Notes: generated by a model not told the origin, from the letters alone. A DNA stretch of 64,000 bases from an uncultured bacterium (GCA_963695095.1 CAVOFT010000001.1:3008001-3072000); one strand, 5' to 3'; counted from the stretch's first letter, positions 1-64,000 are shown. Translations and numbers: made by a program.

Positions 1-2297
1 ATCGCCACGATCGTCTGGGGCGCGGTCGCCCTGCTGCTGGGCGTCATCATCGCCACGCAGCTCTCGTTCTGGCAGGCGAACTTCGGCACGTCGCTGGCTG
101 ACCTTCGGCCGCCTGCGCCCGCTGCACACCAACGCGGCCATCTTCGCCTTCGTCGGCAACATGATGTTCGCCGGCATCTACTACTCCACCCAGCGGCTGC
201 TGCAAGACGCGCATGGCCTCGGACCTCCTGAGCTGGATCCACTTCTGGGGCTGGCAGCTCATCATCGTGGCGCGCCGCCATCACCCTGCCGCTCGGCCTC
301 ACCCAGGGCAAGGAGTACGCCGAGCTGATCTGGCCCATCGACATCGCCGTCGCGCGTGATCTGGGTGGTCTTCGCGGTCAACTTCTTCTGGACCCTGGCC
401 AGGCGCAACGAGAAGAACCTCTACGTCGCGCTCTGGTTCTACATCGCCACCATCGTCACCATCGCGGTGCTCTACATCGTCAACAACCTGCAGCTGCCCA
501 CCAGCTTCGCTGCACAGCTACCCGATCTTCGCCGGCGTGCAGGACGCGCTGGTGCAGTGGTGGTACGGCCACAACGCCGTGGCCTTCTTCCTGACCACGC
601 CGATCCTCGGCATCATGTACTACTTCCTGCCCAAGGCGGCGGACCGGCCGGTCTACTCCTACCGGCTCTCGATCGTGCACTTCTGGTCGCTGGTCTTCAT
701 CTACATCTGGGCCGGCCCGCACCACCTGCTCAACACCGCGCTGCCCGACTGGGCGCAGACGCTCGGCATGGTCTTCAGCCTCATGCTCTGGGCGCCCTCC
801 TGGGGCGGCATGCTCAACGGCCTGCTCACCCTGCGCGGCGCCTGGGACAAGCTGCGCACCGATCCGGTGATCAAGTTCTTCGTCGTCGGCCGTCACCTTC
901 TACGGCATGTCCACCTTCGAGGGCCCGCTGCTCTCGATCAAGAGCGTCAACGCGCTCGCGCCACTACACCGACTGGATCATCGGCCACGTGCACGGCGGC
1001 GCGCTCGGCTGGAACGGCTTCATGGCCGCCGGCATGTTCTACTGGCTGGTGCCGCGCCTCTGGAAGCACCAAGCTCTGGTCCACGCGCCTGGCCGACCTG
1101 CACTTCTGGATCGGCACCGTCGGCATCCTGCTCTACGTCGTCGTCGATGTGGATCGGCGGCATCAGCCAGGGCCTGTTCTGGCGCGCCCTGGACGCCGAC
1201 GGCTTCCTCAAGTACCCCGACTTCGTCGAGGGCCTGCTGGCCAGCCGCTGCATGTACCACATGCGGCTGATCGGCGGCTCGCTCTTCTTCCTCAGCTTCC
1301 TGCTGGGCATCGTCAACCTGGTCGATGACCATCCGCCGCGGCAGCAAGGCCACCGTACGAGGTCGACGGTGCCGGCCCTGGCGCCCAGCGGCCCCTCGGC
1401 CTGGAAGCTGCTCTTCGGCGCGCCCGGTGCTCTTCGCCGGCGCGGTGATCATCCTCGCCGTGCTGCTGGGCGTCGCGCGGCGTCATCACCAGCGCCGTGG
1501 CCCTGGCCGGCATCGCGGTGGTGACCATCGCCGCCATCCTCGTCCCTCGGCGCGCAAGCGCGGCTCGGGCGAGAGCTGGCACCGGCTGCATCGGAGGGCA
1601 ACTCCGCTCGCCTTCACCGTGCTGGTGCTGGTGGCCATCCTCGTCGGCGGCATCGTGGAGATCGTCCCGACCGTGGTGATCTCCGAGCAAGGTGCCCGAC
1701 CAGCCGCCGCGGCCGCTGGCCGAGAACCCGCGCATCGCAGCAGCCCTACAGCCCGCTGGAGCTGGAGGGCCGCGACCTCTACGTGCGCGAGGGCTGCTAC
1801 ATCTGCCACAGCCAGATGATCCGCCCCTTCCGCCACGAGACGCTGCGCTACGGCGACTACTCGCGCGCTGGAGGAGTTCATCTACGACCACCCCTTCCAG
1901 TGGGGCTCCAAGCGCACCGGCCCGGACCTGCACCGCGTGGGCGGCAAGTACGCCGAACCTCTGGCACTACCTGCACCTGATCGACCCGCGCTCCACCTCG
2001 CCCGGGCTCGAACATGCCGCAGCTACGCCTGGCTCAAGGACCGACCGCGTGGACTTCGCGGGCACGCGGAGCAAGCTGGCAGACGCTGCGGACGCTCGGC
2101 GTGCCCTACGCCGACGAGGAGATCGCCGGCGCCGCGGCCGACGGCCTCGAGCCAGGGCGCGCTGATCGCGGCCGATCTCGCAGACGCAGGGCGTGACGCT
2201 CGCGCCCGACAGCGAGCTGACGGCGCTGATCGCCTACCTGCAGCGGCTCGGCCGCGGCCCCCAGCCGACCGCCGGACCCGCGCGAGGAGGCGACTAG
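1..2297 (+). CDS. ccoNO: cbb3-type cytochrome c oxidase fused subunit I/II (CcoN-CcoO), 5'-partial, frameshifted
   Basis: CcoN motifs across frames: [38 protein letters not shown]. CcoO motifs follow with no separate start: [30 protein letters not shown]. Stop TAG 2295-2297. Confidence 0.93.
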
Positions 2298-2298
2298 C

Positions 2299-2509
2299 AT
2301 GTTCCAGGAGTTCTTCGCCGGCAGCCGATCTGCTCGTCTGGCCCCTCGTCGGCCTGCTGCTCTTCCTGGCCGCCTTCGCGGCCGTGCTGGTCTACGTCCT
2401 CGTGGGCCTGCGCAGCCGCGCGCGCACGGAGCGCCTGGCCGGCGCTGCCCCTGGACGAGGAACGCCTCGTCGGACCGCGCCCGGCGACGCCGAAGGGAAG
2501 GTGAGCTGA
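2299..2509 (+). CDS. ccoQ: cbb3 oxidase small subunit CcoQ-like, frameshifted
   Basis: Short single-TM ORF (MFQEFFA...[23 protein letters not shown]) lying between ccoO and ccoP. Confidence 0.75.
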
Positions 2510-2510
2510 G

Positions 2511-3089
2511 ATGACCGAGCGCAAGGACGACTACCAGCCCGACCAGGTCCTCGACCACGACTTCGACGGCATCCAGGAGTACGACAACCGCCTGCCCAAC
2601 TGGTGGCTGTGGATCCTCTACGGCACCATCGTCTTCGCCCTCGGCTACTGGCTCTTCTTCCACACCTTCGGCGTCGGCGACACTGCCGCGTGACGCAGCT
2701 ACGAGGCGGAGATGCCGCCGGCGGCCGAGGCCCAGCTCGCCCGATGGCCGGCGGCAGGCTCGACCGACGAGGCGCTGGCGCTGATGGCCACGCATCCCCG
2801 ACCGCGTGGCCGAGGGCGCGGAGCTCTTCGCGCAGTACTGCGTGGTCTGCCACCGGCGCGGGGCGAGGGCCTCGTCGGCCCCAACCTCACCGACGCCTAC
2901 TGGATCCACGGCGGCAAGCCCCTGGACATCCACAAGGTCGATCACCGACGGCGTGCTGGCCAAGGGCATGGCCGCCTGGGGCCAACCAGCTCGGGCCCAA
3001 GCGCGTGGAGTCGGTGACGGCCTACGTGCTGACGCTGCGCGGACACGAACGTGCCCGGCAAGGCCCCGGAGGGCGAGCTCGTCGAGTAG
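2511..3089 (+). CDS. ccoP: cbb3 oxidase subunit III CcoP, frameshifted
   Basis: [19 protein letters not shown]-terminus, CVVCH heme motif, [20 protein letters not shown]. Confidence 0.9.
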
Positions 3090-3120
3090 CCCGCCGGTGC
3101 GAACGAACGCGGAGTCGGCG

Positions 3121-4535
3121 ACTGAGCGAAGCCGCAAGGCGCGGACGCGCCGCGCAGCGCCGGCGGCCGGACCTGGACACCGTCTACACGATCAACGCGG
3201 ACGGGTCGCGCAACTTCCTCCACCCCGCCGACGTGCAGGGCCGCTGGCAGGTGCGCAAGAACCTGCTCTGGGCGCTGCTCGTCGCCGTCTACGTCCGTGC
3301 TGCCCTGGATCGAGCTCGACGGGCAAGCCCGCGGTCCACCTCGACCTGCCCGGCCGCAGCGCGCACCTCTTCGGCCTCACCTTCACCAACCAGGACTTCT
3401 ACCTGGTCTTCTTCCTGGTCACGGGCCTGGGCTTCGGCCTCTTCGTGGTCACCTCGCTCTGGGGTCGCATCTGGTGCGGCTACGCCTGCCCGCAGACCGT
3501 CTTCATGGAAGGGGTCTTCCGCCGCGTCGAGCGCTGGATCGAGGGCCCGCGCGACGCCGCGCATCCGGCGCAACCTCGGCCCCTGGACGGCCGACAAGCT
3601 CTGGCGCAAGGTCCTCAAGCACGCGCTCTTCCTCGCCCTGTCCTGGCTCATCGCCCACGTCTTCCTGTCCTACTTCATTCCCGTGCGCGAGCTGCTCGCG
3701 CGTGGTGCAGGGCAGCCCCGCCGCCCACAGGTCGGCCTTCGTCTGGTCGATGTTCTGGACCGGCGTCCTCTACTTCAACTACGCCTGGTTCCGCGAGCAG
3801 ACCTGCCTGATCATCTGCCCCTACGGCCGGCTGCAGTCGACCCTGATCGACGACGACACGGTCGATCATCGGCTACGACGCGCAGCGCGGCGAGCCGCGG
3901 CACAAGGGCGTGGACGAGGGCGGCGACTGCATCGACTGCTACCGCTGCGTGGAGGTCTGCCCGACCGGCATCGACATCCGCAACGGCCTGCAGATGGAGT
4001 GCATCGGCTGCGCCAACTGCATCGACGCCTGCGACGACGTGATGGCGCGCATCGGCAACGCCCGCGCGGCCTCGTGCGCTACGACTCCCAGCGCGGCTTC
4101 GCCGGCGAGCGGCGTCGCTTCCTGCCGGCCGCGGGTCTTCGTCTACGCCGCGCTGGGCCTCGTCGGCCTGGCGGCCTTCGGCTTCAAGGCGGCCGGCCGC
4201 GAGCCCTTCCAGGCCAACGCTCCTGCGCACGGCCGGCCTGCCCTTCGCCATCGAGGGCGAGAGCCATCCGCAACCTCTACACGCTGCACCTGCAGAACAA
4301 GACGGATGCCGCCCACCGCTATCGCATCGAGCCGGCGCCGGGAGCGCCGGCGGGGCTCAGCTTCATCATCCCCCAGCCGGAGCTGGCCCTCGGCCCGCTG
4401 GAGGACGGCGAGCTGCCGCTCTTCGCCACGCTGCCGCGGGCGGACTACACGGCGACCTTCGACTTCGACCTGCTCGTCACCGAGCTGGAATCGGGCAATC
4501 AGCGCCGGCTGGCGCTGCGCTTCAGGGGGCCCTGA
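3121..4535 (+). CDS. ccoG: Cytochrome c oxidase accessory protein CcoG/FixG, frameshifted, start approximate
   Basis: GRIWCGYACPQTVF, REQTCLIICPYGRLQS, GDCIDCYRCVEVCPTGIDIRNGLQMECIGCANCIDACD. Confidence 0.92.
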
Positions 4536-4536
4536 C

Positions 4537-4665
4537 ATGCGCGCATGGCTACGCGAGCGTCCCTGGATCTGGATCGTCCTCCTGCTCGCGGCCCTGCTGG
4601 CGGGCAGCTGCGCGACGCTGATCATCGCCGAGCGGAACAAGCCGGAGATCGTCAAGGAGCGCTAG
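4537..4665 (+). CDS. Small membrane protein at end of cco operon (FixH N-terminus-like)
   Basis: 42 aa, MRAWLRERPWIWIVLLLAALLAGSCATLIIAERNKPEIVKER; starts 1 bp after the ccoG stop. Confidence 0.6.
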   Translation: MRAWLRERPWIWIVLLLAALLAGSCATLIIAERNKPEIVKER

Positions 4666-4748
4666 CCTCGGTCCCCTGGAAGGCAGGCGCACCAGCGGCT
4701 CCTCCGCCCGCCGGCTTGCGGCGACTGCTTTTCTTCATGGCGATGTGC

Positions 4749-4777
4749 TTGACTACCACGCTGGCTCATAGTATAAT
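4749..4777 (+). promoter_or_regulatory. Near-consensus sigma70 promoter of HNH gene
   Basis: TTGACT (4749-4754), 17-bp spacer, TATAAT (4772-4777), in a GC-rich genome. Confidence 0.8.
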
Positions 4778-4823
4778 GTAGCCATCCCCGCCTCCCGCGA
4801 CCTCGTTCTGGCGAGGTCTCTCC

Positions 4824-5900
4824 ATGTCCGAGTTCGTGCCGAATCTCCCCGCCGCCGCGGTGGATGCTAGCCTGCGCGCGGCCGTCGCCGCCTTGCGCCG
4901 CGCCGAACAGAGCGCCGTGCTCTGGTTCGCCGAGCTGATGCGCCGGCGCCTCTATCGCGACCGCGGCTACTCCAGCATTCATGCCTACGCCGAGGCCGTG
5001 CTGGGCTTCGGGCAGGCGAAGACCTATCAGTTCATCCGGCTCGCCGAGTCGCTCGATGGCTTGCCGCAGCTGCGAGCCTCGGTCGAGGCCGGCGAGATGC
5101 CCTGGACCAAGGCCCGCAGCGTGGCGGCGGTCGCCACGCCGCGCTCCGAGGGCCAGTGGATCGCCCTCGCGAAGGCGAGCAGCGCTCGTCAGCTAGAAGC
5201 ACGGATCCGCGAGAGCCGCGGCGAAGCGCGGCGCGATCGCGGCCAGGGCGACTTGCTGGCGCCTGCCCCTGGGCCCATCCCCGCCCCCGCGCCGGTCCCC
5301 GCACCGGCGCCAAAGGTGCAGGTCAGCTTCACGCTCGAGCCCGAGCAGCACGCCCGCTGGCTGGCAATCGTCGAGCGCCTGCGCAAGCAGGGGCACGCCG
5401 AGGCGAAGGAGGAACTGCTGCTGGCTGCCTTCGCGGCACTGGCCGAGGCGGAGTGTACACGTGTACAAAGCGAGGCACCGTATCAGGTCGTGATCTACCG
5501 CTGCGAGGAGTGTGGCGCCGCTCGCCTGCCCGACGGGCGCCCCCTGGCGCCGGCGGTGGCCGCGCAGGCGGCCTGCGACTGCCGAACGCAGCGGGAAGGC
5601 GAGCCAAACCGGGCGTCGATCCCGCCGTCTCTTCGACGACAGGTGCTTGCGCGCGACGGGCACCGCTGTCAAGCGCCAGGCTGCCGGTCCACGCGCTTCC
5701 TGGAGGTGCACCACCGCGAGCCGCGCCGGCGTGGCGGCCGCAACAGCGCGGCGAACCTGATCACCCTCTGCGCGGCCTGCCACCGACTGCTGCACGAACG
5801 CGGCGTGGGACTTGCCGCCGCGCTGCCGGCCGCCGCGCTGCCGGCCCCCGCCCTGCCGGCCGCCGCCCTGCCGGTGGCGGGCTCGCCGAACACGGGCTGA
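4824..5900 (+). CDS. HNH endonuclease with DUF222-like N-terminal domain
   Basis: Intact 358-aa ORF. N-terminal RRLYRDRGYSSIHAYAEAVLG...GEMPWTKAR; C-terminal RRQVLARDGHRCQAPGC...LEVHH...GGRNSAANLITLCAACH. Confidence 0.9.
   Translation: MSEFVPNLPAAAVDASLRAAVAALRRAEQSAVLWFAELMRRRLYRDRGYSSIHAYAEAVLGFGQAKTYQFIRLAESLDGLPQLRASVEAGEMPWTKARSVAAVATPRSEGQWIALAKASSARQLEARIRESRGEARRDRGQGDLLAPAPGPIPAPAPVPAPAPKVQVSFTLEPEQHARWLAIVERLRKQGHAEAKEELLLAAFAALAEAECTRVQSEAPYQVVIYRCEECGAARLPDGRPLAPAVAAQAACDCRTQREGEPNRASIPPSLRRQVLARDGHRCQAPGCRSTRFLEVHHREPRRRGGRNSAANLITLCAACHRLLHERGVGLAAALPAAALPAPALPAAALPVAGSPNTG
5454..5467. repeat. 14-bp perfect palindrome TGTACACGTGTACA, copy 1 (inside HNH gene)
   Basis: Read directly; identical copies at 14086-14099 and 54417-54430. 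Confidence 0.97.
5814..5873 (+). repeat. 15-bp tandem repeat x4 encoding the A(A/P)ALP tail of the HNH protein
   Basis: GCCGCCGCGCTGCCG x2, GCCCCCGCCCTGCCG, GCCGCCGCCCTGCCG. Confidence 0.9.
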
Positions 5901-6163
5901 TTGGCGCTGACAGCGAGACCCCCGGCATCGCGACAGGGCATCTGGCCGGAGCCAGAGGGCCGCAGATGCCATGCCTCCTGACGGATCAAGGTTGGGCGGC
6001 TCCGCCTTCCCTGAAAGGGCATGCGCTGCCTCGCGCTTCCCTGGCCTGCCGGCGCGCTCGCCCCGCCGGCGGCGCAAACCCTGTAACAGCCTTGTTGCAA
6101 ATCAGTTAAGGCGCCGCCTCCCGCGGATCGGGGCTAAGGCCGCGCCGTCCCCCTGCCGATAAA

Positions 6164-8719
6164 GTGGAGGAACGCGAATCCCGCTTGAGGAGATCGGCCT
6201 CCATGCCCCCTCGCAGCCAGTCTGTCGCGAGCCCGCGCGACGTCTCCGCCCAGCCCCTGCCCAGCTTCCGCTGGCGGGACAGCCTGCTCGTGCGGATCCC
6301 GCTGGTCTTCGCCATGCTGCTGACCGGGCTGGCGCTCGCCAGCGCCCTCGTGATCGGCAGCGTGGGCCGGCGCCTGCTCGAGGAGCAGGCCCGCGTGCAG
6401 TCGAAGCTGGCGGGCAGCGCCCTGGTCGCCGACTACCAGACCCGCCTGGTCGCCGCGCGCGGGCGGGCCGTCTCGCTGGCCGAACTCGGCGAGCAGCTGC
6501 CCCAGGACGCCGAACTCCACCGGCGCCTGCTGCCGCGCCTGCTCGATCCCGAGGACAAGGAAGAGACGATCGCTGGCGGCGGCCTCTGGCCGGAGCCCCG
6601 CGCCTTCGATCCCGCGCGCGAGCGGCGCAGCTTCTGCTGGCGGCGCGACACGGACGGCAAGCTCCTCTACGTGGACGACTACAACGACCCGGCGGGTACC
6701 GGCTACCTGCGCGCGCCCTGGTACGAGCCCGCCGCCCTGCGCCACATCGCCGCGCCGACCTGGTCCTATGCCGCCAGCGCGCTGCCCGGGCTGCAGCCCA
6801 CGCTCTCCTGCTCCGTGCCGATGCGGCGGGACGGCAAGTTCTACGGCGTGGCCACGGTCGAGATCTGGCTGGCCGGCATGGACTGGCTGCTCGACGACGC
6901 CGCCGCCACGCTCGAGGGCTACGCCCTCGTCCTCGATCGCGAGGGGCGCTTCATCACCTGGCCGCGGGGCAGCGCCGTGCGCGAGCTCAGCGCCAGGCTG
7001 CAGGCCGGCGCCTCGCCACATGCCAGCCTCGAGTCCCTGGCCCTGAAGGACGCCGGCTTCGGGCCCTACGCCGACGCCATCGCCCAGCTCGCCGCCGAGC
7101 CCCCGCCCAGCCCCGGCCAGCGCAATCCCCGCTGCCTGCACCTCTCGGTGGCCAAGGATCCGCTGCTGGGCAGCGCCGCCGTGGCGGCCATCCTCCAGGT
7201 GCCGGAGACGGACTGGTGGATCGTCGCCGTCACGCCGCGCAGCGCTGCGATCGCCTCGGCGGAGTTCTTCGGCCGCATGCTGACCCTGTCCACCATCGGT
7301 CTCATCCTGCTCTGCCTCCTGATCGCCTATCTCCTCCTGCGCTGGATCCTGATCAGCCCGCTCAGCGGCCTCACGCGCCAGCTCCAGGCCTCCTTCGCCA
7401 GTCAGGAGGTGGGCTGCCTCGAGCTGGCCAGCTCCGACGGCGGCGAGCTGGGCACCCTGGTCTACTGGTTCAACCAGCGCAGCCGCCAGCTCGAGAAGCT
7501 GCTGCGCCGCCGCGACGAGGACCAGGTGGCCCTGCTCTCCGCCAAGCGCGCGGCCGAGACCGCCACCCAGGCCAAGAGCGAGTTCCTGGCGGCGATGAGC
7601 CACGAGGTGCGCACGCCGCTGAACAGCATCATCGGCCTGACCGGCCTGCTCGCCGAGTCGCCGCTCGATCGGGAGCAACAGGACTACATCGAGACCGTGC
7701 GCGCCTCGGCGACGACGATGCTCACGCTCATCAACGACATCCTCGACTTCTCCAAGATCGAGGCGGGGCGGCTGGAACTGGAGGCCATCCCCTTCCAGCC
7801 GGCCGCCCTCTGCGCGGAGGTCATCGAGCTGCTCGGCTTCCGCGCCCGCGAGAAGAAGATCTCCGTGCATCTGCGCAAGAGCACGGGCAGCGACACCTGC
7901 TTCCTGGGCGATCCCGGGCGCCTGCGGCAGATCATCCTCAACCTGGTCGGCAACGCGATCAAGTTCACCGAAGCCGGCGAGGTGGAGATCCGCTGCCAGT
8001 CCACGCCGCTCGCGGGCGGCCAGGGCGAGCTGCGCTTCACGGTGCGCGACACGGGGCCGGGCATTCCTGCCGCCGCCCAGGCCGGCCTCTTCCAGGCCTT
8101 CGCGCAGGCCGAGCGCTCCACGACCCGCCGCTTCGGCGGCACCGGCCTCGGCCTGGCGATCAGCCGCCAGCTCGTCGAGCTGATGGGCGGCGAGATCGGC
8201 CTGGAGAGCAACGAGGGCCAGGGCGCCACCTTCTGGGTCGCGCTGCGCCTGCCCCGCTCGTCGAACCTGCCCCCTGCCGCGGCCCCTCGCGAAGCGGAAC
8301 CGGTGGGCGATCTGCGCCTGGACGCCCGCGTGCTCCTGGTCGAGGACAACCCGGTCAACCAGAAGGTGGCCCTGCTCCAGCTCGAACGCCTGGGCTGTCG
8401 CGCCGACCTCGCCACGAACGGCCTGGAGGCCATCGAGGCCTACAAGCGGGGCGAGTACGACGTCATCCTGATGGACTGCCAGATGCCCGTGATGGACGGC
8501 TTCGAGGCCACGCGCATGCTGCGCACCCTGGAGATGCCGGGCCGGCGGACGCCGATCATCGCGCTGACCGCCCACGCGATGAAGGGCGACCGCGACCGCT
8601 GCCTCGCCGCCGGCATGGACGACTACCTGGCCAAGCCCGTCGAGCGGGGCGCCCTGGCGCGCACGCTGAAGCGCTGGGCCCAGGAGCGCCGCGAGCAGGA
8701 ACTCCTGCGGCGCCACTAG
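6164..8719 (+). CDS. Hybrid sensor histidine kinase (Cache-like periplasmic sensor, HAMP, HisKA, HATPase, REC)
   Basis: Two TMs, [44 protein letters not shown]...[11 protein letters not shown]...YLAKP. True start may be slightly downstream. Confidence 0.93.
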
Positions 8720-8775
8720 CGGTCTCATTGCCGCCACGAGCGGTCCCATTGCCGCCGCGCCCGCGGCGCGCTAGC

Positions 8776-9849
8776 ATGCCCGGCATGATCCCCGACCGCC
8801 ACCGCCTCGCGCCCGATGCCGCGCTCGCCCTGCTGGCCCGCGCCGAGACCGTCCACCTGGCCGCCGTCGATGCGGGGGGCGCGCCGCTGCTGCGCGCCCT
8901 GCACGTCGTCCTCGTCGAGGGCGAGCTCGTCTGGCACGGCTCGCTGGCCGGCGAGAAGGGCTTCCTGCCGGGCCATCCGGTGCAGGTGGCCGCGCACGAG
9001 CGCGTGGCCGAGATCCCCAGCCACTTCATCGATCCCGAGCGCGCCTGCCCGGCCACGACCTACTACGAGAGCGTGCTGGCCACGGGCGTGCCGGTGGAGG
9101 TCGCCGATCCAGACGAGAAGGCCAGGCTGCTGCAGGCGCTGATGGCGAAGTACCAGCCCGAGGGCGGACATCGGCCGCTCGGCGGCGCCCAGAACGCGGA
9201 CTTCTACCGCGCCGCCGTGGCCGGCACGCGCGTGCTGCGCATGCCGCTGGCCACGCTGAGCGGCAAGAGCAAGCTCGGCCAGAACCGCAGCCCGGAGCAG
9301 CGGCGGCGCATCCTCGAGCGGCTCTGGGAACGGGGCCGCGCGGAGGACCTGGCGGCCATCGACCGCATCCTCGCCGCCAATGCGGACACGCCCTTGCCCG
9401 CCGTTCTCGCGGCTCCCGCCGGCGCGCGGCTGCGCTGTGCGCCGGGCGCCCGGCACGCGCAGGCCGCCGCCGCCCTGCTCGCGGGCCGCTACTGGACCGA
9501 GGGCGAGTCGCCCGCGGCCCTGGCCGCGGCGCATGCGTCATCCCCCGGCTGGCTCGGGGCCGAGGACGCCGCCAGCGGCGAGCTGATCGGCACCGGCCGC
9601 GTGCTGGGCGACGGCCTGCGCCTGGCCTGGATCCTGGACCTCGTCGTGCGCGAGGACTGGCGGGGGCGGGGCCTGGGTAGCGCCCTGCTACGCCTGCTCC
9701 TGGGCCATCCCCTGGCCCGCGGCGCCCGCGCCATCCGCCTGCGCACCCGCGACGCGGAGGCCTTCTACCGCCCCTTCGGTTTCCTTCCCCTGGCCACCGA
9801 CGCCTTCCCCACCCTCCAGCGGCTGCGTCCGCTGGGGAGCGTGGAATAG
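8776..9849 (+). CDS. Pyridoxamine 5'-phosphate oxidase/NimA-like flavin-binding protein fused to a GNAT acetyltransferase
   Basis: HGSLAGEK, ACPATTYYESV, SGKSKLGQNR, followed by AWILDLVVREDWRGRGLG...FYRPFGF. Confidence 0.8.
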   Translation: MPGMIPDRHRLAPDAALALLARAETVHLAAVDAGGAPLLRALHVVLVEGELVWHGSLAGEKGFLPGHPVQVAAHERVAEIPSHFIDPERACPATTYYESVLATGVPVEVADPDEKARLLQALMAKYQPEGGHRPLGGAQNADFYRAAVAGTRVLRMPLATLSGKSKLGQNRSPEQRRRILERLWERGRAEDLAAIDRILAANADTPLPAVLAAPAGARLRCAPGARHAQAAAALLAGRYWTEGESPAALAAAHASSPGWLGAEDAASGELIGTGRVLGDGLRLAWILDLVVREDWRGRGLGSALLRLLLGHPLARGARAIRLRTRDAEAFYRPFGFLPLATDAFPTLQRLRPLGSVE

Positions 9850-9979
9850 GGATAAACAGGACTTTTTACACTTTACCACCTTTTGTACTGCTCCTTACGG
9901 TCGCTTGGGCTAGACTTGTAGACACTCGGGCTTCGCAAGCAAGGTCCTCCCCGTCCCCGCCACTGTTAAGGAGCCAATC

Positions 9980-10651
9980 ATGCGTATCCCTGCCCCCCCC
10001 GCCGGCCTGGTCCTGCTGACCATTGCCGGACTTGCGTTCGCCCCGCCCGCGCGGGCGGCCGGCGACGAACCCGATCGCGGTCGGCCCGCCGAGGCGCCCG
10101 CGCAGAGCGCCGAGGCGATCCAGGCCCCCGCCGCCCCGCTGCTTCCCGCGGACGGATTGCCCTATGGCCCGCTGGAGCTGCTCACCCTGAACCCCGTCGA
10201 CCCGCTCGACCGCGGTTCGGACCTCACCGACGCCGGCCTGGACGCAGCGCCCGCCATGCCCTCCGCCCTCGAGGAGGCGAAGCTGGCCATGGCCCGCGCG
10301 GCCGTCGAGGCCTCGCGCGCGGCCGGCACCCTCTACGTGATCGGCCCGCAGCCGGCGGCGCTCGCGCCCCCGGAGATGCAGCGCGCGGCCAAGCTGGACC
10401 GCCTGCGCAGCCAGCCTCCGGTGCCCATGCCCGACCTGGCCGGCCCCGCCGGCGTCGGCGGCGGTCTGGAGCCCTTGCAGCTCATCGGCCCCAGCGCGCC
10501 CAGCGCCGAGGAACTGGCCAAGCTCGAGACGAGCTACCCGGCCACGTCCAACCCGGCGCCGCCGGCGGACCCGGCGGCTCGCGCTGAAACCGCAGCGCCG
10601 GCCCCCGCCGCCGATCCCCAGCAGGCCCAGGACGCGGAGGTGCAGCGATGA
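9980..10651 (+). CDS. Secreted Pro/Ala-rich hypothetical protein
   Basis: RBS AAGGAG, signal peptide ending ARA, ATGA overlap with the next gene. Confidence 0.75.
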   Translation: MRIPAPPAGLVLLTIAGLAFAPPARAAGDEPDRGRPAEAPAQSAEAIQAPAAPLLPADGLPYGPLELLTLNPVDPLDRGSDLTDAGLDAAPAMPSALEEAKLAMARAAVEASRAAGTLYVIGPQPAALAPPEMQRAAKLDRLRSQPPVPMPDLAGPAGVGGGLEPLQLIGPSAPSAEELAKLETSYPATSNPAPPADPAARAETAAPAPAADPQQAQDAEVQR

Positions 10652-13600
10652 AGACGCTCCGCCACGCCGCCCTGCTCGCCGCCCTCGCGCTCGGCATGGG
10701 AACCGCCAGCACTCTGGCCGATCCGCTGGCTCCCAGCCGCGGCGAGTCCAGCCCGGCCGACATCGCGGCCGCTCGCCTGGAAGCCGCTCAGGCCCCGTTG
10801 GGGCAGGATCCGAGCGTCTGGGAGGACGTCGAGGGCATGGCCGAAGAGGCCAACCTGCGCGACGGCCTCAGCGGCCGCGCCAACGACGACAACGACACCG
10901 CGCACTACGGCCGCGGCAGCACGCTCGTCATCCACATCTTCATCAGCCATGACGGCGGCACCTGGACGGGCACGGACATGGACGCCGCCAACGCCAAGGC
11001 GATCGTCGCCAAGGACTTCTTCATCGACAACGCGCCCTACGGCGCCAACCTCAGCTTCGACAACCAGGGCGGCGGCACCTACTGGTTCTATCACGCCGAC
11101 CTACCCTACACGATCGGTGACAGCGGCACCAACGACACCGTTGTCAACGACGCGCTCATCGCCCTCGGCTTCGGCGATGCCGACGGCGACGGCACCCGCG
11201 TGGACGACCTCACCTTCTACTTGCAGAACTGGGATGGCGGCTACGACAACGTGATCGCCTCCTTCCAGGTGCACGTGACCGGCCGCGCCTGGGCCAGCTA
11301 CGGCACCGCGCAGATCCGTCTCTATCTCGACAGCAACGGCAATGTCTGGGCCCACGAGATGGGCCACAGCTTCGGCGCCTGCGACGAGTACGTCGAGGGC
11401 GGCCAGTGCAACGGCGGCATCAACTGCGGCCTCTGCCAGAGCTGGTACCTCGACTATGACGTCAACAACGGCAACTGCCAGCTGGCGAGCTGCCCCATCG
11501 ACGTCAGCTGCGTGATGATCAACAACACCTTCACCAACATCTGCGACTACACGCGCCAGCACTGGGCCTGGTGGGACGGCAACGGCGACAGCCAGCTCGA
11601 CATCGTCGAGCGGCGCGTCACCGGCAGCACCTTCACCAATATCTGGGAGCTCTGGCACAACGGCTGGTTCTACTGGAACAACGTCGACGAGGGGATGGCC
11701 GTCCACCAGCGCTGGAACACCTGGTCGGTGGTCGGCCTGCGCAGTCCGGCGACGGCCGACTACGACCCCTATCTGTACCTGGACAACAACCACAACAACT
11801 ACGTGGCCAACTCCTACACCGGCTTCCCGGTGGACTTCATCGTCGGCGACTACAACCACAACCGTGCCGGCAACGAGCACGTCGAGGTGCGCCGCTACTC
11901 GGGCGACACGGCCGGCTACAACCTCACCTTCGAGAGCGGCACGAGCATGCTCTATCCCGACGGCATCTCGCGCTCGGTGAGCTGGAGCGACTACAACGTC
12001 GTGCGCGTCTGGGATGTGCCGCTCTTCGCGGGCGAGGAGCTGACCTTCTACGCCTGGAATCTGAGCGCGGGCATGGACGTGGGCCTCGCGCTCTACAAGA
12101 GCAACGGCGCCACCTACTTCGCCGGCCGCACCAGCGCGGTGGCCAGCGCCGACGCCTACGGGGCCGGCTCGGGCGAGTCCTTCACCTTCCTGGTGCCGGC
12201 GGACGACGTCTACGGCCTCGTCGCCTGGAGCAACAGCACGGTGAACGGCAGCTTCGAGATCCAGATCGGCCCGACGCCCTACACGCTGGCGGAGGAGACG
12301 CCCTTCCTCTCGGCGCTCGACCTGCGCCTGTTCAACTACGACCCCAACGCCTACTACTGGTCGGTGGTCGGCACGCGTCCCTACGCCGGCACGGACGTGA
12401 CGGGCGCGCTCTATGCGGACCAGAACTACCTCAGCCTGCTCGAGACCTCGAGCGAGTACATTCCCGGCTCGGCGGAGCTCGTGGCCGTGGACTACAACTA
12501 CGCCCCCCTCAACCGCGACCACTGGCGCGTGAACCGCACCAGCGGCACGGGGAACCACACCACGGAGTGGGAGCACGACCCGGAGATCCTGTCGGGCTAT
12601 ACCGGCAGCCTCACCTGGGCCCATGACCACGTGGCGAAGATCTGGGACTTCTACGGCAACGCCGGCCAGAACTACTTCTTCCGCGAGTACCAGAGCGACC
12701 CCGATCTCGACACGGCGCTCTACCTGTACAGCAACAACGGCGGCGACTACTACAAGCGGCGCGCCAGCTTCATCGGGCTGTCGAACTACCACCCGCCGGC
12801 AGACGGCGGCGAGTGGTTCAACGCCACGGCGCCGGCGACGGGCTGGCTCGGCTTCGTCACCGTCACCGAGGACGAGTATGACGGCGGCTACGCGATCATG
12901 GCCGGCCCCGACATCGCCCTCAGCGAAGACGTGGCGGACACCCGCTACGACGAGATCGTCTTCGCCAGCAACACCGTGCCCTGGGCCTGGTGGACGGTCT
13001 TCGGCGTGCGGCCGGCCTCGGGCAGCGAGGCCAGCGTCTGGCTCTACGGCGACGACGCCTACACGATCAGCACGCTGGCCGTGAGCGACCAGTCCGGCGG
13101 CGGCGTGGACTTCGTCGTCGGCGACTACAACCACATCGGCAGCGGCGGGACGGTCTATCCGCGCTTCTATCGCCGGGCCGGCTTCGGCGAGATGGACATG
13201 GAGTTCGAAAGCGGCGGCGAGACGCTGAGCTTCGCCGCGGGCGGCGCGAACTTCTACGATCTCGATTGGCCGGCCGGGGACGTCGTCGAGATCTGGGACC
13301 TCTGGCTCTACGACGGCGACGAGCTCCGGCTCAGGGTGGAGGATCTCACGCGCGGCTCGCTCGACTTCGGCGTGGCCCTCTTCGCCTCGAACGGCGCGGC
13401 CTACTACGCGAGCGAGGAAGGCGCCGCCGTCAGCGCCGACAACGAGGGCGTGGGCGGCCCGGAGTTCATCGACTTCACGGCGGATCACGCCGACTGGTAC
13501 GGCGTCGTCGTCTACAACCAGAACGACGAGGGCGGCGCCTACCGGATCACCGTGCAGGATCGGACGACCGTGGCCGTGGGCGACCTGCCGCTGCCGCAGC

Positions 13601-13875
13601 GCTTCGCCCTGCAGCCGGCCTCGGCCAACCCCTTCGCCGGCGACGTGCTCCTGCGCTACAGCCTGCCCCGCGAGAGCGCGGCGGCCATCGATATCTTCGA
13701 CGTCAACGGCCGCCGCGTGCGCAGGCTGCTGGACGGCTCCGCGCCGGCCGGCAATCACCTGCTCACCTGGGACGGCAAGAGCGACGCCGGCGAGATCCTG
13801 CCCGGCGGCGTCTACCTGGCCCGCCTGCGGGCCGGCGGCGAGTCGCACAGCGCCAAGCTGGTGCGCGTGCGCTAG
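10648..13875 (+). CDS. Secreted zinc metalloprotease with internal repeats and C-terminal FlgD-Ig/T9SS-like domain
   Basis: Signal peptide; AHEMGHSFGACDEY zincin motif; C-terminal ANPF...IFDVNGRRVRRL...TWDGKSDAG...GVYLARL. Confidence 0.85.
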   Translation: MKTLRHAALLAALALGMGTASTLADPLAPSRGESSPADIAAARLEAAQAPLGQDPSVWEDVEGMAEEANLRDGLSGRANDDNDTAHYGRGSTLVIHIFISHDGGTWTGTDMDAANAKAIVAKDFFIDNAPYGANLSFDNQGGGTYWFYHADLPYTIGDSGTNDTVVNDALIALGFGDADGDGTRVDDLTFYLQNWDGGYDNVIASFQVHVTGRAWASYGTAQIRLYLDSNGNVWAHEMGHSFGACDEYVEGGQCNGGINCGLCQSWYLDYDVNNGNCQLASCPIDVSCVMINNTFTNICDYTRQHWAWWDGNGDSQLDIVERRVTGSTFTNIWELWHNGWFYWNNVDEGMAVHQRWNTWSVVGLRSPATADYDPYLYLDNNHNNYVANSYTGFPVDFIVGDYNHNRAGNEHVEVRRYSGDTAGYNLTFESGTSMLYPDGISRSVSWSDYNVVRVWDVPLFAGEELTFYAWNLSAGMDVGLALYKSNGATYFAGRTSAVASADAYGAGSGESFTFLVPADDVYGLVAWSNSTVNGSFEIQIGPTPYTLAEETPFLSALDLRLFNYDPNAYYWSVVGTRPYAGTDVTGALYADQNYLSLLETSSEYIPGSAELVAVDYNYAPLNRDHWRVNRTSGTGNHTTEWEHDPEILSGYTGSLTWAHDHVAKIWDFYGNAGQNYFFREYQSDPDLDTALYLYSNNGGDYYKRRASFIGLSNYHPPADGGEWFNATAPATGWLGFVTVTEDEYDGGYAIMAGPDIALSEDVADTRYDEIVFASNTVPWAWWTVFGVRPASGSEASVWLYGDDAYTISTLAVSDQSGGGVDFVVGDYNHIGSGGTVYPRFYRRAGFGEMDMEFESGGETLSFAAGGANFYDLDWPAGDVVEIWDLWLYDGDELRLRVEDLTRGSLDFGVALFASNGAAYYASEEGAAVSADNEGVGGPEFIDFTADHADWYGVVVYNQNDEGGAYRITVQDRTTVAVGDLPLPQRFALQPASANPFAGDVLLRYSLPRESAAAIDIFDVNGRRVRRLLDGSAPAGNHLLTWDGKSDAGEILPGGVYLARLRAGGESHSAKLVRVR

Positions 13876-13901
13876 GGCCGCGCACGATCCTGTTCACCGA
13901 A

Positions 13902-13933
13902 GGGGCCGCCGGCGTTTGCCGGCGGCCCCCTTT
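13902..13933 (+). terminator. Intrinsic terminator
   Basis: GGGGCCGCCGGC-GTTT-GCCGGCGGCCCC followed by CTTT. Confidence 0.75.
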
Positions 13934-13978
13934 GCGTCGATGGCCGTGGCGTGAGGTCGACTTGCCTTCGTCCGTCGG

Positions 13979-14148
13979 GAGGCATGCGCATCGCAGGGAA
14001 CGGCGCCACCTGGGCGGAGGGTCGACGGATCGAGGCGAGGGCAAGGCTGCTGTTAGCGCCCTTTGCCGCCCTGGCCGCGGCAGAGTGTACACGTGTACAA
14101 AATGAACCGCCCTACCAGGTAGTGATCCACCGCTACGAGGAACGCGGC
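13979..14148 (+). pseudogene. Intergenic fragment of an HNH-family gene centred on palindrome copy 2 (14086-14099)
   Basis: Translates EARARLLLAPFAALAAAECTRVQNEPPYQVVIHRYEERG versus HNH EAKEELLLAAFAALAEAECTRVQSEAPYQVVIYRCEECG. Confidence 0.9.
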
Positions 14149-14339
14149 CCGATCCGAGCGGCCGGCGCCGCAGCGTTTTCCGGAGTGCCGATGGGCTGCG
14201 CAGCGGAGTTCGCGGCAGGTCCTCACGAATCTGGACCAATCCCGTGCGTTTTCGCCTTGCGCCCCCCGCGGGGGCTTAGTAGCTTCTCTTCGCAAACAGC
14301 ACCGATGCAGTCCAAATTGAACCAAGTCGCAGCAATTCC

Positions 14340-14770
14340 ATGATCCGCGTCGCCAAGCTCACCGACTACGGCATCGCCCTGATGACCCGGCTGGCCCAGG
14401 AGCCGCCGGGCAGCGTCACGGCCCGGGACCTCGCCGAGGCCCTGGGCCTGCCCCTGCCCACGGTGAGCAAGCTGCTCAAGTTGCTCGCGCGGCAGGAGCT
14501 GCTCAACTCCCAGCGCGGCGCCAAGGGCGGCTACACCCTGGCGCGACCGGCGGAGGCGATCACCCTGGCCGAGCTGGTCGGCGCCCTCGAGGGACCCGTG
14601 GCCGTCACCGAGTGCGCGAGCGAGGCGGGCTGCACCTGCGGACTGGAGCCCACCTGCGATGTGCGCGAGAACTGGGGCTGGATCAACCGCCAGGTGATGG
14701 GCGCCCTGGAGAACGTCACCCTGCGCCAGATGGCCGGCTCGCTGGCCGGCAAGCAGGGCAGGAGGTCCTG

Positions 14771-14771
<1 letters not shown>
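14340..14771 (+). CDS. SUF system Rrf2-family Fe-S regulator
   Basis: [25 protein letters not shown], Cys motif; first gene of the suf operon. Confidence 0.92.
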
Positions 14772-16266
<1,495 letters not shown>

Positions 16267-16305
16267 GGCCGCGCGCCCGCGAGCCGCAAAGGAGTGACGA
16301 AGCGC

Positions 16306-17065
<760 letters not shown>

Positions 17066-17090
17066 ACGGACAGCGGGAGAAAGGCGGAGC

Positions 17091-18453
17091 ATGAGCAAGC
17101 AGAGCGAGACGCAGGGGAAGAGCGCCGCCGGCAGCGCCGCCACCCTGATCGCGGACTTCCCCGCCTTCGCCGCCGCCCGCCGCGAGGAGCCCGCGCTGGG
17201 CGACCTGCGCGCGGCCGCCGCGGCGCGCTTCGCGGCCGCCGGCCTGCCGGGCCGCGGGCGCGAGGACTGGAAGTACACCGACCTCAGGCCCTTCGCGGCC
17301 GCCGCCTGGCGGGGCCAGCCCGCCGAGACCGGCGCCGCGGAGCTCGCCGCCGCGCGGCAGGCGCTCGCCGGGCTCACGGCCCTGGCCAGCCATCGCTTCG
17401 TCCTCGTCGATGGCCGCTACCGGCCCGAGCTCTCGGCCCCGGGCGAGCTGCCCGCGGGCCTCGTCGCGACTGCCGCTCGCCGCCGTCAGCCCCAAGCGCC
17501 TGATCGCCGCCGGGCTCGGCCGGCTCACGGCGGCCCCCGACGCCGACTTCGCCGCCCTCAACAGCGCCTGGTGGCAGGACGGCCTGCTGATCGAGATCGC
17601 CCCCGGTGCAGAGCCGGCCCTGCCCGTCGAGCTGATCCACATCAGCAGCGGCGCGGCGACGGGGCGCATGCTCGCTCCCCGGCTCCTGGTCGGCGCCGGC
17701 GAGGGCAGCAAGAGCCGCGTGATCGAGCGCTTCCTGAGCGCCGGCGAGGGCGCCCACTTCACGAACGCCGTCGGCGAGCTCTTCATCGGCGAGGAGGCCG
17801 CGCTCGAGCATCTCAAGCTGCTCGGCGAGAGCGCCGCCGCCTGGCACATCGGCGCCAGCCATGTCGAGCAGGGCGCGCGCAGCCGCTACGCCTCGCAGGA
17901 GATCCTCCTCGGCGGCGCCCTGGCGCGCCGCGAGCTGCAGCTCACCCTCGCCGGCAGCGGCGCCCACTGCAATCTCGAGGCCCTCTACCTCGGCGACGGC
18001 GACGAGCGCCGCGATCTGCGCACGCGCGTGCGCCACGACGCGCCCGACTGCCGGACCCAGGAGCTGTACAAGGGCATCCTGAACGGGCGTGCGCGCGGCA
18101 TCTTCGACGGGCTGATCTACGTGGCCGAGGACGCCCAGAAGACCGACGCCCGCCAGACCAATCGCAACCTGCTGCTGTCGCCGGAGGCCACCGCCTACAG
18201 CATGCCCCGCCTGGAGATCTACGCCGACGACGTGAAGTGCACGCACGGGTCGACCACCGGCCAGATCAGCGACGAGCAGCTCTTCTATCTGCGCACGCGC
18301 GGATTTTCGGCCGAGGCGGCGCGCGCGCTGCTCACCTACGCCTTCGCCAGCGAGCTGCTCGAATCGATCGCGCCGCCGGCCCTGCGCCAGGAGCTGACGG
18401 CGGCCCTGCTCGCGCGCCTGCCGCAGAGCGCGCTCATCGAGGTGGCGCCATGA
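17091..18453 (+). CDS. sufD: Fe-S assembly protein SufD, frameshifted
   Basis: [44 protein letters not shown]. Confidence 0.93.
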
Positions 18454-19769
18454 GCATGGGCAGGCGCCTGGATGCGGACTTCGCGACCGACCCGCCGGGG
18501 GCCGCGCGACTGGAAGCGCGAGCGCCGGGCCGCCGCCGCGACGAGGCCCTGCTCGCCGAGGGCCTGCGCGCCGACTTCCCCATCTTCCAGCACCGCGGTG
18601 CGCGGACGCGAGCTGGTCTACCTGGACAGCGCGGCCAGCGCGCAGAAGCCGCAGGTCGTGCTGGACACCCTGCACCGCTTCTACAGCGAGGGCTACGCGA
18701 ACATCCACCGCGGCGTCTATCTGCTCAGCGAGGAGGCGACGCGCATCTACGAGGGCACGCGCGAGAAGGTGCGCCGGCTGCTGGGCGCCCGCGAGACGCG
18801 CGAGATCGTCTTCCTGCGCGGCACCACCGAGGGCATCAACCTGCTCGCGCAGACCCTCGGCCGCCAGCGCGTGGGCGCCGGCGACGAGATCCTCCTCACG
18901 CACATGGAGCACCACTCGAACATCGTGCCCTGGCAGATGCTCTGCGAGGCGGTAGGAGCGAAGCTGACCGTCGCTCCCATCGACGAGCGCGGGCGTGCTC
19001 GACCTCGAGGCCTGGACGCGGCTGCTCTCCCCGCGCACGAAGCTGGTGGCCGCCGTGCACGTGTCCAACGCCCTGGGCACGGTGAATCCGATCAAGCAGA
19101 TGGCGGCGCTCGCGCACGAGCGCGGGATCCCGGTGGTCGTCGACGGCGCCCAGGCCGTGCCGCACCTGGCCGTCGACGTGCAGGACCTGGACTGCGACTT
19201 CTACGTGTTCAGCGGACACAAGCTCTACGGGCCGACGGGCATCGGCATCCTCTACGGCAAGGCCGCCCTGCTCGAGGAGCTGCCGCCCTACCAGGGCGGG
19301 GGCGACATGATCCGCTCCGTCACCTTCGCGAAGACGAGCTTCGCGCCGCCGCCCTACCGCTTCGAGGCCGGCACGCCGGACATCGCGGGCGCCATCGGGC
19401 TCGGCGCGGCGATCTACTACGTGGAGTCGATCGGCTTCGAGGCCATCGCCGCCCACGAGCAGGCGCTGCTCGCCCACGGCACGGCGCTGCTCGAGGCCAT
19501 CCCCGGCCTGCGCCTGATCGGCACCGCCCCCGGGAAGGCTGGGCGTGCTCTCCTTCGTGATGGAGGGCGTGCACCCCCACGACATCGGCACCATCCTGGA
19601 CGGCGAGGGCATCTGCGTGCGCGCGGGCCACCACTGCGCGCAGCCGGTGATGGAGCGCTTCGGCGTGCCGGCCACCACGCGCGCCTCGCTGGGCCTCTAC
19701 AACACGACGGCGGACCTGGACGCCCTGGCGGCCGGGCTCCACAAGATCCGGGAGCTCTTTCCGCGATGA
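18450..19769 (+). CDS. sufS: Cysteine desulfurase SufS, frameshifted
   Basis: [44 protein letters not shown]. Confidence 0.95.
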
Positions 19770-20230
19770 GCGACCTGCGCGACCTCTACCAGGAGCTGAT
19801 CCTCGACCACGGGCGCAATCCCCGCAACCGCCGCCGCATCGAGGGCTGCGCCGAGGGCCACGCCGGCTGCCGCCGCGCCGAGGGCCACAATCCCCTCTGC
19901 GGCGACAAGCTCACGCTCTACCTGAAGACCGAGGGCGAGCGCGTGGCCGACCTCGCCTTCGAGGGCGCGGGCTGTGCGATCTTCACGGCCTCGTCCTCGC
20001 TGCTCACGGATGCCCTGCGCGGCAAGACCGTCGCCGAAGCGCGGGCGCTCCTGCACGACTTCCTCGCCATGCTCACGGACGAGGAGGCCATGGCCGACCC
20101 CGAGCGGCTGGGCAAGCTGGCCGTCTTCGCCGGCGTGCGCGGCTACCCGGTGCGGGTCAAGTGCGCCGCCCTGGCCTGGCGAACCCTGGAGGCGGCGCTC
20201 GACGGCGCCGCCGAAGCCAGCACGGAGTGA
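19766..20230 (+). CDS. sufU: SufU/NifU-type Fe-S scaffold or sulfur transfer protein
   Basis: [31 protein letters not shown]. Confidence 0.92.
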
Positions 20231-20232
20231 AC

Positions 20233-20598
20233 ATGGACGGCAAGCCCGACAAGCAGACCCCCGCCGCGAACGCCGAGGAGCTCCAACCCGCCGAAGCCAT
20301 GCGCGAGGCGGCCATCGACGTGCTGCGCACGGTCTTCGATCCGGAGATCCCCGTGAACATCTGGGAGCTGGGGCTGGTCTACGCGGTGGAAGCCGACGCG
20401 GCCGCCGGTGAGTTGCACGTGACAATGACGCTCACCTCGCCCGCCTGCCCCGTGGCCGGCACCCTGCCCGGCGAGGTGGAGCGCAAGCTCGCCGGCGTGC
20501 CCGGCGTCAAGTCGGCCCGCGTCGAGCTCACCTGGGAGCCCGCCTGGACCGTGGCGATGATGTCCGACAGCGCGCGCCTGGAGCTGGGCTTCCTCTAG
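20233..20598 (+). CDS. DUF59/SufT-like Fe-S assembly protein
   Basis: FDPEIPVNIWELGLVY, MTLTSPACP, ARLELG. Confidence 0.9.
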   Translation: MDGKPDKQTPAANAEELQPAEAMREAAIDVLRTVFDPEIPVNIWELGLVYAVEADAAAGELHVTMTLTSPACPVAGTLPGEVERKLAGVPGVKSARVELTWEPAWTVAMMSDSARLELGFL

Positions 20599-20606
20599 CC
20601 GCCCGC

Positions 20607-21899
20607 CTAGCGCGGAAACTCCGGCGCCGGCTGCGGCATGAGCGTCACCGGAATCAGGGTCAGGTTCCCCGCCTCGGTGCCCGGGCAGTAGCCCTTCCGC
20701 GCCGGACCGGGCTTGCCCTTCTCGCGCAGGATGAAACAGCAATCGTCGCCGCTCGAGGCGCCGTGCTCGCTGCCCGTCGTCGCCGCAGGTCCCAGCCACC
20801 ACAACTCGATGCGCTGGCGCGGATCCAGCTCGTAGGCCTCTTCGGCCAGGCCGGCCGCGCGGGCGTGCACCGTGTCGACGAGGTTGCTGGTCTGCGCCGA
20901 CGGCAGCCCGGCCTGCTCCAGGCTCGCGCGCACCCAGCCGCGCAGCTCGCCGAGGGCTTCGATGCTGGCGGGCAGCTGAAGTCGCTTGCCCTCCTTCTGC
21001 GCGCGGGCCAGCCGGCGCAGGATCTCCCGCTCGGCCGCGCTCGGCCCCGCCGCGTTCGCGCTCGCCGCGCCCGCGGCGCCGGCCGCAGCGGGCGCACTCC
21101 CCGCCGCCGACGCGGGCTCGGCCTGCGGCGCGCGCTGCTCGGCCAGGCGAGCCCCCAGCCCATTGAAGGCCTCCAGCAATTCGATCAGCTCGCGACAGCC
21201 GCCCGCGGGCAGCGCCAGTTCCACGGGCTTGCGGTCCAGCTGATCGAGCCCCGCGCGCAGGCGCGCGAGCGGCGCGAGCAAGCGTCTGAGCGCGAGCCCG
21301 AGGCCGCCGACGATCAGCATCAGCAGGAGCCCCAGCATCAGCAGCCGCTCGACCAGCGCCGTGCGGGCGCGCGCGGCCAGCGCCTGGCGATCGAAGCCCA
21401 CGAGCGCGCGGCCGAGGCGAGCGCCCTCGCGGTCGAGCACCGGCGATTCGGCGAGAAGCAGGCTGGGGCCTTCGCCGAGCGTCTCGCCCGGGCGCAGCAC
21501 CTGGCCCGCCGCCAGGGGCCTGGCGGGCTCCGGCGCCGCGAAGCGCTCGCCCACCCGCCGCGGATCGACATGGCCCTTGATCTCGCCGCGGGCGTTGACC
21601 ACGACCGCGTAGACCAGGCTGGGATCTTCCTTCTGCAGCGTGCCGACGAAGGGCTGCAGGACGAGCGCCGGCGTGGGCCCCGCCAGCGCCGGCCCGCTCG
21701 CCAGCGCGAGATGTCGGGCGCTCATCAGGAGCCGCGCGCGCTGCTCCGTCGCTGCGCTGGAGGCGCTCTGCCAGCCGGCCAGCAGGGCCGCGGCGACGAG
21801 CGCCATCACGACGACCAGGGCGCCGGCCGCGATGATCAGGTGGCGCAGGCCGAGGCGCCGCGGTCGGAACATCGCACGCTTGACTGGCTTCGCGGGCAT
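20607..21899 (-). CDS. Membrane HAMP protein with degenerate anti-sigma kinase domain (paralog of 22299-24386 lacking SpoIIE)
   Basis: Shares LRPGETLGEG.LLLAESPVL and TEAGNLTL with the 695-aa protein. Confidence 0.75.
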   Translation of the reverse strand: MPAKPVKRAMFRPRRLGLRHLIIAAGALVVVMALVAAALLAGWQSASSAATEQRARLLMSARHLALASGPALAGPTPALVLQPFVGTLQKEDPSLVYAVVVNARGEIKGHVDPRRVGERFAAPEPARPLAAGQVLRPGETLGEGPSLLLAESPVLDREGARLGRALVGFDRQALAARARTALVERLLMLGLLLMLIVGGLGLALRRLLAPLARLRAGLDQLDRKPVELALPAGGCRELIELLEAFNGLGARLAEQRAPQAEPASAAGSAPAAAGAAGAASANAAGPSAAEREILRRLARAQKEGKRLQLPASIEALGELRGWVRASLEQAGLPSAQTSNLVDTVHARAAGLAEEAYELDPRQRIELWWLGPAATTGSEHGASSGDDCCFILREKGKPGPARKGYCPGTEAGNLTLIPVTLMPQPAPEFPR

Positions 21900-21961
21900 C
21901 AGCCCACCTCCTTGCGACCCGTCGGCCGGCGGCCGCAGGGGCCGCCGCGGAAGAGCGCGGC

Positions 21962-22309
21962 TTAGCGGGGAACGGCCAGCGCCGCCTCGCAGCTGTCGTA
22001 GATGGCCAGATACGGCTCGAGGTTCAGCAGTTGAATCACCGAGCGCACCGCCGGCGAGATCGGCGCCAGGTAGAGCGCGCCGTCCTTGCCGAATTCCTCC
22101 GTGAGCGCCAGCAGCGCGCCGATGCCGCTGGACGCCACGAAGCTCACCTCGCCCAGGTCCAGGGCGAGATGCTTGTGGCCGGCGCCGCGGGCTTCGAGGC
22201 AGCGCCGCCGCAGCTCCTGCGCGGCGCTGGCGTCCAGGCGGCCGCTCGCCTTGAACAGCGCGACGGGACCGTGGGTGCTCAGCGGCGACAGCGTGAAATC
22301 AGCGAGCAT
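21962..22309 (-). CDS. STAS anti-sigma factor antagonist (RsbV/SpoIIAA-like)
   Basis: SGRLDA...LDLGEVSFVASSGIGALL. Confidence 0.9.
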   Translation of the reverse strand: MLADFTLSPLSTHGPVALFKASGRLDASAAQELRRRCLEARGAGHKHLALDLGEVSFVASSGIGALLALTEEFGKDGALYLAPISPAVRSVIQLLNLEPYLAIYDSCEAALAVPR

Positions 22310-24386
22310 GGATAGGCTCCTTTGCCAGGGGTGATGGGCTGTTGCTGAAGGCGAGCAGGGTCAGGTTGCCTGCCTCGGTGGCCGGGAAATACTCGAAGCC
22401 GCTCGTGACGCCGCGGATGATGTCCAGGCCCAGGCCGCGGCCGCGCCGGCGCATGGCGGGATCGCTGAGATCGCTGGCCACCCGCGCTTCCGGATGGAAG
22501 CCCCGGCCGCGGTCCCGGAGCAGGAAGTAGCCGCCGGCAAGGCCGGCCGGCTGCGGACCCACCGGCGCCACCCACCAGAGATCGAAGCGCTGGACAGGGT
22601 CGAGCCCGCAGGCGTGCTCGGCGACGTTCGCTGCCGCTTCGTAGACCGCGGTGACCACGAGTCCCTGGTCGGCGGGGGGCAGGGCATCCACCCGGGGGCA
22701 GCTCCGCACCCAGTCGTGCAGGGCGGCCAGACCCGCCAGTTCAGCGGACAGGGCGAGATGGCGGCCCTCGCGCTCGGCGCGTGCCAGGCAGGCGAGGACG
22801 CCCTCGGTGTCGGGATGGCTGCCCCCATTGCCGATGGGGCTGCCCTGGTGCGCGAGCACGAGCAGGGTCTCGTCGTCGGAAGGCTGGCCGTCCGCGCTCC
22901 AGGCCACGACCGCCCGGTGCAGGGTCTCGAGCAGGGCCTGGGCGCCGCGGCCGCCGGCCTGCTGCACGCAGCGCTCGATGCCCGTCAGCGCGAACTGCTT
23001 GCCGGCCGGGTTGAAGGCCTCGTTGATGCCGTCCGTGTACTGCAAGAGCAGCTCGCCGGGCGCCAGCTGCAATTCCTCGTCGTGGAGGGAACGCGCCAGC
23101 ATCGCCGTGGACACCGCGCCCAGCGGAATGCCCTGCGTCACTCGCCACTCGATGTTGCCGTCGGCCTTGCGGTGCAGCAGCGGGCTATGCGCCGCCGAGG
23201 CGAAGCGGAGGCGGCCGCTCTCCACGTCCAGCAGCCCGTAGAACATGGTGACGAACTGCCCCGGCTTGAGCGTGGCCGCGAGCTGGACGTCCAGGGCGAG
23301 CAGCAGCTCGCGCGGCGAGCCGTAGCGCGGCGCATGCGAGCGCCAGAGCGCCGACAGCATCGACATGATCATGCAGCCGCCCAGGCCCTTGCCCGAGACG
23401 TCGGCGATGGCCAGGGCCACGCGGCCGTCGGGCAAGGTGAGGAAGTCGTAGTAGTCGCCGCCCACCTCCGCGGCGGCGCGGTGTGCGCCGGCGATCAGGA
23501 AGTTGCCGGCGACCAGCTCGCCCTCGGGCAGCAGCCCCGACTGGATCTCCCGCGCCAGGCCGAGCTCGTGGGCCAGCCGTTCCTTCTCGACCAGCTCCAC
23601 CTGGGCGCCGCGCAGGCGCCCGGCCATCTCGTTCACGGCGGCCGCAAGCAGGCTGAACTCCGTGCGCCCGGTGATGGGCAGGGCCGTCTCCAGATCGCCG
23701 CGGCCGATGCGCTCCAGGCCGCGGCGCAGGCTGCCCACGGGCCTGAGCAGCCGCGACATCAGGAGCAGGATCAGCGCGAGGGAGAGGATCAGGATGCCGC
23801 CCATGACGAGGAGCTGCTCCTGCCGCGCCGCCTGCACGCGCTCGGCAACGTAGCTGCGCCGCATGCCGACCACGGCCTTGCCGATGGGCTCGCCACCGGG
23901 ATGCAGCACGGGCGATTCGGCGAGCAGCAGCGTCGCCCCCTCGCCGAGGGTCTCGCCCGGGCGCAAGGCCACCGCGCCGGCCAGGGCTTCCACGCGCTCC
24001 GGCGACCTGTAGGTTTCGCCCAGGAGCCGTGCATCGGAGTGGCCCTGAATGATGCCCTCGTGGTCGACGACGACGGCCAGGGCCAGCGCCGGCTCTTCGC
24101 GCTGCATCTCGCGAATCAGGGGGTGCAAGGTCAGCTCGGGGTAGTCGCTGAGCAGGGCGCCGGAGCCCACCATGGCCAGGTTGCGCGCCGTGAGCAGCAG
24201 GCGCGAGCGCAGCTCGGCGCTCAGGGTCTCCCGGCTCTGCCGCTCGGCGACGACGCCGACGCCCAGCACGCCCGCCGCGGTGAGCAGGGCCGCCACCGTC
24301 GTCACGATCAAGCGCAGGCCGAGGATGCGCCGCGGCCGCGTGGCCGCCGCGCCCACCTGCTCCGAGAGTGCTGGGCTTGCTTTCAT
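22299..24386 (-). CDS. Membrane sensor: HAMP, SpoIIE (PP2C) phosphatase, RsbW-like HATPase
   Basis: EVGGDYYDF, IADVSGKG, YTDGINEA, SDDETL; then YEAAANVAEH, RDRGRGF, RGRGLGL. Confidence 0.92.
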   Translation of the reverse strand: MKASPALSEQVGAAATRPRRILGLRLIVTTVAALLTAAGVLGVGVVAERQSRETLSAELRSRLLLTARNLAMVGSGALLSDYPELTLHPLIREMQREEPALALAVVVDHEGIIQGHSDARLLGETYRSPERVEALAGAVALRPGETLGEGATLLLAESPVLHPGGEPIGKAVVGMRRSYVAERVQAARQEQLLVMGGILILSLALILLLMSRLLRPVGSLRRGLERIGRGDLETALPITGRTEFSLLAAAVNEMAGRLRGAQVELVEKERLAHELGLAREIQSGLLPEGELVAGNFLIAGAHRAAAEVGGDYYDFLTLPDGRVALAIADVSGKGLGGCMIMSMLSALWRSHAPRYGSPRELLLALDVQLAATLKPGQFVTMFYGLLDVESGRLRFASAAHSPLLHRKADGNIEWRVTQGIPLGAVSTAMLARSLHDEELQLAPGELLLQYTDGINEAFNPAGKQFALTGIERCVQQAGGRGAQALLETLHRAVVAWSADGQPSDDETLLVLAHQGSPIGNGGSHPDTEGVLACLARAEREGRHLALSAELAGLAALHDWVRSCPRVDALPPADQGLVVTAVYEAAANVAEHACGLDPVQRFDLWWVAPVGPQPAGLAGGYFLLRDRGRGFHPEARVASDLSDPAMRRRGRGLGLDIIRGVTSGFEYFPATEAGNLTLLAFSNSPSPLAKEPIHAR

Positions 24387-26399
24387 CGCTTGAAGATCTC
24401 CTCGCTGCGCGCCAGCTGCGCGCGAGCGCGAGCCAGGTAGCCCTGGGCCCGCTCATCCGTGGGGTCGATGGCCAGCGCCTTTTCCCAGAGCGCCGCCGCG
24501 GCTTCCAGACGGCCGGCGGCGAAGGTCTCCATGCCACGCACGAGGTACTCGCGCTTGAGATGCTCGGCCACCTGCTGGTGATGGGGATCCTTGGTCCAGA
24601 CCAGCTCCCAGTAGCGCAGGGCCTCTTCGCCGCGGCCCGCCTCCGCGGCGGTCGACGCCCCGACGATAGAGCTCCGCCAGCTCCGCGCGCTCGCGGGCCG
24701 AGAGCGAGCGGACGGGCGGCGCGGGCGCGGCGGAAGCCACGGCAGGTGCGCGGGCCGCGGCCTCGCGGCGGGCGCCATCGGTACGCCGCAGCTCGGCGAG
24801 GCGGCGCTGAAGGCCGAGGACGCCGGCATCCGCTGGCGCCAGCTCCGCTGCCTCGGCCAGGCGCAGGGCCGCATCGTCGAAGAGGCCGCGCTCCAGGAAG
24901 CTGCGTGCCCGCTCGAGGCGACCGGCGACGCGGGCCGCGATGGCTTCTTCCGCGCGGCGGAGCATGGCGGCGGCCTCGGCGTCCGCGGGCTGCTGGGCCA
25001 GCACCTCGGCAAAGGCCGCGCGCGCCTCCCGGAGCCGGTCGGCGCCGAAGGCGTCCAGTCCGGCCGCGAAGCGCTCGCGCAGCGCGGCGCTGCGCTGGGC
25101 CCGGCGACCGCTCTCCGCCTGGCAGCGGGCCAGCGCGGCGCTGAGCTGCGGCTGCTCGGGCAGGTAGCCCAGGGCACGGTGGTAGGCGAGGGCGGCGCTG
25201 CCGAAATCCTCGGCGCGCTCATGGCCCTCGGCGATGTCGGCGTGACAGCGCGCGGCCAGGGCCAGCGCGCGCGCATTCGTCGGGTCCAGCGCCAGCAGGG
25301 TGGCCAGGTGCCCGAGAGCATCTTCCTGTTGCTGCGCCTCCCGCGCCGCCGCCGCCATCGCCAGGAGCTCGTCGACGCGCGCGGTCTGCTTGGCGGCGAA
25401 GGCCTTGTCCAGACGCGCCTGGAGGGCCTCGTCCTGCGCGCGCGCGGCGGCGAGGCGCTGGCTGGGCAGGTCGGCGCCGAAGCGCAGGCTGAGCCCGAAG
25501 CGGTGCACGCTCTCCAGCGCATTGTCCTCGAAGACGTAGTTGAGACCCCAGTCCCGCCAGCGGATCTCGGCGCCGGCCTGAAGGCGCTCGTAGCCCCAGC
25601 CCGCGCGCAGGGCGAGCAGGCTGTAGCTCAACTCGAGTCCGGCGTGCAGACCGAGCGCACGCTGCTCCACCCGTTCGAGGTCGAGCGCGGCATCGACGCC
25701 GAGGCCCGCCACCGGGCGCCCATAGCCGAGGCCGATGCGCAGGCTGCGCGGATCGCTCACCGCGTCGCTGTCCAGCCGCAGGCGCGGCTGAACGGCGTTG
25801 CCCAGCCGCAGGCCCAGCCGCAGCGGGCTCAGCGCCGGGCGCTCCCAGCCCAGCGCCAGCGCGGGCTTGAGCTGGAGGCCGAGATCCAGCCCGATCGCGC
25901 CGCCGCTCATGCCGGCCAGCTCCTGACGCCGCAGCTTGACGGCGGCGCCCAGGCTCCAGCCTCTGCCGAAGGGACGCGCATAGGCCAGGCTGAGCTGCTG
26001 CTCCAGATCCTCGAGATCGGTGGCCGTGATCAGGTTGCTCTCGTCCCGGCCCTCGATGCTGGCCACGCTGTAGCTCTGGAAGCCGAGCGCGAGCACGCCC
26101 CAGCGCCAGTTCGGCCAGGCCAGGGCGGCGTACTGCTCCTGCATGGCAAGACCGTAGAGGCTGGCGTGACCCAGCTGCAGCGAACGCCGCTCCAGCAGGC
26201 CGAGGGCGCCCGGGTTCCAGAAGACCAGCTCGGCGCCCTCGGCCGCGGCCGTCGCCGCCCCGCCCATGCCGAGTGCGCGAGCGCCGGCGCCGTAGGCAAA
26301 GATGGACTGCCCGCCGGCGTCCGCGCTTTCCCCGCGCGCCGCGCCCGGTCCGAGCAGGACCAGCAGCAGGAGTAGCCCCATGCGCAGGCGTCTGCTCAT
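24383..26399 (-). CDS. PorV/PorQ-family outer-membrane barrel fused to TPR repeats, one frameshift near 24650
   Basis: Signal peptide, GAGARALGMGGA...FWNPGAL, HRFGLSLRF; C-terminal TPR helices (WEKALAIDP). Confidence 0.85.
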
Positions 26400-29300
26400 C
26401 GCAGCACCGCCACCTTGCGCAGGAGGCGTTCCCTGTCGCCATCGGCGTAGGTCACCTGGAGCTCGGCCAGGTAGACGCCGTTCTGCACCGCGGTGCCGCG
26501 GCCGTTCTTCCCGTCCCAGCGATCGTCCTGCTGCAGGCCCGCCGGCTTGAGCGCCCCGTCGAGGAGCGTGCAGACCAGCTCGCCGCGCCCGGTCCAGAAC
26601 TTGAGGCTCACGCGCGCCGGCCGCTCGAGGTAGTAGGCGATGGTGGTCTCGTCGCGGCCCGCCGCGAAGGGATTGGGGAAGTTGCTGTAGCTCTCGGCCA
26701 GGGAGCGCGGACTGAAGTTGCCCACCGCCGTCCTGAGCGGGAACTCCTGCCCCGCCGCCGGGCGCAGGGCCACGGCGAGCAGCGGGTTCTCCGGCTGCAG
26801 GAGGGCGACATCGGTTGCCGCGAGGGTGAGGCGCAGGCTTTCGCCGGAGAAGTCCTCGCTGAGGACGGCACGTAGCTCGAGAGCCAGCGGCGGTCCGGGC
26901 TCGATGGCCACCGGCGCGCTCGGGCCGATCCAGGCGCTCAGCGAATCGGGAGTCAGCGGGGCGCTCTCGGCCCAGAGCTGCTCGCCACGGTAGAGGCGCA
27001 GTCGGCTCACCGCGCTACCCAGTGCCAGCGCCGCGCCGGCGCGGTCCTCTGCCGCGAGCGCGAATCCGGCCAGTGCTACGGCCCCCGCGCCGGGGGCGGC
27101 GGGATTCGCGAAGCTGAGCAGCGCGCAGGGCACTTCCTGCCCATCGGCGGCGAGCAGGGTGGGCAGGCGGCTGGCCAGCCCGAGCAAGAGGTCCCGCGGC
27201 GCCTCCTCCAGCCAGATGAGACCCGACAGCAGCGGCAGGGCCTCGCCCGGCTCGGCGGCAAGGAGAGCGGGCTGGCCGGTGTTGACATCGAAGGACCACC
27301 AGCCCGGCCCATCCAGCGCCAGCTCGAGGAAGCCGGCGGGCGCCGAGGCCTCCAGATCGAGGCGAATCGTCAGCTCGGCCGTCTCGCCCGGGGCCAGGAT
27401 GCGGTCCCCCAGCGGCAGGTAGACGCTGCCGCCGGCGCTGGGCAGGCTGCTGAGTTCGGCCAGCGGCGCGCCGTTCCAGTCGGCGCGCAGGCGCTCGGCA
27501 TGGAGGCCGGGGACCAGCGAATCGCGCAGGGCGTCCAGGAATCGCAGGCTGCAGCCTGCGGCGCGCAGGCCGCCGTCCCCGCTGCCGCCCGGATGGCGCA
27601 AGCGCACGCGAAGCACCGCCAGATCGCGAGCGCCGACGCCGGCGCTATCGGGCGCCACCGGCAGGGCGTGGGCGATGAGCCGGTCCGCCGTGGACTCGAC
27701 CCGCAGCGGATGGCCGAGCAGAAAGGGCTCGGCATAGGCCGCCGGCACGGGCGCGCCGGAGATCGCGTCGTGCACCTGCAGGCTGCTCGGCGGCTCCAGG
27801 CGCAGGCGGAACAGGCCCAGTGGCGCTCCCTGCGCGAGGTCGCCGATGAGCAGAAGCCGGCGCGGGGCGCCGGCGGCGATGGCGACGAGCGGCGAGCAGG
27901 TCAGAACGAGCGGCCCCGTCTGCCCGGGCGCCAGGATGCGCTCGCCGTGGAGGCCGCCGCTCTCGTCCACCAGGCGCAGGCGCGACAGGCGCCCGCCCAG
28001 GGCGATCGGCGCCGTGCCCGCGCTGTCCACGCCTGCCACCGCGAAGGCAAGCAGGCGCAGATCCGCCGTGATGCCCATGACGCCGGGGTTCTCGAAGCTG
28101 AGCGTCTCGAGCAGGACCGCCGGCTGACCCTGGCCGACCGGGCGCAGGGTGTCCGGGGCCGAGCTGACGAGCAGGCTCTCGGCCGGGGCGCTCACGCGGG
28201 CCGGGCCCGCCGTGATCGGGTAGCTGCCGGCATCCAGGGCCACCGTGACCGGCGCGCCGCTGGTGGCGTCGACGGCGCCGAAGGCCTGGGCATTTTCGAT
28301 GAGGAGACTGAACTCGGGCACCAGGGTGGCGGCCGCGATATCCACCGCGAGATCCAGCGTGACGGGCTCGCCCGCCCGGACGCGCACGGGCTGCGTGAGC
28401 TCGAGATCGAGCAGGTCGCCGCTGGTCTCCATGGCCCCGGCGTTGCGGGCGAGATAGACCTGCGCGCCCTCCTTCACCCGCAGGCCGGCCAGCAGGGCCG
28501 CCGGGGCGATGCCCGCGCCGTCGGGCGCGCGCAGACGCAGGCGCAGGCTCTCCAGACTCACGTCCGAGGCCTGGCCGCCGCCCTGGTGGCTGAAGGTGAG
28601 GTGCAGGGGCAGCACGTCCGTCTGGCCGCGATTGACGACGAAAGGCAGCGAGGCCGTGGCGTGCAGCGCGAGGCTGTCCGCCTCGACCCAGATCTGATGG
28701 GCGCTCGAGACGCTCTCCAGTGACAGGTGCGTGAGGCCGCTCTGCTCGCCCAGACCCGAAGCGCTGCCGCGCAGGGCGACCTGGCCGGCGGCGAGCGCAG
28801 TGTAGGTCCAGCTGACGAGGCCGCTCTCACCGGGATCCAGCGCGAGCGTGGCCGGCGTGGGGCCGCTGAGCCACCCCACTTCGCCCGCGCCCTGGGACAC
28901 GAGCGGCGAAGGCGCTATGCCCGACATCGACTCGGCGCTCAGATTGCGCAGGGTCATGGCGACGTTCAGCGTCTGACCGACGATGCTGCCCGCGGGCGTG
29001 ATGCCGAGACTGCTGAGCAGGGTGGCCGTGCTGAGCAGCTGCGACTCGGGGTTGACCAGGGGCAGATCGCGCGGGCCGTCGTTCGCCGAGGCCATGACGA
29101 TGCCGTCCACCGGCACGCCGAGGCGCAGGGTTGCCGAGTCGGCGAGCGCGGGCGACACCGTGAAGCCGACGAACAGACGCAGGCCCGCCTCCGGCACCGG
29201 AATCGCCGAGAAAGCGCTCTGCCAGGAGCTGCCCAGCCAGGCCAGGACGCCCAGGTCGGCATCGTCGCCGCCGCCCGCGCCCCAGAGACCATCGCCGCCG

Positions 29301-32300
29301 TCCGCCCAGAGCTCGAGATTGCCCAGCTCGTCGCCGCCGGCCGACCCGTCCATGTCGCGCACGGTGAGGTGCTGCAGGGCGTCCGCCGCATAGCCGTTCG
29401 CGGGCAGATGGAAATCCAGGGCCAGCACGGGACCCTCGCCGGGACCCACCGTGGCCACCGGGGCACCGTGATTCGTGAGCTGGGCGGCCACCATGCCGTC
29501 GACGAGGATCGCGCCCTCGCCGCCGAGGGGATACAGGGCCGCCGCCGAGGTGGCGTCGGCGAAGCCGAGCGCCTCGGCCGCCTCGACCATGGCGCCGAGG
29601 CGATCGCCGTCGGCGGCACGGGTGAGCGAGAGGTCGGCGGTCACGAGCAGGCGGCCCAGGCTCTCCGCCGGCAGGGTCCAGGTGAAGCCCGTCAGGCTCG
29701 CTTCTCTGCCCGTGAGGCCGGCCATGGCCAGGGGTGGCCCGCCGTCGGGCAGGCCATCGCCGTTGCTGTCCTCCCAGAGCGCCACGCGCTCGAGGCCCTC
29801 GGCCAGCTCGGCGGGCGTGCCGCTGCCGCTGCCGGCGGCGACGAGGTCGAGGCGCACCAGGGTCTTGGCGACGGCGTAGCTGTTGCTGAACTGCAGGGCG
29901 AGCAGGGGCAGGCGCTCCTGCCCGGGCGCGGCGCTCGACTCGGCCAGGGGTGAGGCCGAAACCGTGATGCGATCGTCGGCGCTGATCCACTGGGTCTGGG
30001 CCGCCGGCACGCTGCGGTCGATGGGACCATCGTTGGCGCTGGCCATGCCCAGCGCCGTATCGGTGGGATCGACCGGCAGGCCGAGGGCGACGGTGGCGCC
30101 TTCGGTGGCCAGAGGGGCGATGTCGGCAGTGACGAACAGGCGCAGGCCGCCCACGGGCACGCTCTCGCTGAGGCCGTAGCGCTCCCAGCGCGCCACGGTG
30201 CTCACCAGCTCGCCCAGGGGCGCGTCGAGCGCGGGATCGAAGAGGCCGTCGCCGTCGTCGCGCCAGAGGCGCAGGGCGGCGATGTCCAGGCCCGCCTGCG
30301 CGCTGCCCCAGTTGACCACGTTGATCTTCTGCAGGACGTCGGCGGCATAACCGTTGGCCGGCACGCGCAGGTCCATCACCAGTGCGTTCAGGGTGCCGGT
30401 CATCAGGGTGGCGTTGCCCGGAGCCCACAATCGCAGCTGCGCCGCCGCCATGCCGTCGACGGGGAAGTCGCCCGCGGGGGCGAGCGGCCAGGCCGCGCCG
30501 AGCGAGCAGGGCTGGGCGAAGCCGAGGTCCTCGGGACCGGCGAGGCGCAGATCGAGGCGGTCGCCGTCGCGCGCCGCCAGCGAGGCGCCGCCGCGCACGT
30601 GCAGGAGGAGCGTGTCGCCGGGGGCCATCGTCAGGTTCAGGCCCGTGAAGCGGGCCGCGCCGGCGCTCATCGCCGCGCTGGCCCGGGGCTCGTTGAAGTC
30701 CACGGGCTCGCCGCCCTCGGTCGCGAGCTGGGCCGTGAGCAGAAGTGCCGACCAGTCGGCATCGAGCTGGGCCGCGCTGCCGGCGCCCGTGCTCGCGTTG
30801 CGCACCGCCAGCGTATCCAGGGTCTGCGCCTCGGGAGTGGCGTTGACGAGGCGCAGCTCGAAGACGGCGACCGGGTTGCCCCCGGGGTAGAGGGACTGGC
30901 CGGCCTGCGCGGGGGCGCTCACCAGGACGCGCGGCAGCTCGGCCTCGCCGATGACGATGGCGAGGGCGGCGCTGTTGTCCTCGGGCGCCGGGTCCTCCGT
31001 CTGCGCGCCGGCCGCGGCCGAGAGCGTCAGGGTCTGGCCGGCGCCGGCGAAGCTGGCCTCGAGTTGCAGCGTGAGGGCCGCCGCGCTCTCGGCCGCCAGC
31101 TCGCCGAGAGTCCAGATGCCGGTCGCCGGCGCGAAGGCGCCCTGGCCGGCGCTGTGGCCCGTCAAGCTGAGCCCGGCGGGCAGTTCGATGAGGACGCCGG
31201 CCCCCACCGCGGGCTGGGGGCCGGCGTTCGCCAGCGTGGCGAGAAGTTCACAGGCCTCGCCCACCTCGAGCGAGTCGTCGTCGATCTCCAGGCCGAGGGT
31301 CAAGTCAGCGGCCCGGACGAGGAGGGCCGCGCTCGTCGAGTCGTTCGCGGCCGTGGGGTCGGCCTGGTCGGCGGCCGCGATCCAGGCCCGCGTGAGGAGC
31401 TGCTGGCCCGCCCAGCCGCCGGCCACCCGCGCCTCCAGCCGGAGCTGCAGGCTGTCCCCCGCGGCGAGCGTGTCCGGGCTCCAGAGGCCGGCGCCGGCAT
31501 CGTAGCCACCCAGCTCGGGGCTGGCGGACTCGAAGAGCAGGCCCGCCGGCAGGCTGTCACGGACGCTGATTCCGCTCGCCGGCTGAGAGCCCAGATTTCG
31601 CAGGACGAGGGTCAGCAGGCGCAGGTCGCCAGGGTCGGCCGCCTCGGCATCCAGGCTGAGCTCCAGCGCGAGGTCGGTGCCGCCCACCGCGATGCGGACG
31701 CCGGCCCTGTCGTTGGCGGGCTCGGGATCGGCCGGCGTCGAGGCGATGCGCTCGGCGCTGTTCTCGATCTCGCTGCCCGCCGTGCCGGGGGCCGGCGTGG
31801 CGTCGAGAACCAGGGTCGCGCTCGCTCCCGCGCTCAGGTCGCCCAGGGCCCACAGGCCGCTGGCCGGCAGGTAGATGCCCTGGCTCGGCGTGTCGCCCAG
31901 GTAGAGCAGGCCGGCCGGCAGCAGGTCGCCGATCTGCACGCCGGTGGCCGCCTGGGGACCCAGGTTGGTCACGATCAGCGTGAAGCTGAGGGGCTCGCCT
32001 TCGCCCGCCGTATCGTCGTCCACGCTCATGGCCAGGGCGAGGTCGGCCGCGGCCGGGGTCACCGTCAGGCGCGTCGTGTCGTTGGCCGCCACCGGGTCGC
32101 CCTGATCGGCGCCGACCCGCCAGGCCAGGTGCTCCAGCTCGCCCTCGGCCTGCAGCTGCACGGCCAGCTCGAGGGTGGCCCAGGCGCCGGCCGCGAGGGA
32201 GCCGACCTGCCAGAGCCCGCCGAGGTCATCGAAGCTGCCCTGACTCGGCGTCGCGCTCTGCAAGGCGAGGCCGGCGGCCAGGGAGTCGCGCAGGACGACG

Positions 32301-34957
32301 GCCGTGGCCGCATCCGGGCCCAGGTTGTCCACGCGCAGCTCGTAGTTGATCAGCGCACCCGGCAGCGGATTGGGCTCATCGACCGCGAGGGAGAGGGCGA
32401 GATCGGCGGCCCGTACGCGCAGGCTGATCGCCGCGGCGTTGTCCCCGGGATCGGGGTCGGCCTGGGCGCAGTTCGCCACGCTGAGGCTGTCGACCAGGGT
32501 GAGGCCGGCGCTGCCTGGAGGGACGTCGGCATCCAGGAGCAGGGTGGCGCTGGCGCCCTGGGCCAGCCGGCCCAGGATCCAGAGCCCGCGGGCGGCGTCG
32601 TAGGCGCCGGCGCTGGGGGCGGCGGCGGCGAACTCCAGACCCACGGGCAGGGCCGCGCGCAGCGCGAGGCCGTCCGCGGCGCGAGGGCCCGTGTTCTGCA
32701 CCGTGGCCGTGAAGCGCAGGCGCTGGCCCACGTCGGGCTCGGCGTCATCGACGCCCAGGGCGACGGCTAGGTCGGCGAGCCCCGAGGTGTACACGAGCAG
32801 GCGGGGACGGCGACTCGAGTTGGCCTCCTCCTTCGTGTAGTACTTGGACTCCCTGTCCCACGAGCTGGCGAGGAAGGCGAGGCCCTGATTGGGCGAGGTG
32901 CCCGCCACCCAGTCGGCGGCCAGCCCGCCGATCTCGATGCTGTACATCTGCTGGATGAGCGGCAGGAAGCTGGCGGCCGGCTCGGGATCGACGGCCTCCC
33001 CGAAGCCGTTCCAGTTGATGGTGGTTTCGTTCCAGGCCCTTGTCGCCCGATGGATGTTCACGGGCAAGCCGCTGTCGTCCTTCGACTGCACGGTCACCTG
33101 CAGCAGTGCGGACTGCACGCGGCTCGCCGGCGGAACGCTCGTCAGATCGAAGCCGAGGAGCGTCCAGCGGTCGGCGCCCGACCGGCGCCGGACCTTCATT
33201 TCAATCTCATCGCCGTGTTCGTCGTAGGGATGGTCTTCCTCGATCCAGGTGTCGCCCAGCGCGGAGAGCGTGAACAGCTCGAAGGCGGTGACGGCGATGT
33301 CGACGGCAGCGGCCGCGTCGGCCGGCGTGGGATCGGGGGGCAGCGCTTCCGTGACCGCGGCCGTCGCGGTGTAGAGCCCGCCCTCGCTGCCGGGCAGGGC
33401 CCAGACCTGGATGCGCAGCGTCGCGGTGGCGCCGGCCGCGAAGGTGGCGAGCTGCCACTTGCTCGAGGCGGGATTGTAGCTGCCGGCGCTCGCCTGATGG
33501 GCCAGGTAGCCCAGCCCGGCCGGCAGCGCGAACAGCACCTGGACGTTGGTGGCGGCGTCCGGACCGCCATTGTGCAGATCGATGGCCAGCCACAGGGAAT
33601 CGCCCTCTTCCACCACGGAGGGCAGGGCGCTGAGGGCCAGGCTCAGGTCCGCGCCGGGCAACTGCAGCAGGAGCGTGGCGCTGTCATCCGCGGGGTGGAG
33701 ATCCGGCAGGGCCGCCGCCGCAATGCTTGCCGTGACGGCGATCGTGCCGACCACCGACTCGGCACCCGCGCGCTGATCGCGCACGCTCGTCGCCTGCCCG
33801 CCGGCAGCGGAGCGATGGCCCAGGCGCCGGCGCCGGCGTCCCCGGCTACGCCTTCCACCTGACGGACTGAAGACGAGGCCCTCCGGCTCCGGCACGGCAA
33901 GCTCGACGCCCTGGGCCGTGCGCGGACCAGCGTTGGCGAGCCTCAGGGTGAGGAGGACCGTCTGCCCCGGCTGGGGCGTGAGATCATCGGCTTCGAGCGC
34001 GAGGCTCAGTTCGGCGTGGTCCGCCCCGCGCGCAGCCAGCCAGAAGAAGGCCTGGCCGTTCTGGTTGACCGCGGCGCTGGAGCCCCGCTCGATGCCCGTG
34101 GCCGTGAGGGCCTGGATGGCGTTGGCGTAGTTGGCCAGCGCATCGAAGCTCTGCGTGGCGTCGCCGGCCAGGGCGGAGGGGCGCTGGGCGCCGCTGGTGG
34201 AGCCGCCGGACTTCACCAGGACGTAGTCGGGCTGGAAGCCGCCCAGCTCCACGGCGCTGTTGTCCAGGCCATTGCCCCAGTAGCGGCCTGCGGCCAGGTG
34301 ACCCGGCGACTGGCTCCAGGCGATGTAGTGGTAGCGCGTGAAGGCGGCATTCACGTCCGATGAGGTGCCGACCTGGAAGCCGTCGGCGACGAGATCGATG
34401 ATGCGATTCGTGGTCGCCGTCTCGGTGCTGAAGGGCAGGCTGTAGCCCGCCGTCATCTCCCGGTTGCGGTGCCAGGCGCGGGTGGCGCCCTCGCCCATCA
34501 CGAGCACGAGGTCCGGATCGATGCCCAGGCCGGTGACGGTCTGGTTGGCGATGCTCCAGCCGGTGTAGCTGCCCACGCGGATCTCGTCGCCGGCGCTGAA
34601 GGCCACCCAGTAGTAGTTGCTGCCGGAGGCGTTCACATCGGCATCGGAACCGATGCTGAAGCCATCCGGATCCAGGCTGAGCAGGCGATTCGCCTGCAGG
34701 TCCCAGGCGCCGGAGAGGTGCTTGCAGTAGCCCACGGGCATGTCGGTGCTGCGGCAGACGGCGCCATCGTTGCGGTTGCCCTTGACGATGACGACGACGG
34801 GCTGGAAGCCCAGACCCGTGATCGCGCGCGCATTGCCGCCGTCGCCGACGTAGCTGCCGCTGGCGACGTAGCAGGGCGCTGCGAGGGCGCCGCCGCCCCG
34901 GCGAGCAGCGCGGCGAGGGCGAGTCAGCAGACTGAGCCGGCGCGGCCTCTGAACCAT
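26396..34957 (-). CDS. Giant (~2850 aa) secreted protein: GFQPD repeats, DUF11 Ig-like repeats, DNRLRE-like domain, C-terminal FlgD-Ig
   Basis: Repeated ADL.L...N.GP..A..V...D.LP.GL...G.Y...W..G.LA.G units; DTWIEE...FDLTSVP..V.SA.L...RPRL; NFPNPF...WDGKNGRG...NGVY. Short compensated frameshifts near the N-terminus. Confidence 0.88.
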   Translation of the reverse strand: MVQRPRRLSLLTRPRRAARRGGGALAAPCYVASGSYVGDGGNARAITGLGFQPVVVIVKGNRNDGAVCRSTDMPVGYCKHLSGAWDLQANRLLSLDPDGFSIGSDADVNASGSNYYWVAFSAGDEIRVGSYTGWSIANQTVTGLGIDPDLVLVMGEGATRAWHRNREMTAGYSLPFSTETATTNRIIDLVADGFQVGTSSDVNAAFTRYHYIAWSQSPGHLAAGRYWGNGLDNSAVELGGFQPDYVLVKSGGSTSGAQRPSALAGDATQSFDALANYANAIQALTATGIERGSSAAVNQNGQAFFWLAARGADHAELSLALEADDLTPQPGQTVLLTLRLANAGPRTAQGVELAVPEPEGLVFSPSGGRRSRGRRRRRLGHRSAAGGQATSVRDQRAGAESVVGTIAVTASIAAAALPDLHPADDSATLLLQLPGADLSLALSALPSVVEEGDSLWLAIDLHNGGPDAATNVQVLFALPAGLGYLAHQASAGSYNPASSKWQLATFAAGATATLRIQVWALPGSEGGLYTATAAVTEALPPDPTPADAAAAVDIAVTAFELFTLSALGDTWIEEDHPYDEHGDEIEMKVRRRSGADRWTLLGFDLTSVPPASRVQSALLQVTVQSKDDSGLPVNIHRATRAWNETTINWNGFGEAVDPEPAASFLPLIQQMYSIEIGGLAADWVAGTSPNQGLAFLASSWDRESKYYTKEEANSSRRPRLLVYTSGLADLAVALGVDDAEPDVGQRLRFTATVQNTGPRAADGLALRAALPVGLEFAAAAPSAGAYDAARGLWILGRLAQGASATLLLDADVPPGSAGLTLVDSLSVANCAQADPDPGDNAAAISLRVRAADLALSLAVDEPNPLPGALINYELRVDNLGPDAATAVVLRDSLAAGLALQSATPSQGSFDDLGGLWQVGSLAAGAWATLELAVQLQAEGELEHLAWRVGADQGDPVAANDTTRLTVTPAAADLALAMSVDDDTAGEGEPLSFTLIVTNLGPQAATGVQIGDLLPAGLLYLGDTPSQGIYLPASGLWALGDLSAGASATLVLDATPAPGTAGSEIENSAERIASTPADPEPANDRAGVRIAVGGTDLALELSLDAEAADPGDLRLLTLVLRNLGSQPASGISVRDSLPAGLLFESASPELGGYDAGAGLWSPDTLAAGDSLQLRLEARVAGGWAGQQLLTRAWIAAADQADPTAANDSTSAALLVRAADLTLGLEIDDDSLEVGEACELLATLANAGPQPAVGAGVLIELPAGLSLTGHSAGQGAFAPATGIWTLGELAAESAAALTLQLEASFAGAGQTLTLSAAAGAQTEDPAPEDNSAALAIVIGEAELPRVLVSAPAQAGQSLYPGGNPVAVFELRLVNATPEAQTLDTLAVRNASTGAGSAAQLDADWSALLLTAQLATEGGEPVDFNEPRASAAMSAGAARFTGLNLTMAPGDTLLLHVRGGASLAARDGDRLDLRLAGPEDLGFAQPCSLGAAWPLAPAGDFPVDGMAAAQLRLWAPGNATLMTGTLNALVMDLRVPANGYAADVLQKINVVNWGSAQAGLDIAALRLWRDDGDGLFDPALDAPLGELVSTVARWERYGLSESVPVGGLRLFVTADIAPLATEGATVALGLPVDPTDTALGMASANDGPIDRSVPAAQTQWISADDRITVSASPLAESSAAPGQERLPLLALQFSNSYAVAKTLVRLDLVAAGSGSGTPAELAEGLERVALWEDSNGDGLPDGGPPLAMAGLTGREASLTGFTWTLPAESLGRLLVTADLSLTRAADGDRLGAMVEAAEALGFADATSAAALYPLGGEGAILVDGMVAAQLTNHGAPVATVGPGEGPVLALDFHLPANGYAADALQHLTVRDMDGSAGGDELGNLELWADGGDGLWGAGGGDDADLGVLAWLGSSWQSAFSAIPVPEAGLRLFVGFTVSPALADSATLRLGVPVDGIVMASANDGPRDLPLVNPESQLLSTATLLSSLGITPAGSIVGQTLNVAMTLRNLSAESMSGIAPSPLVSQGAGEVGWLSGPTPATLALDPGESGLVSWTYTALAAGQVALRGSASGLGEQSGLTHLSLESVSSAHQIWVEADSLALHATASLPFVVNRGQTDVLPLHLTFSHQGGGQASDVSLESLRLRLRAPDGAGIAPAALLAGLRVKEGAQVYLARNAGAMETSGDLLDLELTQPVRVRAGEPVTLDLAVDIAAATLVPEFSLLIENAQAFGAVDATSGAPVTVALDAGSYPITAGPARVSAPAESLLVSSAPDTLRPVGQGQPAVLLETLSFENPGVMGITADLRLLAFAVAGVDSAGTAPIALGGRLSRLRLVDESGGLHGERILAPGQTGPLVLTCSPLVAIAAGAPRRLLLIGDLAQGAPLGLFRLRLEPPSSLQVHDAISGAPVPAAYAEPFLLGHPLRVESTADRLIAHALPVAPDSAGVGARDLAVLRVRLRHPGGSGDGGLRAAGCSLRFLDALRDSLVPGLHAERLRADWNGAPLAELSSLPSAGGSVYLPLGDRILAPGETAELTIRLDLEASAPAGFLELALDGPGWWSFDVNTGQPALLAAEPGEALPLLSGLIWLEEAPRDLLLGLASRLPTLLAADGQEVPCALLSFANPAAPGAGAVALAGFALAAEDRAGAALALGSAVSRLRLYRGEQLWAESAPLTPDSLSAWIGPSAPVAIEPGPPLALELRAVLSEDFSGESLRLTLAATDVALLQPENPLLAVALRPAAGQEFPLRTAVGNFSPRSLAESYSNFPNPFAAGRDETTIAYYLERPARVSLKFWTGRGELVCTLLDGALKPAGLQQDDRWDGKNGRGTAVQNGVYLAELQVTYADGDRERLLRKVAVLR

Positions 34958-34972
34958 GGTCTCCCCATCCCG

Positions 34973-35052
34973 GACCTTGATTGCCATCGGCGAACCCGAG
35001 CGGTCAGGGCGAGACCTTGATTGCCATCGGCGAACCCGAGCGGTCAGGGCGA
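34973..35052. repeat. Perfect 40-bp tandem duplication upstream of the giant gene
   Basis: GACCTTGATTGCCATCGGCGAACCCGAGCGGTCAGGGCGA x2. Confidence 0.95.
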
Positions 35053-35270
35053 AGGCGGACGCTCGCGGTCGGGCGAGCGCCCCCTGCCCGCTAGGGGAAT
35101 CGGCTCTCCGGGGCAGCTTCTTGACCGGAATCGGGGTTCAGGCGGTGCCGAGTAAGGGCGCATCCTGCCCTCGCCTGCCGCCGGGCGGGTGCCCTCGCCT
35201 GCCCCGGCGGCCGGCGGCAGGCATTTCGGCAGCAAGGTCGCGGGGGACCGGCCGCGGGCGGGGGCGAGGG

Positions 35271-35779
35271 CTAGGCGAGAGCGGCCAGGGCGGCGTCGTA
35301 GTCGGGCTCGCTCGACGGTCTCCGGCACGAGCTGGCTGTGGAGCACCTTGCCGGCGGCGTCCAGCACGACGACCGAGCGGGCGAGCAGGCCGGCCAGGGG
35401 GCCGTCGGCGATGCGGACGCCGTAGGCCCGGCCGAAGGCGCCGTCGCGGAAGTCGCGAGGCGGAGACCACGTGCGTCCAGGCCCTCGGCTGGTGCAGAAG
35501 CGCTTGTGGGCGAAGGGCAGGTCCATGCGACACGCACAGGACGGCGGTGTCGTCCAGCCCGCGCGGCCTCGGCGTTGAAGCGACGCACGCTGGCGGCGCA
35601 GACGTCGGTGTCGAGGCTGGGGAAGATGTTCAGCACCACCCGCTGGCCCTTGTAGCTCGCCCAGGGTGACGGCGCTGAGGTCGGTACTTGACGAGGGTGA
35701 AGTCGGGGGCGGCGGTGCCCACGGCGGGCAGGTCGCCCACGGTGTTGAAGGGGTTGCCCTTGAGGGTGAAGTGGGCCAT
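35271..35779 (-). CDS. tpx: Thiol peroxidase, frameshifted
   Basis: [63 protein letters not shown]. Confidence 0.92.
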
Positions 35780-35847
35780 GCGGCACTCCTTGGGTTCGGT
35801 GGGGGATCCCCATCCATAGCACAGGCGCGTCCGCGGAGGCCAGCCCC

Positions 35848-36940
35848 TCAGTCGTGCAGGTCGCGGTGGCAGCTCATGCAGGCGGCGCCCTGCCCGTGTT
35901 CGGTGGACTCCTCGTAGTGGCACTTCACGCAGAGCGCCCGCTGGGCGGGGTGGGCGTAGGGATTCGGGCAGGGGATAGGAGCCGGAGACCTGGCCGTCCT
36001 CGTCGAGGAAGTTCACGTTGGGATCCCAGCGGGTGGCGGCCGGCGCGCTCGTGGCGTGGGCCCGGTGGCAGCTCATGCAGGTGACGCGGCAGTCCTGGAA
36101 GGCGCCGGCCGTGCCGTCCACGGCCATGCTCGCCTGCTCGAGCGGCACCTCGGGCAGGTAGGCGGTCCAGTAGTCGCCGCCCGTGGGGTTGTCCGGGCCG
36201 GCGTAGCCGTTGTAGGACTGGCGCGCCTCGCCGTCCAGCGGCCGGTCCACGGGATGCCCGAAGCCGGCGCCGGACTCATCGTGGTAGAAGCCGTGGCAGT
36301 TGGCGCACCACTCCGACCAGCCGGCCTGGTAGGCCGTGTGGTTCGCGAGCGCCTCGGGCGGTCCGTCCAGCGCCGGCCCCGCGCCCTGCGGGGCGGGATA
36401 GTGGAAGCTGTAGCCGGCCGCGTCCTGCTCCCCCGCGCCGCGCAGCAGGCGGTAGTTGGTATTGCCGTGGGGATCGTGACAGCTCGTGCAGCCGAGCGCA
36501 TCGGCGGGGTAGTCGCCGCCCGGCGCCTGCGGGTGCTCCGGATCCTCGAAGAGGCCCAGGTCGGCCGAGACCAGGCTGTGACCCGCCCGATGGCCGCCGA
36601 TCGGGTAGAGGAGCCCGTCCGGAGCGTCATTCAGGTTGGGTGCGAACAGGAAGATGAAATTGCCCGGCCCGCGCTCGGGCGGCGGGTAGGCCGGATCGCC
36701 GGCCAGCACCGCCCCGAGGGCGGTGGCGTGGCAGGACAGGCACAGGTCCGTGGAGGAGGCGAAGCGCAGCAGGCCGCTGACGCCCCCGGGCACGCCCGGA
36801 TCGGCGGGCAGGCCGTCCTCGCTACCGTGCAGGATGTGGCAGGCGCCACAGGCCGCCACGCCGCCCTCGTGGAAGGCGAGGGCGGGCTGGGCGCCGAGCA
36901 GCAGGAGGGCGAGCAGGCAGGCGGTCGACAGGATGCGCAC
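35848..36940 (-). CDS. Periplasmic multiheme cytochrome c (7 CxxCH), C-terminal frameshift
   Basis: Signal peptide; CGACH, CLSCH, CTSCH, CANCH, CMSCH, then CVKCH and CMSCH in the shifted frame. Confidence 0.88.
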
Positions 36941-37220
36941 GGGCGGACTCCCCGGATGGGATCGATGCGGACGGGCGCCGCGGGAGGACGCGAAGCAAGC
37001 TTCCGGCCAGTATACGCGATGGCGGGGAATCGACGCCAGCGGCCGATCGCCGCATGCCTCCGCTTGCAGGCCGCTCCCCGGAGGGAATAGAATTGCTGCG
37101 CACATCGACCCGGCATCCGGGGCCCCACCCAGCGGGCGGGGCCCCACGCAGGTTGGTCTTGGTTTTCGCCTGACATCCAGCATGGCCACAGTCCATCACC
37201 TGTTCGAGGGGAGATCACCG

Positions 37221-40200
37221 ATGAAGAAGTTCGCGATCGGTCTGCTCGTGCTCCTCTGGTTGCTGCCTGCAGCGGCCATGGGCGCGGATCCACTCAACGC
37301 CTTCGATGCCGACGCCGCGCGCACGCTCGCGCCGCGCCCCTTCGCTCCCGCCCAGTCCGGATTCGCTACCAAGCCGGACCCGGCGGCCCATGCTGCCCTG
37401 CGCGCAGGATCGCCTGCTCGTGCAGTTCACCACCGACGCCATGGAACGGGCGCAGCTCGACCTCTCCTTCAGGTGCGGCCACGCCGAACGCCGCCACCGG
37501 CCTGCCCTCCGTCGACGCGCTGACCGCGTCCGCTGGCGTGCGCTCGGTGGAGCGTCCCTACGCCCAACCGCGCGACGAGGCCCGGGCCATCGCCCTGGGC
37601 GTGGACCGCTGGTACCTCCTGCGCTTCGACACCGGGCGCGACCTGGCCGACGTGGCCGCCTCCCTGAGCGCGTTGCCCGACGTCGCGGCCGTCTCGCTGG
37701 ACTGGGTCGCCTTCCCGGCGGCGGTGCCCACCGATCCGCTGTACGCCGATCACTGGGGACACAACAACACCGCCCAGCTGCCCGGCTAGACTGGGGCGGC
37801 ACCTATGACCACACGCTGGCCCAACACGGTGGGCACCCCCGGCTTCGACGCCAACGCCCAGGCCGCGTGGGACGGCAGCCAGGGCTACGGCACCGCCGAG
37901 CGTCGTCATCGCCATCCTCGACAGCGGCGTCGACATCGACCACCCCGACCTGCGCCTGGTCGCCGGCTACGACTTCGGCGACAACGACAGCAACCCCGAC
38001 GACAACTCAGCGGCAGCGCGGGCCACGGCACCTGCTGTGCCGGTGTGGCGGCGTTCGGTGCAACAACAGCCTCGGCGCCGCCGGCATCGCCGCCGGCTGC
38101 AGCATCATGCCCTGCAAGGTGGCCAACAGCGCCGGTTCGATGTACTTCAGCTCCATCCAGAACGCCCTCTACTGGGCGGCCGACAACGGCGCCGACATCA
38201 TCAGCATGAGCCTCGGCGCCGCGATCAGCAGCGACCCGGCCACCGACACGGCGATCAACTACGCCTACAACGCCGGCTGCGTGATCCTGGCCGCGACGGG
38301 CAACGAGAACACGAGCACCATCAGCTACCCGGCCATCCACGCCAACGTGATCGGCGTCGGCGCCGCCTCGCCCTGCGGCGACCGCAAGCGGCTCGAGCAG
38401 CAGCGGCCGAGTGCAACCCCGGCGTCAGCACCGACCCCAACGGCTACACCTGCGACGGCGAGCGCTGGTGGGGCTCCAACTACGGCGTCACACCGCCGGA
38501 CGCGGCCGGCGCCGTGGACGTCATCGCCCCGACCATCCTGCCGACGACGGACATCGGCGGCAGCGGCGGCTATCGCCGCGGCGACTACGAGCCGTTCTTC
38601 AACGGCACGTCCTGCGCCACGCCGTACGCGGCCGGTGTCTGCGCGCTGATCAAGTCGAAGAATCCCGACCTGGACGCCGGCGCAGATCCGCAACCAGCTC
38701 GTCAACACGGCCAGCGACATCGTCAACGTCGAGTCGGGCACCGGCTGGGACCGCTACAGCGGCTACGGCATGGTCGACGCCGCAGCGGCGGTGGGCGGCG
38801 GCGGCGGCCCGTGCCGCCGACGGCGGCGTTCGTCGGCTCGCCGACGAGCGGCAACGCCCCGCTGCCGGTCAGCTTCACCGACCAGTCGAGCGGCGCGCCC
38901 ACGTCGCTGGAGCTGGAACTTCGGCGACGGCGGCACGCTCGACGGCCCAGAACCCCGGCCACACCTACACCAACGCCGGCACCTACACGGTGACCCTGAC
39001 CGCGAGCAACGCCGACGGCTCCGACGCCGAGGTCAAGACCAACTACATCACGGTGACCGAGCCGGCCGGCACCTACGCCAACCTGCCCTACGCCACGGGC
39101 TTCGAGACCGGCGGGCTGGACCAGTACTGGACGACGGCTCGACCACCGACAGGGCCGCATCCAGATCACCACGGCCAACACGCCCGCACGGCGGCACGCT
39201 ACCACCTGCGATGGACGACAGCTCGAACGGCGGCACCTACAGCCCAGAACGAGGCGTGGCTGCACCTGAACCTGGCCGGGCTGGCGCAGGTGGACCTGAG
39301 CTTCTGGTGGAAGGATTTCGGCGACGAGACCCACACCCAGGACGGCGTCTTCTTCTCCGACAACGGCGGCAGCAGCTTCGTCAAGGTCCTCGACCTCAAC
39401 GGGCGCGAGCTACACCAACAACGTCTGGAACAACTTCACCCTCGACGTCGACGCGCTCGGCGCGGCCGACGGGCTCAGCCTGAACAGCACGTTCGTGGTC
39501 AAGTTCCAGCAGTACGACAACTACCCGATCACCACCGACGGCTTCGCCTTCGACGACATCAGCGTCACGGCAGCGCCGCGCCGCCGCCGGTGGCGGCGTT
39601 CAGCGGCACCCCACCTCCGGCGTACGCCCCGCTGGCGGTGCAGTTCACCGACGCGTCGACGGACGCGCCGACGTCCTGGAGCTGGACCTTCGGCGACGGC
39701 GGCACGTCGTACCGCGCAGAATCCGTCCACACCTACACGACGGCCGGCACCTACACGGTCAGCCTGACGGCGACCAACGCCGTCCGGTTCGGACGTCGAG
39801 ACCAAGACGGCTACATCACGGTGAGCGAGCCCGACGGGCGGCACTGGACGACCATCACCTACGACGACTTCGAGGGCGGCTTCGGCAGCTACACCGACGG
39901 CGGCGGCGACTGCGCGCGCTACACCGGCGGCACCTACGCCCACCAGGGCAGCGCGCGCGCCGATATCCAGGACAACAGCGGCATGGCGTCGTCGTTCTAC
40001 CACACGGCCAGCTACAACGTGACCGGCTACACCGAGCTCGAGGTCGACTTCTGGTTTTATGCCGTACAGCATGGACAACTCGAGCGAGGACTTCTGGGTC
40101 CAGTACTACGACGGCACCACCTGGCGGACGGTGGCGACGTTCGCCCGCGGGATCGACTTCGACAACAACACCTTCTACTGGCACCGTGCCGATTCCGCGG

Positions 40201-40614
40201 GCAGTACAACTTCCCGACCAACGCCAAGCTGCGCTTCATGTGCGACGCTAGCGGCAACCGGACGACGTGTACATCGACGAGATCGAGTTCCGCGGCCTGA
40301 CCGCGGGCGGCGCGGGAGCGGGGCCCGGGTCACGCAGACGCGGCGATCGCTGCCGGCCCAGTTCGCCCTGGACCAGAACCACCCGAATCCGTTCAACCCG
40401 GAGACGACGATCACGTTCGCACTGCCGGAGACGAGCGTGCGGCTGCAGGTGTTCGACGTCCCGGGCCGGTCGTGGCGACCCTGGTGGACGAGGTGCGCGG
40501 CGCGGTCTGCACCAGCTGCACTGGGACGCCCGCGGCGAGGCCTCGGGCGTCTACTTCTACCGGATCAGCGCCGGCGAGCTGCAGGAGACGCGCCGGATGA
40601 TCCTTCTCAAATGA
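37221..40614 (+). CDS. Secreted S8 subtilase with PKD domains and T9SS-like C-terminal domain, heavily frameshifted
   Basis: ILDSGVD, GHGTCCAG, AATGNEN, FNGTSCATP; WNFGDGG PKD repeats; QNHPNPFNPET...SGVYFYR. Confidence 0.88.
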
Positions 40615-40682
40615 GCCCCCTCGCCTCCACCCGCGCGCGACAAACGTGCTCGGGCTGGAGGCGACTCGCTCACCGGGCAAAG

Positions 40683-40717
40683 AAGGACCCGGCACGGATC
40701 TCGCGCCGGGTTCTTTA
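40683..40717. terminator. Likely bidirectional terminator between convergent genes
   Basis: AAGGACCCGGC...GCCGGGTTCTTT, with an A-rich 5' flank and T-rich 3' flank. Confidence 0.65.
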
Positions 40718-40781
40718 TGGGGTGTGTTCGATTGGCGCTCGCCTCGCAGCTCTGTCGCGCGCGGGTGGAGGCGGGGGAAGT

Positions 40782-42686
40782 TCATTTGAGGAGCGTGGCG
40801 CGGCCCACGAGCACCCGCCCGGCGGCGGTGAGGCGGTCAGGTGATCCCTGATGCCAGCCCCTCCGGACGCCAGCTCACGCGGTGCTCGCCGGCGGGCAGC
40901 GCACCGTCGACAAGGCCGGCGACCTCGCGTCCGGCCAGGTCGTACACGGTCAGCCGCGCCTGCCGGCCGCCGCCAGGCTGAAGGCGATCTCGGTGGCCGG
41001 GTTGAAGGGATTGGGGTGGTTCTGCGCCAGCCGTGCCGAGACGGCAGCTCCGGCGCGGCGGTCGGATCCGCGAACTCGCCGATGGCGATGCTCCGCGGCA
41101 GGTAGCTGCCGCCGTCCACCTCGCAGTGGTAGCCGCCGTAGTCCGCCGCAGACACCCGCCAGCGTGAGCTGGGCGGCCGTCTCGCCGGCCAGCGGCTGGC
41201 CGTCCTTGAACCACTGGTAGCTGCCGCCGTTCAGTCCGGATTCGAGCACGAACTCGGGTGCGGCGATGCCGGGGCCGGCGCCGATCACCTGATCGGCATT
41301 GCCGGCCACCACCACGCGCACGTTGTCGATGGCGCCGTTGTTCTGCAGGTCGCCCAGGATGCGCAGATCGATGGGCACCTGCGCGCTGTCCCGGATGAGC
41401 CCGTCGTTGACCAGCAGATCGCTCGCGCTCACGACGGCCGTGCCCCAGCCGGTCGCCCAGCCCTGCAGCGTGTCCGCGATGGTCGTGCCGCCGGTGAAGG
41501 CCGCCTCGTTGCTGACCTGCACGCGCCCGCGGAGCTTCGCCTGGTCGATGCTGACGCCGATCAGCGCGCTCATGCTGTGCATGTCGATCGTGTTGCCATT
41601 CGCGTAGACGGTGCCGCCGCCAGCGAACCCCAGCCGAGCAGGGTGAGATCAGCGCCGGGCGCCAGCGTCAGGTCGCCTTCGGACAGACCCAGACCGTCGC
41701 GCAGGAGCAGGGGCGTGTCGGCGACGATGCTGCCGCCCTGGAACTCGGGCAGGAACATGCTCACGTCGAAGACGCCGGCGGGTCCCATGCTCAGGTGATG
41801 CACGCTGGCGCCATCGAACTGCAGCGAGCTGCAGCTGATCTCGCCGTTGTTCACGAGGTCGCCGGCCATGTTGATGCTGAGGCCATAACTCGTATTCGTG
41901 ATGACGCCCTCGTTGATCAGCCCGCCCGCCACGGTCATGTGCCCGCCCCCGGTCAGCGACGAGGGCAAGAGGCCGTCCTTGATGGTGGCTCCGCCCGTGA
42001 AGTGGGCGGTGCCGGCGATCTCCGCCTCGCCGAAGACCACGGCCGCGTCGAGGGTGGCGTTTTGCAGGTAGGTCCAGGACACCACGTAGAGCGGGTTGCC
42101 GTTCATGCGCAACTCGCCGCTGATCCGCCCGGCGTCCACGGTAAGCGGGCAGTTGGCGCCGAGCAGCAAGCGCCCACCGGTGACGACGAGGTCCCCGGAC
42201 TTGACCCAGGGCGTCTCGACGATCAGGTCGCCCGCGGCGCCCGTCGCGAAGACGAGATTGCTGGCGAAGACGGCGGCGGCATCCTGGCTGAGGCTGCGAT
42301 CGGCGCTGCCGGTGATGCGGGTCAGGTTGTTGAGCCAGTTGCCGTCGTTGGTGAGATCGCCGCCCAGCTCGAGCGTGAAGAAATAGGAGCCGTTCTCGAT
42401 GAGGCCATCGTTCGTGACCGCCCCCGCCACGCTCAGGGTCGCCGGTCCGCTGCTGGCGGCGTGCAGCTGCCCGGCCGGCTCGACGAGCAGGCTGGCGCAG
42501 CTCTGGGTACCGGTCACGTGCACCGGCCCGGCAATGATGACCTCATCCCCGGGTCCGGGGACCACGCCCCCGACCCAGGTGCTCCCCACGGCCCAGAAGC
42601 CGCCCGCCGCGGTGGAGCTGATCAGGCTGGCCAGGGCCGGCCCCGGAGAAAGGCTAACGCATGCAAGTATAGACGATACGATTCAT
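40782..42686 (-). CDS. Secreted beta-helix-like protein with Ig and FlgD-Ig C-terminus, frameshifted
   Basis: GGFW..GSTWVGGVVPGPGDEVII N-terminus; YQWFKDG Ig motif; QNHPNPFNPATEI. Confidence 0.75.
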
Positions 42687-42906
42687 GGGGACCTCCCGGC
42701 CATCTCTCCGCCTAGCGGGGATTTCAGTCACGGGAAAATCTACCATATCTGCGAATGTCTCCGATATCGAATTCCCACTTCAACAAGCCCCCTCTTGTCA
42801 GCCCACCCCGATGTCGGTTACCGATGGGCAGCCCAAGGAGCGCCTTGATCCCCTACCTCGCCATCGCCCTGGCGCTCGGCGCTGGACTCATCTGAGGGAG
42901 GCCGGC

Positions 42907-44103
42907 ATGCGCGACCGCGGCATTCTCTACACCACCGCCTTTCTGCGCGCCCTGAGCACGGGCTTCATCGGCGTGACCCTGGGGCTCTACCTCGCGCGCA
43001 TGGGACACGACGCGGCGGCAATCGGCCGCATCGTCTCGGCCGGCCTCGCCGGCGCCGCGCTGGCCGCCATCCTCGCCACCGCCTTCGCGGATCGCCTGGG
43101 TCGGCGGCGCTTCCTGGCGGGCACGGCCGCCATCGGCGCGCTCGGCACGGTGGCCTTCGCGCTCAGCGACAGTCCCCTGGCGCTCGCCCTCACGGCCTTC
43201 GTGGCCATGCTCAACGGCATGGGCCGCGACCGCGGCGCGGCGCTCATCCTCGAGCAGGCGGCCCTGCCCGCCACGACCACGGACGCCGGCCGCACGCGCA
43301 CCATCGCCGTCTACACGATGCTGCAGGACATCGGCCACGGGCTGGGCGCCCTGCTCGCCGGACTGCCCTCGGTGCTGCGTTCCGGGGACGCCACCGGCGC
43401 CGGCGGCTACCGCGTCGCGCTGTTCCTCTGCGCCGGACTCGGCCTGGCAATGGCGCTGCTCTACCTGCGCCTGCGCGCCGGCATCGAGCCGGGCGCGGGC
43501 GCCCGCCGCCAGCGCCTGTCGCCGCGCAGCCGCGGCCTGCTCCTGCGCCTCTCGGCGCTCTTCGGCATCGACAGCCTGGCCGGCGGCTTCCTGACCACCA
43601 CCCTGCTCTCCTACTTCTTCTTCGCGCGCTTCGCCGCGCCGGAGATGGCGATCGGCCTGCTCTTCTTCTTCTCGCGCCTGATGAACGCGGGTTCGCACCT
43701 GGCCGCCGCCTGGTTGGCCGGCCGCATCGGCCTCGTCAACACGATGGTCTTCACGCACATCCCCTCCAGCCTGCTCCTGGTCACCGTCGCCTTCGCGCCC
43801 AGCTTCCCGGTGGCGGCTGCGCTCTTCCTGCTGCGCGAGGGGCTCGTCGAGATGGACGTCCCCACCCGCAGTTCCTACGTGCTCGCCGTGGTCCAGCCGG
43901 AGGAGCGGACGGTCGCCTCGGGCATCACCAATCTCGTCCGCCTGGGCGGCTGGGCCGTGGCGCCCGCCCTGGCCGGCAGCCTGATGGACCCCGGGTCGCT
44001 CTACCTGCCGCTCGTCATCGGCGCCGGCATGAAGATCGCCTACGACCTGCTGCTCTGGCGCGCATTTCGCGCGATCAAGCCACCGGAAGAGTCGCAGACG
44101 TAA
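42907..44103 (+). CDS. MFS transporter
   Basis: FADRLGRRR motif A, about 12 TMs, RIGLVNTMVFTHIPS, EMDVPTRSSY. Confidence 0.92.
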   Translation: MRDRGILYTTAFLRALSTGFIGVTLGLYLARMGHDAAAIGRIVSAGLAGAALAAILATAFADRLGRRRFLAGTAAIGALGTVAFALSDSPLALALTAFVAMLNGMGRDRGAALILEQAALPATTTDAGRTRTIAVYTMLQDIGHGLGALLAGLPSVLRSGDATGAGGYRVALFLCAGLGLAMALLYLRLRAGIEPGAGARRQRLSPRSRGLLLRLSALFGIDSLAGGFLTTTLLSYFFFARFAAPEMAIGLLFFFSRLMNAGSHLAAAWLAGRIGLVNTMVFTHIPSSLLLVTVAFAPSFPVAAALFLLREGLVEMDVPTRSSYVLAVVQPEERTVASGITNLVRLGGWAVAPALAGSLMDPGSLYLPLVIGAGMKIAYDLLLWRAFRAIKPPEESQT

Positions 44104-44189
44104 CTATTTAGCGTCACCTTTGCGATTCCGATAAAGTCCTGGCGGCAGCACCCGATGAATTGTTGAGCGATTCACCGGGAAAGGTCGCC

Positions 44190-46396
44190 ATGCAAACTGA
44201 GCTGGAGCTGAGGGAAGCGCTGGCGCGTGACATCGACAGCCTCGCCGATCAGCTCTCCCAGGCCGCCGACGGCAACTTCGACTTCCGTGTACATACGGAC
44301 TCCGCCGATGCGCGCGTGCAGAAGCTCGGGACGCTGGTCAACATCGTGGTCGAGAGCGCGCGCCGGGCCATCGCCGAGCTCAAGCAGGAGCATCGCAGGC
44401 TGCAGGAAAGCGAGCAGCGGCACCGCGACTACATCGCGAACACGCCCCTCGGCGTGTTCGTCACCGATGAGCGGGGCCGCTACGTCCAGGTCAACCCGGC
44501 GGCCTGCCGCATGACCGGCTACGCGGAGCACGAGCTGCTGGCCATGAGGATCCCCGATCTCCTGGGCCGAGAGGGCATCGCCGCCGGGATGCGCTACTCC
44601 AGGCTGTCGCCGAGGCAGGCGAGGCGCATGACGAGTTCCGTTTCCGCACCAAGAGCGGCGAGCTGCGCTGGTGGTCCGTCTCCGCCGTGAAGCTGTCGGA
44701 GTCCCGTTTCATCGGCTTCTGCAGCGACATCAGCGAGCGCAAGCGCGCCGAGGAGGCGCTACGGGAATCGCGCGAAGTGCTGCAGGGTGTTCTCGATGCC
44801 ATCCCGGTGCGGGTCTTCTGGAAAGACAGAGAACCTGGTCTACCTCGGCTGCAATGCGGCCTTCGCGGGGGATGCGGGGGTCGCGGGGCCCGAGGCGGTC
44901 ATCGGCAAGGACGACTTCGCGATGGGCTGGCGGGACCAGGCGGAGCTTTATCGAGCCGACGATCGCGCCGTGATCGAAGGCGGGCAAGCCAGACTCCTCA
45001 TCGAGGAGCCGCAGACGACGCCCGACGGCGGGCAGATCCACCTGCTGACGAGCAAGCTCCCCCTCCGCGCCGCCGACGGCGCCATCGTCGGCGTGCTCGG
45101 CACCTACTACGACATCACCCCCCTCCGCCGCGCGGAGCAGGACTACCGCACGCTGTTCCGCGAGATGCTGGACGGCTTCGCCTTGCACGAGATCATCTGC
45201 GACGCCGCCGGGCGGCCGGTGGATTACCGCTTCCTCGCCGCCAATCCGGCCTTCGAGCGCATGACCGGCCTCGAGGCGGCGGCGATCCTGGGGCGGACGG
45301 TCCTCGAGGTCCTGCCGGACCTCGACCGCTCCTGGATCGACACCTACGGCAAGGTGGCGCTGAGCGGCGAGCCGGCTCACTTCGAGGACGAGGTCGCGTC
45401 CATGGGCAAGCGCTTCGCGGTGTCGGCCTTCCGGCCCGCGCCGGGCCAGTTCGCCTGCTTCATCGCCGACGTCACCGCCCAGCGGCTGGCGGAGGCGGAG
45501 CAGCGCCGCCTCGAGGAGCAGCTCGGCCAGTCGCAGAAGCTGCAGGCGGTCGGCCAGCTCGCCGCCGGCATCGCCCATGAGATCAACACGCCCGCGCAGT
45601 TCGTGGGCGACAGCATCCAGTTCCTCGGCGACAGCATCGCGCCGATCGAGTCCCTCCTCGCGAAGTCCGGCGGCGGCTGGCCGACCTGCCGGCCACTGCC
45701 GAGCACGAGGAGCTGCGCGCGCAGATCGCGGCGGTCGAGGCCGCCGTCGACATCAACTTCGTGCTCGAGAACTTCCCCGGCGCCGTGGCCGACGCCAAGG
45801 ACGGCGTCTCGCGGATCTCCACCATCGTGCGCGCGATGAAGGAATTCGCGCATCCGGACCAGAACGAGAAGGCCGCGGCAGATCTCAATCGCGCCCTCGA
45901 ATCCACGCTGACCATCGCGCGCAGCGAGTACAAGTACGTGGCCGAGCTGGTCACCGAATTCGGCGAGATGCCGCCGGTGATCTGCCACCTCGGCGACCTG
46001 AACCAGGTCTTCCTCAACCTGCTGGTGAACGCCGCCCATGCGATCGGCGATGTCGTCGGCACGAGCGGCGCGCTGGGGACCATCCGCGTGCGCACGGCCC
46101 GCGAGGGCGACTGCGCGCGCATCGACATCGAAGACACGGGTGGCGGCATTCCCGAGGCCGTCCGCGATCGCGTCTTCGAGCCCTTCTTCACGACCAAGGC
46201 GGTCGGCAAGGGCACCGGACAGGGCCTGGCCATCGCCCATGCGATCGTCGTCGGGAAGCACGGCGGCACGCTGCGCTTCACTTCCGAACTCGGCAAGGGC
46301 ACCTGCTTCACGATTCGCCTGCCGCTCGTCCCCGTCGTCCCCGCGGCGACGCCGCTCCCCTCCCACCAGTCACCGACTGGAGAAGGATCGACATGA
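44190..46396 (+). CDS. Cytoplasmic multi-PAS sensor histidine kinase, frameshifted
   Basis: Three PAS domains; QSQKLQAVGQLAAGIAHEINTP, NLLVNAAHAI, FEPFFTTK.VGKGTGQGL. Confidence 0.9.
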
Positions 46397-46992
46397 ACCA
46401 GACTTCCGTGACCGCGGACGCCCAGACGCCGCCGGCAAGCGACACCCTCAGCACGGTGCTCTTCGTGGACGACGAGCCGAAGATCCTCACCGGATTGCGC
46501 GTGGCGCTGCGCAAGTTTCCCTTCCGGATCCTCACGGCGAATTCGGCCGCCGAGGCCCTGGCCGCGCTCGCTGAGCAGCATGTGGACGTGGTGGTCTCCG
46601 ACGAGCAGATGCCGCTGATGTCGGGCTCGCAACTGCTGAGCGTGGTGCGCAAGCAGCATCCGGAGACGATTCGGATCATCCTCACGGGCCAGGCGAGCCT
46701 CGAAGCCGCAGTGCGCGCCATCAACGAGGGAGAGGTCTATCGCTTCCTGGCCAAGCCCTGCAATCCGATGGATCTCGCGAACACCATTCTCGGCGGTCTG
46801 CAGCTGCGCGATCTCGCCAGGCAGAGCTCGCGCCTGCTGTCCCGGACGCGCCAGCAGCAGGCCGTCCTGCGCAAGCTCGAGAGCCAGCATCCCGGCATCA
46901 GCGAGGTCAAGGTGGACGCGGGCGGCGCCATCCAGCTCGAGGCCGGCGATCTGCAGAGCCTGATCCGGGAACTCGAGCAGGAAAACCGCTAG
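46393..46992 (+). CDS. Response regulator (REC plus helical tail)
   Basis: VLFVDDE, VVSDEQMP, ILTGQA, RFLAKP. Confidence 0.9.
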   Translation: MNQTSVTADAQTPPASDTLSTVLFVDDEPKILTGLRVALRKFPFRILTANSAAEALAALAEQHVDVVVSDEQMPLMSGSQLLSVVRKQHPETIRIILTGQASLEAAVRAINEGEVYRFLAKPCNPMDLANTILGGLQLRDLARQSSRLLSRTRQQQAVLRKLESQHPGISEVKVDAGGAIQLEAGDLQSLIRELEQENR

Positions 46993-47105
46993 CGCCGGGT
47001 TGCCGGGCGGCGGCGTTCCCCCTCGGCGCTGCCAGCCCCCCAACCCCTGTCCTTGACAGCCGGCAGCCTGCCATGCCCACCTGCGGCAACTCAGGAGGTG
47101 CCGCC

Positions 47106-47549
47106 ATGGCCGAGACTGGCCTGTTCGCGAAGTGGATCCGCTCGGGTCCCGCCCTGCATAGCCTGCTGCGCATCGTGGCCGCGCTCATGTTCCTGCAGGC
47201 CGGCACGATGAAGCTCTTCGCCTGGCCGATGGGCATGCCGCCGGACGGCAGCACCGCGAAGCTCCTCACGCAGATCGGCATCGGCGGCCTGCTCGAGGTG
47301 GGCGGCGGCCTGCTCATGTTCGTGGGCCTCTTCACGCGGCCCGTCGCCTTCCTGCTCGCCGGCGAGATGGCCGTGGCCTACTTCCAGTTCCACCAGCCGC
47401 AAGGCCTCTGGCCCGTGCAGAACGGCGGCGTGGCGGCCGCGCTCTACTGCTTCGTCTGGCTCTACTTCTCCGCTGCCGGGGCAGGACCCTGGAGCCTCGA
47501 CGCGCGCCGGAGCGCCCCTCGCCGATATCGGAGCGATAAGGCTGATTAG
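47106..47549 (+). CDS. DoxX family membrane protein
   Basis: LLRIVAALMF..GTMKLF, GLFTRPVAFLLAGEMAVAYF, GAGPWSLD. Confidence 0.9.
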   Translation: MAETGLFAKWIRSGPALHSLLRIVAALMFLQAGTMKLFAWPMGMPPDGSTAKLLTQIGIGGLLEVGGGLLMFVGLFTRPVAFLLAGEMAVAYFQFHQPQGLWPVQNGGVAAALYCFVWLYFSAAGAGPWSLDARRSAPRRYRSDKAD

Positions 47550-47662
47550 CACTTGTTGCCCGCCAGGCTTGCGCGGGAGAGCGCGCTGCGGGATAATGAA
47601 GCTGTGAGTGCTGCCGGCCCCGCGCGAGCGCTGCGCCGAATAACCTGAACAGGGAGGGCGAG

Positions 47663-48185
47663 ATGGCCGCAACTCCAGGCCGGAGCGCCCAGGCGGCCGC
47701 GAGCGAGTTGCGGCTCACTCGCGAGCTTGCCGCGCCGCCGAGCCTCGTCTTCCGCGCCTGGACGGAGACCGCGCGCCTGCGCCAGTGGTGGGGGCCGCGC
47801 GGCTTCACGGTGATCGGGATGGCCAACGACCCGCGCCCGGGCGGCATCTGCCACTACGGCCTCGCCGCCCCGGATGGCCGGGTGCTCTGGGAGCGCTGGG
47901 TCTACCGTGAGATCCAGCCGCCCGACCGGCTCGTCCTCGTCGCTTCCTTCGCGGACGCCGAGGGTCGCGTCATCCGCCACCCGGTCGCCACCGACTGGCC
48001 CATGGAGACGCAGATCAGCCTCGACTTCGCGGCCTTCGGGAGCGACACACGGCTGACCCTCTGCAGCGCCCCCGACGGCGCAGGCCGCCGAGCAGCAGGC
48101 CTTCCGCGACGGCCACGCCTCCATGCAAGCGGGCTGGGAAGGCACCCTGGCCGCACTCGCTGCCCATCTGTCCAGAAATCCCTAG
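47663..48185 (+). CDS. SRPBCC/AHSA1 domain protein, frameshift near 3' end
   Basis: VFRAWTE...QWWGPRGF...DPRPGG; GWEGTL in the shifted frame. Confidence 0.85.
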
Positions 48186-48224
48186 GCGGTCAGCGGCCGG
48201 CGGGGCCAGATCCGGCAGCGACGC

Positions 48225-48614
48225 TCAGTCGCCCTCGCCGCGACCGTGACCATGACCATGGAGGCCGCAGGTGGCATCGGGGTCCACTTCGACGAGGGCT
48301 TCGCGCTCCAGATCGGCAAGCGTGGCGGCGACCGTGGGCTGGCCCGCAAGGTAGATCCGGAGGCCCGCGGCCTGCAGCTTGCCGAGCGCTCCTGCTGCCG
48401 ATACCGCCAACGGCGATCGCGTCCATGGCCTCACCGGCCAGGACGGCCAGCGGCTGGCACATCCCGTGCGCATGGTGCTGGTCTGTTGATTGGCGATGCT
48501 GCGGCAGTCGCCGCTCTCGGTGTCGACGACGAGAAAGAGCGGCGCTGAGCCGAAGTGCGCGCAGACGGGGCTCTTCAGGCCGGCGTCCTTGGTGACGGGA
48601 ATGCAGAGTTTCAT
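48225..48614 (-). CDS. NifB/NifX-family (FeMo-cofactor biosynthesis-like) protein
   Basis: MKLCIPV...[18 protein letters not shown], His-rich tail. Confidence 0.85.
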
Positions 48615-48629
48615 GGATCCTCTCCTTGT

Positions 48630-48813
48630 TCGGGTGCCTCCCAGCCCGCCCGGCAGCGGCCGCCGCGATGCGGCTGAAGGTAGAACGCGACACGCCCATG
48701 CGTGCGGCGGCCTCCTCTTGATAGAGCCCCTCCAGATCGGCCAGGCGGAGGGCTTCCAGTTCGTCGAGGGTCATGGCGATGGACTCCAGCGCGCGCAGCG
48801 GGCCGAGCTGCAC
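48630..48813 (-). pseudogene. Truncated DUF134 HTH gene
   Basis: [36 protein letters not shown]; the usual N- and C-terminal parts are not visible. Confidence 0.7.
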
Positions 48814-48851
48814 CCAGGCGATCTCGCCCCGCTCGCCACTACAGGCTTGCC

Positions 48852-51169
48852 TCAGTCCGCGAGGCCCATTCTAGCCAGGAAGGCCGCCCAGCGCGGATCG
48901 GCGTGCAGCAACGCAAAGGAAGGCTCGCGCTTGACCTCGCTGAGACCCGCGTCGCGCTGGGCATAGGAGCGCTCAAGCCAGGCGAAGGCCGGCTCGACTT
49001 CCCCGCGCAGAGCGAAGGCAGCCGCGATCTGGTAGGCACCGTCATCCGGATAGTCCGCGACGAGCGTGGCGAGCGCACGGTCAGATTCTTCCTGGCGACC
49101 GAGGACATGATAGGCGACGGCGAGGGACATGAGTCGCGCCCACTCCTCGGGCTCGCGCTCGGCTTCAGCCAGCGCCTCCTCGTTCCGACCCTGGCCAAGG
49201 AGAACCGAACCCAGCATCATCCGCGTCCCGACTCGCTGCGGCGAGATCTCCAGTACCCGCCGATAGGCGGCCTCCGCCTCCGCCAGCATCCCGGCTGCCC
49301 GATAGCTCATGCCGAGCCCTGCGTAACCGCCGGCGCTCAGGGGATCCTGCTCAACAGCCCGCTGCCCCAACACGATGGCCTCATCCACGCGGCCCAGATC
49401 GCGCGCCAGCGTGGCGGCTCCGCGCAGGACATCGGCGCGGCCGGGGGCGATCGCGAGGGCCCGGCGATGCGAGGCATCGGCGGCCTGCCAGTCCCAGTCG
49501 TAGGATGTCTGGAGCGTGGCCAAGGCCAGGTGACCCTCGATCAACTCGGGCTCGAGCGCCAGCGCCCGCTCGGCCGCCTCCCGCGCAAGCCCGTGGCCCT
49601 TCGCCAGGGGAGTCCAGCTATAGCCCGCCTCGTGCCAGTGGGCGCGCGAGAGACAGGCCCAGGCCAGCGCGTGGCCCGGATCGATGGCAAGCGCCTGGCG
49701 CAGGTACTCGATGCCCTTGGCGATGTCCTCGCGCCCGAGGCGATCGACGAGGAAGCGTCCCTGCAGGAAGAGCCGGTGGGCCTCGCTGCTCTCGCCGCGG
49801 CCCCTGGCCGCCGCGGCAACCTCGGCCCGCGCCTCGCCGCTCGCCTTCGAGTGGGCGGCCTCGCCGAGCAGGGTCGTGCGCAGCTCCTTCACCACCGACT
49901 GCGCGATGTCGTCCTGCACCGCGAAGATGTCCTCCAGCGTGCGGTCGTAGGTCTCCGACCAGAGCTGGTAGCCGTCGGCCACCTTCACGAGCTGCACGGC
50001 GATGCGCACGCGGTTGCCCACCTTGCGCACGCTGCCCTCGAGAACGCTGGCCACGTTGAGCGGCATGCCCTACGTCCGAGACCGTTGCATCCTTGCCCTT
50101 GAAGCTGAAGGCCGAGGATCGCGCCGCCACGCGCAGGCCGCTGATCTTTGCCAGCGTGCCCAGCAGCTCGTCGGCGAGGCCGTCGGCGAAGTACTCGTCT
50201 TCCTCGTCGCGGCTGCGGTTGACGAAGGGCAGCACGGCGATCGAAGGGACTTTCTGCGCAGCCGCTGCGGCGGCGCCCGAGTCGAGACGTGGCGCCGGCG
50301 GGCGCGACTCCATGCTGCTGCGCAGCAGCTTCCAGCTCGTTGCGCACGTCCTTCGCGGTCTGGAACCGTCGCTCGGGATCCTTCACCAGGCAACGGCCGA
50401 TGATGCGCTCGAGGTCGGCGGGCAGCTCCGCGCGCAGGCTCGCGAGCGGCGCCGGCGGGTCGCGCAGGATCGCCGAGCTGACATCGGCAGCGTCGCGCCG
50501 GCGAACGGGCGCCGGCCCGTTGCGAGTTCGTAGAGCATGATGCCCAGCGCGAAGAGGTCCGTGCGCGCATCGACCGCCTCGCCGCGGAGCTGCTCGGGCG
50601 CCATGTACGGGCACGGTGCCCAGCACCTGGCCCGGCGACGGAGATGCGGTTCGACGGCGGCGAGCGTGCGCGTCTCGGCCAGGGCCGCATTCACCCGGCC
50701 AGCTTGGCGAGGCCGAAGTCGAGCACCTTCACGCGGCCCTCGCGCGTGAGCATGACGTTGGCGGGCTTGAGGTCGCGGTGGACGACGCCCTTCTCGTGCG
50801 CGGCGGCGAGGGCGTCGGCCAGGCGGGATCGCCAGCTCGAGCAGGCGGGCCAGCGGCAGGCCGCCGGGGCGACCAGCTGTCGAGCGCCCTGCCCGTCGAC
50901 CAGCTCCATGGTCAGGAAGTGGCGTCCCTCGGCCTCCTCGATCGAGTGGAGCGTGACGATGTTGGGGTGGTTGAGCGCGGCGACCGCGCGGGCCTCGCGC
51001 TCGAAGCGGGCCAGGCGCTCGGCGCGCGGCCACGCCGCGGGCAGCACCTTGAGCGCGACCTCGCGGCCGAGCCGGCGTCGCGGGCGCGGTAGACCTCGCC
51101 CATGCCGCCCGCGCCGAGGGGCAGCGAGGATCTCGTAGCCGCCGGGCGCGTGCCGGGTGCAAGGAACAT
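48852..51169 (-). CDS. Ser/Thr protein kinase with TolB-like and TPR domains, frameshifted
   Basis: [50 protein letters not shown] repeats. Confidence 0.92.
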
Positions 51170-51262
51170 GGGGTTTCAGGTTCCGGCCGCGGAGCCCCGC
51201 TGTCAAAGCGCGCTACCCGCCCTGCCGCGGCCGGCGATCCTGCGTTGCCGGCCAGATCCGCC

Positions 51263-51907
51263 TCATTGCCGCCAGCGGACGATTATGTCCTGCTCGGGCA
51301 GGAAATCCGTGGCTTCGTAGGTCCAGACCGTCTCCTCGCCCTCGCGCCGTGTGAACGGGAAACTGAACTCGAGCGGTTCGGCGCCGGCGGGCAAGCGGAT
51401 CTCGAAGGCGGCTCGCGCAGCGGGCTGCCCCAGGCCTTGGTGGTCGTCACGATGTAGCGCGCGTATTCGGTGCGGGAGCTGCTGGCGATAGATCGCCTCG
51501 ACGACGAGCGTATCGCTCGGGCAAGGCGGCAGCCACCAGCGCACGACCCACTGGCCCGGCACTGCCTCCCAGCGCGCCGGCAGCGCGGGGCCGCTGGCGC
51601 CGGCCCGCACCGCGAGCGAGACGAAGCGCCAGCCGCCGAGCAGCGAGTCGCGCGGGAAGGGATAGAAGAGCGGGAAGCGCCTCGCTCTCCCCCCCGCAAG
51701 CAGCAGGTAGCTGCCGCGCACCTCGAGGCTGTCGCCGACGATGCTCAGGCAGATGCGCTCGGAGTCGAAGACGAGCGGGCAGGCTGCGCGCGAAGGCGTC
51801 GCGCGGCCGGGTGGCACCCGGCGCTTCCCCGTCGCGCAGGCCAGCGCTTGCGCGAGCAGGCCGAGCGTCAAGGCGGCGGCAAGCGCGGCAGCACGCGCAA
51901 CCGTCAC
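51263..51907 (-). CDS. Secreted hypothetical protein, frameshifted
   Basis: Signal-like N-terminus; FDSERI..., [26 protein letters not shown]. Confidence 0.6.
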
Positions 51908-52901
51908 CCCAGCTTGCGCGACTCGAGCCGCCCATCAGGGTAGAGCGTCTTGATCGCGCCCCAGCTCGGCGACGCCGTCGGCGTCGTCCTCGCCGACGAT
52001 GAAGGTGACCGGCAGGCAGCGCCCCATAGGGCTGGCCGCGCGCACCCAGGCTGGCGTCGGTCGCCGACGGCGAGGCCGCTCGCGTCGGCGGTGACAGCCA
52101 GCCGGTGATGGTTGAAGCCGATGGTAGTCGTCGAGGTGCTCGAGCCAGTCCGCCAGCGGCGTCACCGCACCCAGCGAGCACAGATGCCCGCCCAGATCTC
52201 CGTCTCCGCCCACGGCCTGCCGCCGGGTGCGGCGCTGAGCTCAGCACTGGATGGGCGAAGTCGATCACGCAGTTGCGGTCCGTAGCCGCAGGGGATGTGC
52301 GTGTACTCGCAAGGCAAGCCGACCTCGGCGCCGCAGCCCTCGGCATAGCTCGGGAAGGGATTCCCGCAGTCGAGCGTGACGGTGCTTGCCCCAGGTGCTG
52401 GCGAAGCCGAAGCGCCCCGGCTCCGCTCACGTCGAAGACGAAGCGGGCGATCAGGAACACCTCGTGGAAGCTGATGGGCAGGTCGGGGGATCGAGTGACC
52501 CAGTAGTTCAGTCGCAGTGGAAGCGCGTAGGGCGGGAGGAGATTCCAGATCGCCCCCCAGACGCCGCACACGGTCGCCGTCGACGAACTGCCAAGCCCTC
52601 CGGCCAGACCAGATCGCAGTCGACCGCCCGGATGTCCATCGGCTGGCCCGCCTGCTGCCAGTGGATCGGCTGAAGAAGAGCAGGAATTCCCAGGTGCCCA
52701 GCGCCGATGCGTCGTTGACGACTTGCTCGCAGTCGACGATGTCCGTCTCGCAGGGCCGGCGAACTCCTGCACGTGGCATGAGCAGCGCCGACTCGGGGGG
52801 GACGTTGGCCGCGCTCGGGCAGGACCGAGGCCAGGAGAAAGGTGGCAACGCCGCCCAGCCCAGGCCAGCCGGAGCCACAAGCCGCGCGCGAAACCCTGCA
52901 T
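51904..52901 (-). CDS. Secreted Cys-rich hypothetical protein with SWGAIKTLY C-terminal motif, frameshifted
   Basis: GGAGG RBS, signal-like N-terminus, C-terminal SWGAIKTLY encoded at 51940-51966. Confidence 0.55.
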
Positions 52902-52997
52902 GCCCCCGCCTCCTGCCCGCACACCGCAAAGGCTGACTCGATGCGGTCCCAGTGTAGCACCGCGTCGGGACGCCGTCGAGGTGCCGGCCGGCGACGC

Positions 52998-53025
52998 TTG
53001 ACGCCGGCGCCGCGGCCGCTATCCT
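52998..53025 (+). promoter_or_regulatory. Putative sigma70 promoter for the rsgA leader
   Basis: TTGACG-N16-TATCCT. Confidence 0.5.
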
Positions 53026-53259
53026 TGAGGCTTCACCCGCGGGCTATCCCGGAAAGGGCTGATGTCGACCGTTGCTCTCCATGAGGGACAGGCCTAGGGC
53101 GAAGCGGCAAGGCCACGCGGCCAAAGGGCCGTGCGCCGCTGCTTCGTCTCTCGCCTGCTCCCCTGCCAGCGCAGACCGCGCCGGGCGATACGCGCACCGG
53201 CGGCCGGGTTCTGCGCCGTTCGTGCACACCCCAACCGCACGCAAATGGAGAGCACCGCA

Positions 53260-54343
53260 ATGAGCGATCTGAAGGCCCTGGGTTTCGGCCCCTATTTCCA
53301 AGCACAATTCGAGGCGTGGGCCGAGCCCGCGCTGATTCCCGCCCGCGTCGCCGCCGAGCACCACGGCGCCTATGAAGTGTGGACGGCGAGCGACCGCCGG
53401 CCAGGCCAAGCTCGCCGGGCGCCTGCGCCGCGAGCTTGCGGAGAGCGAAGCGCCCACGGCCGGCGACTGGGTCGCCCTGCGCGAGGCGCCGGGCCCGGAC
53501 AGCATCGCATTGATCGAGCGCGTCTTCGCGCGGCGCACGGTCTTCACCCGCGGCGCCGCGGGGCGCGAAGGCGGGTGCAGGTGGTGGCGGCCAATGTCGA
53601 TCTCGTCTACGTGGTGAGCAGCATGGACGCCGACTTCAACCTGCACCGCATCCAGCGCTACCTGGCCCGCATCCACGCCGGCGGCGCCACGCCCGGCGTC
53701 ATCTTGAACAAGGCGGATCTCTGCGCGGACGTGGCCGACCGTGTGCTCGACGTGGAGCTGGCCTGCCCCGGCGTGCCCGTCCACGCGGTGAGCGCGCTGC
53801 GCGGCGAGGGCGTCGCGGCCATCCGCGCGGCGGTCGGCCCGGGGATGACCGCGGCCTTCCTCGGCTCCTCGGGGACGGGGAAGTCCACCCTGATCAATGC
53901 CCTCCTCGGCGAGGCGCGATGGCCACCGGCGCCGTGCGCGCCTACGACGGCAAGCGGCCGCCACACCACCAGCCACCGGCAGCTCCTGCGCCTGCCCGGC
54001 GGCGGGCTGCTGCTCGACACGCCCGGCATGCGCGAGCTGCAGCTCGCTCGACGAGCGACGGGCTGGACGCGGTCTTCCCGGAGATCGCCGCGCTGGCCGC
54101 CGCAGTGCCGCTTCCCGGACTGCCGGCACGAGGGCGAGCCGGGCTGCGCCGTGCAGGCGGCGATGGCGGCGGGCGCGATCGGCGCCGAGGCGCTCGCGCA
54201 CTGGCGCAAGCTCGAGAAGGAGGCCCACGCCTACGCGCTGCGGCAGGACGTGCGCCTGCGGCGCGAGGCAGGAACGCGCCTGGGGACGCCGCTACGCGCA
54301 GGCGATCAAGGAGCTGAAGCCGAAGCGCCGCGAAGCGCGCTAG
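53260..54343 (+). CDS. rsgA: Ribosome small subunit-dependent GTPase A, frameshifted
   Basis: PTAGDWV, AANVD, LNKADL, GSSGTGKSTLIN, GRHTT, DTPGMRE, CRFPDCRHEGEPGCAV. Confidence 0.93.
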
Positions 54344-54357
54344 CCTTGGGTCCTTGA

Positions 54358-54462
54358 GAGGCATGCGCACAAACGGCGCCTCCGCGCGCCGGCTTGCGGC
54401 CCTGGCCGAGGCGGAGTGTACACGTGTACAAAACAAGCCGCCCTGCCGGGTCGTGATCTGCC
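54358..54462 (+). pseudogene. Intergenic fragment of an HNH-family gene centred on palindrome copy 3 (54417-54430)
   Basis: Translates LAALAEAECTRVQNKPPCRVVIC; CTGGCCGAGGCGGAGTGTACACGTGTACAAA is identical to the HNH gene. Confidence 0.88.
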
Positions 54463-54484
54463 CGGCGGGGACGCTGCGCGCCGA

Positions 54485-55918
54485 TCAGGGCAGCAGTTGA
54501 TCGGCCAGCGCGTTGATGTACTCCTCGATGGCCGTGTAGCCCGAGGGCATCAGCGTGGCGTGATCGCTGCCGTCCGTGGGATCAAGGCCGTGGCTTCGCT
54601 CCCAGGCGTCGGCCATGCCGTCGTCATCGCCGTCGGGCGGCGGCGTGCCGGGCGTCAGGCCCGCCATGAGGTCGGCGGGAATGCGCGCGCCCCACTCGCC
54701 GGTGCGCTGCTCGGTCTCCGCGACGGCCGTGAGGGTGACGATGTCGCGCGGCCAGGCGCCGGCCTGCTCGAGCACTGCCGCGTAGGCGGCCTGGGGCGTT
54801 TGCGTGGTGATCGGAATGTAGTCGGGATAGGCAGCCGCGAAGTCGTGCTCGCGCGTCGCGCGGTACTCCTCGCCCTTGCCCAGGCTGCCGTAGACGTCGA
54901 GGAAGAGCGCGTCGGCCCAGGGATCGGCGACGATGCCGAGATAGTCGCCGGGGTCGTCCACGAAGTTGTCGGCGATGGCGTAGGCCAGTCCCTCGCCCGG
55001 CGTGTCGTCGAGCGCGAAGGGCTTGGCGCTGCCGTCGGGCCCCTGCTTGTAGGTGTTGCCGACGATGTTGAACTGCCCGGAGGGCGGGTTGTGGTGCGTG
55101 AACCCGCGGTGGAAGTTGTAGACGACGTTGTTCTTCACCTCCACCGGTCCCCGCGCGCAGGCGGGATTGCGCGTGCTGTGATGGGCGAAGAGGTTGTGAT
55201 GCAGGCTCACGCGCGGCCGGTTCGACAGCAGCCCGTAGTTGTGCTGGCCTTCGGGATGCCCCTCGATCGCGGACATGGAGAGCGTCGACCACTGCACGGT
55301 GATGTCCGTCACGGTGAAGATGCCCATCGTCTCGTCCACGGCGAAGGCGGCCGAAACGTGGTCGAAGATCGCCAGGCCGCTTTCGACGAGCTGGATGCCG
55401 TCATAGGAGCCGCCGCCCTCGCCCGCGAAGGCAGGGCGGATGCGCAGGTGGCGGACGATGAGGTTGTTCGCCGCGTCGGCGCCGTAGAGCCGACCCCTGA
55501 TCGTGATGCCGGCGCCCGGCGCGGTCTGGCCGGCGATCGTCAGGTCGCCGTGCCGGATCCGGATCGGGTCCGCCTCGATCACGCCCGACACCGCGAACAC
55601 GACGATGCGCGGCTCGCCCTGGTCCAGCGCCTCCTGCAGGCTGCCGGGGCCGGAGGCAGCCAGGGTCGTCACCTTGATCACCCGGCCGCCGCGGCCGCCG
55701 GTGGCCTGGGCGCCGAAGCCCTCGGCGCCGGGAAAGGCCAGCACGGGCTGCGGGTCCTCGTCGCCCGGGTCGGAGGGGCCGACGGGATCGCGGGTGTCCC
55801 GGTCGCAGCCGGCGCCGAAGCCGAGCAGCGCAAGCAGGCCGAGGCGGACGAGCAGCGCGGCAAGACTGCCGGCAAGAGGGCCCGGCGATGGCGTGGCGGC
55901 GAGATGGCGTGGACGCAT
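54485..55918 (-). CDS. Pectate lyase (PL1)-like lipoprotein
   Basis: AFPGAEGFGA..TGGRGG, TIAGQTAPG, DHVS, HHNLFAH..RNP, DGDDDGMADAWE; lipobox GAGC. Confidence 0.88.
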   Translation of the reverse strand: MRPRHLAATPSPGPLAGSLAALLVRLGLLALLGFGAGCDRDTRDPVGPSDPGDEDPQPVLAFPGAEGFGAQATGGRGGRVIKVTTLAASGPGSLQEALDQGEPRIVVFAVSGVIEADPIRIRHGDLTIAGQTAPGAGITIRGRLYGADAANNLIVRHLRIRPAFAGEGGGSYDGIQLVESGLAIFDHVSAAFAVDETMGIFTVTDITVQWSTLSMSAIEGHPEGQHNYGLLSNRPRVSLHHNLFAHHSTRNPACARGPVEVKNNVVYNFHRGFTHHNPPSGQFNIVGNTYKQGPDGSAKPFALDDTPGEGLAYAIADNFVDDPGDYLGIVADPWADALFLDVYGSLGKGEEYRATREHDFAAAYPDYIPITTQTPQAAYAAVLEQAGAWPRDIVTLTAVAETEQRTGEWGARIPADLMAGLTPGTPPPDGDDDGMADAWERSHGLDPTDGSDHATLMPSGYTAIEEYINALADQLLP

Positions 55919-56061
55919 GGGGCACCTCGGGCTTGCGCGGACTTCCTCAGGCGATCGGGGGCATGCCGAGTGTGCAACGGGCGTGCCGGGGCGGCAAGCA
56001 TTGCCTGTCCTCCCCCGTCAAAGGCGTTGTCGGACGGCGGACTTTGCCGCAGTATCGGCGC

Positions 56062-57493
56062 ATGGAATTAGGCGCGCAAACCGCAATCCGCGAGCTGTAC
56101 CGGCGCCGCTTCGGCGCTGCCGTCGAGGGATCGACGCCCCTGCACGGCGACGCCTCCGGCCGGCGCCTCCTGCGCCTTCGCGGCGCGGCCGGCACGGCCA
56201 TCGGCGTTCATGGCCCGGATCCCCTCGAGAACCGGGCCTTCCTCTCCTTCTCGCGGAGCTTCCGCGCCGCCGGCCTGCCCGTGCCCGAGATCTACGGCGA
56301 GGACGAAGCAGCCGGCGTCTACCTGGAAGAGGACCTCGGCGACGCCACGCTCTTCGAGGTCCTCAGCGCCGGGCGCCAGGGCTCCGCGCCGGATGCCCAG
56401 GCGGTCGCCGTCTATCGCGAGGCGCTGCGTCTGTTGCCGCGCTTCCAGATCGAGGCGGGGCGCAGCATCGACTACGCCGTCTGCTACCCGCGGGCCAGCT
56501 TCGATCGCCAGTCGATGCACTGGGATCTCAACTACTTCAAGTACTACTTCCTGCGCCTGGCCGGCATCCCCTTCAGCGAACAGGCCCTGGAGGACGACTT
56601 CGCCCGCTTCGCCGAGCTGCTGCTCAGCGCGCCGCGCGAGCACTTCCTCTACCGCGACTTCCAGTCGCGCAACATCATGGTCCGCGACGGCAAGCCCTGG
56701 TTCATCGACTACCAGGGCGGCCGGCGCGGAGCGCTCCAGTACGACGTGGCCTCGATCCTCTACGACGCCAAGGCCGACCTGCCCTTCGACCTGCGCGACG
56801 CGCTGCTCGCGGAGTACCTGGCGGCCGCCGCTGCGCTGGCGCCGCTCGACCGCGGCGCCTTCCTCGCGCTCTACCCGCTCTTCGCCTACGTGCGCATCTT
56901 CCAGGCGCTGGGCGCCTACGGCCTGCGCGGCTACTACGAGCGCAAGACGCGCTTCCTGCAGAGCATCCCCTACGCGATCCGCAATCTCGAGCGGCTCTCG
57001 CTCGAGTCACCGCTGCCGGCCGAGCTGCCCGCCCTGGGCGAGGTCGTGCGCCGGCTCGTCGGCTCCTCGGCGCTGCGGCAGATCGGAGGCGCCTCGCTGG
57101 AGCTGACCGTGCGCGTGGCGAGCTTCGCCTACCGCGACGGCCTGCCCGAGGATCTCGCCGGCCACGGCGGCGGCTGGGTCTTCGACTGCCGCTTCCTGCC
57201 GAACCCCGGACGCGAGTCGCGCTTCGCCGCCCTCACCGGGCGCGACGCGGCCGTCGCCGCCTTCCTCGACGCCGAGCCGGCCGCGCAGACCTTCCTGGCC
57301 CGGGTCTGCGCGCTGGTCGACGACGCGGTGGACAACTACCGCGGCCGCAACTTCACGGACCTCAGCGTCGCCTTCGGCTGCACCGGCGGCCAGCACCGCT
57401 CGGTGTACTGCGCGGAGCGCCTGGCCGCGCATCTGCGAGGCGCGGGGCGTGGCGGTGGCGCTCAGCCATCGCGAGCTCGGGGAGACCTCGTGA
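56062..57493 (+). CDS. AmgK-like phosphotransferase fused to a RapZ C-terminal domain
   Basis: GDASGRR, EEDLGD, LYRDFQSRNIM, IDYQG; then GGGWVFDCRFLPNP and AFGCTGGQHRSV. Confidence 0.88.
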
Positions 57494-58227
57494 AGGCGAT
57501 GGTCTTCGCGGCCGGCCTCGGCACGCGGCTGCGGCCGCTCACCGATAGCGTTCCAAAGGCCTTGATCGAGGTCGGCGGGCGGCCGCTGCATCGAGATCGT
57601 CCTCGCGCGGCTCGATCGCGCGGGCGTCGACGCGGCGGTGGTCAACGTCCACCATCTGCCGGAGCAGATCGAGGCCTGGCTCGCGGGCGCGCGCCTCGGC
57701 CTGCCGGTCGCGCTCTCGCGCGAGACGGAGCTGCTCGACACGGGCGGCGGGCTCAAGCACGCGGCGCCCCTGCTCGCGGGCGGCGGAGCCCTTCTTCATC
57801 CACAACGTGGATGTGCTGAGCGCGATCGACCTCGGCGCGCTGATGGCGCAGCACCGTGCGAGCGGCGCCCTGGCGACGCTGGCCGTGCAGCCGCGCACGA
57901 GCGGCCGCGGCCTGCTCTTCGACGCCGAGGGGCGCCTGGTCGGCTGGGAGGAATCACCCGGCGGCCGGCGCAAATGGGCCGGACGCGCCGTGCCGGGCGC
58001 CGAGCGCCTCGCCTTCTGCGGCATCCACGCGGCGGGCCCCGCGCTCCTGGGTCGCCTGAGCGAGACGGGCGCCTTCCCCATCGTGGACGCCTACCTGCGC
58101 CTGGCCGGCGAGGGCGCGGACATTCGCGCCTTCCGCGCCGACGGCGTCTTCTGGGCCGATGTCGGCAACGCCGAGAAGCTCGGCGGCCGTGCGCAAGCTG
58201 GCCGCGGAGGGGCGACTGCCGGACTAG
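57490..58227 (+). CDS. Nucleotidyltransferase (MurU-like), frameshifted
   Basis: MVFAAGLGTRLRPLT..PKAL, NVHH, LLDTGGGL, WADVG. Confidence 0.88.
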
Positions 58228-58289
58228 CGCCCGCTCCGAACCCTTGTCAGCCAATCGCAGCCGTGATAGGGTTGCCGACAAGGCGCTGA

Positions 58290-59285
58290 TCAATCGAGGA
58301 CGCCCGCCGGCGGGCCTACCTAGCCGTCAACACCGAGCTCGTCGGGCTGTACTGACAGCTCGGCGAGACCATCAGTAGGAAGATCGCGGCGGCCCAATGG
58401 GGAGAGGGCGTCGTCGATGCGCTCGCGGCGGCGATCGGTCGCCAGTACCCCGGGCTGCGGGGCTTCACGCGGCGTAACCTGTTCCGGATGCGGCAGTTCT
58501 ACGAGGCTTATCGGGGCGACAAGAAAGTGTCAGCACTGCTGACACAATTGCCGTGGACCCATCATTTGCTGATCCTCGGCCGGACAACGCACCGGGAGGA
58601 GCGGCTTTTCTACCTTCTCGCCTCCATCAAGAACCATTGGTCGTCCCGGGAGCTCGAGCGACAGATCCGCAGCGGCGCCGCAGTCCGCAGTGAGCTGGGC
58701 CCCGAAACAGTCTCACCAGCGATGGCGCAATCGCACCCGGCGGCGGCCGAGGAGTTCAAGAACGCCTACAGCCTCGAATTCCTCGGCCTCCGGGATGGCC
58801 ACTCCGAGGCCGACCTGCACAGCGCGCTGCTGAAGAACCTCGGGCGTTTCATCACCGAGCTCGGCCGCGACTTCTGCTTCGTCGGCTCGGAGTACCCCAT
58901 CCAGGTGGGAAACCGGGACTTCGCCATCGACCTCGTCTTCTTTCACCGCGCCCTCGCCTGCCTCGTGGCCTGCGAACTCAAGACCCGCGAGTTCCAGCCC
59001 GAGGATCTCGGCAAGCTCGGCTTCCACCTGGAAGCGCTCGATCGGAACGTGAAGAAGTCGCACGAGCGGCCCTCGATCGGCATTCTGCTGTGTGCGAGCA
59101 AGGACAGCCAGGTCGTCGAATACGCCCTCGCTCGCAGCGCATCGCCAGCACTCGTGGCCGAGTACAAGGCAGTTCTGCCGCCCAAAGAGGTCCTGCGCAG
59201 CAAGCTGCAGGAGCTCTACGCCCAGCTGGCGCCAATGCAATCGCCAAAGAAGCGGGTGCCCCGCCTCAGGCGAAGCGGAAGATGA
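58290..59285 (+). pseudogene. YhcG/DUF1016 PD-(D/E)XK nuclease family gene with premature stop, start approximate
   Basis: VNTELVGLY*QLG (TGA 58353-58355), GFTRRNLFRMRQFY, WSSRELERQI, ELGRDFCFVG, IDLVFFH, PSIGILLC. Confidence 0.8.
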
Positions 59286-60630
59286 GCGGGAACACCACCA
59301 CCACGATGAGCGCCCAGAGAGCGAAGACGGGCAGGTAGCCTGTCTGCCAGCGCTCGAGCGCGCCGAAGGGCACCCGCCCGCGCAGGAAGCGCGCGTAGAG
59401 CCAGGCCGACCAGCCCAGGTTGACGAGCAGGATTAGATTCTCGCCCAGCGCCGCCGTGCGATTCGGCGTGAAGCCGAAGTCCGAGATCCGGGCCGCGATG
59501 GCCGCCAGGGCCACGAGGTCGACGACGAGCGCGCTCAGGACGAGGGTGAGCTGGAGGAGATCGAAGGGGCCGGGCGGCGCGTGCGGATCGCGCGCGGAAG
59601 CCGAGTAGAGCAGGAGGCCGAGCACGACCACGAGCAGCAGGTCGAAGCCGATCAGCACCTCGCGCTGGACGTCGATGCCGCGATTGGTCCAGATCATCGT
59701 CGCCAGGATACACCACGAGGAACAGCGTGAAGAGCGGCGTGAAGATCCGCGTGAGCACGGGCGCCATGTTCTCGATCACGCCCTGCTTCACCTCGACGAG
59801 CCAGGCGGCGACGAGCACGGCGCCCGTCGCGCCGCAGGGCACCAGCCACTGCGAGATGAAGCGCTTCCGCGTCGAGGCCGATGGCCTGGAACATCGCCGC
59901 CGTGAAGGCCGCCAGCACGCCGCCGCCGAGCGCGATGAGCACGTAGTAGATGAACAGCTCGCCCGAGAAGCGGATGAAGTGCATCCGCTCGTCATGGTCG
60001 CGCCAGCGCAGGCCGACGTAGGCCAGGCCCACCACCAGCCAGAGCGCGATGGGCAGGTGGATCGCCGCCAGGGCGAAGGTGTGGTCCGTCTCCTGAAATG
60101 GATAGAGGTTCACCACCAGGGCGGTCGCGGCGAAGGGAACGAGCAGGCGCAGGAAGCTCGCGGCGCCCAGGCCCCGCTTCCAGGCCAGATAGGCGGCCAG
60201 AAACGGCAGCACGAAGAAGGCCAGGTTGCGGATGTAGAAGACCGGCGCCTCGCTCGCGATGGAGACGCCGAAGAGCTCCGGGACCTTGATCGCCGCAGCG
60301 GCCGCCGCGGCCAGCGCCAGGACGACGGGCCGCTTCGCTGCGCAGCGGCTTCGCGCCGGAGCCGTCCCCACCGAGCACGAGCTGCCGCCACAGCCGATCC
60401 GAGTGCTCCCGGGCGAATTCGCGGGACAGGGCGTTCAGGCTGCCGATCCGCTTCACCGCGACCAGGAAGGCTTCGTCGCCGTCCAGGCCCGCGGCGCTGA
60501 GCGCCTCGATCTGATCGCGCAGATGGCCCTCGAGCTCCTCGACGTCGGGGCCCGCGATCGCCTTGCCTCGCGCCACGAAGGCCCGCCACTCGGCGATCTG
60601 GCCTTCGAGCCGCTCAGTGTCCATGGTCAT
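59266..60630 (-). CDS. Membrane protein with permease-prefix domain, frameshifted
   Basis: DVEELEGHLRDQ...DEAFLVAVKRIG, multiple TMs, GFTPNRTAALGEN; coupled to padR. Confidence 0.82.
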
Positions 60631-61004
60631 TCGCTCAGCATCCTTGGGGCGAGGGGTGGGAGCGCGATCCGCAGGGTCAGGAGCGACCAGACCTTGCGCA
60701 GCGCGTCGTCGACGGCCTGCCACTGCTGGCGCTCCCTGGCGAGCTGCGCTCTGCCCTGGGGGGTGATGCGGTAGACCTTGCGCTTCCGCCCGGTCTCCGA
60801 CTGCTGCCACTTCCCGGCGATGTAGCCCAGCCGTTCGAGCCGGTGCAGCACCGGGTAGAGCATGCCGTCGCTCCAGGCCAGCTGCCCGCCCGAGAGTTCG
60901 CTGACGCGCTTCAGGATGGCATAGCCGTAGCTGTCATGCTCGGCGAGGATCGCGAGCACGAGGGGAGTGGCCGAAGCGGCGACGAGGTCCTTGTTGATGT
61001 CCAT
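60627..61004 (-). CDS. PadR-family transcriptional regulator
   Basis: SYGYAI, GMLYPVLHRLE, GRKRKVYRIT. Confidence 0.92.
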   Translation of the reverse strand: MDINKDLVAASATPLVLAILAEHDSYGYAILKRVSELSGGQLAWSDGMLYPVLHRLERLGYIAGKWQQSETGRKRKVYRITPQGRAQLARERQQWQAVDDALRKVWSLLTLRIALPPLAPRMLSE

Positions 61005-61017
61005 ACCTTGCGGCATT

Positions 61018-61038
61018 ATACATAGCGCTGCTAGGTAT
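61018..61038. promoter_or_regulatory. Probable PadR operator
   Basis: ATACATAGC-GCT-GCTAGGTAT inverted repeat with one mismatch, 13 bp upstream of the padR start. Confidence 0.6.
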
Positions 61039-61208
61039 GTCCAGGGGAATTGTCGGAGTTCGGGAAGGGGAAGGCTGTCCGCACCAGCGCGCAAGCAAAG
61101 ACCTCCGCCGCCGGCTGGCGAAGGAGGCCTTCATCGCGTGATCGTAGCGCCGCCGAAGGCCAGCCTTCGCGACCGAACCGCGCGGCGATCGAATCCAAGG
61201 ATAATCGG

Positions 61209-61281
61209 CTCCCCGGGAAGGACTTGAACCTTCAACCCTGCGGTTAACAGCCGCATGCTCTGCCAATTGAGCTACCGAGGA
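61209..61281 (-). tRNA. tRNA-Asn (GTT)
   Basis: TCCTCGGTAGCTCAATTGGCAGAGCATGCGGCTGTTAACCGCAGGGTTGAAGGTTCAAGTCCTTCCCGGGGAG; CCA not encoded. Confidence 0.97.
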
Positions 61282-61459
61282 AAATCGCCACCCAGGATAG
61301 GGCCGGCGGCGGCGCCTGTCAAGACGGCCGCCCGGGTCGCATCCCCGACCGCTGCGCGCCGCGCCCGCCCGGAATCGCTCGGCAGTCGCCGGGATCTTCG
61401 CTATACTTGCAGCATGGATTCCGGGGGCGGGATGCTCGGGTCCCGAGGCGAAGGGGGCG

Positions 61460-63271
61460 ATGATGGGAAGCGAATCCTGGCTGCGGCGGATCACCTGGAC
61501 AGTTGCCTTGCTGCTCCTTTCCCTGCCGCTCCTTGGCAGCGACTGCGACGAAACCTCGACATCCGGCCCCGAGATCGTCGGCGATCCCGTGTCGATCGCG
61601 CCCTTCGATGTCCTGCGCCATGCGTCCAGCCTCTACGGCCTCTGGCACGGGGAGGCGTTCAGCTTGGCGGTGGGCAGCCAGGGCCGGGCGTTCATCCTCA
61701 CCGAGGGCCGCCGCTTCCGTCTGCCGACGGGCAGCACCTCCTGGCTGCGCGGCGCGCACTACTTCGGCGATCTGCACGGCGCCCTGCTCGTGGGCGAGAG
61801 CGTCGGCGCGGACCCCGCGCCCGTCATCCTGCACTACCGCTGGGGCGTGCGGAATCGTGTGCAGGCCGCCTGGACCGGCGATGCCCGCTGCATCCTCGGC
61901 TACGCCAATACCGTGGCGGAGGTGGGCATCGGCGACACGACCTGGGACTACGACGGCTTCGACTGGACACCGGGCCCGCTCAGCTACGGAGTGGATATCT
62001 ACGACCTCGGGCCCTTCGACCTCCGCGCCTGTGCGGACGGCATCTACAAGGCCGACTGCCCGAACGCCCCCTGCTACGTCCATGCGACGACGGTGCCCGT
62101 CACCGGAATGAGCGGTCTGGACGACGATCGCGTGATGGCCGTCGCTGGGGAGGAGATCCTGCGCACGGACGACGGCCTGCACTTCGCAACCGCGTTCAGC
62201 CCCGGCTTTCACCTCAACGACATCAGCTGGGCCGCCACGGACTGGGCCGTGGCCGTGGGCAACGAGGGGATCACCTGCGTCTACAACGGCGACAGCTGGC
62301 AGATCCTCCAGGCCGACACCGACGCGGATCTGAAGGCGGTCTGCGCCTGGCAGGAGAACGGCGCCCCGCGTGCGCTCGCCGTGGGCGGCCACGGCGCCGA
62401 GTATCGCTTTGAAAACGGCGGCTGGACCGGCGAGCAGTACGCTGCCGAGAGCTGGAGCGACGTGATGGGCGATCCGCAGTCCACGCTGTTCGGCATCCTC
62501 GGCGGCCGGCTGATGCGCTACGACGGGGACTGGCACGCCGAGCCGGCCACGGGCGCGATCGAGCTGACGCAGCTCTGCTGCCTTGCGGCGGACTCCGTCT
62601 GGGCCATCGGCAGGCAGGGCATGGACAGCTTCCTCGCGCGCTTCAACGGCGCGGCCTGGCAGACACAGTGGCTCGCCTCGATGGAAACGGCTCGCGATCT
62701 CTGGGTGGCGGATGTCGGCAACATCTTCGTCGCCTGTGACTACGGCACCGTCTTCAGCAGCGCGGGCCACTGGGTGCCGGAAATCGCCGTCCAGCCCCCG
62801 CAGCACCTGCGCGGGATCTGGGGCGCCTCGGCCCAGTCGGTCTACGTGGTTGGAGAGAACGGGACCATCGCCCACTACGACGGCCTCGACTGGTCGCCCA
62901 TGGCCAGCGGGACCGGCGTCCATCTGAACGCGATCTGCGGCAGCGGCGACGAGCACATCGTCGCCGTGGGCGACGACGCCACGGTCCTGCGCTTCGACGG
63001 CGAGGACTGGTTGCCGATGGCCGTGAGCGCCACGGGCGATCTCACCCTGGTCTGGACGGACGGACCCGACAACATCTGGCTCGGCTCGGCCGCGGACGAG
63101 CTGCATCACTACAATGGCGCAGTCTGGCAGCACCTGACGACGGGCTTCCCCGAGAACGCGAGCATGGGGCTCTGGGGACGAGACGAGGACCTGTGGATCG
63201 TGGGCCAGGGGGATCTCGTGCTCGAGTACCTTTCGCCTGAGGAGTTGCCGAGCGCGCTCGACAGGTTCTAG
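61460..63271 (+). CDS. Lipoprotein with beta-propeller-like repeats
   Basis: Signal with Cys (LGSDC); repeated L..IWG......VG..G.I..YDG..W units. Confidence 0.8.
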   Translation: MMGSESWLRRITWTVALLLLSLPLLGSDCDETSTSGPEIVGDPVSIAPFDVLRHASSLYGLWHGEAFSLAVGSQGRAFILTEGRRFRLPTGSTSWLRGAHYFGDLHGALLVGESVGADPAPVILHYRWGVRNRVQAAWTGDARCILGYANTVAEVGIGDTTWDYDGFDWTPGPLSYGVDIYDLGPFDLRACADGIYKADCPNAPCYVHATTVPVTGMSGLDDDRVMAVAGEEILRTDDGLHFATAFSPGFHLNDISWAATDWAVAVGNEGITCVYNGDSWQILQADTDADLKAVCAWQENGAPRALAVGGHGAEYRFENGGWTGEQYAAESWSDVMGDPQSTLFGILGGRLMRYDGDWHAEPATGAIELTQLCCLAADSVWAIGRQGMDSFLARFNGAAWQTQWLASMETARDLWVADVGNIFVACDYGTVFSSAGHWVPEIAVQPPQHLRGIWGASAQSVYVVGENGTIAHYDGLDWSPMASGTGVHLNAICGSGDEHIVAVGDDATVLRFDGEDWLPMAVSATGDLTLVWTDGPDNIWLGSAADELHHYNGAVWQHLTTGFPENASMGLWGRDEDLWIVGQGDLVLEYLSPEELPSALDRF

Positions 63272-63381
63272 CTCGAGGCTCTTGCCAGCCGGCCGAATCC
63301 GAGTACACTGCCTCCGTTGCGCTCGCCTGGCCGACCGCGCCTCCCGCGCGCGGCGCCATCACACGAGGGAAAGGAACACCG

Positions 63382-64000
63382 ATGGCCACAGCCCGCTCCG
63401 CCAAGACAAGCAAGACCGCCGCCAAGCAGCCGCTCTGGGACCTTCGCGAACTCTACGCCAGCCGCAAGGACCCGAAGCTCGAGCGGGACTTCAGAAGCTT
63501 GGAGCGCGCCTGCGCCGCCTTCGCCAAGGCGTACCGCGGCAAGGTGGCCCGTCTCGCCGCGCCCTCGCTGGCCCGCGCCCTCGGCGAGCTGGAGAAGATC
63601 GAGAACATCTCCTACCGGCTCTTCATCTACGCCCAGCTCGAGTTCTCGACCAAGAGCAACGACCCGAGCTGGGGCGCCTTCCTGCAGTCCGTGCAGGAGC
63701 GCCACACCAAGGCTGCCGCGCAGCTCGAGTTCTTCCGCGTCGAGTGGGTGGGCGTCGCCGAGACCAAGGCCCGCGGGCTCATCCGCGACCTCCGCCTGGC
63801 GCGCTACCGCCACTTCCTCGAGCATGCCCGCGCCTACAAGAAGCACACGCTCAGCGAGCCCGAGGAAGTGCTGGCCGCCAAGCTGAGCCAGGTGAGCACC
63901 GGCGCCTGGGTGCGCTACTACGGCAGCGTGCTGGCCGACATCAAGTACCAGCTCAAGGGCAAGACCCTCACCGAGTCCGAGCTGGCCGCCAAGTTCCGCG
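63382..64000 (+). CDS. pepF: Oligoendopeptidase F (M3B), 3'-partial, frameshifted
   Basis: Early WDL..LY motif, LEFFRVEW, YRHFLEHARAYKKHTLSEPEE, AWVRYY. Confidence 0.8.
   Translation, partial: MATARSAKTSKTAAKQPLWDLRELYASRKDPKLERDFRSLERACAAFAKAYRGKVARLAAPSLARALGELEKIENISYRLFIYAQLEFSTKSNDPSWGAFLQSVQERHTKAAAQLEFFRVEWVGVAETKARGLIRDLRLARYRHFLEHARAYKKHTLSEPEEVLAAKLSQVSTGAWVRYYGSVLADIKYQLKGKTLTESELAAKFR

Follow-up and report, generated by a model that had tools for sequence, protein, structure and literature searches.

The 64,000-nucleotide stretch of DNA analysed here (the window) raises the question of why one 14-bp perfect palindrome, TGTACACGTGTACA, should occur both within an HNH nuclease gene and in two decayed intergenic pieces of such a gene. 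Its three exact copies lie at 5454-5467, 14086-14099 and 54417-54430, all in one orientation on the + strand and each behind a + strand gene, as the preliminary description of this DNA had reported. No further match with up to two mismatches was found in the window, and none of 100 dinucleotide shuffles of the window contained a match. The reading that we consider probable is that the palindrome is a DNA-level cis site in a transposon-like element, and most likely the binding site of a ParB/Noc-type HTH in the protein that its own gene encodes.

Occurrence and conservation of the palindrome

Three copies in 64 kb had been taken to imply many more genome-wide, and 33 perfect copies were counted in the 3.64-Mb genome (G000) against about 0.0016 expected from base composition, an enrichment of approximately 20,000-fold. 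Mismatched copies are few, since only two with one mismatch and two with two mismatches were detected in the whole genome, where 2.3 two-mismatch sites are expected by chance. The genome of a sister species (G001) has 28 perfect copies, one with a single mismatch and three with two. The exact sequence was found in 7 of 41 related genomes, including G000, and only in genera with HNH genes carrying it. Within G000, 25 of the 33 sites lie outside crude gene calls, mostly just 3' of genes, and these dispersed sites are absent around the inferred replication terminus. A 27-bp unit containing the palindrome is tandemly duplicated at four loci, and at several solitary sites the symmetry runs a few bases past the 14 bp.

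In the first copy the palindrome is read in frame as TGT, ACA, CGT, GTA and CA-, in the peptide context E-C-T-R-V-Q. In long ORFs of this genome the share among synonymous codons is 8.2% for TGT (Cys), 2.4% for ACA (Thr), 3.7% for CGT (Arg), 1.3% for GTA (Val) and 6.0% for CAA (Gln), so that these A/T-ending codons are indeed unusual here. Because mismatched copies are so few, because the five rare codons are kept although the gene copies differ by dS of 0.09-0.47, and because the encoded residues (208-220) are predicted to be disordered (pLDDT ~38), selection at the palindrome appears to act on the DNA and not on the peptide. The invariance of the palindrome against diverged flanks, noted earlier for the window, holds both between copies and between species, its conservation being far above that of the flanks in either comparison.

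The element, its insertion and its remnants

The gene in the window is part of a full-length element of 1.33 kb (4662-5995, + strand), which consists of a CTAG, a left terminal repeat, a promoter-like motif, the HNH gene, a right terminal repeat and a degenerate CTAG (TTGG). These bounds are the limits of homology among six to seven full copies, and the left and right ends of six copies align as ~40-bp inverted repeats, represented in the window at 4662-4705 on the + strand (nhmmer match C1:3012661-3012705, E 1.5e-8) and at 5957-5995 on the - strand (C1:3013996-3013957, E 4e-7). A single ORF lies between the ends, a + strand CDS of 358 aa (4824-5900) with the palindrome at 5454-5467, centred after the first base of an Arg codon. 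The putative promoter (4749-4777, + strand), proposed from its consensus, combines TTGACT (4749-4754) and TATAAT (4772-4777) with a 17-nt spacer, is located 46 nt 5' of the ATG and is conserved in all aligned copies of a seven-copy alignment.

The genome carries seven close full-length copies (one of them frameshifted), two divergent paralogues and about 12 remnants. The full copies differ by at most 14% at the DNA level (22% for the frameshifted c2975), all keep the palindrome, and their ORFs are under purifying selection, with dN/dS of 0.15-0.29 between copies. The HNH family was found, as multiple copies, in 34 of the 41 related genomes. Terminal repeats were seen only in the subfamily of the window element; three copies of another subfamily have only the promoter-like motif and gene in common and are without such repeats.

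In a congener (G002) we identified an empty site with one CTAG at the locus where copy c1108 of G000 lies between two CTAGs, and in G001 an element copy occupies the same CTAG in the opposite orientation. As read from this one locus, where the matches to the two flanks share 6 bp, the element appears to target CTAG and to duplicate it. The terminal CTAG also supplies the stop codon of an upstream ORF in two cases in the window, at 4662-4665 (stop codon 4663-4665 of ORF 3910-4665) and at 54340-54343.

The element resembles IS630- and IS5-type insertion sequences in its size of ~1.3 kb, in having terminal inverted repeats and in a CTAG target that is duplicated whole or in its central TA. CTAG targeting and terminal repeats are typical of DDE transposases, IS630 inserting at CTAG with duplication of TA and IS5 duplicating CTAG-like tetramers, and we know of no HNH transposase. 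The element could accordingly be mobilized in trans by a conventional DDE transposase of the IS630 or IS5 type, encoded elsewhere or lost, in which case the HTH/HNH protein would be a passenger, such as a selfish nuclease or one for defence, with the palindrome serving merely as its operator; the lack of terminal repeats in other subfamilies would fit as well. We regard this as unlikely, though worth keeping in view, given that the element, unlike IS630 and IS5, is without a DDE transposase and that DDE_3 (PF13358) and DDE_Tnp_1 (PF01609), the two DDE families searched, had no match in the genome (93.5% complete). In the element protein, Pfam and NCBIfam gave HNH as the only domain, with no DDE, HUH or Ser/Tyr recombinase. 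Also against a passenger role are the purifying selection on the ORFs, the multicopy state of the family in most related genomes, including a subfamily without such ends, and the restriction of the terminal repeat to HNH elements or their remnants, at the ends of which all 14 nhmmer matches with E < 0.05 lie.

The two intergenic sites had been described as pieces of the same part of an HNH gene, and blastn with the element bears this out within slightly wider limits. A degenerate left terminal repeat (13959-14009) survives in remnant 2 (13959-14141, + strand) and is followed by the palindrome region (14031-14141, C1:3022031-3022141, 79% identity), with ~700 nt deleted between them and everything past the start of the zinc ribbon gone. 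Remnant 3 (54339-54486, + strand) joins a left terminal repeat (54339-54383) to the palindrome region (54396-54486, C1:3062396-3062486, 80% identity); its CTAG (54340-54343) holds the stop codon of an rsgA-like ORF, and it fills the entire spacer up to a convergent pectate-lyase-like ORF ending at 54485. By structure both are internal-deletion derivatives that keep the left end and the palindrome. The remnants are not a random sample of the gene, since 12 of the fragments detected by BLAST include the palindrome, against one clear (C1:318639-318822) and three marginal fragments without it. About 13 further palindromes are solitary, with no recognisable HNH flank.

Orthologous loci in relatives indicate how such sites arise and persist. 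The locus of remnant 2 is empty in G002, where the flanks are 25 bp apart compared with 307 bp in G000, at a divergence too high for the junction to be read. The orthologue of remnant 3 in G001, also after rsgA, is trimmed further, to 2 nt before an intact palindrome. Shrinkage of remnants to the site, one of two origins suggested earlier, is thereby supported; the other, that they are non-autonomous copies, is not borne out, given that blastn and nhmmer searches of the genome detected no remnant with both terminal repeats. Among the 21 G001 sites fetched outside copies taken as full-length, 17 map to 14 palindromes of G000 (one mapping being ambiguous), and at these 14 remnant or solitary sites the palindrome is perfect in both species, whereas the flanks of ±80 nt are identical at 1621 of 2330 positions (70%). 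The solitary sites thus seem to remain under strong constraint. A cis role within the element leaves the perfection of these gene-less sites unexplained.

It could be argued that selection on the palindrome is limited to active copies and that remnants keep it simply by their youth; as the full copies have diverged and still all have the site, part of the divergence of remnant flanks may predate the deletion. We consider this extremely improbable, in view of the 14 sites common to the sister species despite a 30% flank difference, the remnant that was trimmed after the species split with its site untouched, and the near absence of one-mismatch copies from both G000 and G001.

The encoded protein and the palindromes of related subfamilies

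The 358-aa protein comprises a ParB/Noc-like HTH (aa 23-137), a predicted dimer interface (aa 161-211), the disordered linker encoded at the palindrome (aa 208-220), a zinc ribbon (aa ~224-252) and an HNH nuclease (aa 268-333). The Pfam HNH domain (PF01844) matched with E 3.7e-10 and 40.2 bits against a cut-off of 21.4, and the catalytic and zinc-binding residues (H296, H297, N311, H320 and H324; C282, C287, C316 and C319) are invariant in 20 of 20 sequences.

The fold match to ParB/Noc begins at residue 23 and is followed by a helical hairpin, the zinc ribbon and HNH. Residues 23-137 matched the Noc/ParB DNA-binding domain with VIA Z of 9.2-7.5 and rmsd of 2.4-3.0 Å over ~100 residues, the top eight rows being all Noc/ParB. 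The best match (Z 9.2, rmsd 2.5 Å, 100-103 residues) spans the whole 105-residue chain 6y93_A, in a small helical domain for which a Z of ~9 can reflect an arrangement common among helical folds, and Foldseek E-values for the match were only 0.06-0.7. Across the family, 9 of 20 N-terminal domains matched Pfam HTH_ParB (best E 3.3e-4) and 9 of 20 matched DUF222 (PF02720; best E 7.5e-7). For the N-terminus of the window protein, HTH_ParB was not listed by Pfam and DUF222 reached 14.9 bits (E 0.017) against a cut-off of 24.4; whole-genome scans gave no match to DUF222 at E <= 0.01 and a match of HTH_ParB to paralogue p1079 (E 0.0033, below cut-off). The recognition-helix region aligned with the genome's own ParB in hhalign (E 0.05); ParB was absent from the matches of a profile search of PDB sequences. 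An N-terminal HTH of the ParB fold is likely to be present on the predicted structure, the similarity at sequence level being weak.

A symmetric homodimer was predicted with a score of 0.72, compared with 0.00 for the best of three controls. Among proteins of solved structure, those that reached the mark were 20 of 30 with two copies of one chain and 1 of 23 with a single chain. At least 69% of contacts recur between runs, and the pLDDT of the partner is 69 or higher.

The linker holds the gene's longest perfect palindrome (14-28 bp) in 14 of the 20 full-length homologues, and a fifteenth has a decayed 10-bp palindrome; as a control, a palindrome of at least 14 bp was present at only 4 of 48 loci with unrelated small HNH genes. 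The linker palindromes are centred after the first base of an Arg codon, the one conserved linker residue. Homologous genes thus carry a palindrome at the same position, a point raised in the preliminary description, but a different one in each subfamily (TGTACACGTGTACA, TGCACCCGGGTGCA, TCCACCCGGGTGGA, ACTTCCCCCGGGGGAAGT, ACTTCCGCCGGCGGAAGT and others), with cores of CACGTG, CCCGGG or GCCGGC that resemble parS and NBS. Residues flanking the centre covary as symmetry requires (Cys..Gln/His versus Ser..Asp), and the dyad symmetry is maintained via compensatory paired changes between subfamilies. The recognition helix differs between palindrome types, a difference that could also come from shared ancestry. 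Each of the two divergent paralogues in G000 has a palindrome of its own in the linker, repeated upstream of the gene. At least three other palindrome types are enriched in the genome, two of which recur in the linker of another HNH paralogue.

These data bear on two other readings. Recognition could be of shape, with the palindrome acting as an RNA stem-loop that terminates transcription, stabilises 3' ends like REP elements or pauses translation, or as a single-stranded DNA hairpin or cruciform, and not as a duplex dyad. The position of most sites directly 3' of genes, the symmetry extended by a few bases at several solitary sites and the 27-bp tandem duplications, such as hairpin slippage would give, are in its favour, yet shape alone would not demand one fixed sequence, and all 33 copies have the same one, with no drift via paired changes in this genome. 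In addition, the central four bases, the would-be loop, are self-complementary in every subfamily (in a search that scored perfect palindromes only), and the stem is short and A+T-rich for a genome of 70% G+C, all of which makes this reading quite improbable. A chromosomal regulator with no relation to the element, such as an SOS-type repressor, might have its operator here, with the HNH gene merely containing one such site; an intergenic, dyad-symmetric 14-mer conserved between species would suit this, but the reading is more improbable still: the sites are 3' of genes and not before them, the additional enriched types include two matching paralogue linkers, and the exact site is confined to genera whose HNH genes have it.

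The genome-wide enrichment, the bias of the remnants, the conservation and the homologue palindromes together support the earlier proposal of a multicopy mobile HNH family with an internal cis site selected at the DNA level, and each refuting outcome that it had named was checked and went in its favour. The protein, with its HTH, dimerisation hairpin, linker, zinc ribbon and HNH, is the sole product of a 1.33-kb transposon-like element that inserts at CTAG, often one made by a stop codon, and duplicates it. The protein would bind the dyad inside its own gene as a dimer, as at a parS or NBS site, and so tether the nuclease to the element for autoregulation, mobility or both; the palindrome of each subfamily changes together with its gene. 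On decay of copies by internal deletion, the palindrome is left as a solitary site under strong constraint. What the data show are the anatomy and insertion of the element, the enrichment, conservation and compensatory variation of the site, the likeness of fold and the predicted dimer, whereas the binding of the protein, its effect and the enzyme that moves the element are inferred here.

We also put forward, tentatively, the possibility of a new class of bacterial transposon, in which the ParB-type HTH-HNH (DUF222-HNH) protein would be the mobility enzyme and the internal parS-like palindrome a required cis site, decay seeding dozens of perfect, terminus-avoiding sites then used by the family or the host, for instance in chromosome organisation. 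If so, networks of ParB/Noc-type sites can arise from a selfish element. Were the HNH protein to move the element, its transposase chemistry would be one not so far described in bacteria; were it not to do so, this would still be an unusual coding sequence constrained by the probable binding site of its own product.

Comparison with known systems

The REP13E12 or '13E12 repeat' family of Mycobacterium tuberculosis consists of DUF222-HNH repeated genes (PF02720 + PF01844). The genes studied here are likewise dispersed, multicopy and ~1.3 kb long, each coding for a helical domain of unknown function at the N-terminus and an HNH nuclease at the C-terminus, although the window protein remains below the DUF222 cut-off (14.9 versus 24.4 bits). 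To our knowledge, neither terminal repeats nor a CTAG target, an in-frame cognate palindrome or a ParB-like assignment has been described for DUF222 genes, and the DUF222-HNH family, very large and multicopy, has no assigned function or described mode of spread. Our search found no published accounts of in-frame palindromes or ParB-like domains in DUF222-HNH genes, and the available text of one source gives DUF222 only as an unknown-function domain fused to HNH (PMC3592412). The present data offer as handles a likely ParB/Noc-type DNA-binding domain for these genes, ends of the element that are now defined, together with its CTAG target and an empty site, and a probable site readable from the linker of each gene, and hence many natural protein-site pairs for the evolution of DNA-binding specificity.

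NBS sites, as tens of dispersed palindromes, avoid the terminus as the sites described here do around its inferred position; that solitary palindromes should be conserved between species and missing from this region is an unexpected afterlife for a mobile element. ParB and Noc bind TGTTTCACGTGAAACA and TATTTCCCGGGAAATA as two-fold symmetric dimers, and these are, in the available part of that account, 14-16-bp perfect palindromes with CACGTG or CCCGGG centres, as here (PMC7383237). The DNA-binding fold is predicted to be the same. The element protein differs from ParB and Noc in that Pfam matched neither the N-terminal CTPase (ParBc) domain nor the C-terminal dimerisation domain of ParB, a zinc ribbon and HNH nuclease being present instead, and its gene differs in being multicopy and mobile, with the site inside it; a separate canonical ParB is encoded at C1:149801-150091. 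Fusions of the ParB-CTPase fold to HNH are noted in the accessible part of a preprint (bioRxiv 10.1101/2025.10.10.680097) and involve a ParB domain other than the HTH.

Free-standing HNH homing endonuclease genes are also comparable, in that this gene too may be a selfish one for an HNH nuclease whose DNA site is long and specific. The palindrome, however, is intact inside the gene and not split by insertion, the insertion point being a CTAG ~790 nt away bounded by inverted repeats, so that cutting the site would not copy the gene into it.

Similarities to REP/REPIN-RAYT systems and BIME mosaics include the shortness of the palindromes, their extragenic position, mostly after genes, and their number (tens of copies), as well as the tie of each type to one cognate nuclease gene, which has the same palindrome within or beside it. 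The differences are an HTH-HNH protein in place of an HUH/Y1 (IS200/IS605-like) transposase, a master copy of the palindrome within coding sequence, and the origin of at least some dispersed copies from decay of whole elements and not from copying of the repeat. Palindromes of different types lie next to one another, as they do in the REP systems, with examples at C1:2808070, 388666, 772921/772948 and 233772/233796.

Conservation of the palindrome within and between genomes

In the window, which corresponds to C1:3008001-3072000 of the source genome, the palindrome TGTACACGTGTACA occurs at 5454-5467, 14086-14099 and 54417-54430; no additional match was found there when up to two mismatches were allowed, and 100 dinucleotide-preserving shuffles of the window yielded zero matches. 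The first copy lies in frame within a 358-aa ORF (4824-5900) containing a Pfam HNH domain (E 3.7e-10), and the other two are intergenic, in DNA that, when translated in frame, remains similar to the corresponding stretch of the protein, so that positions and likeness agree with the preliminary description of one copy in an HNH gene and two in decayed gene pieces. The rarity of the A/T-ending codons that encode it also held, TGT, ACA, CGT, GTA and CAA making up 8.2%, 2.4%, 3.7%, 1.3% and 6.0% of their synonymous sets over the long ORFs of the source genome (3.64 Mb, 70.5% G+C). A single 14-bp palindrome in a G+C-rich gene is not rare, given that 21 of 100 codon shuffles of the window gene reach one, and therefore the argument rests on position, recurrence and cross-species conservation.

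As regards recurrence, the source genome contains 33 exact copies of TGTACACGTGTACA against ~0.0016 expected from base composition, which is the enrichment anticipated from the three window copies and places it second among all perfect 14-bp palindromes of this genome. About 14 copies are found in non-HNH contexts beside ordinary housekeeping genes, 12 of them intergenic. CTAG is present within 100 nt of 13 of the 25 copies outside full elements, compared with 10% of random positions, a pattern that would be expected from footprints of insertions at CTAG. One solitary copy, also kept in the sister species, is located 13 nt past the stop of a 309-aa ORF (C1:3524698-3525627) with a different nuclease motif, HNH_2-like by eye.

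The palindrome had been proposed to be more conserved than its flanks, and in an alignment of 19 copies identity indeed peaks at GAG, the palindrome and the following A, dropping on either side. The source genome has 33 perfect copies, two with one mismatch and two with two mismatches (2.3 expected by chance), and the sister species has 28, one and three, respectively. Of 21 sister-species sites retrieved outside copies taken as full-length, 17 could be placed through their flanks at 14 palindromes of the source genome, with one placement ambiguous, and four have no counterpart; nine of the 14 are solitary sites without a recognisable HNH flank. At these 14 shared loci identity over the 80 nt on each side is 70% (1621 of 2330 columns of the alignment) and the palindrome is perfect in both genomes in every case, in pairs selected for presence of the site in both; the scarcity of one-mismatch copies in the two genomes is the unbiased counterpart of this perfection.

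A tandem 27-bp (nine-codon) duplication of the palindrome unit was detected at four loci of the source genome (C1: 431722/431749, 860255/860282, 1429685/1429712 and 2975257/2975284), at two of which one unit is mutated and the other perfect. The duplication is also seen on contigs C180, C325 and C329 of the sister species, and one of the duplicated units may have one or two mismatches with the other still perfect.

A CTAG-bounded element and its remnants

Searches with tblastn and blastn identified in the source genome seven close full-length copies of the HNH gene, of which one is frameshifted, together with some 12 fragments and two divergent paralogues at 45% and 57% identity. When the full copies were aligned, homology extended from ~160 nt 5' of the ATG to ~95 nt past the stop codon, and the ends proved to be inverted repeats of ~40 bp, starting and finishing with CTAG. 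By these limits the window element spans 4662-5995 on the plus strand, and the ORF upstream takes its stop codon from the first CTAG (4662-4665). In every copy TTGACT and TATAAT, separated by 17 nt, lie between the left repeat and the ATG, and the ORFs of the copies are under purifying selection, with dN/dS of 0.15-0.29 at dS of 0.11-0.47, pairs involving the copy c859 being left out. The terminal repeats were recovered by an HMM from a hand-curated alignment, which gave 14 sites at E < 0.05, all at ends of HNH elements or remnants, and four weak matches elsewhere (E 0.89-4.2); in searches for the same repeats blastn-short missed most, single-sequence nhmmer iterations did not grow and counting ungapped matches picked up mostly G+C-rich noise.

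Insertion at CTAG is shown at one locus, that of the copy c1108. In the congener this locus is uninterrupted, with a single CTAG holding the stop codons of two convergent genes, and in the source genome the element lies there between two CTAGs (C1:1108182-1109448). In the sister species this CTAG is also occupied, by a copy pointing the other way (G001:C36, L145 1410-2665) whose right repeat is no longer recognisable; the two orientations would be accounted for either by two separate insertions into one target or by inversion between the terminal repeats. Three further loci were rejected as empty-site tests: downstream of the window copy the congener is rearranged, the flanks of copy c904 have no counterpart in the sister species or the congener, and those of copy c3194 are not contiguous in either. 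CTAG is five-fold under-represented in the source genome (1,842 observed versus 9,772 expected from base composition). The Pfam families DDE_3 (IS630-like) and DDE_Tnp_1 (IS4/IS5-like) had no match in this genome, which is 93.5% complete, and tblastn of residues 1-260 against 72,556 plasmids found none. A homing-endonuclease model was rejected because the gene does not split the site.

In both window remnants, as delimited by BLAST and HMM, a left repeat is joined to the palindrome region. In remnant 3 (54339-54486) the junction lies 21 nt before the palindrome and the CTAG of the repeat holds the stop of an rsgA-like ORF; in remnant 2 (13959-14141) the repeat is degenerate and the junction lies 55 nt before the palindrome. 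Both are internal-deletion derivatives. Elsewhere in the genome, r796 retains the left end, promoter, 56 codons and palindrome region, r3412 the palindrome region and 3' end, and r745 the palindrome region and right repeat; BLAST and the repeat HMM found both terminal repeats together in none of the remnants of this genome. The piece kept around the palindrome reaches 2-96 nt ahead of it and 5-77 nt beyond it.

Remnants covering random parts of the gene are not what was found: the palindrome is present in 12 BLAST-detected fragments and missing from four others, of which one is clear (184 nt of the HNH domain) and three are marginal, and by our own arithmetic the chance that a random 120-nt piece of the 1.3-kb element holds a given 14-mer is ~8%. 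After rsgA the sister species has the same remnant with its left end cut to ten bases, joined 2 nt before the intact palindrome. Being trimmed further with the palindrome untouched, it supports the earlier suggestion that remnants shrink towards the site. The protease-rrf2 site, which holds remnant 2, measures 25 bp in the congener versus 307 bp in the source genome. A 1.3-kb insert at this site in the sister species was rejected as a full element, since it has no palindrome; it resembles an unrelated gene on the other strand. The ORF preceding remnant 2 (10648-13875) encodes a 1075-aa secreted protein with, by eye, a metalloprotease-like HExxH motif and a C-terminal sorting-type domain, and is closed by a clear G+C-rich hairpin terminator just before the remnant.

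Linker palindromes in other subfamilies

Of 41 related genomes, 34 have several copies of the HNH family, the named relatives being Krumholzibacteria and Eisenbacteria MAGs. Exact TGTACACGTGTACA occurs in seven of the 41, counting the source genome, all from two genera; in the second genus the genes are only 44-50% identical to the window protein and carry the same palindrome at the same place, often repeated directly after the gene. Homologous genes thus have a palindrome at the same position, as had been asked of them, but its sequence differs between subfamilies: one has the 28-bp TGAAGAGTGCACCCGGGTGCACTCTTCA in the linker, and others have GTCCACCCGGGTGGAC, GATTGTACCCGGGTACAATC, TGTGTACCCGGGTACACA, ACTTCCCCCGGGGGAAGT, ACTTCCGCCGGCGGAAGT, GGTCCCCCGGGGGACC, CGTCCCGCCGGCGGGACG or ATTCCCGCCGGCGGGAAT. 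Of 20 full-length genes, 14 have their longest perfect palindrome (14-28 bp) in the linker, between 0.58 and 0.66 of gene length, with its centre after base 1 of the codon for an Arg that is the only conserved linker residue; of the remaining six, one has a decayed 10-bp version and five differ. By comparison, a palindrome of at least 14 bp was found at only four of 48 loci with unrelated small HNH genes. In some subfamilies a dyad is found, additionally or instead, immediately before the start or immediately past the gene. An inverted-repeat search of six loci from other subfamilies revealed no terminal repeats, and a three-copy alignment concurs. A LexA-type box, considered for its likeness to GTAC-N4-GTAC, was dropped once the subfamily-specific palindromes emerged.

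The two divergent paralogues of the source genome follow the same linker rule. In paralogue p377 (C1:377216-378439) ACCCGCCCCCGGGGGCGGGT occurs twice within the gene, one of these copies being in the linker, and twice more upstream; the cognate dyad of p377, CGCCCCCGGGGGCG, absent from the window, is the most abundant 14-bp palindrome of the genome (94 copies, 56 of them inside genes on a crude gene map). Paralogue p1079 has CGACTTGTCACGTGACAAGTCG in the linker, repeated ~130 nt upstream, and there are seven copies of TTGTCACGTGACAA in the genome.

Two CGCCCCCGGGGGCG copies 28 nt apart (C1:464677 and 464705) were noted in a DEAD-box helicase gene, within the low-complexity region at its N-terminal end, where they encode TRPRGRVAA, the same peptide as the p377 linker. 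A further palindrome, TTGCCACGTGGCAA, has 11 copies (C1: 233796, 242315, 252009, 388666, 663295, 772921, 2808070, 2950930, 3080315, 3281982 and 3329193), and none of the HNH genes found in the source genome has it; it often lies 24-27 nt from another palindrome type, just past stop codons, in mosaic clusters that recall BIMEs. The congener, which is without the window subfamily, has only two exact copies of TGTACACGTGTACA and three of TGTTCACGTGAACA (C2:358925, C3:478922 and C6:166040), which differs from the window palindrome by one symmetric pair of changes and is nearer canonical parS.

A ParB-like candidate reader and the distribution of sites

An AlphaFold model of the window protein from a 20-row alignment (mean pLDDT 78.8) predicts a confident helical domain (residues 10-138), a helical hairpin (173-210), a disordered stretch (208-220) that is exactly the palindrome-encoded peptide, a zinc ribbon (~224-252) and the HNH domain (268-333), the HNH part resembling the McrA, Cap5 and IscB nucleases. 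In VIA, residues 23-137 superpose on the Noc and ParB DNA-binding domains with Z of 9.2-7.5 and rmsd of 2.4-3.0 A over ~100 residues; the top eight VIA rows are Noc or ParB only, and the alignment spans the entire 105-residue Noc domain solved on its site. Foldseek returned nothing at E <= 0.001, its own E-values being 0.06 and above, and a PDB sequence-profile search with the N-terminal domain gave two spurious rows only. Sequence support for the ParB link is weak: N-terminal domains were matched by HTH_ParB in nine of 20 proteins, DUF222 in nine and DUF1016_N in six, p1079 was matched by HTH_ParB below the cut-off in a genome scan, and hhalign aligned the recognition-helix region to the genome's own ParB at E 0.05.

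A homodimer prediction passed with a score of 0.72, the best of three controls scoring 0.00, at a mark reached by 20 of 30 proteins solved as one-chain pairs and one of 23 solved as single chains. The runs showed at least 69% contact agreement and partner pLDDT of at least 69, and the predicted interface comprises helix 10-47 and residues 161-211. According to PMC7383237, ParB and Noc are symmetric dimers on TGTTTCACGTGAAACA and TATTTCCCGGGAAATA, with site preference set by four interface residues. The family dyads are of the same style as these sites and share with them the cores CACGTG and CCCGGG, the third core type of the family being GCCGGC. In the open full-text literature we found no in-frame palindromes, terminal repeats or ParB-like domain for DUF222/HNH genes.

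Constraint on the site is sequence-specific and acts on a duplex dyad, for which the ParB-like domain encoded around it, a predicted dimer, is the simplest candidate reader. That several subfamilies have a dyad ahead of the start as well as one inside the gene suggests autoregulation, perhaps via looping, and the invariant HNH active site together with the transposon-like ends suggests that the protein may act in cutting and mobility. Neither autoregulation nor mobility alone explains the persistence of perfect solitary sites.

The sites are also unevenly distributed along the chromosome. There are no HNH genes in C1:1.57-2.73 Mb (32% of the chromosome), and the four palindrome types are absent from it except for six of the 94 CGCCCCCGGGGGCG copies. 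More precisely, the 1.17 Mb of C1:1565651-2735468 hold none of the 33+11+7 CACGTG-type palindromes (binomial P of 2e-6 for the 33 TGTACACGTGTACA sites and 1e-9 for the 94 CGCCCCCGGGGGCG copies, for a region defined after seeing the data), and the zone shows no shortage of CTAG targets (30.5%). Neither an origin nor a terminus was clear from cumulative GC skew in this genome, and both were placed from the strand bias of its genes, together with its canonical ParB gene and a parS-like sequence. The ParB gene (C1:149801-150091, HTH_ParB E 1.6e-34) and the parS-like CGTTTCACGTGAAACG at 151852, 1.8 kb away, likely mark the origin region near 0.15 Mb, and the gene-strand bias switches near 2.0 Mb; given these positions, the empty zone brackets the likely terminus.
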